Positions 1-49,170 of a stretch of DNA of 49,170 nucleotides are shown in pieces (within the stretch, counting starts at the first letter, position 1; each line of letters starts with the position of its first letter). The stretch is from Chiloscyllium plagiosum (taxonomy: Eukaryota). A program made the translations under genes and the position numbers. The stretch covers positions 3,487,407 to 3,536,576 of the forward strand of contig NC_057752.1 in assembly GCF_004010195.1 (NCBI RefSeq), in the 5' to 3' direction. The notes beneath the pieces were generated by a model. The model saw only the letters and a list, made by a program, of their open reading frames with translations, did no database searches and was not told the origin of the DNA.

Positions 1-11
1 ACTTAGGGAGC

Positions 12-1285
12 CTCCCTAAGTACAGCTGTAATACTATCCCTTATCAAAAACACCACTCCCCCTCCTCTCTTGCCTCCCTTTCTGTCCTTCCTGTAGCATT
101 TGTATCCTGGAACATTAAACTGCCAGTCCTGCTCATCCCTGAGCCATGTTTCTGTAAGTGCTATGATATCCCAGTCCTGTCTTCCTAACCATACCCTGGG
201 TTCATCTGCCTTCCCTGTTAGGCATTGAAATAAATGCAGTTCAATTTAGCAGTCTTACCTCTGCTTTGTTCCTTCCTGCCCTGACTATTTCACTTGCTCA
301 ACTGTACCAGTCTCAGATTGATCTCTTTCCTCACTATCTCCCTGGGTCCCACCCCCCAACCTTATTAGTTTAAATCCTCCTGAGCAGCTCTAGCAAATCT
401 CCCTCCCAGTATATGAGTCCCCTGCCAATTCAGGTGCAATCCGTCCTTCGTGTACAGGTAATTTCTACCCCAGAAGAGAATCCAATGATCCAAAAATGTG
501 AATCCTTCTCCCGTACACCAGCTCCTCAGCCATGCATTCATCTGCTCTGTCCTCCTATTCCTGCCCTCACTCGCTCGTTGCACTGGGAGTAATCCAGATA
601 TTACTACTCTCGAGGACCTCCTTTTTAAATTTCTGCCTATAATCTCCCTTCAGAATCTCAACCTTTTCCCTTCCAATGTTGTTGGTTCCAATGTGTACAA
701 TGACCTCCTGCTGGCCCCTCTCCCCCGTGAGAACATTCTCTCTGAGACATCCTTGATCCTGACACCAGGGAAGCAACACACCATTCTGATTTTTCGCTGC
801 TGGCCACAGAAACGTCTGTCTGTGCCTCAGACTAGAGAGTCTCCTAACACAGTTGATCTCTTGCAACCCGAAGTACCCCTCATTGCATTACAGACAGTCT
901 CAATAACAGAAACTTGGCTGTTCGTGCTACACTCCCTTGAGAATCCATCACCCCCTATATTTTCCAAGACAGCATACATGTTTGAAATGGGAATAGCCAC
1001 AGAAGACTCCTGCACTACCTGCCTACCTCTCTTACCTTTCCTGGAGTTAACCCATCTATGTGACTATACCTGCAACTTTTTTCCCTTCCTTTCACTGCCA
1101 TCCATCACACCTCCTTGCTTTTGTAAATTCCTCATTGCCTCTAACTGTCACTCCAACTGTTCCATTCAGTCTGATAGGATTTGCAACCAATGGCATTTAT
1201 TGTAGATATAATCCTCAGTAATCAGTAAACTCTCTCTAAACTCCAACATCTGACAAGAAGAGCATATCACCCTGCTCAGGGGATG
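12..1285 (-). mobile_element. CR1-clade LINE 5' part: frameshifted ORF1 (SGNH/GDSL esterase-like) and start of the ORF2 endonuclease
   Basis: Minus-strand ORF pieces contain LGDSLV, VHIGTNNI and DGLHLN (SGNH blocks typical of CR1 ORF1). The reverse complement of about 60-120 reads NVPGYKCYRKDRKGGKRGG (CR1 APE). The frames are broken. Confidence 0.9.
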
Positions 1286-1694
1286 GTCAAGTTAATAACT
1301 GCTTCATACAAGAAAGCACGGAACAAATAAACAGCCAAGGTCATAGCTCTCCAACTCTGTTGGTCATCTCCCTAGAGGTTTTATCGTCTGATATCCTATG
1401 TGCCTGCCCCATCTAGCAGCTTTCCTCTCTTCTCATAATCCAAAGCAAAACAGTTCAAAAGAAAATTAGAATACACCATTTTCTTTGAAGGATTTATTCC
1501 AGGTTTTCTCACAAACGTATTGAGGATTCCTAAAGGCACCTGAACAATCCCAAAGGATTGGCAATGTGAGATGAAGGAGATAGGACAGATAGAATTGTCA
1601 GCGTTCTGCTAATGACAGACTCCTCCACTCCATTCTAGTCACATAATCTGACACTGCCTCATGTTCAGGAGAGCATGTCAACAATGACCGCATC

Positions 1695-2358
1695 GAGTCA
1701 TAGAGATGTACAACATGGAAACAGACCCTTCGGTCCAACCCGTCCATGCCGACCAGATATCCCAACCCAATCTAGTCCTACCTGCCAGCACCTGGCCCAT
1801 ATCCCTACAAACCTTTCCTATTCATATACCCATCTAAACGCCTCTTAAATGTTGTAATTGTACCAGCCTCCACCACTTCCTCTGGCAGCTCATTCCATAC
1901 ATGTACCACCTTCTGTGTGAAAAAGTTGCCCCTTAGGTCTCTTTTATATCTTTCCCCTCTCACCCTAAACCTATGCCCTCTAGTTCTGAACTCCCTGACC
2001 CCAGGGAAAAGACTTTGCCTATTTACCCTATCCATGCCCCTCATGATTTTATAAACCNNNNNNNNNNNNNNNNNNNNNNNNNNNNNNNNNNNNNNNNNNN
2101 NNNNNNNNNNNNNNNNNNNNNNNNNNNNNNNNNNNNNNNNNNNNNNNNNNNNNTTCTTCACTATCCTACGTACCTGCGACTCCACTTTCAAGGAGCTATG
2201 AACCTGCACTCCAAGGTCTCTTTGTTCAGCAACACTCCCTAGGACCTTACCATTAAGTGTATAAGTCCTGCTAAGATTTGCTTTCCCAAAATGCAGCACC
2301 TCGCATTTATCTGAATTAAACTCCATCTGCCACTTAGCCCATTGGCCCATCTGATCTG
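1695..2358 (-). mobile_element. HER1/CR1 LINE 3' fragment spanning an N gap
   Basis: WQMEFNSDKCEVLHFG ... RGNFFTQKVVHVWNELP (CR1 ORF2 C-terminus), plus a 3' tail ending ctatgactc. Confidence 0.93.
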
Positions 2359-2529
2359 GGTAAGATAATGGAATCACCAATAGATCGACAGCCAAGCATT
2401 CCAGTTCAGGGTCAGGGTAGAGGCGAGGTTATTGGAAGGGCAAGGTAAATAGACCAAAATAGCACAATGTGCTAAAGTTGCTAGGCTAAATGTTGAAGTC
2501 ACATCCAAGTTGACAAAAGCTCATGTTGA

Positions 2530-2612
2530 ACCTGGCTCAGTTGACAGCACTTCTACCTGTGAGCTGGAAGGTTGCAGGTTCAGACCCTGCTCTAGAGAAC
2601 TGAATGGACTAA
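2530..2612 (+). mobile_element. Degenerate tRNA-derived SINE head (Deu-SINE-like)
   Basis: A-box-like tggctcagttg and B-box-like ggttcagacc. Confidence 0.45.
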
Positions 2613-2792
2613 CCTCGGAGCTTTCTTTGCAACCGGGCCCACGTGCACACATAACCTTCGGCCCACAAACCAATTACATGCCTGAAAAGGTTTGGGCTGG
2701 AAATGGGATATTCACAACACTGCAATAGGCCCAAGTCGCCTCATAAATTTACATCAACTCATCAAACCCAGCATCTGAGTGTATATACCTTT

Positions 2793-2902
2793 GATTTGGA
2801 CATGCCGGTGTTGATCTGGGGTGACAACCACTAGCTCCGAAAGCTAGTGTGCTTCCATTTAAACCTGTTGGACTGTAACCTGGTGTTGTGTGATTTTTAA
2901 AA
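2793..2902. mobile_element. Penelope-like terminal remnant, family B (internally deleted fold-back)
   Basis: gctccgaaagctagtg...aaacctgttggactgtaacctggtgttgtgtgattttt matches the copies at 8003, 12032 and 20853. Confidence 0.75.
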
Positions 2903-2904
2903 TA

Positions 2905-4440
2905 TATACCTTTGAGTGTAGGAGTTGGGGTGACATGTTGAGGTTGTACAGGACATTGGTGAGGCCTCTTCTGGAATACTATGTGCAGCTCTGGTCGCCC
3001 TGTTATTGGAAGGACATTATTAAACTGGAGTGGGTTCAGAAGAGATCTACCAGGATGTTGCCTGGAATGGATGGTTTGAGTTATGAGGAGAGGCTGGATC
3101 GCCTGGGATTTCCTTCACTGGACTGTAGGAGGTTGAGAGGGGACCCTATAAAGGTTTGTAAAATAATGAGGGGCATTGGCAGGTGTCTTTTTCCTTGGGT
3201 CGGGAATTTCAAGGCTAGGAGGTTGGAGACTACCATCTGGGAAATCATGTTATAACTGTACAGGGTGTTGGTGAGGCAGCACCTGTACTGTGTGCAGTTT
3301 TGGTCCCTGTATTTCAGAAGGGATATACTGGCATTGGAGATTATTCCAATGAGATTCACCAGGCTGATCCCTGGGATGAACAGGGTGATGTATGAACAAT
3401 TAAACAGATTAGGCTCTTTTTACATTGGAGTCTAGAAGGATGAGGGGTGATTCTTATGGCAATTTACAAGCATCTGAGGGACTTTGAACAGGGCAGACGT
3501 TAACACGATGTTTCTCCGAGTGGGGGGACAATCTTGAACTGGGAACATAGTTACAGAATAAGGCAGCACTCATTTAAAATTTCGTCCTGATGGTGGTGAA
3601 TATCTGGAGAATTGTGGAGGCTAGATCATGGAAAATATTCAAAGAAGAGGGTAGGTAGTTTCTTTAAAAAAAATCGAGTTGACAGCGAGGCCTGAGGCGG
3701 ACCAATGAATATTGAACAGTGGAACAGGCTTGAGGGGACCACCTCCTTTCTTTGCTTCTGTCTTTTGTCGATGGGCAGAGCAATGGCAAATGGAATTTAA
3801 TTGTGTGAAGCGTGAGCTGATGCATTTTAGCAAGACTGATGACGTAAGGGGTTACACGATGAATGGTAAGATCCTAAGAAGTACAGAGGAGCAGACAGAC
3901 CGAACTGTGCATGTCCACAGATCCTGAAGGCAATAGGGCAGGTGAATAATGTGGTTAGGAAGGCATACAGGATACTTCACAGAATGGCTACTGTGTGGAG
4001 ACAGTTACAGCATTTCAAAGGCATCTGGGTGAGGGTATGAGTGGGAAGGCTTTGGAGGGATATGGGCCAAGTGCCGGCGAATGGGACTGGATTGAGTTGG
4101 GATGTCTGGTCGGCATGGACGAGTTGGACTCCATGCTGTACATCTCGTTGACGAGGGTGCATATTTTAGAGGTGAGAGGAGAAAGATTTTAAAAAAGGCA
4201 CGAGAGGCATTTTTCTTTTTACCCACAGGATAGTTTGTGTGTGGAATGAACTTCCTGAGGAAGTGGTGGATGCAGGCACAGTTACATTTAAAAGACATTT
4301 AGATGAGTACATGAATCAGGAAGGTTGGGAGGGATATGGACCAGGCGCAGGCAGGTGGGATTAGATTAGTTTTGGATTCTGGTCGGCATGGACTGGTTGG
4401 ACCGAAGGGTCTGTTTCTGTGCTATATGATTGTATGACTA
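2905..4440 (+). mobile_element. Cluster of juxtaposed CR1 ORF2 3' fragments from several subfamilies
   Basis: LYRTLVRPLLEYYVQLWSP, WAEQWQMEFN and several CR1 3' tails (ggaccgaagggtctgtttc). Confidence 0.88.
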
Positions 4441-4447
4441 CTACGTC

Positions 4448-4620
4448 GTTAATCCATCTGGTTCACTAAAGGACAGAAACAGCCATCCTTACCTAGTTGG
4501 GCCTACATATGACTTCTGACCCAAAGCAAGATGGCTGACTCTTAACTGCCCTCTGGGCAATTAAGAATGGACAATCAATGCCAATGATGTCCCCATCCTG
4601 TGAATGAGTTTAAAAAAAGC
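4448..4620 (+). mobile_element. 3' part of a tRNA-headed SINE that shares its tail with the CR1/Jockey-group LINE at 10060
   Basis: gactcttaactgccctctg is joined directly to ggcaattaagaatggacaat...catcctgtgaatga-polyA. Confidence 0.6.
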
Positions 4621-5329
4621 ACTCAGATCCCTCTGCTTTTGTACCCGAATATTACATTGTCTCTCTGCATTCTCCCTACCAAAATGAATCACGTCACCCT
4701 CATAATACTCCCCTTGCCTCTATCATTCAGGCACAGTCTTTGGCTGAGTGCTTGCACTGGACTGAATTTAATTTTTGCCATTTGAAGCAAATGCGCAGCA
4801 TGCATCTGAATTGCCACCTGCAGAAAATCGCAACGGGTCAAGGCACTTTTATGACTTTGGTTCAATTCTTCCCATGAATAATGATGAGCTCCCATTTCCT
4901 CTCTTTGCCCCAGATGTGCTTAAATCCACAAAAATCGCACGAGCAGTGTGTGTTCGTTTTCTCTCAAGTGGGACCCTGTGTGGGTTGAAACCATATTACG
5001 TGAACTCCATGGTATCACAAAGTTCATTTTCCTTCGGGCCGTGCAAAGCCAACCATGAATTACAGCGGCGAGGCACAGTCATTTATCAGTGTAGTGAAAA
5101 ACACACTCACAGAATAAAGGAACTGCACCAGGAAAATGCTGCTTGGTTTAGGGATGCATTTGATTAACAGATTCTGCCCGCAGCCAACAAAACTGTCATC
5201 CGTTATTATGCCAGGGAATGATGGTTTCAAACATCACCTATTACTCTTCATGAGTAGGCTTCAGCAATGACTGGTGTGATGTGAGCGCTTGAGGTGCCAT
5301 GGTACTGAAGTGGGAATTGGAATTTCTTA

Positions 5330-5680
5330 AAATGGTTATGGTCTCCTGAGATATGGGTGCCACTGGTTGGGTCAGCCGTCCCTCGGTGATCTTGTAAAGG
5401 CGGTAGCGACCCTTATGCTTGTCCAATTGGTTTGACTTCTCTGCATGGTTCACCAATGGCTTGCTCGACCATTGCAGAGGGCAGGTAAAAGTCAATCACG
5501 TTGGCGTGGCTCCTTCCGATTAGTGGGCCAGATGGGATTTTACGCCAATCAATAACAACTTCATAAGACTAGCTTTCAAGCCCTTTTCAAATTCTGTCTG
5601 TACCTATAGTGGGATTTGACCCATAACCCCAGTTTGGAGTTTCCTGGCCCATTGACAATATCACCACTGCCTCCTACACG
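5330..5680 (-). mobile_element. Degenerate copy of the same tRNA-headed SINE
   Basis: The reverse complement has a head with B-box-like ggtcaaatccc, the shared body motif (plus strand cagagggcagg..aagtcaa) and the LINE-type tail. Confidence 0.55.
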
Positions 5681-5859
5681 ACACGAAACAGCACAAGTTG
5701 GTAACGGCAGAAAGGATCCATGTTTAGCTGTGCAGGCACGTTGGAATTTAACTGAAGGCGGGGTCAAAGTCCAAGAGAAAGGCTTGGTTGGTTTATAAAT
5801 GGACCTCGAATGTCAAATCATGTGGCTCAGTGTTAGCTACATGTTATTTATAGTTTTTA

Positions 5860-6500
5860 AAAATTCATTTGTGGGATGTGGGTGTTGCTGGTTGGGCCAG
5901 CATTTTATTGCCCCCCCATCCCTAGTCGCCCCTTGAGAAGGTGGGGATGAGCTGCCATCTTGAACCGCTGCAGTCCACCTGCTGTGGGTTGACCCACAAT
6001 GCCCTGAGGGAGAGAGTTCCAGGAGTTTGACCCAGCCACACTGAAGGACTAGCCAGTGAGACAGCTCTCCCAATTTTGACACTAGCCCCCGGATGTCAGT
6101 GCGGAGGACTTTGCAGGGTCGACACAGCTGTTTCTGCCGTTGCCTTTGCCGGTGCCTAGGTTTCATTTCCTTGAGACAGTGAAGCAAATTCTACAACTCA
6201 GCTCGACTATTTCAGAGGGCAGTTAAGAGTCAAACACATTGCTGTGGGTCTGGAGTCACATATTGGCCAGACCAGGTAAGGCTGGCAGATTTCTTCCCCT
6301 GAAGGGCATTACTGAACTAGATGGATTTCTTTTTACCGCCAACAATTGGTTAGATTGTTAATTCCAGGTTTCTTTTTAAAGAATTGAATTCAAGTCCCAT
6401 TTTGTGCCATGGCAGGGTTTGAAACAAGGTCCTCAACACATTAGCTGAGCTTCTTGGATTAACAATCTCAGGATAATGCCACGAGGCTACCACCTTCTCC
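5860..6500 (-). mobile_element. Internally deleted tRNA-headed LINE: Pol III-like head, endonuclease N-terminus and LINE 3' end
   Basis: On the minus strand: A-box tagcctcgtgg, B-box-like gtttcaaacc, ctcttaactgccctctg, then RPCKVLRTDIRGLVSKLGELSH fused to the 3' end (cctggaactctcc...ttctcaaggggcgactagggatgg...aataaaatgctgg). Confidence 0.65.
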
Positions 6501-6583
6501 CTATAAGCTCACTCTTCACAGGCTAGTGTTCCATCAGCTCCACTGCACTTCATTCCATGAGAGGCAAACTACATGAAGACCCA

Positions 6584-6892
6584 CGGCACGGTGGCTCACT
6601 GGTCAGCACGGCTGCCTCACAGTGCCAGGGTCCCAGGTTCGATTCCAGCTTTGGGCGACTGTCTGTGTGGAGTTTGCACATTCTCCTTGTGTCTGTGTGG
6701 GTTTCCTCCGGGTGCTCCAGTTTCCTCCCACGGTCCAAAGATGTGCAGGTCAGGTGGATTGACCGTGCTAAATTGCCCATATTGTTAGGTGCATCAGTCA
6801 GAGAGAAATGGGTCTGGGTGGGTTACTCTTCGGAGGGGCGGTGTGGACTGGTTGGGCTGAAGGGCCTGTTTCCACACTGTAGGGAATCTAGT
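6584..6892 (+). mobile_element. HE1-type SINE
   Basis: tRNA head (ggtggctcactggtcagcac..ggttcgattcc), central domain and HER1-like tail gaagggcctgtttccacactgtagggaatcta. Confidence 0.93.
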
Positions 6893-6963
6893 CATCAGCA
6901 TCGAGGCCTCTATAAGATCATAATGAGAAACTCGTGCTTTCCCACTGACTGGTTTCAAGATCT

Positions 6964-7646
6964 AGAGTCACAGAGATGTACAGCACAGAAACAGACCCTT
7001 CGGTCCAACCCGTCCATGCCGACCAGATATCCCAACCCAATCTAGTCCCACCTGCCAGCACCCGGCCCATATCCCTCCAAACCCTTCCCATCCATGTACC
7101 CATCCAGATGCCTCTTAAATGTTGCAATTGTACCAACCTCCACCACTGCCTCTGGCAGCTCATTCCATACACGTACCACCCTCTGCAGGAAATAGTTGCC
7201 CCCTAGGTCTCTTTTATATCTTTCCCCTCTAATTCTAAACCTATGCCCTCCAGTTCTGGACTCCCCCACCCCAGGGAAATGACCTTGTCTGTTTGTCCTA
7301 TCCATGCCCCTCATGATTTTATAAACCTCTATTAGGTCACCCCTCAGCCTCCTCCACTCCAGGGAAAACAGCCCCAGCCTCTCCCGATAGCTCAAACCCT
7401 CCAACCCTGGCAACATCTTTGTAAATCTTTGCTGAACCCTTTCAAGTTTCACAACATCTTACCGATAGGAAGGAGACCAGAACTGCACACAATATTCCAA
7501 CAGTGGCCTAACCAATGTCCTGTACAGCCGCAACATGATCTCCCAACTCCTGTACTCAACACTCTGACCAATAAAGGAAAGCAAGTTTAGCTAAATGTGA
7601 AGTGCTGCATTTTGGGAAAGCAAATCTTAGCAGGACTTCTACTTGA
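6964..7646 (-). mobile_element. HER1/CR1 3' fragment with a short inverted 5' segment (7583-7646)
   Basis: KLERVQQRFTKMLPGLEGLSY..VWNELP on the minus strand, then a plus-strand KCEVLHFGKANLSRT segment. Confidence 0.9.
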
Positions 7647-8155
7647 TCAAAATCTTAAGTGACTGCAAGAATCTTTCCTTTTGTTCATGTTACATGTGAA
7701 ATGAAGTTATAAGAAGCGCCCTCGTGCAGGAACAGCAGCAGGAAGTAAAGTTTGGAAACCTTGAGGTTCCATTGATGTTCTACTGGTGGCCTTGGAGACG
7801 GGGCAAGTTTTGTACAACAAACCAAAAGGTTTCAGTTTCATGTTCGCTGAACAGCATAACCATAGAATGGGAAAAAGTTCAGAGTTCGCCCCAGCCATTC
7901 CTGCTCATTTTGGATTTGCATGGCGATTGGGTAAGGATCAGATCAGGCTAGGCGTAAATCACTCTGTGAGTCCAGTAACCTGATGGTGCCCACTGTCAAA
8001 GCTAGAAGTCACACGACACCAGGTTATAGTCCAACAGGTTTGTCTGAAACCACAAGCTTTCGGAGCGTTGCTCCTTTGTCTTGACTTCACCTGACAAAGG
8101 AGCAGCGCTCCGAAAGCTTGTGGTTTCAGACAAACCTGTCGGACTATAACCTGGT

Positions 8156-8356
8156 CGGAGAAAGTGAGGACTACAGAGGCTGGAGATCAGAGTCAAGAGT
8201 GTGGCGCTGGAAAGGCACAGCAGGTCAGGCAGCATCCGAGGGGCAGGAGAATCGACGTTTCGGGCATAAGCCCTTCATTAGGAATGTGATGAAAGGGTTA
8301 TGCCTGAAACGTCGATTCTCCTCCTCAGATGCTGCCTGATCTGCTGTGCTTTTCCA
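8156..8356. mobile_element. Penelope-like fold-back element, family A, with a 15-bp TSD
   Basis: TSD ggactataacctggt at 8141-8155 and 8357-8371. Two oppositely oriented mutated hammerhead cores lie at about 8250-8315. Confidence 0.85.
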
Positions 8357-8379
8357 GGACTATAACCTGGTGTCGTGTT

Positions 8380-8692
8380 TTAGATTAGATTACTTACAGT
8401 GTGGAAACAGGCCCTTCGGCCCAACAAGTCCACACCGACCCGCCGAAGCGCAACCCACCCATACCCCTACATTTACCCCTTACCTAACACTACAGGCAAT
8501 TTAGCATGGCCAATTCACCTAACCTGCACATCTTTGGACTGTGGGAGGAAACCGGAGCACCCAGAGGAAACCCACGCAGACACGGGGAGAACGTGCAAAC
8601 TCCACACAGTCAGTCGCCTGAGGCGGGAATTGAACCCGGGTCTCTGGCGCTGTGAGGCAGCAGTGCTAACCACTGTGCCACCGTGCCACCCA
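8380..8692 (-). mobile_element. HE1-type SINE, full length
   Basis: tRNA head at the right end and (tagat)n tail at the left; possible short TSD cgtgtt. Confidence 0.95.
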
Positions 8693-8879
8693 CGTGTTCT
8701 AACATTGTCCACCCCAGTCCATCTGGCACCTCCCCATCATCACTGTCAAAGTGAATAGCATGTCACACTTTTAAGTCAAAAAGCTCTGAGTTCAAATCCC
8801 ACCTTAAAAACCCTGAAGTTGGTACATTTGCCCTTCAGCGTCACACTGAGGGAAGATGCTAAATAGCAATACAGTAATG

Positions 8880-9150
8880 ATCAAGGCATCTGCTTCTCTT
8901 AAACAATACTAGTCAAGGGTTAAATATTGCTCAGGGCACGAGGGATAACACCTCTGCTCTTCAAAATAGCGCTGTGGGATTTTCTTTTGACCTGAGAGAA
9001 AAGGCAGAGCCTAATTCAACATCCCATTGGGAAGACAACAATGCGGCACTCCTGTACTCTATCAGCATGAAGTTTTGCACTCAATTTCTGGAGACGGATT
9101 TGAGTTTATACTCTTCTGACTCAGACACATGTGTCACAGCTGAGACACCA
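8880..9150 (-). mobile_element. Deu-domain SINE (SacSINE1/AmnSINE-related) remnant
   Basis: aaatattgctcagggcac..ctgctcttcaaaatagcgctgtgggat..acctgagag resembles the reverse Deu domain, followed by a tRNA-like head. Confidence 0.6.
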
Positions 9151-9769
9151 TATGCCAATGCAGAGCATGTGGCATGTTTTAATTCATGCATACTTGAAAC
9201 ACAAAACTGCCTTTGCTTTCGTGCTTGCCATATGATTGATATTACCTGTATTATACACACACACCTATACATATTAATCAAATACACACATATATTTATA
9301 TTAAATCTGAAAGCCATCCTTCTTTGTCATTTTTTCCAACAAAGTCCCACCGAAGAATAATTCAGAAAAGGTTAACCCTTTTGAAAACAAACAATATGAT
9401 AAATAACGATTGACTGCTCATGAATTTAAGAGCAAACTTGACTGAGTTCCTGCTGATGTTCATAAATTGCTCAGTCATGGTTAATGATGTCACCAGAACC
9501 ATTTGATTGAATTACTGTCTAGAGACGTACTGTCAACCATCTGTTATCCCTTTAAGTACACAGCATTCATTAACTTTTTAAACACACAAACTTTCGAGAC
9601 AACTGATAGAAAACCCATGAGAAAGCTTGTGTAGTCATTAGTGGATGTGCAACTGAGTAGGTACAATATATTACATTTCTATGCTTTACAGTGGGCTCTT
9701 AATAGATTATGTGCACTTTTATGTATTTAAAGTCATGAAATAAAATTCCAGAAAATAAATATGCAAATG

Positions 9770-10010
9770 GACAATAGTATAATGGTTATTTTACTAGATT
9801 AGGAATCTAAAAGCCTCAACTAATTATCTGGAGATGTGAGTTTAAATCCCACTTTTGAAAATTGAGAATTTAAATTTCATTCATTAAGTGCGACATGAAT
9901 AGGACGGGTTTCCAGGGATATGGGCCAAATGGGACAAGATTAATTTAGGGTCTGGTCAGCGTGGATGAATTGAGCTGAAGGTCTGTTTCCTCGCTATATA
10001 TCTCTACAAC
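9770..10010 (+). mobile_element. Degenerate tRNA-like head followed by a CR1 3' tail
   Basis: gagtttaaatcccac B-box-like motif; ggatatgggccaaat..gaaggtctgtttcc tail. Confidence 0.55.
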
Positions 10011-10049
10011 TCAAAGTAACATTCATACCATGCATGTTCCAGGCAATCT

Positions 10050-11100
10050 CTGAATAGAATCCCTTGCGATTCAATGGCATCACCATCACTGAATCCCCCA
10101 TTATCCAACATCCTGGTCGTTACTACTGATGAGAAACTGAACTGGAACAGCCATATAAACACTGTGAATATAACAGCAAGTCAGAGGCTAAGAATTCTGA
10201 GGTGAGTAACTCACCTTCTGACTCCTGTCCACCATTCATAAGGCACAAGTCAGGAGTGTGGTGGAATACTCCCCACTTGCCTGGATGGGTGCAATTCCGA
10301 CAATACTCATGAACCTCAAACACCAATCAGGATAAAGCAGCCCAATCCATCACTTTCAACACTCATTCCACGTTAGAGCCCGGGTGTCTCTGGAAAAGGA
10401 GCACGCGGTGTCCACCGACACCCTGGAGTTGTTCTGGGAGAGGTGGGCACCACAGGGAGTGGAGTGCATCATTTCCCCCTCCAACTTTACGTTGGTTTAA
10501 TCCCTGCCCTCCCCTTCCCTGTTTGATCACACAGCATTGCCCTTTGATGTGAAGGGCACTGCTTGTCACTGGCCACTCGGGTGTTTCCTTTCTTCCTGGT
10601 GGTGGAAATTTGAATAAAGATTCGAGAACCTTGTGCCTTTTACTGTGTCCCACACCTGCACACACACAACATGGGTGCTGGGGAAACAATAAGCACTACC
10701 GCAGTTAGGCGGTAGTGTGGGGGGGAAAAAAAACACTCATTCCCTCCACCACCAGCTCAATGGCATCAGTGTGTACCATATAGAAAATGCATGGCAGTAA
10801 CTCTCCTCCCCTCCTTCCACAGCATCTTCCAAAGCCATGACCCTACTATCTAGAAGGATGATGGCACAGAGAAACAGGGGAACACTCCCACCTGCAACTT
10901 CCCCTCCAAGCCACTCACCATCCTAACTTGGATATATTGCTGTTCCTTTGTTGTTGCGAGGTCAAAATGCTGGAACTCTCTCCCTAACAGCACTGTAGGT
11001 ACGCTTATATCATGTGGACTTCAGCAGGTTAAGAGTTTGACTCTTTGCCATGTTATCAGGGGCAGTTAAGGAAGAGTAACAAACGCCCACATCCTGTGGA
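10050..11100 (+). mobile_element. CR1/Jockey-group LINE 3' fragment (distinct from HER1), interrupted by a Tx1-like insertion
   Basis: KAQVRSVVEYSPLAWM at about 10240-10288, a WNSLP-type motif at about 10970 and a 3' tail. The host resumes at 10732. Confidence 0.8.
10370..10731 (+). mobile_element. 5'-truncated L1/Tx1-like retrotransposon 3' end with a 12-bp TSD
   Basis: Frame 10372-10500 reads VRARVSLEKEHAVSTDTLELFWERWAPQGVECII..stop (Tx1-type ORF2 C-terminus, by recall). It has a polyA end and TSD aacactcattcc at 10358-10369 and 10732-10743. Confidence 0.8.
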
Positions 11101-11104
11101 AGAG

Positions 11105-11390
11105 CCAAGACAAGTCTAGAATAATATACTAGTGTCAATAAAGTAACCGTGAAATTACTAGATTCCTGTAGAAACCTGTCTGGTTTCTCAATGTCTGTTC
11201 GAGAAGGAAATCTGCTGTCACTGCACATGTGACTCCAGACCCTTAGAATAAGGCGGGACTTTTCACTATCCTCTGAGGTGGCCCAGCAAACCACTCGGTT
11301 TTATTTAACAAGGTGCCTCTCCTCTGCTTTCTCAACGACAATAAACAGTGGCCTTGCCAGTGATGTGCATGTGCAGCAAATGAGGGCATC
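11105..11390 (+). mobile_element. tRNA-headed SINE body and tail (same family as 4448 and 5330)
   Basis: gaaggaaatctgctgtc..catgtgactccagacc..cctctgaggtggcccagcaaaccactc, followed by the LINE-type tail. Confidence 0.55.
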
Positions 11391-11409
11391 CAGATATCAT
11401 GTGACCTTT

Positions 11410-11665
11410 TGGATGGTCAGAGGCTTTTTCCCCAGGGTTGACGTTTCAATGACAAGAGGGCACAGGTTCAAGGTGAGGGGGAGAAAGTTGAAGGGAGACG
11501 TGCAAGGGAGGTTCTTCACACAGAGAGTGGTAGGAGCCTGGAACACTGCCAGAAAAGTGGGTGGAAGCAGGCACGTTGGCAACATTGAAGAGGATGGTTA
11601 CATGAATACAGAGGGAATACAGGGAGATGGACCGAATAAGGGCAGAGGATTCTTTATCTAGTTTA
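11410..11665 (+). mobile_element. CR1 3' fragment
   Basis: TRGHRFKVRG..FFTQRVVGAWN. Confidence 0.85.
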
Positions 11666-12031
11666 AGAGTAAAAGATAACCTAATTTGTGACAGCTAGAA
11701 ATGCAATCTCTACGTGTGTAAACGTAAAGGTTTGAGAGCAAACGTGAGGTGGGGGGGGGGGGTCAACACTGACTAGGTCTTTGGAACAGTTAATATTGAC
11801 ACGACCACTGGTTACTGAAATATTAAAAAAATGAATGCTGGAGAAACTCTGTGGAGAGAGGTGATGTGGAGGAAGGCAAAAATCACATGACCAACGGTGT
11901 CATGTGACTTTTGACGTTGTGGAAAGAGAAACACAGTTAACATTTTGAGTCTGATGTGCCTGGTCTTCAGGACCCTGGTTGCTCTCCATGGTGCTGAATT
12001 CACAATTCAATGGCTTTCCCAGGAATCTATG

Positions 12032-12215
12032 ATTTGGCGATGCCGGTGTTGGACTGGGGTGTACAAAGTAAAAATCACACAACACCAGGTTATAATCCAA
12101 CAGGTTTATTTGGAAGCACTACCTTTCGGAGCGCTGATGAAGCAGCAGCGCTCCAAAAGCTAGTGCTTCCAAATAAACCTGTTGGATTATAACCTGGTAC
12201 CATGTGATTTTTAAT
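12032..12215. mobile_element. Penelope-like fold-back element, family B, with a 12-bp TSD
   Basis: Inverted arms around CTGATGA (12134-12140); TSD caggaatc(t/g)atg at 12020-12031 and 12216-12227. Confidence 0.85.
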
Positions 12216-12489
12216 CAGGAATCGATGGCATGTGAGGAAAATGCCACAGTGAGATTCCCACCAACCCTATTCGCAAAAGGTCCATGAAAATCAAGGATTT
12301 CTGGGCCAAAACTCAGGGGTCAACTTTCACATGCAATCTACCATAAACCAAAAGGATTTTGGAGCCAAAGATCATGCTTCAACTGTTACATGAGATTGAC
12401 TACTACTTGAGTATATACAGTACACATTTTAATATTTCTTTATGCAGTCAGTTAATTAATCTTTTTTCTCCACACTTCAAGGAAAGAAT

Positions 12490-12790
12490 GAAGAGGTTTT
12501 TTTAACACAGAGTGGGTTATTATGATCTGGAGTGCATTAGTCAGGGGAAATGTAGAGTAATAGGGGAGGGGATTGGGTGGGATACTCTTCGGAGGGTCAG
12601 TGTGGACCTTTGGGTCTGTAGGGATTCGATAAAAAAATTCTATAAATGTGCTGTCTGAAAGGGCAGTGGAAGGGGATTCAGTAGTAGCCTTCAATATATG
12701 CTTGAAATGGAATAACTATGGAGACGTGGGGAAAGAGGGAAGGCAAAAAGCCAGAGCACAATAATACAGCTTTCTGTGCTGTATGATGTT
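12490..12790 (+). mobile_element. Old CR1 3' remnant interrupted by an HE1 3' fragment (about 12527-12630)
   Basis: ttttaacacagagtgggttattatgatctgga..ctgtctgaaagggcagtgga flanks gtgcattagtcaggggaaat..ctgtagggattc. Confidence 0.6.
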
Positions 12791-12934
12791 GTGTTGTATT
12801 AGATGGCTTTCTCTTCCTTGCAACTAGCCATTCTCCTCCACCCAACCATCGCGAGGTCTTCATGTAAGCACATATGGGTCAATTTCCAGATCTCTTGTCA
12901 GCCAGGTACAAGCAATATGCAACAATAACTGTAG

Positions 12935-13075
12935 GGGAAAAGAAACCAGAAATTGTTGGATGCACTTAGCAGGTCAGCTGCCATCAATGGAGAGGAAAGC
13001 GGAGTTAGCATTTCAAGTCTGTTCTTTTTTTGTCGTTCCATTTCAGATTTTGAGCTTCTGCAGTGTTTTGCTTTG
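12935..13075. mobile_element. Degenerate Penelope-like terminal fold-back remnant, family C
   Basis: cagaaattgttggatgcacttagcaggtcag..gagttagcatttcaagtc resembles the copies at 20630 and 45145. Confidence 0.5.
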
Positions 13076-13639
13076 CCAAGGATGACATGAATGAATGAGT
13101 TAATAAAGAAAAGCCCAGCCGCCTGAGAGGTGGGGAACTGTGCAGTCTTTCCTGATGGGAGCTTTGTAGGCCAAATGCTTTGTCTCGTTTCTTTCTATCT
13201 TGTGAAATAGTCACCGCCCCTGCTAATTTCATCTCTCCCTTCCCTCCAGGACTGTCTCTGCAGTTCATATCAGGAGTGAAGCTGAGCTCTTATCAAATGG
13301 AAAGCTACCCTGCTCCATGCTGTCGCGTAATAATACCCTCTTATCAGTGCTTTGAAATCTCTGAGTCTTTTGATTTGATCATAGGTCATTTATGGAGCAC
13401 ATTACTGGAGGGAACTACTCAAAGAAATAAAAGTTAAAGCTCACACAGAAATGAATTCACTTTTTTTCTTGCAGCATGCAATAGCACAGAGAAACAGAGA
13501 GACCCCAAGACCATCCTTAAATGGAAATGGATCTTGAGACCCTGCTCGATAATTGAATTGCTCAGCCTCCGCACCTTCAGGGTTGGAAGTCAAATTCCAG
13601 CTTTAACCACTAAAGGTACCATGAACAGTGCTCCGAGAA

Positions 13640-13900
13640 ACACAATCAATCTTTCGCTATGGCGAAGGCAAGGATTATTCATCATTTAGCATTCCACTAT
13701 TGGTGACCATGCCTTCCATTGCCTGAGCCCCAAGCTCTGCAATCACCTCCCTGTACCTGTCTCCCACACGCTGCTCTGTAACTCCGGAAAGCTTACATCT
13801 ATGACCGAGCCTGAAAATCTCCCTGAGGCTCACTGTCGGACACTCAGGTGAACTGCCTTGAGATGGTGCATTAGACTGAAGGTGCTCCATAAATTAAGCT
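13640..13900 (+). mobile_element. L2-like LINE 3' remnant
   Basis: ggtgaccatgccttc..ccccaagctctgcaatcacctccct (G.RAFS...P.LWNSLP-like) and terminal aaggtgctccataaattaagctg. Confidence 0.55.
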
Positions 13901-13944
13901 GTTTAATTCATGAATTCTTGCTGCTGCCACTGCAGGTTCATTAT

Positions 13945-14272
13945 CTGTAGAGCTGCACAACACGGAAACAGGCCATTCGGCCCATCGCGTCTACACTAAC
14001 TTTCCGAAGAGCGTCCCACCCAGACTCACCCCCGCTCCCCTCTAAGCCAGCATTTCCCATGGCTAACTGGCACCTCCCTGAGGACTATGCGTAATTTAGC
14101 ATGGCTAACCCACCAGACCTGTGCATCTTTGGACTGTGGGAGGAAACCGGAGCACATCCACACAGACACAGGGAGAATGTGCAAACTCCACACACACAGT
14201 CACCCAAGGGTGGGCATCGAACCCGGGTCCCTGTCACTGTGAGGCAGCAGTGCTAGCCACTGTACCACCCCA
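13945..14272 (-). mobile_element. HE1-type SINE
   Basis: Reverse-complement tRNA head, central domain and HER1-like tail. Confidence 0.9.
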
Positions 14273-15694
14273 TGATGGGTAGGGCTTAAGTGATTTCCTA
14301 CCCATTAAACAGCAATAGACAGAACCCACCGAGTTGATCACACCTCCCAATCTCAATCTGCACCCTCCATCACTCAAAAGTCCTAATCCAGGCACGTGAA
14401 CTGGTAAAATTCATTCTTATGTTTCCGAGGAGGAAGGTAAGTCTGGAATTGGCTAGAAAGAAGATTTAGGATGTGGACAGTGACCAGGAACTGGATACTG
14501 ACCTGCAAGGTCTCCTTGAAAGATGTCTCATCATGATTTAGAACTTGTGGTTTCCAAAAATGCCATTAAGTTCTCTCCCTTGACTGTAATATTTATATTG
14601 CTTTTGGCATTCCCTCCTGTGGCTGCACAGATTTCACTGTTGTATTAACATCAAACAACTCGCAAAAGGTCAGCTTTATTTGTTAACTGTCGAGATAAAA
14701 GGCAGGAAATCCAAACTGGAAAAAATAAACTGCTGAAAAAATACAACCAGCCCTTCAGCGACTGAAAAGGGGAAAAAAACATGAAGTTGTTCACCCTTCC
14801 AAGAAAACACATGCGTCTCTTTCCGAATGTTGATGGTGCTGTTGTACAATTCCAATCCATTTTGGTTTCCATGTGTCATCAACTGCCCTCGAAATTTGAA
14901 CAGATTTGTTACAATCGAAAGACTAATGCTATGGACACAAGCTAGCTCTCAACTGAGATTGAAGTTTGAATGATTTGAGCAGCAGTTCAACAAGGCCACC
15001 ACCTTCTCTAGGGGCAACTAGGGACAGGGCAATAAATACTGGGTCCACATCCCCCAAATTAATTTTGAAAAAATGATACACTGCACTTTATGGGAGGGAC
15101 AGATGGATCATTTGGTCTGTCAAAGCCGTGCTAGTGGTTGGCTCCACGTAAACCTACCCGATCTATTCCCACTCATTCCCCACTCCGTTGAACATTCCTC
15201 TCTAAATCCCTAAGTGAAGAGTGCATGGACTCGGATTTAACAACTGCTTGTGGGATAGAGCGTCACAGTCCAAACACCCCATTGTGGAAAGTGTTCCCTT
15301 CAAGCCTTTCGGCTTCATCTTAAATTTCTGCCTTTAAAGTTGGGGAGAGCCATTGATGGTGTCGGGCTCCAACTTTGTCCATGTGGTTTCATGAGGGAGT
15401 CAGTCGAGGTGAGTCACATGGAGGAGATGAGAGCAGCAAAGATGGAGGAAAAGCTGCCACGTGATAATGGAGTCAGATTTATACAACACCTCGAATTGAA
15501 TGAAACATTCCAGCATGCACCACAAAGCGCTGTGTGAAATAAAACACGAGTCTCACAAGGCATTGTTAGGTCAGGCAACCAAATGTTTGGTCAAACTGGG
15601 AGATTTTTAAGACAGGTCTTCAAGAGGAAAGTGGGGCAGACAGGTGGAAAGGTGAAGGGAGGCAATTCGAGAGATCAAGGTGCAGGCAATTAAA

Positions 15695-16490
15695 ATTAGA
15701 ATCGCTGTCATGTGGAAACAAGCCCTTCAGCCCAACCAGTCCACACCGACCCTCGGGAGAGTATTCCAGCCAAACCCATTCCCCTACATTTACCCATGAC
15801 ACATGCACCTAACGTATACATCCCTGGACACTATGGGACAATTTCCCATGGCTAATCCACCCTAACCTGTACATCCCTGGACACTATGGGACAATTTAGC
15901 ATGGCCAATCCACCCTAACCTACACATTCTTGGACATTATGGGACAATTTAGTATGGCCAATCCACCCTAACCTGTCACATCCCTGGACATTATGGGACA
16001 ATTTAGCATGGCCAATCCACCCTAACCTACACATCCCTGGGCACTATGGGACAATTTAGCATGGCCAATCCACCCTAACCTGCACATCCCTCGGCACAAT
16101 GGGGCAATTTAGCGTGGCCAATCCACCCTAACCTGCACATCCCTGGGCACTATGGGGCAATTTAGCATGGCCGATCCACCCTAACCTGCACATCCCTGAA
16201 CACTATGGGGTAATTTAGCGTGGCCAATCCACCCTAACCTGCACATCCCTGAACACTATGGGTAATTTAGCATGGCCAATCCACCCTAACCTGCACATCC
16301 CTGAACACTATGGGTAATTTAGCATGGCTAATCCACCTTGACCTGCACATCTTTAGCTTGTGGGAGGAAACCAGAGCACCCAGAGGTAATCCACGCAGAC
16401 ACGAGGAGAATATGCAAACTCCACACAGACAGTTGCCAGAGGCTGGAATCGAACCCGGGTCCCTGGTGCGGTGAGGCACTGTGCTGCCCC
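15695..16490 (-). mobile_element. HE1-type SINE with an expanded internal tandem array
   Basis: Head at 16440-16490, tail at 15695-15790 and the array between them. Confidence 0.92.
15808..16351. repeat. Minisatellite of about 10 units of 52-54 bp
   Basis: Unit atttagcatggccaatccaccctaacctgcacatccctggacactatgggaca starts at 15841, 15894, 15947, 16001, 16054, 16107, 16160, 16213, 16265 and 16317. Confidence 0.97.
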
Positions 16491-16619
16491 ACGGTCAGGT
16501 GAATTAAAGGTGGAGTGATTCCAGGCCAGAATTAGAGGCTGGAGGAGATGGCAGAAATAGGGAGGAGTAAGGAAGGATTTGACATGAGAATTTTCAAATC
16601 AAGATGACAGTTTCCCAAC

Positions 16620-16720
16620 AGAAGCTGGCAAACGGGACTAGATTCATTTCGGATATCTGGTCAGCATGGATGAGTTGGACCGAAGGGTCTGTTTCCCTGC
16701 TGTACATCTCAATGACTCTA
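16620..16720 (+). mobile_element. HER1/CR1 3' tail only
   Basis: ggtcagcatggatgagttggaccgaagggtctgtttcc..atgactcta. Confidence 0.8.
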
Positions 16721-18135
16721 CAACAGTGAGCACAGAGGTGACTCGTCAGTTAAGAAGGATGGGCTATTTTGTCCACAAGACATTCCAATCTAAGTCCAGA
16801 TTTTCTGCCAATGATAGAGGTAGCTTCTACAAACCTGTCCTGACAACACAGCTACACTCTCCATCATCAGCAACTTACTTGCTTTTCAGAGGAATACCAC
16901 AGATGCACTTAGTATTTTATATTCGACAAGTTGACAATGTCAAGTGACAAGAAGTTGAATCGTGAAGGGCTGATTCTTCAAAGTGCCTGTGACATGAGCT
17001 GAATGCTCTCCTTCCATCTTGGTAATTTACTATCTGCCTTGTCAAGAGGCTTGATATTGCTAAAGCAGAGTTGCCATTGTCAGAAGTACTTCATAGGTTA
17101 CTCGCTGTGAATTTCCTGGTCTGTCCGTAATTGCATAGCTTTAGATTGTCAAAGGCTAGAATGAAGGTTCCAGCCTGTCGACATTCAGAGAAGGCTTTAG
17201 CTGCTGGCCCCTGAATATACATTACAACAATTGCTAAAACTATTCACAGCTGTCAGGAACACTGAAAAAAAAAATCAGCATTCAGCAGTCATATCGACAA
17301 AAGAGAAAGGTTGGTTCCTGATGGGTGAATTTACTTGAATTCTGAAGTCCTACACCTTAAACATAGCTGCAGTGGGATTTGTACGACACGGAACTTTAAT
17401 GCTTTAGGCGGGGAATAACTTGATCAGGATTTTGAAATGGAGCCAATTTAAGTTTAAGCCTTGAAGCCTTCCAGGGGCTGAACAAGGGAATCGTCCCAAG
17501 GAGCTGGCAAGCGAACCGCTACAGTTTAACAGTTTTCCAATTAGTTCAGGATATCAATACGATGATTTGTAATCTCATTGGATTCTTAAAAGTTTTGACT
17601 GTTTCACATTGAAAATTACTCAAGGACAACAATAAACATATTTGGCATTTGTCCTGACTTATGGAAATATTAATGCAGTTATAAATTCACATTTCTGAGC
17701 TCACCCTGGTGTCACACTGTCATATCATGCGATCAATATATAGGATTTCATCGAATATACAGGACAGAAGCTAGCCAATTCACCCAATCCATCCACACCT
17801 GTATTTATGCTTGTTCTGTCATTCTCAGTCTTTCCTGTAACCATGCACATACTTGTCTAGCTTCCCCTTAAATCTGCAGTATCCACCTCCTCTGGCAGTG
17901 AGTTCCACATTACTCTCTGGGTAAGGACTTTCCTGTTGGACTTCTTATTGGATTGTTTGGTGGCTATGTCATATACTGAAGGACGAACGGATCAGCATTC
18001 ACCAAGACAATTAGCTCATGCAGCCCAGGAGGTCTGATAAACCGTCACTCACCCTACGACCTTTGTCTCTTAAATGACTCCTGCATCTTTGCCTCCATGA
18101 CTTATTCCATGTGTTGATCACACCTTGTTGCAATT

Positions 18136-18472
18136 GGGGGTGGCACGGTGGCTCGGTGGTTAGCACTGCTGCCTCACAGCACTAGGGACTCAGGTTCGAT
18201 TCCAGCCTTGGGTGACTGTCTGTGTGGAGTTTGCACGTTCTCCCCGTGTCTGTGTGGGTTTCCTCCCACAGTACAAAGATGTGCAGGTTAGGTAGACTGA
18301 CCATGCTAAATTGTCCATAGTGTTTATGAATGTGTAGGTTGGGTATATTAGTCAGGGGTAAATATAGGGTAGGGGGATGGGTCTGGGTGGGTTACACTTC
18401 GTGGGGGGGGGGGGGGGGGTCGGTGCGGACTTGTTGGGCCAAAGGGCTTATTTCCACACTGTGGGGATTCGA
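18136..18472 (+). mobile_element. HE1-type SINE with an internal poly-G run
   Basis: tRNA head ggtggcacggtggctcggtggttagc..ggttcgattcc and HER1-like tail. Confidence 0.93.
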
Positions 18473-18539
18473 TGAATTCTGTTGAGTGAATTAGAATAAA
18501 AAGTATTCTTATTGACACTGGACTGGGTGGGCACCCAGA

Positions 18540-19650
18540 GGCTGTGGGGCAGAGGAAAACCAAGGGACACAGTTTAAGAATAAGAGGACCTCCTTTGAAG
18601 ACAGAAATTAGGAGGCTATTTTCTCTCAGGGGGCTGTTGGAGTATGGAATTCTCTAGCAGTGAAGTCTGGGCCACTCTAATCATTCATTAAAGCATAGAG
18701 TCATACAGCACCTTTCGGCCCAACCAGTCCATACCAACCATGTTCCCAAACTAAACTAGCCCCACCTACCTGGGGCATATCCCTCCAAACCTTTCCTGTT
18801 CATGTACTTATCCAAATATCTTTTAAACATTGTAACTGCCCCCAAATCCACCCCTTCCTCAGGACGTTCATTCCACACACGTACCACTCTCTGTGTAAAA
18901 GAGTTGTCCTTCTTATATCTTTCTCCACTCATCTTAAAATTACGTCCACTAGTTTTGAACTCCCTCATCCGAGAGAGAAGACCTTCATCATTCACCTTAC
19001 CTATGCCCCTCATGATTTTATAAACCTCTGTAAGGTCACCCCTCAACCTCCTGTGCTCCAGTGAAAAACGTCTCAGCCCTTCCAGTTTATTTTTATATCT
19101 CAAACCTTCCGTTCCCAGCAACATCCTGAAAAATCTCTTCTGAACCCTCTCCAGCTTAATAATATCCTTCCTATAACAGGGCGACCAGAACTGGACAGAG
19201 TATTCCAGAAGAGGATTCACCAATGTCCTGTACAACCTCAACATAACATCCCAACTCCTATACTCAAAGGACTGAGCAATGTAGGCAAGTATGCTAAACA
19301 CCTTCTCAACCACCCTGTCTATTCGTGATGCAACTTCAAAGAATTGTGCACCTGAACCCCTAGGCCCCTCTGTTCTAAAACATTACCCAAGGCCCTACTT
19401 TTAACTGTATAAGTCCTGCCCTTGCTTATTTTACAAAATGCAACATTCATCTGAATTAAACTCCATCTGCTACTCCTCAGCCCATTGACCCATTCAAGGA
19501 GGAGTTGGATAGATTTTTAATAGTCAAGGGAGTCAAGGGATATGGAGGCAGAAGGGACATGGAATTGGGACCATAACCAGAGCAGCCATGATCATATTGA
19601 ATGGTGGAGCAGGCTTGAAGGGCTGAATGGCCCTCTTCTGTCCCTAAGTT
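18540..19650 (+). mobile_element. CR1 3' remnant hosting an opposite-strand HER1-like insertion
   Basis: accaagggacacagtttaagaataagagg..tggaattctct before the insert and ttcaaggaggagttggatagattt..tail after it. Confidence 0.75.
18693..19492 (-). mobile_element. HER1/CR1 3' fragment
   Basis: ORF 18756-19313: LYRTLVNPLLEYSVQFWSP..VWNERP. Confidence 0.93.
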
Positions 19651-20629
19651 CTACGCTCCATTGAAAAGTGTTGGTTCAGTCACCAAAATGTGTGATGCAG
19701 TGTGGTTCTGACCCACACGGGTCAAGAACATGTCAGGTTTGACACTAAGGGTCGGCCATCAGCAAATGGGCGATTATCCCGATCGAATGGCTCAGATCAT
19801 GTTGTACAACCTTGTTGTAATTGATTCCCATTTGCACGTGGGCGATCGGACATTGAACGGCTCCATGACAATGAGCGAACCAAAGTTCATTCTCCGGGCT
19901 CGTACATGGAGAATGGACCACCTCAGAATCACAGGCCCGAGAAGGACACCCAACACAAATCACCACCTTCAGAAGGGGAGGAGGGGGCCTCGAAGGACCA
20001 GAGACTGCAAGGCAGCGAAATGCAATTTAACTGAAAATACATTCTGATAACTGCTGCCCTCAGAAGCTGAGCAGTATTTACTCAAGTTGAAAAATGTGGT
20101 GCTGGAAAAACATAGCAGGTCAGGCAGCATCTGAGGAGCAGGCGTATTTACTCAAGGTTATCTTCAGGACTGCTCTCCCTGTGTGGTTTCATCCTGTTGA
20201 GGATCAAACACTTCTTTTGTGGCTAGTCTGCAGAACAGACTATCTATGTTCCCACATTCTCTCAGAGTACGGACACATCACACAGCTCAGTTTGAAACTA
20301 CATATCACCTCTGAAGAGCAACCTTTGATTCTGGAAGACACAAAAGGTCACAAGGTAAGTTCAGAACAAGGTGGCATTTTGGCTCATTTATTTGACATGG
20401 ACGAGCTGGGTCAAAGAGCCTGTGTCTGTGCTGTACATCTCTGACTCTTCCTTTGAAGATTACCAACTTCGCCATCATCCTACTGTGGAAGGGGCAGTCA
20501 AACCAACCTGCCCCTCACCAAGGGGTAGACGTGCTGCGACTAAGTGTTGGGATCGATCCCAACAGACTCGATTTGTCTCAATGTAAACTACAGGATTTCT
20601 ATCTGTTTTAAATCTATATCATTTATTGT

Positions 20630-20795
20630 TAAAGCCAAAAGAACTGTGGATGCTGGAAATCAGAAAGAGAAGTCGCTGGAAAAGCTCAGCAGGTCTGGCA
20701 GCATCTGTGAAGAGAAATCAGAATTAACGACTCGGGTCTGGTGAAGATTTCTCTCCACAGGTGCTGACAGACCTGCTGAGCTTTTCCAGCAATTT
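20630..20795. mobile_element. Penelope-like fold-back, family C
   Basis: gctggaaaagctcagcaggtctggcagca is mirrored by tgctgacagacctgctgagcttttccagc. Confidence 0.7.
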
Positions 20796-20852
20796 CCATC
20801 ACTTATTGCACGTTTGGGTTCCTGGGTTTTCTCTATGTCTGAAGTAAGTAAT

Positions 20853-21062
20853 TTTGAGGTGCCGGCGTTGGACTGGGGTAGACAATGTTAGAAGTCACAC
20901 AACACCAGGTTATAGTCCAACAGGTTCATTTGGAAGCACTTGCTATAAATTCTGTGTCTTATGATCCTGCCCCACTCGCTAACCGATGAAGGAGCAGCGC
21001 TCTGAAAGCTAGTGCTTCCAAATAAACCTGTTGGACTATAACCTGGTATTGAGTGATTTTTA
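20853..21062. mobile_element. Penelope-like fold-back, family B, with a 15-bp TSD
   Basis: Inverted arms; core ccgatga-a-ggagc-agc-gctct-gaaa-gcta at 20983-21011; TSD tctgaagtaa(g/a)taat at 20838-20852 and 21063-21077. Confidence 0.85.
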
Positions 21063-21136
21063 TCTGAAGTAAATAATGAACAGGCAGGCGTTTCTGTAGC
21101 GATGGTGGTTTCTTTTAAAGCTATTTTTGAGAAGGG

Positions 21137-21200
21137 CTGATGAAGGGCTTATGCCTGAAACATTGACTGTTTTGCTCCTTGGAAGCTGCCTGACCAGTGC
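21137..21200 (+). mobile_element. Family A Penelope-like terminal remnant with a hammerhead core
   Basis: CTGATGA-A-GGGC-TTAT-GCCT-GAAA-CATT. Confidence 0.7.
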
Positions 21201-21214
21201 TCCACTTTTCACCA

Positions 21215-21487
21215 CGTTTTTAAGCTGAGAGGAGAGAGATTTAAAAAGATCAAAAGAGGCACATGATTTTACACAGAGGGTGGTTCGCGTGTGGAATGAT
21301 CATCCTGAGGAAGTGGTGGATGTGGGTACACTTACAACGTTTTAAAGGTATTTGGATGGACGCATAAAGAGGAAAGATTTGGAGGGATATGGGCCAGGAG
21401 CAGGCAGGTGGGACGAGTTTGGTTTGGGATTATGGTTGGCATGGACTGGTTGGGCCGAAGGGTCTGTTTCTGTGCTGTAGGACTCTA
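21215..21487 (+). mobile_element. HER1/CR1 3' fragment
   Basis: cagagggtggttcgcgtgtggaatga.. followed by the CR1 tail. Confidence 0.88.
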
Positions 21488-21936
21488 TAAGAGGCTTTTC
21501 TATTGAACAAGAAGTTGTCAATTTCATGTCTAGAACTAATTAATGTGGTAGACATTGTTACTGCAGAGGACCTAGATGTTAGATTTCAGTCCTTTCAAAC
21601 CCTAAACTGTTCTGCCCACAGGACATTATAACATTGGTGGCACTCATGGCACTCCTTAGTATTAACCCTTTCAGACTCTCACATCCTTATGGATCCACTA
21701 AAGAATACAGTCAAGAGAAGAAAGATTTTGGCATGCCCCCAATTCACCTGATGCACTTTCATGATTCATCAGGCATCTTCCCCCTGCATTGTTTGATTAC
21801 TAAGGCCACTCTGTGAATACATGTTATCTTGATAACAGCTCACTTCCCTTTTGGGCCTACTACAGTTACTGACCTGAAATGTTAACTTTGCTCTCCAGGG
21901 ATCCTACTGAGCCTGCTCCCCACTTCCAGCATTTTA

Positions 21937-22232
21937 TAGATTAGATTCCCTACAGTGTGGAAGCAGGCCCTTCAGCCCAACAAGTCCACACCGACCCCTC
22001 CAGGGAGCAACCCATCCAGACCCATTTCCCTTAGACTGATGCATCTAACACTATGGGCAATTTAGCATGGCCAATCCACCTGACCTGCACATCTTTGTAA
22101 CTGTGGGAGGAAACCCATGCAGACACGGGGAGAATGCGCAAACTCCACACAGTCGCCCAAGGCGGGAATTGAACCCAGGTCCCTGCTGCTGTGAGGCAGC
22201 AGTGCTGACCACTAAGCCACCGTGCCACCCCA
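21937..22232 (-). mobile_element. HE1-type SINE inserted in a family C remnant (about 21865-22295)
   Basis: Head and tail are present; the flanks ctgaaatgttaactttg..ttccagcatttt and atttcagatgtccagcatctgca are contiguous family C sequence. Confidence 0.92.
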
Positions 22233-22869
22233 CCATTCGAACATAAGGCTTCTTGGTCTTATTTCAGATGTCCAGCATCTGCAACCTTTTGCAGTCAGAA
22301 CAGATCAACCAATGTCACTTGCATTTTGCTATAGTAGCAGGACTCACTCAACATGTACTTCAAAATATTATGGCCTCCGAACAAAAGGTGATTAATTCCT
22401 GGCGTTAAGGGTTCCAAATATGGCCTCTGAAATGCAAATAAATTTGATGAGAGTCGACAGCTTTAAACAAGAGGAGGACAGGCCACAATTACAATGAATG
22501 GGACTGGCTGCACAGGACCTGATTTTTACCTCAGGAAAGCATTCCTTTATTATTATTACAGTACAATACACGAGCAATCAATTACATTTTGCAGGGTACT
22601 CGTCTCCAAGCTCATAGCGCTTGTGGGCTGCAGATAAACACTTCAGCAAGCTCCGATTAATTTATTACTTTGAAGGTCAGTGCCAGACTTGCTCATCACA
22701 AAATGTCCTTCAGTGGTTTGATCGCAGCACCTCCACAATGGGTTTTACATGAAAGTCTCCGGAATACGGACGGAATATTCTGCTTCACAGCATTTCTGTT
22801 TCTTTGGAGTTGCGTTGAATTAACAGGCCCACATGTGTTTCTGATCCCCATGAGTTTCCTCTCATCAAG

Positions 22870-23662
22870 ACAGCGTACAGCAAAGAGATACAGGGCTTGG
22901 TGGCACGGTGAAAGGAAAATAATCTCTCCCTCAATGGCAGCAAAACCAAGGAGCTGGTCATCGGCTTCAGGAAGGGGAGTGGAGGGCACGCCCCAGTCTG
23001 CATCAGTTGAGTTGAGATGGAGAGGATCAAGTCCCTGGGAGTGACGATCACCAACAATCTGTCCTGGTCCACCCACGTTGATATGATGGGCAATAAAGCA
23101 CAACAATGTCTCTACTCCCTCAGGAGGCTATGGAAATTCAGCATGTCCTTAAAGACTCTCCCCAACTTTTACAGATGAACCACAGAAAGCATTCCATCCA
23201 GATGGATCACGGCTTGGTACGGCAACTGTGCTGCCCAGGACAGTGAGAAACTACAGAGAGTTGTGAACACAGCCCAGTCCATCACCCAAACCAACCTTCC
23301 ATCCACTGGCTCCATCTACACTTCCCACTGCCTCGAGAAGGCAGCCAACATCATCAAAGACCCCTCCCACCCCAGTTACAATCTCTTCCAACCTCTTCCC
23401 TCGGGCAGAGGATACAAAAGCTTAAACACACAGACTAACAGATTCAAGAACAGCTTCTTCCCTGCTGTTATCAGACTTCTGGCTGGACCTCTCCAATTTC
23501 AAATCGAATGTGAATTTAACTCTTTGTGCACCTATGTGCAGCCATAACATTGTTTCCTCACTCTGTTCTATTACCCTAATGCACTTTGTACTGCACACAA
23601 AACAAAACTTTTCACTGTACCTAGGTACATGTGACAAAAATAAATCAAATCAAATCAAATCA
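22870..23662 (+). mobile_element. Rex/Babar- or L2-related LINE 3' fragment with an (aaatc)n tail
   Basis: NNLSLNGSKTKELVIGFRK, KAQQCLYSLRRLWKF and IIKDPSHPSYNLFQPLPSGRGY..RFKNSFFPAVIRLL; ends aataaatcaaatcaaatcaaatc. Confidence 0.85.
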
Positions 23663-23866
23663 TACTTTATTTCATCGTGTCAGCATTATTCTTTCTCTCT
23701 CACGTGTTTATCCAGCTTCCCATTAAAGGTGTCATCCTTGTTTGTGAAGGGGACTGGCTTCCCCCACTGTCACTGAAGCAAAGTAGAGCAAGTATCCCCT
23801 TCAAGATGGTGCCAGTAAAATAATGTGACTTGGACCTAAGAAAACATTAACCTAACAGCACCATTT

Positions 23867-24185
23867 GGGCTGCACAGTGGCTCAGTGATTAGCACTGCTT
23901 CCTCACAGGGTTCGATTCCACCCTCAGGCGGCTGTCTGCGGGGGGGGGGGGTTGCACATTCTCCTCGTGTCTGCGTGAGTTTCCTCCTACAGTTCAAAGT
24001 TGTGCAGGCTTGTGTAGACTGGCCATGCTAATTTGCCCCATTGTGTCAAGGGATGTGCAGGCTAGGTGAGTTAGCCATGGGAAATGCAGGGTGATGGGGA
24101 GGTGGGTCTCGGTGGGGTGCTCTTCGGAGGGTCAGTGTGGAATCGATGGACCGAATGGCCTGCTGCCACACGGTCGGGATTCTAT
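23867..24185 (+). mobile_element. HE1-type SINE (diverged, about 2 tandem units)
   Basis: tRNA head and HER1-like tail. Confidence 0.85.
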
Positions 24186-24769
24186 CTCAACTGAAAGAAG
24201 TACCAGACGCCTGTGATTATGTAATGGTTTGAATTTGCCACCCACCTCAGAAAAATTCAAGTGCCCCTCTCCAGGGGCATCTGGGCACAGGTAAGAGACA
24301 GTGAGCACAATCTTACCACCAATGAAGGTTGGGCCCAAAAGCTGGAGCCAAGCAAACATAAGCTGATGAGATCTGCATTTACCCTCTCCCCTGTGAGTTG
24401 CGTCTTCTTGAAATTAATGAGCTCTCAAACCAAACAACCACACAGTGGTTTGCAGGCCTCCAGTCTAAAACAATGTCATTGTCAGCGGAAAGCTAGATCT
24501 GGATGGCACTGGGTGCTCGCCAACTTAACCGCCAAACCGCAGGATGCTTTCAGAAATGAAATATGACTTAGTTATTAACAAATAAGCTGATTTTTTTTTT
24601 CCTTTTGGTTTACCAGGAAGGGTTAAAGCAGAATTCAGTGAGAATCTGATCATTTATGTCCCTCAGCAAGTATGAAAAGGTTGGCACAAAAGGTGCTCTG
24701 GTACCTTATCAGATTTTTTGAACCCATCCTGTCCAATGACTTACTTCTCTTGTAGCAGCTGGTATGTTT

Positions 24770-25088
24770 GGGGGCAGCACGGTGGCTCAGTGGTTAGCAC
24801 TGCTGCCTCACAGGGACTTGGGTTCGATTCCAGCCTCGGGCAACTGTCTGCGTGGAGTTTACACATTCTCCCAGTGTTTGCGTGGGTTTCCTCTGGGTGC
24901 TCCAGTTTCCTCTCATAACCCAAAGATGTGCAGTTTTGGTGAATTGGCCATGCTAAGTTGCCCATTGTGTTAGTCAGTGAATAAATATCGGGTAGGGGAA
25001 TGAGTCTGGGTGGGTTACTCTTTGGAGGGTTGGTGTGGACTAGTTGGGCTGAAGGGCCTGTTTCCATACTGTAGGGAATTGAATCTAA
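24770..25088 (+). mobile_element. HE1-type SINE
   Basis: tRNA head and HER1-like tail. Confidence 0.93.
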
Positions 25089-25334
25089 TGTTGGAAGGGG
25101 TGGTTTTCCACACAGCAAGATCCCATAAGGAGCAAACAAATGAATGATCAGTTCCTCCATTTCCACTGTTGCTGGTTCAGGATAGAATATTGGGACCAGG
25201 ATGCTTCAAAGAATGGAATTTCATCAAATTGTTACATTTTCAAACCAAGCGGGGGGTAGGGGGTTGCTTTTCAGGAAGGACACTCCTGAAAGAGTTATTT
25301 TTATTCACTGGACTGGGAAAAACAAGTAAATGGC

Positions 25335-25508
25335 CAGAGGAACCTCGATTATTCGGCATCTGGTTAGCCGAATGTCGGATTATCCGGCAAGATCGCAAGG
25401 TCCCAATGCTCGATTAAACTGTGTTATCCGGCATTCGATTATTTGGAATTCAGTTAACCGGACGGAATACTGCCCGCCAGTGTCCTATGGATAATCGAGG
25501 TTCCTCTG
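25335..25508. mobile_element. 174-bp MITE, pogo/Tigger (Tc1-mariner)-like
   Basis: Perfect 18-bp terminal inverted repeats cagaggaacctcgattat / ataatcgaggttcctctg, TA on the right flank, and internal repeats of gattatccgg-like motifs. Confidence 0.8.
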
Positions 25509-28002
25509 TACTGGATTGAGTGCTGTGCAATGAGGCAGACTTGATAAGGGAGCTTAAGGTGAAGGAATCCTTAGGAGGCAGTGATCATAATATGATTGAA
25601 TTTACTCTGCAATTTGAGAGGGAGAAGATAGAATCAGAGGTAACCGTATTATAGCTGAATAAAGGCAACTACAGAGGCATGAGGTACAATTGATTGGGAG
25701 GAGAGCCTAGCAGGAAAGACAGTGGAACAGTAATGGCTGGCGTTTCTGGGAGTAACTCAGAAGACACAGAGATTCATGCCGAGAAAAAAGAAGCATGGTA
25801 CAGGGAGGGTGAGGCAACCATCCATGGCTGACGAGGGAAGTCAGGGGTAGTATAAAAGCAAAAGAGAAAAGAGTGGGGAAGAACAGTGGGAAACTAGAGG
25901 ATTGGGAAGCTTACAAAGACCAACTGAGGGCAACAAAGAAAGAAATAAGGGGGAGAAGATTAAGTATGAGGGTAAGCTAGCCAGTAATATAAAGGAAGAC
26001 TGTAAGAGTTTCTTTAGAGATATAAAGGGCAAAAGTGAGGCAAAGGTGGACACTGGGCCACTGGAAAATGATGCTGGAGAGATAGTAATGGGGAACAAGG
26101 AAATGGCTGAAGAACTGAATAATTACTTCATGTCAGTCTTCATGGTGGAAGACATGAGTAATATTCCAAACATTCAAGAGAGTGAGGGGACAGAGCTGAC
26201 TATGGTGGCCACCACCAAAGAGAAGGTGCTCGAAAAACTGAATGACCTGAAAGTGGATAAATCACCTGGACCAGATGGACTACACCCCAGAGTTCTAAAG
26301 GAGATATCTGAAGAGATAGTAGAGGAGTTAGTGGTGATCTTTCAGGAGTCACTAGAATCAGGAGGGTCCCAGAGGACTGGAAAATCACTAATGTGACATC
26401 CCTGCTTAAAAAGGGAGTAAGGCAAAAGATGGAAAATTACAGGCCGATTAGCCTAACCTCAGTTATGGGTAAGATTTTGGAATGCATTGTGAAGGATGAG
26501 ATTTCTGAATGCTTGGAAGTGTATGGTAAAATAGGGCAAAGTCAGCCTGGTTTCATCAAGGGGAGGTCATGCCTGACAAATCTGTTAGAATTCTTTGAGG
26601 AAATAACAAGCAGGTTAGACTCAGGAGAGTCAATGCACTTTATCTACCTGGACTTCAAGAAGGTCTTTGGCAAGGTACCACAATGACTGAAAATGTGTTG
26701 CTGGAAAAGCGCAGCAGGTCAGGCAGCCTCCAAGGAACAGGAGAATCGACGTTTCGGGCATAAGCCCTACTTCAGGCTTATGCCCGAAAAGTCGATTCTC
26801 CTGTTCCTTGGAGGCTGCCTGACCTGCTGCGCTTTTCCAGCAACACATTTTCAGCTCTGATCTCCAGCATCTGCAGCCCTCACTTTCTCCTCGAAGAAGG
26901 TACCACAAGGAAGCTACTGAGTAAGATAAGGGCCCATGGTGTCAGAGGCAAGGTGCTGGCATGGATAGAAGCTTGGCTGTCTGGCAGAAAGCAGCGAGTA
27001 GGGATAAAAGGGTCCTTCTCAGGATGGCAGCCAGTGACGTGGTGCTCCACAAGGCTCAGCGTTGTGACCTCAACTTTTCACTTTATATATTAACGATCGA
27101 GATGAAGGAACTGAGGGCATTCTGGCTAAGTTTGCAAATGGTACAAAGATAGGTAGAGGGACAGGTAGCATTGAGGAGGCGGGGAGGCTGCAGAAGGATT
27201 TGAACGGGTTAGGAGAGTGGGCAAAGAAGTGGCCGATGAAATACAACGTGGGAAAGTGTGAGGTCATGCACCTTGGTAGGAAGAATAAAGGCCTGGGCTA
27301 TTTTCTAAATGGGGAGAGAATTCAGAAATCTGAAGTGCAAAGAGACTTGGGAGTTCTAGTCCAGGATTCCCTCAAGGTAAATTTGAAGATTGAATCAGTA
27401 GTTAGGAAGGCAAATACAATGATGGCATTTATTTTGAGAAGACTTGAATATAAAAGCAGGGATATACTTCTGAGGCTCGATAAGGCTCTGGTCAGACCAC
27501 ATTTAGAGAATTGAGAGCAGTTTTGGGTCCCATATCTCAGGAAGGATGTACAGGCCCTGGAGCGTGTCCAGAGACGGTTCACGAGAATGGTGCCAGGAAT
27601 GAAAGGATTAACATATGAGGAATGTTTGAGGACTCTGGGACTATACTCAATGTAGTTTAGAAGGATGAGGGGGGATCTGATTGAAACTTACAGAATACTG
27701 AATGGCCTGGACAGAGTGGATGTTGGGAAGAGTAAATGGAAGACCTTTTAGAATGAAGATAAGGAGAAACTTCTTCAGCCAGAGAGTGGTAAATCGATGG
27801 AATTCACTGCCACAGAAGGCGGTGGAGGCCCAGTCATTGAGGATATTTAAGACTGAGATAGATAGGTTCTTGATTGTAAAGGGGATCCAGGGTTACGAGG
27901 AGAGCGGGAGAATGCGGATGAGAAACTTATCAGCCATGATTGAATGGAGGAGCAGACTCGATGGGCTGAATGGCCTAATTTCTGCTCCTAGGTCTTATGG
28001 GC
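25509..28002 (+). mobile_element. Long CR1 ORF2 pseudogene fragment (end of endonuclease, RT, 3' tail)
   Basis: KSPGPDGLHPRVLKE, NYRPISLTSV, RSCLTNLLEFFE, YLDFKK, KCEVMHLG and FFSQRVVNRWNSLP, with many stops and frameshifts. Confidence 0.95.
26684..26896. mobile_element. Penelope-like fold-back, family A, with a perfect 12-bp TSD inside the CR1 RT
   Basis: 80-bp arms at 26687-26766 and 26775-26854 (1 mismatch); TSD aaggtaccacaa at 26672-26683 and 26897-26908. Confidence 0.9.
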
Positions 28003-28076
28003 TTACAAACAATTGTGTGCAGAGAGGTGCAGAGCATTGGAAACATTAATATGAGGCACCCATACACATATTACTG

Positions 28077-28137
28077 GGATCCTCAAACTACAATGATTCA
28101 CGGTAGATGTCAGAAATCGTGCCTGCTGACTATTAGC
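28077..28137. repeat. 61-bp direct repeat, copy 1
   Basis: Identical to 29100-29160. Confidence 0.95.
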
Positions 28138-28726
28138 TTCTTAACATTATATCCTGGAATGGGAACAGGAAAAGCACTTCTCAACAAGATGCGAGTTGGA
28201 AACGAGATTCGGCTGAACCAGTCCAGCAAGTTCACTCCTTCCAAGTGGAAAGCTGCCTGAAGTCAGTGACTGTTTCCCTTCCACCCTCTTCCTAACTGCC
28301 GCGTCAATCAGGTCGGAGAGTCAGGAAGCTCCTCAAGTGGAGAGTCAACCTTGAGCGAGAGCCCCAGTTCTCCACGTAGTACGGTCGCTGACACTGGTTG
28401 GATGCATTCCCAGATGGACAAGGCTTCCATCACCATCCCCACCGTGGTCAGTTGACAATCCCAAACCTTGTCAAGGTACTGGGACCATGAGGCGTGGTCG
28501 CTGGAATGCTAAACACGGTTAGTCAGTCGGGATGGCTGGTTTCCCAGGACAGCCAGACCTGTGCAACACCGTCATCATTTGGGGGGGGGAAACAGAGTGG
28601 CAATCAGCAGTTAATCTGAACAACACCAACCTCTAGCCCATCTGGGGCAGGGGGAGGCATCAGATTGAGTCATGCTCCTCCCATCTGTCTTGCCTGCCTC
28701 ATGTCCTGAAGAGCTAATCAGAGAAT

Positions 28727-29040
28727 TTAGAATCCTTACAGTGTGGAATCAGGCCATTCAGCCCATTGAGTCCACCTCCCAAACAGCATCCCACTCTCCC
28801 CCCCCTCCCAGTAACCCTGCATTCCCCCACCAAGCCTATGCTTCCCCGGGCACGATGGACAATTTAGCGTGGTCAGTCCACCCTGACCTGCACACCTTTG
28901 GACTGTGGGAGAAAACCCACACAGACACGGGGAGGAGAATGTACAAACTCCACACAGACAGTCAGTCACCCGAGGCTGGAATCGAACCCAGATCCCTGGT
29001 GCTGAGGCAGCAGTGCTAACCACTGAGCCACCATGCCACC
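28727..29040 (-). mobile_element. HE1-type SINE
   Basis: Reverse-complement head and tail. Confidence 0.9.
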
Positions 29041-29099
29041 CTTGCTCAGGCCTGTTGCACCACTGAGTTTAGCATAGTTTCAAATGTCCCATCCCCTGT

Positions 29100-29160
29100 G
29101 GATCCTCAAACTACAATGATTCACGGTAGATGTCAGAAATCGTGCCTGCTGACTATTAGC
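29100..29160. repeat. 61-bp direct repeat, copy 2
   Basis: Identical to 28077-28137. Confidence 0.95.
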
Positions 29161-29399
29161 CCACTGCCCCCAACCCACTGCCCCCAACCCTGAGGATGCT
29201 CCTTCTGTACAGTCCACAATGCTGCCTGGCTCCTTCCCTCAGTGAGCCTGAGAGGGAGGGTGGATAACTATGAGAGAGAGAGAGTGATAGTAACTGAGTA
29301 TGTACAACAGAGTACAAGGGAGTGAGGGCTACAGACAGCACGAGGGAGCACGCAGGAGTGTTGAAATGGTATAGCTTGGAAATGTGGCAGCCAAATCCA

Positions 29400-29650
29400 A
29401 ACTAGCATGCTGATTATCACCAGATAATCCGCTGTGGCGATGCTGACTGAGGGAGAAATATTGGCGAGGAGACATGGGTTAAATCCTTCAAAACTGTACC
29501 CTGGCATCTTTTAAGGCCTGTGTGGGAAGATGAGGCCTCTCTTTCAATGACAGCACATCCAACAGTGCAGCGTTCCCTTTGATTTTGTGTTCAAGTGAGA
29601 TTAGGAAGTCTCAAACCTTCCGAATGGAAGTGTTGCCGACTGATCCGGCT
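29400..29650 (-). mobile_element. Deu-domain SINE remnant
   Basis: accagataatccgct..gactgagggagaaatattggc..gacagcacatccaacagtgcagcgttccct. Confidence 0.6.
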
Positions 29651-29941
29651 CTTGCCAAGCTTCATGCTCAAATAACGCGGAGAGCTTTTTTCTTTCTGAA
29701 TGAAAAGTCTCACGACTCCCCTTTTAACGAGCGTGCCGCAGCACCAGGAACAACGAATTAGGAAGGATTTCAGCAGCTTTTGTTTGTGGCTTCACTATCC
29801 ATTAAATGGATAAGCATCCATTAGAACACTGAATAACAGGCTTAGAGGAGGAGGAGGAGGTATTCTTCAGTCTGGGAGTGTGAAACAACCGAATTGGCAC
29901 CGGCAGAGACAAACCAGAGTTTTCCAGCGGTACTGTCATTG

Positions 29942-30248
29942 TAGATTAGATTAGATTCCCTACAGCATGGAAACAGGCCGTTTGGCCCAACCAGCCCACA
30001 CCGACCCTCCAAACAGTAACTCATTTCCCCTCTGACTAGTGCACCTAGCACTATGGGTAATTTAGCATGGCCAATTCACCTAACCTGCACATTCTTGGAC
30101 TGTGGGAGAAAACCGGAGCACCCGGAGGAAACCCACGCAGACACGGGAAGTACAAACTTCACACAGACAGTTGCCCGAGGATGGAATCGAACCTGGGAGC
30201 CGAGTGCTGTGAGGCAGCAGTGCCAACCACTGAGCCACTGCGCCGACC
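29942..30248 (-). mobile_element. HE1-type SINE
   Basis: (tagat)n tail and tRNA head. Confidence 0.93.
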
Positions 30249-30364
30249 ACTGAACCCATTTAGTGAACCCATTCATCTCCAGGCCACTGTCGGAGCGCTG
30301 GTTTCGGATTTTTCCCCTCCAGAGTTTTATGGCTCCGTTGTTTTGAGACTGCGTACGATCCATG

Positions 30365-30915
30365 TGAAAGAAGACCACACCTGGAGGATTGGGCCCAGTT
30401 CTGGTCTCCTTGCTTTGGGAAGGATGTTCTGGCTTTGGAGGTGATGCAGAGGAGATTCGTCAGGTTGACTCTGGAGATGAGGGGGTTACCCTATGAGGAA
30501 AGGTTGAGCTGCCTGGGACTGTACTCGCTAGAATTTAGATGAATTTATAGGAACATATAAAACGATGGAAGGGATGCATAAGATAGAGACAGGCAAGTTG
30601 TTTCCGATGGTGGGTGAGACTCGGACTAGGGGACATGACCTCAAGATCAGGGGACGTAGATTTAGCAGAGAGATGAGGAGGAACTGCTTCTCTCATAGAG
30701 TAGTGAATCTGTGGAATTCTCTGCCCGAGGAAGGAGTAGAGGCAGCTTTATTAAATATATTCAAGACACCGTTGGATGGGTGTTTGCACGGTCGGGGAAT
30801 TAAGGGTGATGGGGATACTGCAGGTAGGAGGAGCCGAGACGATGGATAGGTCAGCCCTGATCTTAATGAATGGCAGAGCAGGCTCGACGGGCCAAATGGC
30901 CTACCCCTGCTACGA
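30365..30915 (+). mobile_element. CR1 3' fragment
   Basis: TRTRGHDLKIRG..FSHRVVNLWNSLP. Confidence 0.9.
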
Positions 30916-30962
30916 TGAAGTGATGTCACCAAACAGGAAGACCATTGCGACTGTAATGTTGT

Positions 30963-31178
30963 TGTAGTCATTGGAACAAAGTCAGCCGGGTGGATCGCAT
31001 TGAGTATGAGATTGGGGCTGGGGCCAATCAGGGAGCCCTGGGCTAACAGGCAGAAACAGGAGGGTCAGGGGTTCTCCTCACTCTAGGGACTTACTCTGAA
31101 CTGGGCTGGTCAGAGTCCATGTGCTGTGCACGTGTAAACAAAGGATGATGGGATACCGGCCTCCCTGGAGTTATTTCA
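30963..31178 (+). mobile_element. Probable short solo LTR
   Basis: TG...CA ends with a 5-bp TSD gttgt (30958-30962 and 31179-31183), a CCAAT box and a degenerate polyA signal (gtaaacaaagg). Confidence 0.55.
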
Positions 31179-31667
31179 GTTGTGGTATTGAATTGATGTT
31201 GTACTGTGAGTCTGCTGACATGGAGGAAGGCTTTTGGTGCAAAAGGACATCTGGTTTAATGTTGTTAGACTTTATCACCACACTGGCTGGGCAAATCCAC
31301 TCTCTGTAAGGACACGACATCACACCACGCTGTTTCACACTGGCGCATCAACCCCACACTAAATCGATTTCTCTTTCAACATAAATTTCAGAGTAGCCTC
31401 TCGGCATTTATGTTGCTGCATGCAAGGAATCGGATCGAATCTCCTCTTCAGGCAGACGCTGAGCTCCTCACCCTTTTCTGTTAAATCTTTCATGGCTTCC
31501 GTTTGTCATTGCTGAATTGCTTGTCAGTACGGGAATTATTAGAGACTTTATTGGATGAACTGTGTGACAATGCTGTCACTTTAAAAAGGTCATTTTGTCC
31601 TTGGTTGTTTTGAAGCGGGGTTGTAAAGGCAGAGGTGCCGAGGAATCTAGTTTAACAATGGAAGGGG

Positions 31668-31813
31668 GACAGATTAGAGTGGTGCTGGAAAAGCACAATA
31701 GGTCAGGCAGCATCCGAGGAGCAGGATTCTCCTGCTCCTCGGATGCTGCCTGACCTGCTGTGCTTTTCCAGCACCACTCTAATCTCCAGCAAGTGCAGGC
31801 CTCACTTTCGCCT
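31668..31813. mobile_element. Penelope-like fold-back, family A, ribozyme core deleted, 11-bp TSD
   Basis: 56-bp arms at 31671-31726 and 31730-31785 with a 3-nt loop; TSD aatggaagggg at 31657-31667 and 31814-31824. Confidence 0.88.
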
Positions 31814-31939
31814 AATGGAAGGGGAATAGCCGGTTTTCCCAGTTCAGGCTTTTTCTACTTTGTTTTTAGCTGCAGCAATCACGAGATATGTGAGTCCAGG
31901 GGAGTTGCAAGCTTTGATTTGCTCCGAAATCTATCTCTG

Positions 31940-32243
31940 GATTAGATTAGATTACATTACAGTGTGGAAACAGGCCCTTCGGCCCAACAAGTCCACACTG
32001 ACCCGCCGAAGCGCAACCCACCCATACCCCTACATTTACCCCTTACCTAACACTACGGACAATTTAGCATGGCCAATTCACCTGACCTGCACATCTTTGG
32101 ACTGTGGGAGGAAACCGGAGCACCCGGAGGAAACCCACGCAGACACGGGGAGAATGCGCAAACTCGCCTGAGGCGGGAATTGAACCCGGGTCTCAGGCGC
32201 TGTGAGGCAGCAGTGCTAACCACTGTGCCACCGTGCCGCCCAC
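31940..32243 (-). mobile_element. HE1-type SINE (very similar to the copy at 8380-8692)
   Basis: Same body as the 8380 copy apart from a short deletion after aaactc. Confidence 0.95.
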
Positions 32244-32574
32244 ACGGGCGTTGCTCCCTCCCACTGTAAGAATCTGTGTTTGAATTTACCATTTTGCCAA
32301 GGGGTGTGTTGACAGTATTGGCACAGTTAATTAGTACTGGTTACTGTATCAGGATCAGTTACGTTTTACAATAGCTAAGAAATTCTAAATTCCGCTTTCT
32401 TTCAACTGGAGTGTTTAAATAAATTCTGTTTTGCTTAAAGCCGAGTGGTTTGACCAGCTGCGTCACGCCTGGGGCACCCACTTCACATTTACCTTTAGAA
32501 ATAAGAAAAAGTTGGGCTCTAGGCTAGCTTCTTAAAATATTTTGAGGGGGGGGTCTGGTCTGGTCTAGTCCCAA

Positions 32575-32890
32575 GGGCGGCACGGTGGCTCAGTGGTTAG
32601 CACTTCTGCCTCACAGCACCAGGGACCCAGGTTCGATTCCAGCCTTGGGCCACTGTCTGTGTGGAGTTTGCGCATTCTCCCCGTGTCTGCGTGGGTGTCC
32701 TCCGGGTGCTCCGGTTTCCTCCCACAGTCCAAAGATGTGCAACGGTCAGGTGAATTGGCTGTGCTCAATTGCCCGTAGTATTAGGTGCATTAGTCAGAGG
32801 GAAATGGGTCTGGGTGGGTTACTCTTTGGAGGGCCGGGGTGGACTGGTTGGGCCGAAGGGCCTGTTTCCACACTGTAGGGAATCGAATTG
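32575..32890 (+). mobile_element. HE1-type SINE
   Basis: gggcggcacggtggctcagtggttagc head and HER1-like tail. Confidence 0.95.
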
Positions 32891-33496
32891 AAATAGCAAC
32901 TGGCTCGATGGAGTCGAACAGTGGCCAGGAGATAAAAATTAAAAAATGCTGGAGATCACCAGTGGGTCAGACAGCATCCATGGGGGGAAGCTATAGATAT
33001 TGCAAGTAGTGAACTAATGTTGTAAAGTGTGAGGGGAGCTGGTACATTCAGAAGAGCAGAGACCGGGCTAACGTCACATTTATTTCTTCTTCCTCTCCCT
33101 CATCGAGTGCAGGGTCAAAGCAACAATGAACCAGCTGCTCCCTGCCACCACTTTAACTGGCTTCCTTGGGAATATTCAAGCAGTGCCAAGGCAGAAATCA
33201 CACAGTGCAAGTTTCAACCACTGGCTGTTTATCTACTCCTGCCAGTCATGTGCAATCCTGCTGAGTCGGCAATGTAAATATGGCTGATTGCACAGACAGC
33301 AAGGCTGCTTCCGAACTGCTTCTGGATCCAGTGGGTGTCGGAGCTGGAAAACTCAGAGACCGAGCAACATAATCCGGGGAATTCAAATTCAAGTCCTTGC
33401 CATTATTTCTTTTTAAGAAAGGTCAATCAAATCTAATATCTCTTAAGAAAAGAATAAGCATGTGCTTTCAGTTTGTTGTGAACTAAATCAATGATG

Positions 33497-34053
33497 TCAT
33501 AGTCTTACAGCACAGAAACAGACCCTTCGGTCCAACCCGTCCATGCCGACCAGATATCCCAACCCAATCTAGTCCCACCTGCCAGCACCCGGCCCATATT
33601 CCTCCAAACCCTTCCTATTCATATACCCATCCAGATGCCTTTTAAATATTGCAGTTGTGCCAGCCTCCACCACTTCCTCTGGCAGCTCATTCCATACACG
33701 TACCACCCTCTGCGTGAAAAAGTTAACCCTTAGGTTCCTTTTATATCTTTCCCCTCTCACCCTAAACCTATGCCCTCTAGTTCTGGACTCCCCCACCCCA
33801 GGGAAAAGACTTTGCCTATTTACCCTATCCATGCCCCTCATAATTTTATAAACCTCTATAAGGTCACCCCTCAGCCTCCGACGCTCCAGGTAAAACAGCC
33901 CCAGCCTGTTCAGCCTCTCCCTATAGCTCAAACCCTCCAACCCTGGCAACATCCTTGTAAATTCTTTCTGAACCCTTTCAAGTTTCACAACATCTTTCCG
34001 ATAGGAAGGAGACCAGAATTGCACGCAATATTCCAACAGTGGCCTAACCAATG
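33497..34053 (-). mobile_element. HER1/CR1 3' fragment
   Basis: [29 protein letters not shown]. Confidence 0.95.
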
Positions 34054-34137
34054 TGACTAGATTGGGTTGGGATATCTGGTCAGCATGGATGGGTTGGACC
34101 GAAGGGTCTGCTTCCGTGCTGTACATCTCTATGACTC
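34054..34137 (+). mobile_element. HER1 3' tail in opposite orientation, fused to the 5' truncation point of the previous copy
   Basis: gactagattgggttgggatatctgg..ctctatgactc. Confidence 0.85.
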
Positions 34138-34364
34138 GATATGGTCAGGCATGGCACTGCTAGTGCTGGACTTTGAAGCAGCCCCTATACCAGCTGGGGC
34201 TCTATCAGATCACCATTGGACCATGGACCACACTTTGAGAATCACTGTCCTAGCTGTCCCCTGAAGTGGGCTGGCAAAGCCAATTCGTTGTATCCAGCTC
34301 AACTAGGAATGGGAATGGGCACCACAGGTAGACAGGATGGTGATGAAGTCATTTGGCACACTCA

Positions 34365-34922
34365 CCTCATTGGTCAGAGTATTGAGTATAAGAGTTGGAA
34401 GGTCATGTTGCAGCTGTACAGGACATTGGTGAGGCCACTTTTGGAATACTGTGTGCAGTTCTGGTCGACCTGCTATCGGAAGGATATTATCAAATTGGAG
34501 AGGGTGCAGAAAAGATTTACAAGGATGTTACCAGGTCTGGAGAGTTTGAGTTGAAAGGAGAGGCTGGATAGGTTGGGAGTTTTTTTTTAACCCTGCAGCA
34601 TTGGAAGCTGAGGGGTGACTTTATAGAGGTTTATAAAATCATGAGGGGCGTGGATAGGGTGAACAGCAAAGGTCTTTTGATGTGGGTAGGGAAGTTAAAA
34701 ACTCGAGGGCATGGGTTTAAGGTGAGAGGAAAAAGATTTACAAGGGGCAAACCTTTCCACACAGAGGGCGGTTTGTGTGTGGAATGAGCTGCCAGAGGAA
34801 GTGGAAGTTACAATTACAACATTTAAAAGACATTTGGACGGGTACATGAATAGAGAAACCTGGTCAGCATGGACGAGTTGGACCGAAGGGTCTGTTTCTG
34901 TGCTGTATGAATCTGTGACTCT
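34365..34922 (+). mobile_element. HER1/CR1 3' fragment
   Basis: [32 protein letters not shown]. Confidence 0.92.
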
Positions 34923-35489
34923 CTTCATGCCTGTCATGACAACAGTGCCCAAATTCCAAGAATGTTTTTTTTAAACCATGAAAAATGCAACAGAATCCGG
35001 CTTATGCTGGAGTGACATCAGTATCCAAGAGACTTACAGACATATGATCACTTGAAACATAAGCGCATTTATCAAAATGTTTGTTTCTTTCAGGAACAAG
35101 AAACCTTTAAACATTGGTTTGCTGTTCATACAAAGTGCTACTGGGAATAAATGTCCAAACTGAAGCATCGCATTACCTGGAAGTGTTCTCACTTGACCTG
35201 CAGAAAGCTTTTGTGAATACATTTATTTTAACAAGTCTTCAAATTGTGATGATGCGATTATTTGCCAAAAGACAACAGTGAATAAATGAGATCTCAGCCC
35301 CACTATCAACTAACACTGTCTGACTTCTGCTTCAGTCAGTTAAAAAGCAGATTAATAACAAGTTGTTTTGCTATGGCTTGAGGCCTTAACATCTTGGTAA
35401 GTTCAAGAATGTGGCGCAAAAACTGACTTTGGTGACCAGAAGGACCACTTTATAGGGAGGACACATCGCAAGGTTTATGAGGGATCTGT

Positions 35490-35992
35490 TAGAGTCCTGC
35501 AGCATGGAAACAGACCCCTCAGTCCAACACGTCCATGCCAACCAAGTTTCTCAAACTAAACTAGGCCCATTTGCCTGTGTGTGGCCCATATCTCTCTAAA
35601 TCTTTCCTATTCACGTACCTGTCCAAGTGCCTTTTAAATGTTGTAATTGTACCTGCATCTACAACTTCCTCTGGCAGTTTATCCCACACACAAACCACCC
35701 TTTGCATGAAAATATTGCCCCTCAAGTCCCATTTAAATCTTTCCCCCTCACCTTAAACCTATGTCCTCTAGATGTGGACTCCCCTACCCCAGGAAAAACA
35801 ACTTTGCTGTTCATCTTATCTCTACCCCTCATGATTTTATAAACCTTGATAAGGTCACCCCTCAGCCTCTGACATTCCAGGGAAAAATGTCCCGGCCTAG
35901 TCAGCCTCTCCTTATAACTCAAGCCCGCAACGTGTCTGTAAACCTTTTCTGAACTCTTTCCAATTGAATAATATCTTTCCTCTAGCAGGGCG
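35490..35992 (-). mobile_element. HER1/CR1 3' fragment
   Basis: RLRGDLIKVYKIMRG..RGHRFKVRG. Confidence 0.9.
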
Positions 35993-37074
35993 TTAGTGAG
36001 TCAGGATTTTGTGCAAAAAGAGTTTTTGTGCACTCTGCACCCCCACACAATCTCCATCTATCTGCCAACCACAAGTGACGGTGTTGGTTCCTTATCAGGC
36101 AGGGAATATTCCTGAGGTGATCCTTGCTCAGGTCCAGGGAGGCAGATGGTTGCTGGTTTGGTGGTACTGAAATGGGGGAGAGTGAGGGATGGCATCAAGG
36201 TCTGGGGGGAGGGGGGGGGGGGAGAAGGCTGAGACTGAGGGGAGGTGACAGTGGATTTCAGGGTTATCCAAACCCTGGAGACCAAGGGGAATTTCCTGAT
36301 CAAAAGGGAGGGTCTGACAGTAGGGAAGGAAGCTCCTGGTCGCCAGAAGGTTGGGCTTAGTGATCAAGGGAGTAGCGAGCAAACCGCAGAGCTGGAGGGG
36401 CGATTGGTGACGGATGGGGGGAAAGCGGTCATGCTTGAGGGGCAACACTGCCTCCTCCAGGCCAAAAGGCGGGACTGTCAATCCAATTACCTTCCCAACG
36501 TTTCAGTCCTGACTTACATTTAGCGAACAGCTTTCCCAAGAGCCAGGAAACCAAGAGCTAAACATGGAAGTTGGATAAAAATCACGGCCTGCAGCTTTGT
36601 TCAAACATTTCAGTGACAGAGCCAGCTCCTTGGAGTGGGTGAGCTGCCTACCTCCCATTCTGCTCTCGTTAAAACTGAAAGTGGGATAGATTGCAAGGGG
36701 CAAAATCTCATCACACCTGAGGCCAAACCATCCATTTTCTGGGGCTTCAAGTCCATCGGCAGTAGATGGACACGCAGGCAGCCATCTTTGAAAGCTGACA
36801 ACGTCCTCATGAACACTCACTCTGGGACTCGACTGAAAGAGGCAGCACTGGGTAAATGCACCGGAACAGTGTTGGGTTTGAGATGAATGGGTGCCTTATA
36901 TGAAAGCTAGCTCCAGGGAGCTTCATAACTTGCCTCAGGGCCAAGGTGGGTCAGGCTTTCTGAATGCTTCCCAGTGACCCCTGCTCTCCATCACAGAGAA
37001 GAATGGAGGAGGACATCGCTTCAGGGGAGATCAAGGTTTCGTGAGATATCCCTACCTCGCCCACTAAAGAAAGA

Positions 37075-37990
37075 AGAAAGACCTGCATTTAGGTAGCGCT
37101 TTTCACTCTCACTGTCTCAAAGTGCTTTTCTGAAGTGTGGTCACTGTTCTGAGGTGGGAAACACAGCAGCACATTTGCACTTCACAGATTCCGAAAACAA
37201 CAATGTGATAGCGACCTGATAATCTGGCTTCAGTAATGTTGCTGATGAAGAAATATTAGTCACGACATCAGGGAGAGCCCCACTATTTTCATAGTCATAC
37301 AGCGTGGAAACAGACCCTTCAGCCCAACCACTCCATAATCCCAAACTAACCTAGTCCCACCTGCCTGCTCCTGGCCCATATCCTTCCAAACGTTTCCTAT
37401 TCATGTCCTTATCCAAATGTCTTTTACACATTGTAACTGCACCCACATCCACCACATCCTCTGGCAGTTCATTCCACACACGAGCCACCCTATGTCCAAA
37501 ACAGTTGCCCCTCATGTCCTTTTTAAATCTTTCTCCTCTCATCATAAAAATGTGCCCCCTAGTTTTGAACACCCCCAGCCTTGTTATTTCCCTTATCTGT
37601 GCCCCTCATGACTTTAAAAGGTCACCTCTCAATATCCTACGGCTCCAGTGAAAAAAGTCCCAGCCTATCCAGCTTCTCCTTATAACTCAAACCTTCCAGA
37701 CCTGGCAACATCCTGGTAAATCTCTTCTGAACCCTCTCCAGCTTCACAAAAAAAACCTTGCGATAGTGCGCTGCAGTCCTCTACATTCACCTGAGAGGGC
37801 TGACAGGCCTCAGTTTTGCCTAGGCCTCAGTTTAACATCAATGGAAAGGATAGCAAAAGTATGAGTGCAGCATTCCCTCAACACTGCACCACAGTATCAG
37901 CCTAGACTCAAGTGCTCTGGTCCTGGAGCTGGCTTTGAGCTCACAACCTTATGAATTATAAGCAAGAGTGCTATCAGTTGACATAGAGCA
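37075..37990 (-). mobile_element. Near full-length Deu-domain SINE split by a CR1 insertion
   Basis: 3' part at 37075-37290 (acctgcatttaggtagcgcttttca..gtggtcactgtt..acctgataatctg) and 5' part at 37770-37990 (cacctgagagggc..cctcagtttaac..agtgcagcattccctca, then a tRNA head). Confidence 0.7.
37290..37745 (-). mobile_element. HER1/CR1 3' fragment
   Basis: TRGHIF..RVARVWNELPEDVV. Confidence 0.9.
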
Positions 37991-38378
37991 CACGCCACTC
38001 CCAGACAACACACAGATTGACAAACTCAGGGAATGTCAAGTTCACACACCGTGGTCATCCACATTCTAAAACTGCCTGCCTTCAGTAGCACATTATTTCT
38101 ATTACTGCAGACTGATACAAGACACCTTCAACACTGACTCTGCTGGCTGACGGTCTTTCAGGACTGTGTCAATATTTGCAAGCAGTTTGTAACATTGTAC
38201 AGGCGCAATTACAAATCTCAAATTGCCCATCTCGACTTGCACATCAAGGGTGCCAACTAGGGCAAGGTACAGTGAAATTGTCAGAATTCATGGTTAATTC
38301 TTCTCCAGATCTCTGACTAAAGGCAGTTCTGATCCACAGTACCATGGCCACCATCATGGCTAGGACAAAGAGGTAGGT

Positions 38379-38562
38379 AGGCAAAAGTGAGGACTGCAGA
38401 TGCTGGAAACCAGAGTTTAAATCAGAGTGGTGCTGGAAAAGCACAGCAGGTCAGGCAGCATCCGAGCATTCCTGATGAAGGGGTTTTGCCCGAAACGTCG
38501 ATTTTCCTGCTCCTCGGATGCTGCCTGACCTGCTGTGCTTTTCCAGCACCGCTCTGATCTAA
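38379..38562. mobile_element. Penelope-like fold-back, family A, with a 14-bp TSD
   Basis: Inverted arms; TSD acaaagagg(t/c)aggt at 38365-38378 and 38563-38576. Confidence 0.88.
38468..38503 (+). ncRNA. Minimal type I hammerhead ribozyme motif
   Basis: CTGATGA (38472-38478), extra A, stem II GGG/CCC, GAAA (38492-38495), palindromic ACGT stem III and GUC cleavage triplet (38497-38499). Stem I is weak and activity is not shown. Confidence 0.65.
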
Positions 38563-38679
38563 ACAAAGAGGCAGGTGCTGAGTCGTAGAACACAATAGAA
38601 TCACAGAATTCCCTACAGTGCAGATAGTGATGATAGAGACTCTAATGTCTTTCTATCGCTTGGTTGACCTGGAATCTGC

Positions 38680-38830
38680 CCCAGTCTTATGCCACTGGTG
38701 GAAAATCTACCAGTTGATACTTGGCCAAGTTAAAAACCCACTTTTCTCGGAAATCAAGTCCTGAACTTGGATTTCAACCTGGCGTGTCCAACCCAGAGGT
38801 TGGGACACTACCCACTGTAGCCACAAGTAT
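38680..38830 (-). mobile_element. Degenerate tRNA-derived SINE head
   Basis: Reverse complement reads tggctacagtggg..ggttgaaatcc. Confidence 0.4.
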
Positions 38831-38864
38831 AAACACAGCGGCTACAAGAACAGGACCACTGCAG

Positions 38865-39090
38865 TGACTAACTCCCCTCCTGACTCCCCCAAAGCCTGTC
38901 CACCATCTACAAGGCACAACTCAGGAGTGTGATGGAACACTCCCCACTTGCCTGGATGGGGGCAGCTCCAACAACACTCAAGAAGCTTGACACCATCCAG
39001 GATTAAACAGACCCCGCTTGATTGGCCCCACATCTACAATCCCTCCGCTCCGTAGCAGCAGTGTGTACTATCTACAAGATGCACTGCACC
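38865..39090 (+). mobile_element. Fragment of the CR1/Jockey-group LINE seen at 10050
   Basis: YKAQLRSVMEHSPLAWM..TLKKLDTIQD. Confidence 0.85.
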
Positions 39091-39094
39091 AATT

Positions 39095-39450
39095 CAGATC
39101 CCAAGAAAGATTTTACAGTTTCAGAATTTAGTCTTCCAAAGTAAAGCCCAACTTCAAGATCCAAAACGTTCACTCTCCACCCTCCTGGAAGATGGACCCT
39201 GACGGAGAGAAATCCACATTGACTCTGTCTGATCCTGTCACTGTTTTCCAAGTGCGCTGCTTTTAAATCTTTTAGAATGGACTCACTTCCCTTAACATTT
39301 CCCATAACAGTTTCCCACCCCACCCAAACCAATGTCAGGCCAAGCGGTCTGTAATTCCCTGTTTTCTCTCTGCCTCCTTTATTTTAAATCGTGGGGTGAC
39401 ATGAACATACCCTCCCAGCCATAGAGCATCTGTAGACTCTTGAAAGATGG
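39095..39450 (-). mobile_element. Degenerate CR1 RT fragment
   Basis: HLENSDRIRQSQCGF; aattacagaccgcttggcctgac (NYRP-like). Confidence 0.6.
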
Positions 39451-39621
39451 CTTGCGAATGCAAGAATGGGTTTGGTGAATCCTTTGCTGAGCTTCATAAG
39501 GTCAGTGGTGGTCCACATTCAAAGACCGTAATTAGGGATAGTGGCCTTGCAAGGGCTTAGCATTGAAGTGCTGAATTGTAAGACACCCACTACCCGAGGG
39601 GACTGGTTACAGGATAAAAAC

Positions 39622-40680
39622 ATTGTTCTGGTCTCCTTACTTAGGAAAGGATGTCCTGGCACCGGAGGGGGTGCAGAGGAGGTACACAAGGTTCATTCCC
39701 GAGTTGAGAGGGTTGCCTTATGAGGAGAGTCATAGAGTCATAGAGATGTACAGCACAGAAACAGAGCCTTTGGTCCAACCCGTCCATGCCGACCAGATAT
39801 CCCATCCCAATCTAGTCCCACCTGCCAGCACCCGGCCCATATCCTTCTGAACCCTTCCTATTCATATACCCATCCAGATGCCTTTTAAATATTGCAACTG
39901 TACCAGCCTCCATCACCTCCTCTGGCAGCTCATTCCATACATGTACCACCCTCTGCGTGAAAAAGTTAACCCTTAGGTCTCTTTTATATCTTTCCCCTCT
40001 CACCATAAACCAATGCCCTTTAGTTCTGGACTCCCCCACCCCAGGGAAAAGACTTTGTCTATTTACCCTATCCATGACCCTCATGATTTTATAAACCTCT
40101 ATAAGGTCACCCCTCAGCCTCCGATGTTCCAGGGAAAACAGCCCCAGCCTGTTCAGCCTCTCCCTATAACTCAAACCCTCCAACCCTGGCAACATCCTTG
40201 TTAATCTTTTCTGAAACCTTTCAACTTTCACAGCATCCTTCCGATAGGAGGGTGACCAGAATTGCACACAATATTCCAGATTGAGTAGACTGGGGTTACA
40301 CTCATTGGAAGTTAGAGGAATGAGGGGGTATCTTCTCGAAACATATAAAATGATGAAGGGAATAGATCAGATTGAAGCAGGGAGGTTGTTTCCACGGGCG
40401 GGTGAAACTAGAGGGGGCATAGCCTCAAAATACGGGGGAGCAGGTTGAGGACTGAGTTAGGGAGGAAACTCTTCCCCCAAAGGGTTGTGAGTCTGTGGAG
40501 CTCCCTGCCCAGTGAAGCACTTGTGGCTACCTCACTGAATGGCTTTAAGGTGAAGAGAGATAGATTTTTGAACAATAAACGAATTAAGGGTTACGGTGTG
40601 CGGGCGGGTAAGTGGAGCTGAGTTCATCTTGGTGAATGGTGCAGCGGGCTGGCGGGGTCCAATGGCCTACTCTGACGTTT
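39622..40680 (+). mobile_element. CR1 3' fragment interrupted by HER1
   Basis: FWSPYLGKDVLA..GLPYEE, resuming attgagtagactggg at about 40280. Confidence 0.85.
39728..40279 (-). mobile_element. HER1/CR1 3' fragment
   Basis: ORF 39812-40267 and a (ctatgact)n tail. Confidence 0.95.
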
Positions 40681-41304
40681 GGACATAATGATGCAATCAC
40701 TTTAATTTTCATGGACATTTTAAACGAGAGAATAAGTTGGCCATTGGTTCACTCTCATTCACCAGCTCTCTTTCAGAACTGTGCTTTTAAAAACACAACT
40801 GTGCGATCACTATCAGCACCAGCACAGAGAAAAGTCAGACTTGGGTGCAGTCAGAAAATATAATGAGCATGGAAGATCAGCTCCTTTTGAATATCATTTC
40901 AATATGCACTCAACACTTTGAACAAAAATCAATACCAACTTCTTCAGGAAGCAGAGCTTCAGTGGCTCTCAGGTTTCTTGGTCAACTTAGTCTCAGGATG
41001 GGGTCAGCGCGGGCAAGGCTGGCACTGACTGGGCATCCATCATCAGCTACAGAGAGAGAGCGCGATGGATCTTCTCCCTCGATCATGGGATCCCATGTGG
41101 TGACAGTGTTGTTTGAGAGAAGGTTCCAGGTCCGTGACCGAGGGGAGGTGATTTATGACAAGCCGAGATGGGGTGTAACCCGGAGGGGATGGTGTACCCA
41201 CACATTTCCGAATCTTTGGAGCACAGGGACTGAGGGGAAGGTACTAAAGAAGCCTCGGCAAGTTGCCCCTGTGGTAGAGGGAGTGGATGGTAATGCTATC
41301 AGAC

Positions 41305-42498
41305 GTCACAGCATCCCTACGGTGCAGACCGAGGCCATTTGGCCCATCGAGTCGGCACCAACATTCCGAAGAGCATCCAGACCAACATCCCAGACCCACT
41401 CCATGCACATCACACCACAGTTCCCATGGCAAGTCCATCTAACCCACACATCTCTGGGCACTATGGGGCAATTTAGCATGGCCAATCCACCCTAACCTGC
41501 ACATCCCTGGAGACTATGGGACAATTTAGCATGGGCAATCCACCCTAACCTGCACATCCCTGGGCACTATGGGACAATTTAGCATGGGCAATCCACCCTA
41601 ACCTGCACATCCCTGGGCACTATGGGACAATTTAGCATGGCCAATCCACACTAACCTGCACATCCCTGGGCACTANNNNNNNNNNNNNNNNNNNNNNNNN
41701 NNNNNNNNNNNNNNNNNNNNNNNNNNNNNNNNNNNNNNNNNNNNNNNNNNNNNNNNNNNNNNNNNNNNNNNNNNNNNNNNNNNNNNNNNNNNNNNNNNNN
41801 NNNNNNNNNNNNNNNNNNNNNNNNNNNNNNNNNNNNNNNNNNNNNNNNNNNNNNNNNNNNNNNNNNNNNNNNNNNNNNNNNNNNNNNNNNNNNNNNNNNN
41901 NNNNNNNNNNNNNNNNNNNNNNNNNNNNNNNNNNNNNNNNNNNNNNNNNNNNNNNNNNNNNNNNNNNNNNNNNNNNNNNNNNNNNNNNNNNNNNNNNNNN
42001 NNNNNNNNNNNNNNNNNNNNNNNNNNNNNNNNNNNNNNNNNNNNNNNNNNNNNNNNNNNNNNNNNNNNNNNNNNNNNNNNNNNNNNNNNNNNNNNNNNNN
42101 NNNNNNNNNNNNNNNNNNNNNNNNNNNNNNNNNNNNNNNNNNNNNNNNNNNNNNNNNNNNNNNNNNNNNNNNNNNNNNNNNNNNNNNNNNNNNNNNNNNN
42201 NNNNNNNNNNNNNNNNNNNNNNNNNNNNNNNNNNNNNNNNNNNNNNNNNNNNNNNNNNNNNNNNNNNNNNNNNNNNNNNNNNNNNNNNNNNNNNNNNNNN
42301 NNNNNNNNNNNCCTGGGCACTATGGGTAATTTAGCATGGCCAATCCACCCTAACCTACATATCCCTGGACACTATGGGACAATTTAGCATGGCCAATCCA
42401 CCCTGACCTGCACATTCCTGGGCACTATGGGTAATTTAGCATGGCCAATCCACCCTAACCTACATATCCCTGGACACTATGGGTAATTTAGCATGGCC
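41305..42498 (-). mobile_element. 5'-truncated HE1 SINE with a large 53-bp tandem array spanning an N gap
   Basis: Tail at 41305-41400; units on both sides of gap 41676-42311; no tRNA head visible. Confidence 0.88.
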
Positions 42499-43414
42499 AC
42501 TCCGGCATCACCCCTAATACTGTGAGGCATCAATGACAGCAAGCCAGTCTGTACATGACAGACTGCACGTGAGCTGATCAACATGGAGAGGCACCACCCC
42601 TCACACTGTATGAAACACAGGGTGTTGGTCAGTATCTGTGACATGTTAATGAACGCACGGCAAGTTTCCAATCTTCAGACGAGCCATTTGAAAGGTTCTC
42701 GGAATCAAGAATCAGCAGCAACTCGATCTGTCCCTGGCTTTTAGGAACCGCCTGCTTTTCAGGTCCACAATTCGTTGTGAAAAGAGCAATCTCTCTTTTG
42801 CTTTCCTAATGCTGCGTCTGAACAGGCAATGCCACGCAAACATGCTTTTTGTCATTGGTGAAACGGTGTTTTAGCCCTCCGTTTGAAAACATGATTCGAT
42901 AGAAGCAGCCCTTGAAAATGGTTCCGCTTCAAATACATCGGGCCAGTTCCGCACCGTGCACCAGCAGCTGCACAGTTCGCAGTCAGACACTGCGAGGGAC
43001 CACTGCGGATGGCAAAGAAAGCACTTGGTTTCTGCTCCTTGGTGGGAGGCAGATCTGCATCAACGGACTTTGCAAAGCCTTCCTCGTCTCAGTTGCAGAG
43101 AGGTTCGTTGAAAATATGAGCACGTCCTTGCACAGCACGCGTGTGGTTCTGATACAGCTCCAAGGGCCCCTTGTTATCCTCTCCCAGTTCACTCCTGCTG
43201 GTGACCCTGTGGCACTGAAGCTGATCAGTCGGTTCAAAGGTCAACACACTCCATCTTGGGCTGCCTGCATGTCAAATGAAGTGATTCAATGATATCTGCT
43301 GGCTGGGGGTCGTTTATTATTCTCAACTGCTCAACCAAGCCCCGCTTTTAAGCCGTGCCTTATATTGTAGGAAGAACTCAAATCTGTCCAAGGCTTTCAT
43401 CAAAACATTTTAAA

Positions 43415-44620
43415 AATAGGTGTAGGCCATTCAGCCCTTCAAACCTGCTCCACTGTCCAAGAGGATCATGGCTGATCATGCAATCTCAGTATCCCAATCG
43501 TGCCCCCCCACCCAAATACCGATGGGGTCTCATGGTGGCTCAGTGGTTAGCACTGCTGCCTCACTGCGCCAGGACCCAGGTTCGATTCCTGCAGATTCCA
43601 CTGTGTGGAATGCACGTTCTCCCCATGTCTGTGTGGGTTTCCACCTGGTGCTCCGGTTTCCTCCCAAAGTCCAAAGATATGCAGGTTAGGGTGGATTGGC
43701 CGTGCTAAATTGTCCCATAGTGCCCAGGGATGTACAGGCTAGGGTGGATTGGCCATGCTAAATTGTCCCATAGTGCCCAGGGATGTGCAGGTTAGGGTGG
43801 ATTGGCCGTGCTAAATTGTCCCATAGTGTTCAGGCTAGGGTGGATTGGCCATGCTAAATTGTCCCATAGTGCCCAGGGATACCTAGGTTATGTGCATTAG
43901 TCTGGGGTAAATATAGGGTAGGAGAATGGGTCTGGGTGGGTTACTCTTCGGAGGGTCAGTGTGGACTTGTTGGGCCAAAGGGGCCTGTTTCCATACTGTA
44001 GGGAATCTATTCTATATCCCTTTAGCTGCAAGGGCCACATCCAGCTCCCTCTTGAATATATCAAACAAACTGACCCCAACAGCTTTCCGTGGGAGAGAAT
44101 TCCACAGGTTCACAAATCTCTGAGCAAAGAGATTCTTCCTCATTTTGGTTCTGAATGGCTTATCCCTCATTGTTAGTGTGATCCCTAGTTCTGGACTTGC
44201 CCAACATCAGGAACATTCTTCCTACATCTAGCCTGTCCAGTCCCATCAGGATTTCATATGTTTTGACGAAAGCCCCCCTCATTCTTCTAAATTCCAGTGA
44301 ATACAAGTCCAGTCGATCCAGTCTTTCCTCATACGTCATTCCCGCCATCCTGGGAATCAGTCTAGTGAACATTCACTGGACTCCCTCAATAGCAAGAATG
44401 TCCTTCCTCAGACTGGGAGACCAAAACTGCACACAGTACTCAAGGTGTGGCCTCACCAAGGCCCTGTATAACTGCAGCAAGACGTCCCTACTCCAATCCT
44501 CTCGCTAGGAAGGCCAGCATGCCATTCGCTTTCCTTACTGCCTGTTGTACCTTAATGCCAACCTTCGGCGACTGTTCCACCATGACACCAAGATCTCATT
44601 GCACCTCACCTTTCTCCCAA
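43415..44620 (-). mobile_element. CR1 3' fragment interrupted by HE1
   Basis: FTRLIPRMAGMTYEERLDRLDLYSLEFRRMRG; tail at 43415-43500. Confidence 0.88.
43505..44012 (+). mobile_element. HE1-type SINE with about 4 tandem units (43677-43890)
   Basis: ggttagggtggattggccatgctaaattgtcccatagtgcccaggga repeated; head and tail present. Confidence 0.92.
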
Positions 44621-45144
44621 GCCCTCGTGACACAATCAGTGTTCATCTGAGGAGCTGAATGTCTTTTCTGGATAGGTGATTAACGAAGATGGAAAATGAG
44701 CAATAGCTTTGTGTTCAAAATTGCATTATAATCAACATATTAAATTCCAAAATGTATTAGCTAAGAGCACTCACATACAAGGACTCAATATTTTATGCTT
44801 TATTCCTCAAATTAAATTGCTGTACTAAATTCATTTTTATTAAGGTCTAAGAAAGAAACAAAGAACAATTAAAGTGGTTTCACATTCCACACTGTATTTA
44901 ATCACTTTATCCATTTAGATCAGTGCAGTAAAGCATCTTCCAGAACTACCAATTACATTACTTGCACTACTTGTTCACAATAAAGAAGCCCCCGGGTTGC
45001 TGAAACATATTTCGATTTTCTGATGGCATTACCCTGGGGGGAGGGCAAACCTCTTTGCTGCTTTCCAGCGGTGCAAAATATTTTTTGATTTCATCGTCAG
45101 TTCTCCTTAAAACGTATTGTGCCGAAGTGAGAACTGAGAAAGGG

Positions 45145-45250
45145 AAATGTGACCAGAAACATTAACTCTGATCTCTCGCTCCACAGATGCTGCCAGACCG
45201 GCTGGGTTTTTCCAGCAATTTCTGTTTGCATTTCGGATTTCCGGCATCCG
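45145..45250 (+). mobile_element. Penelope-like terminal remnant, family C
   Basis: gaaacattaactctgatctctcgctccacagatgctgccagacc..ttttccagcaatttctg. Confidence 0.65.
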
Positions 45251-45469
45251 GGTTGCACAGTTGCTTCGACAGGTTGACACACAAGATTGCAAGTGCGGCC
45301 TCTTGCCTTGACGATTTTAATGCCCACTGGTGCATCCCACTCACTGTGACACTTGTAGTACCCTCCATCACTTGCATAAATTGGAACTCAGCAGCTCTGA
45401 CCACTTGGTTTCCATAATGATAGTAAGGAGTCTTTATGTTTCAATATCTCATCAGGACGATGTGTAGAA

Positions 45470-47320
45470 CGTAGAGCCATAACAGCACGGAAACAGACCC
45501 TTCAACCCAACCAGTCCGAGCCGACCATAATCCCCAAACCAAACTAGTCCCACTTGCCTGCTCCTGGCCCATATCCCTCCAAACCTTTCCTGTTCATATC
45601 CTTGTCCAGATTACAGAGGAGGAAGTGCTGGATGTCTTGAAACGGTTAAAGGTGGATAAATCCCCAGGACCTGATCAGGTGTACCCGAGAACGTTGTGGG
45701 AAGCTAGAGAAGTGATTGCTGGGCCTCTTGCTGAGATATTTGTATCATCGATACTCACAGATGAGGTGCTGGAAGACTGGAGGTTGGCAAACGTGGTGCC
45801 ACTGTTTAAGAAGGGTGGTAAGGACAAGCCAGAGAACTATAGACCAGTGAGCCTGACCTCGGTGGTGGGCAAGTTGTTGAAGGGAATCCTGAGGGACAGG
45901 ATGTACATGTATTTGGAAAGGCAAGGATTGATTAGGGATAGTCAACATGGCTTAGTGCATGGGAGACTGATTAGCAAGGTTAAATCTTATGGAATACAGG
46001 GAGAACTAGCCATTTGGATACAGAACTGGCTCAAAGGTAGAAGACAGAGGGTGGTGGTGGAGGGTTGTTTTTCAGACTGGAGGCCTGTGACCAGTGGAGT
46101 GCCACAAGGATCGGTGCTGGGTCTTCTACTTTTTGTCATTTACATAAATGATTTGGATGCGAGCATAAGAGGTACAGTTAGTAAGTTTGCAGATGACACC
46201 AAAATTGGAGGTGTAGTGNNNNNNNNNNNNNNNNNNNNNNNNNNNNNNNNNNNNNNNNNNNNNNNNNNNNNNNNNNNNNNNNNNNNNNNNNNNNNNNNNN
46301 NNNNNNNNNNNNNNNNNNNNNNNNNNNNNNNNNNNNNNNNNNNNNNNNNNNNNNNNNNNNNNNNNNNNNNNNNNNNNNNNNNNNNNNNNNNNNNNNNNNN
46401 NNNNNNNNNNNNNNNNNNNNNNNNNNNNNNNNNNNNNNNNNNNNNNNNNNNNNNNNNNNNNNNNNNNNNNNNNNNNNNNNNNNNNNNNNNNNNNNNNNNN
46501 NNNNNNNNNNNNNNNNNNNNNNNNNNNNNNNNNNNNNNNNNNNNNNNNNNNNNNNNNNNNNNNNNNNNNNNNNNNNNNNNNNNNNNNNNNNNNNNNNNNN
46601 NNNNNNNNNNNNNNNNNNNNNNNNNNNNNNNNNNNNNNNNNNNNNNNNNNNNNNNNNNNNNNNNNNNNNNNNNNNNNNNNNNNNNNNNNNNNNNNNNNNN
46701 NNNNNNNNNNNNNNNNNNNCTTAAGGGGCAACTTTTTCACGCAGAGGGTGGTACGTGTATGGAATGAGCTGCCAGAGGATGTGGCGGAGGCTGGTACAAT
46801 TGCAACATTTAAGAGGCATTTGGATGGGTATATGAATAGGAAGGGTTTGGAAGGATATGGGCTAGGTGCCGGCAGGTGGGACTAGATTGGGTTGGGATAT
46901 CTGGTTGGCATGGACGGGTTGGACCGAAGGATCTGTTTCCATGCTGTACATCTCTATGACTCTATGACTCTCTAAATGTTGTAACTGTGCCCGCATCCAC
47001 CACTTCCTCAGGAAGGTCATTCCACACATGAACCACCCTCTGTGGAAAGAAAATTGCCCCTCACATCTTTTTAAAATGTCTCTCATCTTTACAATGTGCC
47101 CCCTTAGTCTTGAAATGCTAGGGAAAAAGACATCTGCCATAAACCCTATCTATACCCCTCATGATTTTATAAACCTCTATAAGGTCACCTCTCAACATCC
47201 TATGCTCCAGTGAAAAAAGTCCTGGCCTATCCAACCTCTCCCTATAACTCAAACCTTCCAGACCTGGCAACATCCTGGTAAATCTCTTCTGAACCCTCTC
47301 CAGCTGAATAATATCCTTAT
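45470..47320 (-). mobile_element. CR1 3' fragment (45470-45610 and 46972-47320) hosting a plus-strand HER1 insertion
   Basis: The host ..cctgttcatatccttgtccaga resumes at taaatgttgtaactgtg. Confidence 0.85.
45611..46971 (+). mobile_element. HER1/CR1 RT region and 3' end, with internal deletion and N gap
   Basis: [34 protein letters not shown] and FADDTK (RT catalytic motif). The SCLTNL/YLDF block is missing. Confidence 0.95.
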
Positions 47321-47954
47321 AATTCTGCTTTTTAATCATGCTTCTCCCAACTATTGCGTACCCGATGTTATTTAAGATGTTTACCTGCTGGTATCTCCTG
47401 ATCTCCAGCTGATGGGTGGGTATGAATGCCAGGGTGCAGAGGGCATTTTACGCATCTGTCATTGTCTCCATTTCTTAATGCACCTTCAACCATTAATGAG
47501 CTCTTCTCTGCACCCTGCTGATCAATTTACAGACGGCTGGGTCTGAGCTACTGATGCAGGGAGCCGCAGTTGCCGGGGCCCACTTTGTGGTCCAGGGTGT
47601 GCAATTTTCGCTCAGTTTAGGGGGCACTGAAGGGGGCAGTGACGTGACAGGGGGTGGCACCCAGGATGCAGCCTGGTCCACCAATCCCAAAAGCAGGCAC
47701 GGGAACTGCCAAATGGAGGGGCGGCTGGTTAAGCATGGCCCCTCATACCCTCTGCCAAATCAATGCCAACTCATGCTCCCCACTGAACCCCCATGTATCC
47801 AACATGGAAAGACTTCAGGAGCCACGTGGGCATTAAAAGAAACAGTTCTCACCCCTTCGTACTTGACATTGGGAAAAGAAATCCATATGTGCATTCAGAC
47901 AAGAAGATGGCTTGTAGGAGACTGATGACTGAGATCAAGGGTGATAGACAGCAG

Positions 47955-48365
47955 GCTGAACAGGCTGGGGCTGTTTTCCCTGGAATGTCGGAGGCTGAGG
48001 GGTGACATTATCGAGGTTTATAAAATCACGAGGGGCATGGATAGGATGAATAGGCAAGGTCTTTACCTTAGTGGAGGGGAGTCCAAAACTAGAGGGCATA
48101 GGGTGAGAGGGAAATGATTTAAAACGGACCTTGGGGCAACTTTTTCACTCAGAGGGTGGTGCGTGTGTGGAATGAGCTGCCAGAGGAAGTGGTGGAGGCT
48201 GGTACAATGGCAACATTTAAAAGGCCATTTGGATGGGTATCTGAATAGGAAGGGTTTTGAGGGATATGGGCCAAACACTGGCGAATGAGACTAGATTTAT
48301 TTAGCGTATCTAGTCAGCATGGACAAGTTAGGCCGAAGGGCCTGTTTCCGTGCTGTATGACCCTG
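47955..48365 (+). mobile_element. HER1/CR1 3' fragment
   Basis: ggaggctgaggggtgac..gtggaatgagctgccagagg, followed by the tail. Confidence 0.9.
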
Positions 48366-48974
48366 TGACAGGTAGGGAAAAGGTAACTGGGGATAGAGGA
48401 CAACACAACTGCTGGCAAAAGGGAACATAATGGGGCACAATCACTGGAAAGGTGGGCAGATAGCTCAGCGTGGGAATAATGTGCATCAATAGCATTGGAA
48501 AGAAGAGCGTTTTCTGAATTGTGAATCAAGTATTCAGGCAGCGACTCAGTAACCACACCAGCATACCTTCACCCATGCCATCACTGAGAGGCCCTATATA
48601 TATATATATACAATAGCAAAGCAATGTTTCCCTGCTGTACTCTTCAGTCAACGACAGTTCAGTTGAAGAGCTCGGATACCAAGCATTCTGTTCACATGCT
48701 CAACTTGCAAAGATGTCCCAAATATATCTGAAAAGGTCAGAACGCAAAAAAAGGAGAAAAAAAAATCCACTTCAAACTGGTGAACCTCACAGTGATTGCA
48801 ATTAATTTGACATAAACTACAGAAGATTGAGATTCAGGTGCAGTTAACCGTTTTTTTTGTTGGCTTTGAGAAAACATTTACAGTTTAATTGCTTCTCAAA
48901 GTGTTCTGTCTCTTTGATGTCAATGTCAAGTAACAAGCAAAGACAGGAAGGCTTGTAGTGTTGGGGGTTGTACG

Positions 48975-49170
48975 CACACATACACAGACACACACTGTAT
49001 ACAGAAAGATCCGACACAGCTCTCTCACACACACACACTCTCTCTCTCTCACACACACAGACACACTGCAGACAGAAAGATCTCTCACACACACACATAC
49101 ACACACATTACCCCACACATCCCCACACACACACACGCCCACACTCTCTCTCACACACACAGACACACTG
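48975..49170. repeat. Compound (CA)n/(TC)n microsatellite
   Basis: Direct inspection. Confidence 0.95.

Follow-up and report, generated by a model that had tools for sequence, protein, structure and literature searches.

The short palindromic inserts found in a 49,170-nucleotide stretch of the Chiloscyllium plagiosum genome (contig NC_057752.1, positions 3,487,407 to 3,536,576; the window) are probably 5′-truncated terminal modules of two families of Penelope-like elements (PLEs) that carry a predicted minimal hammerhead ribozyme. The explanation as a whole, to which we assign a probability of roughly 0.7, is that a PLE reverse transcriptase (RT)/GIY-YIG protein encoded elsewhere inserted them in trans as very short copies, that both nicks are primed, and that ribozyme cleavage does not set the template's 5′ end. 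As a genome feature, the architecture is already known for PLEs, whose insertions include an inverted 5′-truncated copy, a one-sided tail of 30–40 bp and target-site duplications (TSDs) of 8–10 bp (PMC8557442, PMC3846280). The completion of the second strand and the origin of the inverted ends are still open questions for PLEs, both steps having been left unvalidated in PMC11167929. Where 100–200 bp units that keep both start sites, both stop points and the TSD number in the tens of thousands in one genome, the models could be counted against each other.

Nine palindromes were found in the window, at a density of about nine per 48 kb. The six inserts listed in a first-pass annotation were all located where it had placed them, with TSDs abutting both borders, but the count of six was too low because palindromes at 8002–8740, 2795–2902 and 20629–20797 are also present. 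TSDs flank all six of the listed inserts and four further copies. The two TSD copies are identical at 15/15 positions for the 8156 insert, 11/12 for 12032, 14/15 for 20853, 12/12 for 26684, 11/11 for 31668 and 13/14 for 38379. When 3000 random intervals of 146–213 bp were drawn as a chance control, an 11-bp repeat with at most one mismatch was found at the exact borders of none, at ±5 in 10 and at ±10 in 27. The TSDs had been called uniform, which is correct in that they range from 11 to 15 bp, but their length is not fixed (mean 12.7 over the 10 copies). They are 63% AT compared to 53% for the window.

The listed inserts belong to two families, namely family A (8156, 26684, 31668 and 38379) and family B (12032 and 20853). 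In the following, arm positions are relative to the predicted hammerhead cut, plus and minus denote the strand, and whole palindromes are unstranded. In family A, the 8156 insert (8156–8356) consists of a long arm with its tail at 8156–8286 (minus; −33 to +98), inside which the entire minimal hammerhead motif is predicted, and a short arm at 8287–8356 (plus; about −27 to +46). The left copy of its 15-bp TSD (8141–8155, plus) lies within a host family B arm, and the right copy is at 8357–8371. The 26684 palindrome (26684–26896; TSD 26672–26683 and 26897–26908) is located inside a LINE-type RT relic and has a short arm at 26684–26774 (minus; about −27 to +65) and a long arm at 26775–26896 (plus; −19 to about +103). 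The arms of the 31668 palindrome (31668–31813; TSD 31657–31667 and 31814–31824) are at 31668–31724 (short, minus; about +8 to +68) and 31725–31813 (long, plus; +1 to about +98). The 38379 palindrome (38379–38562; TSD 38365–38378 and 38563–38576) has a long arm at 38379–38466 (minus; +14 to about +98) and a short arm at 38467–38562 (plus; −33 to about +65–72), with a whole predicted hammerhead motif at 38467–38505. A diverged, family-A-like palindrome at 20629–20797 is flanked by an 11-bp TSD with one mismatch (20618–20628 and 20798–20808). Two arms are solitary. One, at 20087–20143 (minus; about +6 to +62), has neither tail nor inverted partner and is flanked by a perfect 13-bp TSD (20074–20086 and 20144–20156), and the other, at 21138–21216 (plus; about −27 to +50), is diverged, starts with the hammerhead core and has an uncertain TSD.

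In family B, the 12032 palindrome (12032–12215; TSD 12020–12031 and 12216–12227) has a long arm at 12032–12135 (minus; about −16 to +89) and a short arm at 12136–12215 (plus; about −27 to +53). The 20853 palindrome (20853–21062; TSD 20838–20852 and 21063–21077) has a long arm at 20853–20944 (minus; −5 to +87) and a short arm at 20945–21062 (plus; about −67 to +51), the sole arm with long upstream sequence. The host of the 8156 insert, which was absent from the earlier list, is the 8002–8740 palindrome of subfamily B2. Its short arm is at 8002–8080 (minus), and its long arm runs from 8081 (plus) to the tail end at 8740 and is broken up by the 8156 insert and a SINE-like repeat (about 8379–8693); its 11-bp TSD (7991–8001 and 8741–8751) is an 11-mer found nowhere else in the window. 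The palindrome at 2795–2902, outside the range annotated earlier, has a 13-bp TSD (2782–2794 and 2903–2915), a long arm that consists of a 33-nt tail only (minus) and a short arm of 75 nt (plus) that was apparently deleted internally. Arm statistics refer to the 16 arms of eight mapped palindromes; the solo arms and 20629, which maps poorly on the scaffold, were excluded.

The inverted arms were verified (for example, 80 nt at 99% identity, or 79/80, in 26684, and 56 nt at 96% in 31668), as was the asymmetry noted at first pass, in which the 3′ terminus of the family is present in one arm while the other stops 26–52 nt short of it. The resulting tail (26–52 nt, median 36) is present at one end only in 8/8 mapped palindromes. 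Long arms end at about +98 to +103 in family A and at +87 to +92 in family B, and the whole units are 108–213 bp in length without an ORF. The central junctions are distinct in all eight, with microhomology of 3 nt in 12032 and of 2 nt in both 26684 and 31668, none in 2795, and no determinable value in the other four. The two arms of 26684 are 99% identical compared to 80–89% with other inserts, and those of 8002 are 97% identical compared to 79–86%, as expected if both arms come from one subfamily, while for 8156, 12032 and 20853 the identity within the insert (89–90%) is no greater than that to other copies.

The Penelope origin that had been proposed is supported by the anatomy of the inserts, in which a predicted hammerhead, a one-end tail of the 30–40 bp type (8/8), a head-to-head inverted 5′-truncated copy (nine palindromes) and a variable TSD (10 copies) occur together. 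The window contains no PLE protein gene; no GIY-YIG-like motif was found in six frames, and two RVT_1 matches among the nine frames scanned were read as LINE relics, so that PLE membership rests on sequence anatomy. The missing RT/GIY-YIG ORF is expected, the inserts being stubs. A MITE or other non-autonomous DNA transposon was rejected because the inverted repeats miss one end, which is 26–52 nt longer in 8/8, and because neither the interior nor the TSD length is fixed. A non-LTR retrozyme is not supported, as direct tandem hammerhead units were not found among the window copies, nor is a microRNA precursor, as all 11 Rfam matches were generic hairpins below the gathering threshold. The family motif was found in no viral contigs and no prokaryote genomes that were searched, and 61 metagenome matches, with alignments of at most 44 bases, were judged to be chance. 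A literature search that covered few subscription journals and Repbase reports revealed no description of such short palindromic stubs of PLEs from sharks.

Both families carry a predicted minimal type I hammerhead motif with the core boxes, an extra base, stem II and palindromic helix III positions. Folding recovers stem II in family A. An Rfam search gave no hammerhead match, and five arm pieces folded as single strands did no better than shuffled sequences (z-scores of −0.3 to +1.4). The junctions had been placed near the hammerhead, which is a loose description, with arm 5′ ends anywhere between about −67 and +55 relative to the predicted cut. These ends lean toward the hammerhead 5′ edge, at −27 to −33, although modestly (p 0.009–0.056, for an interval chosen post hoc). 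Purely length-driven truncation yielded the observed cluster in 2% of simulated runs and is compatible with the paired tests. A 3′ splice site is reported for D. virilis Penelope (PMC4209133); by eye, the upstream piece in 20853 and 2795 resembles one at −33, and the 8002 subfamily lacks the AG.

Contigs from two public sequence runs, X1 and X9, depart from the reference at 8157 in 1,568 and 1,792 cases, respectively, into AT-rich flanks that are unlike one another, which places the family distal end at a fixed position genome-wide. At the other side, contig ends lean to the −27 to −33 region, and 330–450 contigs per position in X1 and 474–541 in X9 pass, at −25 to −32, from the family into dissimilar flanking sequence. 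Opposite-strand joints were each seen in at most six contigs among the 15 of 104 listed (63,710 and 69,661 contigs, which break inside repeats) and in at most one of 4,165 raw reads among the joints listed. One junction, 8241/8285 (equivalent to 8242/8284), recurs in three contig runs of three organism codes and in one raw read, with a summed depth of 289.5 in X1 compared to 6.7–21 for long contigs; this suggests that some junctions occur at more than one locus or are ancient and shared by orthology. An apparent direct-tandem joint from 8285 to 8157 is present in 12 (X1) and 13 (X9) contigs, and direct tandems are absent from the window. In X21, a raw RNA run from a poly(A) single-cell library and thus a weak test of cleavage, no pile-up of read begins or ends was listed. 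No RNA source was on record as carrying the families. The larger number of A>G and T>C places in X21 (37 and 26, compared to 20 and 13 in X1) was not ascribed to RNA editing, because most rarer changes are also increased and the comparison did not include DNA from the same individual.

The first-pass annotation proposed that the template is possibly a short 3′ RNA fragment released by hammerhead self-cleavage and that the cut sets the junctions. The long arm of 31668, the sole arm that begins at the predicted cut and with 2-nt microhomology there, agrees with this, as does one listed skip joint (8185 to 8254) in a single X9 contig that lands at −1. Nevertheless, 12/16 arms have sequence 5′ of the cut, and 1/16 starts within 2 nt of it compared to 0.65 expected by chance. 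The top loose ends listed for the public runs are at −25, −31 and −32, and none of these, nor any of the top fold-back joints listed, is at the cut. Two reports also oppose it: hammerhead-dead PLE RNA inserts normally in vitro and anole RNA-seq ends at the cut were not found (PMC11167929), and single minimal hammerheads did not cleave in vitro (PMC4209133). A circular, re-ligated RNA, as proposed in the latter, would allow cDNA synthesis across the cut, but a linear 3′ fragment as template is largely refuted, and cut-set junctions have very little chance of being correct. It is also very improbable that fixed palindromic masters, either MITE-like or a palindromic RNA re-mobilised as a unit, yielded most copies. 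The recurrent 8241/8285 junction and the 38379 junction, which lies within 1–2 nt of it, would fit such masters, while the eight different junctions, the asymmetric termini, the TSD range and the scarcity of contigs and reads per opposite-strand joint do not.

The arms themselves bear on whether one was copied from the other by fold-back self-priming, template switch or antisense-RNA self-priming, as has been proposed for PLE inverted junctions (PMC3846280). The short arm lies inside the long-arm span in three of the eight palindromes (8156, 31668 and 8002). In the other five, however, the tail-less short arm extends beyond the 5′ limit of the long arm by 8–74 nt, so that each arm has sequence that the other lacks and, barring later deletion, neither could have templated the other; copying of one arm from the other is thus quite unlikely. 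Because the junctions differ in 8/8 and neither arm could copy the other in 5/8, assembly of the palindrome at each insertion is likely, as the earlier annotation had concluded. Long palindromes are unstable, and longer inverted insertions could have lost their centres later through inter-arm deletion, which would also predict variable, asymmetric, microhomology-bearing junctions. Long inverted PLE structures do exist (PMC3846280). Such a collapse is nonetheless unlikely, given the equally short partnerless copy with an intact TSD at 20087 and the many contigs that end at −25 to −32 in unlike flank, which together indicate that short truncation occurs at insertion.

Under the preferred explanation, insertion in trans with both nicks primed, the enzyme would make opposite-strand nicks 11–15 bp apart, the spacing of the observed TSDs. 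Each 3′ end would then prime reverse transcription on RNA from a single subfamily, either uncleaved or re-ligated, one at a distal and one at a proximal start site about 35 nt apart, which would account for the tail of the long arm and its absence from the short arm, with arm ends as observed; the priming is modelled on the anole PLE in vitro. Both cDNAs would halt after about 35–130 nt, with a bias to the hammerhead 5′ edge, and would be joined head to head through 0–3 nt of microhomology, as at the observed junctions, before fill-in by host repair. Extension at one nick alone would leave a solitary arm flanked by a TSD. An orthologous site without the insert was not encountered, and a comparison of 26684 with another window copy gave no usable match. 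LINE-1 twin priming likewise uses primers from both nicks and microhomology-joined cDNAs and retains the TSD. There, the cDNAs come from different parts of the RNA and an inversion results, whereas here they would overlap, with starts about 35 nt apart, to give a hairpin.

According to the study of the Anolis Poseidon (PAc) protein (Frangieh 2024, PMC11167929), this predicted dimer prefers AT-rich targets and cuts and extends both strands in vitro, which supports the earlier interpretation that both staggered nicks are primed, and its RT uses two internal start sites, one at either boundary of the tail. The stated start site, 111–118 nt past the ATG or about +85 to +92 from the cut, matches the family B long-arm ends if the register is equal. 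Unlike here, the PAc ORF begins in the hammerhead; the matching ATG frames end after 17 codons in family A and 8 in family B. For PAc, the available text mentions neither palindromic products nor a 5′ stop at the edge of the ribozyme. Endonuclease-positive PLE units (Arkhipova 2013, PMC3846280; Craig 2021, PMC8557442) share the head-to-head copies, tail, 5′ truncation and short TSD, but the rotifer TSDs are 8–10 bp, compared to 11–15 bp here, and the units described here are short, ORF-less and dense. The survey of minimal hammerheads in metazoan PLEs (Cervera and de la Pena 2014, PMC4209133) describes the same core boxes, extra base before stem II, G-C first pair, palindromic helix III positions and short helix I, chiefly in solitary motifs of truncated PLEs, and reports opposite-strand pairs 100–700 bp apart in Schistosoma; its accessible part includes no shark families, and the motif here is known from sequence. 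Non-LTR retrozymes, which are reported in one chondrichthyan and have dispersed monomers, are also non-autonomous, hammerhead-bearing and derived from PLE pseudo-LTRs, but are defined as direct tandem arrays, while the inserts here are inverted pairs or solos (Li 2026 bioRxiv 10.64898/2026.07.22.740005).

A more specific version of two-nick priming, which we consider unlikely, is that the two RTs of a PLE dimer follow one another along a single RNA, about 35–45 nt apart, and that both stop when the leader meets a fixed boundary at the hammerhead 5′ edge. The leader would make the short arm, the boundary at −27 to −33 might be a splice boundary, a block formed by bound protein or the 5′ end of the RNA, and the trailing, tailed arm would be left at about +12 to +19. 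If this were true, the tens of thousands of stubs would preserve, base by base, a fossil record of how PLEs integrate at two nicks in vivo. Three window inserts show the opposite offset, the paired test is not significant (p 0.20), and the contig joints are silent on which arm carries the tail. The arrangement does fit 38379, in which the long arm starts at +14 and the short arm at −33, and six fold-back joints listed for the public runs that connect +12 to +19 with −23 to −33.

The six inserts that the first-pass annotation had named, beginning at 8156, 12032, 20853, 26684, 31668, and 38379, were confirmed with their coordinates and target site duplication (TSD) lengths, and direct repeats were found at the borders of every one. 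The two TSD copies were identical at 15 of 15 bases for 8156, 11 of 12 for 12032, 14 of 15 for 20853, 12 of 12 for 26684, 11 of 11 for 31668, and 13 of 14 for 38379; in 3000 size-matched random intervals, a TSD-like repeat was found 0, 10, and 27 times when the borders were given a freedom of 0, 5, and 10 bases, respectively. The arms are true inverted repeats, joined head to head, and only the long arm carries the 3′ tail. A self-search of the window assigned 8156, 26684, 31668, and 38379 to family A and 12032 and 20853 to family B, which by their anatomy are terminal modules of Penelope-like elements (PLEs). Further members were family B palindromes at 2795-2902 (13-bp TSD) and 8002-8740 (own 11-bp TSD, whose motif occurs in the window only at 7991 and 8741), a diverged A-like palindrome at 20629-20797, and a solo arm at 20087, 57 bp long and flanked by a perfect 13-bp TSD. 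Positions 21138 and 45172 hold weaker pieces. The total is 9 palindromes in 47,937 non-N bases.

The 8002-8740 palindrome is the host of the 8156 insert and of a repeat at about 8379-8693 that we take to be SINE-like, so that the locus is a three-layer nest in which a B palindrome encloses an A palindrome and this repeat. The 15-bp TSD of 8156 is a duplicated piece that is single in the other family B copies, which thus provide an internal empty-site control. Arm identity was 97% in the host versus 90% in the younger nested insert, which hints either that the host arms were homogenised or that the nested insert came from two different source RNAs.

The window itself is repeat-rich DNA of vertebrate type containing LINE-type reverse transcriptase (RT) relics. 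These lie at 25851-27700 and 45475-47320 (two Pfam RVT_1 matches), and the 26684 palindrome splits the first within its RT region. Tandem arrays with a 52-53 bp unit, which is also part of the SINE-like family, occupy 15703-16364 and 41333-42541, the latter spanning an N gap. The N runs (2058-2153, 41676-42311, and 46219-46719; 1,233 bases) all fall within repeats and outside the studied inserts.

In both families a single strand carries the two core boxes; an extra base precedes stem II, the first pair is G-C, and the four-mer at the helix III position is palindromic. The available text of one source ascribes these features to the minimal hammerheads that metazoan PLEs carry (PMC4209133). An Rfam search of the window returned no hammerhead match, and its 11 sub-threshold matches were mostly miRNA hairpins. 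Judged from their motifs, families A and B carry predicted minimal hammerheads of the metazoan PLE type. Positions were numbered from the predicted cut, with +1 for the base that directly follows it (8253 in the 8156 arm); microhomology and subfamily indels limit the accuracy of positions to about 2-3 bases. The sole long upstream piece of family B (20945-20980) resembles by eye an intron 3′ end, with a branch-point-like five-mer, a pyrimidine run, and an AG (in the 2795 copy), and it stops immediately upstream of helix I, an arrangement reported for D. virilis Penelope. The AG is absent from the 8002 subfamily.

Arm anatomy was compared in eight palindromes (16 arms), with 20629 left out. On the 3′ side, long arms ended at about +98 to +103 in family A and +87 to +92 in family B, and short arms at +46 to about +72 and +51 to +54, respectively, a gap of 26-52 nt (median 36). 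The 5′ ends of the long and short arms were -33/-27 in 8156, -19/-27 in 26684, +1/+8 in 31668, +14/-33 in 38379, -16/-27 in 12032, -5/-67 in 20853, +55/-19 in 2795, and -39/-27 in 8002. Microhomology of 3, 2, and 2 nt was seen at the junctions of 12032, 26684, and 31668, and none at 2795, these being the four of eight that could be judged. The arms share subfamily letters in 26684 (99%) and 8002 (97%), compared with 79-89% identity to other copies, while in the three oldest-looking inserts (8156, 12032, and 20853) within-insert identity was 89-90%, equal to that between copies.

The proposal that the palindrome is assembled at each insertion is likely right, as no two of the eight junctions are alike and the arm pairs are non-nested in five. 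In those five, the short arm lacks the tail yet extends beyond the long arm on the 5′ side, so that folding back of one arm could not have produced the other without a later deletion. Self-priming, in which one arm is copied from the other, has been proposed for inverted PLE structures by Arkhipova 2013 (PMC3846280), where the text available also describes inverted 5′-truncated copies with a one-sided 30-40 bp tail and TSDs of 8-10 bp; as the sole route here it is opposed by the non-nested pairs, and we consider it very improbable. Later collapse of longer inverted insertions would also yield short palindromes, and is unlikely, if somewhat less so, since short solos with intact TSDs indicate that short truncation occurs at insertion.

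For assembly at insertion, both nicks would be primed, one at each of two start sites, and the cDNAs would stop early and then be end-joined; two-nick priming, early stops, and end-joining would together account for the TSD, the one-sided tail, the arm overlap, and the variable centre. The nicking enzyme, like the priming and joining steps, is inferred. According to the sections available of Frangieh 2024 (PMC11167929), a PLE protein introduces nicks in both strands and extends them, two internal start sites bound the genomic tail, AT-rich DNA is preferred, and the stated start lies 111-118 nt downstream of the ATG, whereas the cut lies 26 nt downstream of it. That start corresponds to about +85 to +92 from the cut and matches family B if the register is the same. 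The further suggestion of a ribozyme-cleaved template with cut-centred junctions was unsupported: 12 of 16 arms cross the predicted cut, one starts there (0.65 expected by chance), and the same sections report that dead-hammerhead RNA works equally well in vitro. Six of the 16 arm 5′ ends instead fall within the 7-base stretch -27 to -33 (simulated p of 0.009, 0.056, and 0.021 under uniform, fitted normal, and length-driven models).

Four of 24 public runs (DNA contig runs X1 and X9, a further run X15, and the single-cell RNA read run X21) were aligned to the non-palindromic reference stretch 8081-8286; scans of viral, prokaryote, and metagenome collections for the family motifs gave nothing usable. 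The 63,710 (X1) and 69,661 (X9) aligned contigs, which are not a copy number, point to a very high abundance of these families in the two organisms. Loose ends were drawn from 24 listed of 1,009 and joints from 15 listed of 104, which is not a census, and contigs break in repeats. The largest listed loose end was the tail terminus at 8157 (1,568 contigs in X1 and 1,792 in X9), with AT-rich flanks beyond it (agreement 0.35). The listed 5′-side ends were 8278, 8284, and 8285 (-25, -31, and -32), with 330-541 contigs each, counts inflated by edge effects because the reference ends at -33 and private mismatches lie near 8278. Their flanks are long and unlike (agreement 0.31-0.35), which suggests that many copies are solos beginning at the 5′ edge of the ribozyme. 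Together with the arm-end cluster at -27 to -33, these listed ends make cDNAs appear to stop at the hammerhead 5′ edge. An unlikely further reading has the two reverse transcriptases moving in train on one RNA.

Opposite-strand joints made up 12 of the 15 listed, with at most 6 contigs each in any run; six listed joints link +12 to +19 with -23 to -33, and none of the listed opposite-strand joints touches the predicted cut. One skip joint, in a single X9 contig, ends at -1 and counts against this non-cut reading. The +13/-32 junction recurs across three organism codes (runs X1, X9, and X15) and in a single X21 read; its summed depth in X1 is 289.5, and it is therefore either common to several loci or old and orthologous, which counts against assembly at each insertion.

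From sequence, the anatomy combines four PLE features: a hammerhead motif, a one-sided tail, an inverted truncated copy, and a variable TSD. The inserts lack the features of MITEs, and they are inverted pairs or solos, in contrast to non-LTR retrozymes, defined by direct tandem units in the text available (bioRxiv 10.64898/2026.07.22.740005). Our literature searches turned up no paper describing short palindromes of this kind in sharks, and the part available of a whale shark paper names Penelope as present and says nothing further (PMC8455134). The inserts are real, abundant, and tidy, and are a short form of an already described PLE insertion structure.

Each DNA run had 12-13 contigs with a direct-tandem joint of a 129-base unit (8285 to 8157), and opposite-strand tail-end joints 8157/8196 and 8157/8206 appeared in 3-6 contigs; these may be copies that landed within or beside one another, or dimers like those of retrozymes. 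At reference position 8187, X21 showed T>C in 218 of the 848 reads in one orientation and in 20 of the 351 in the other, compared with about 1% in the DNA runs, which could mean that a hairpin undergoes A-to-I editing or that a variant locus is expressed.
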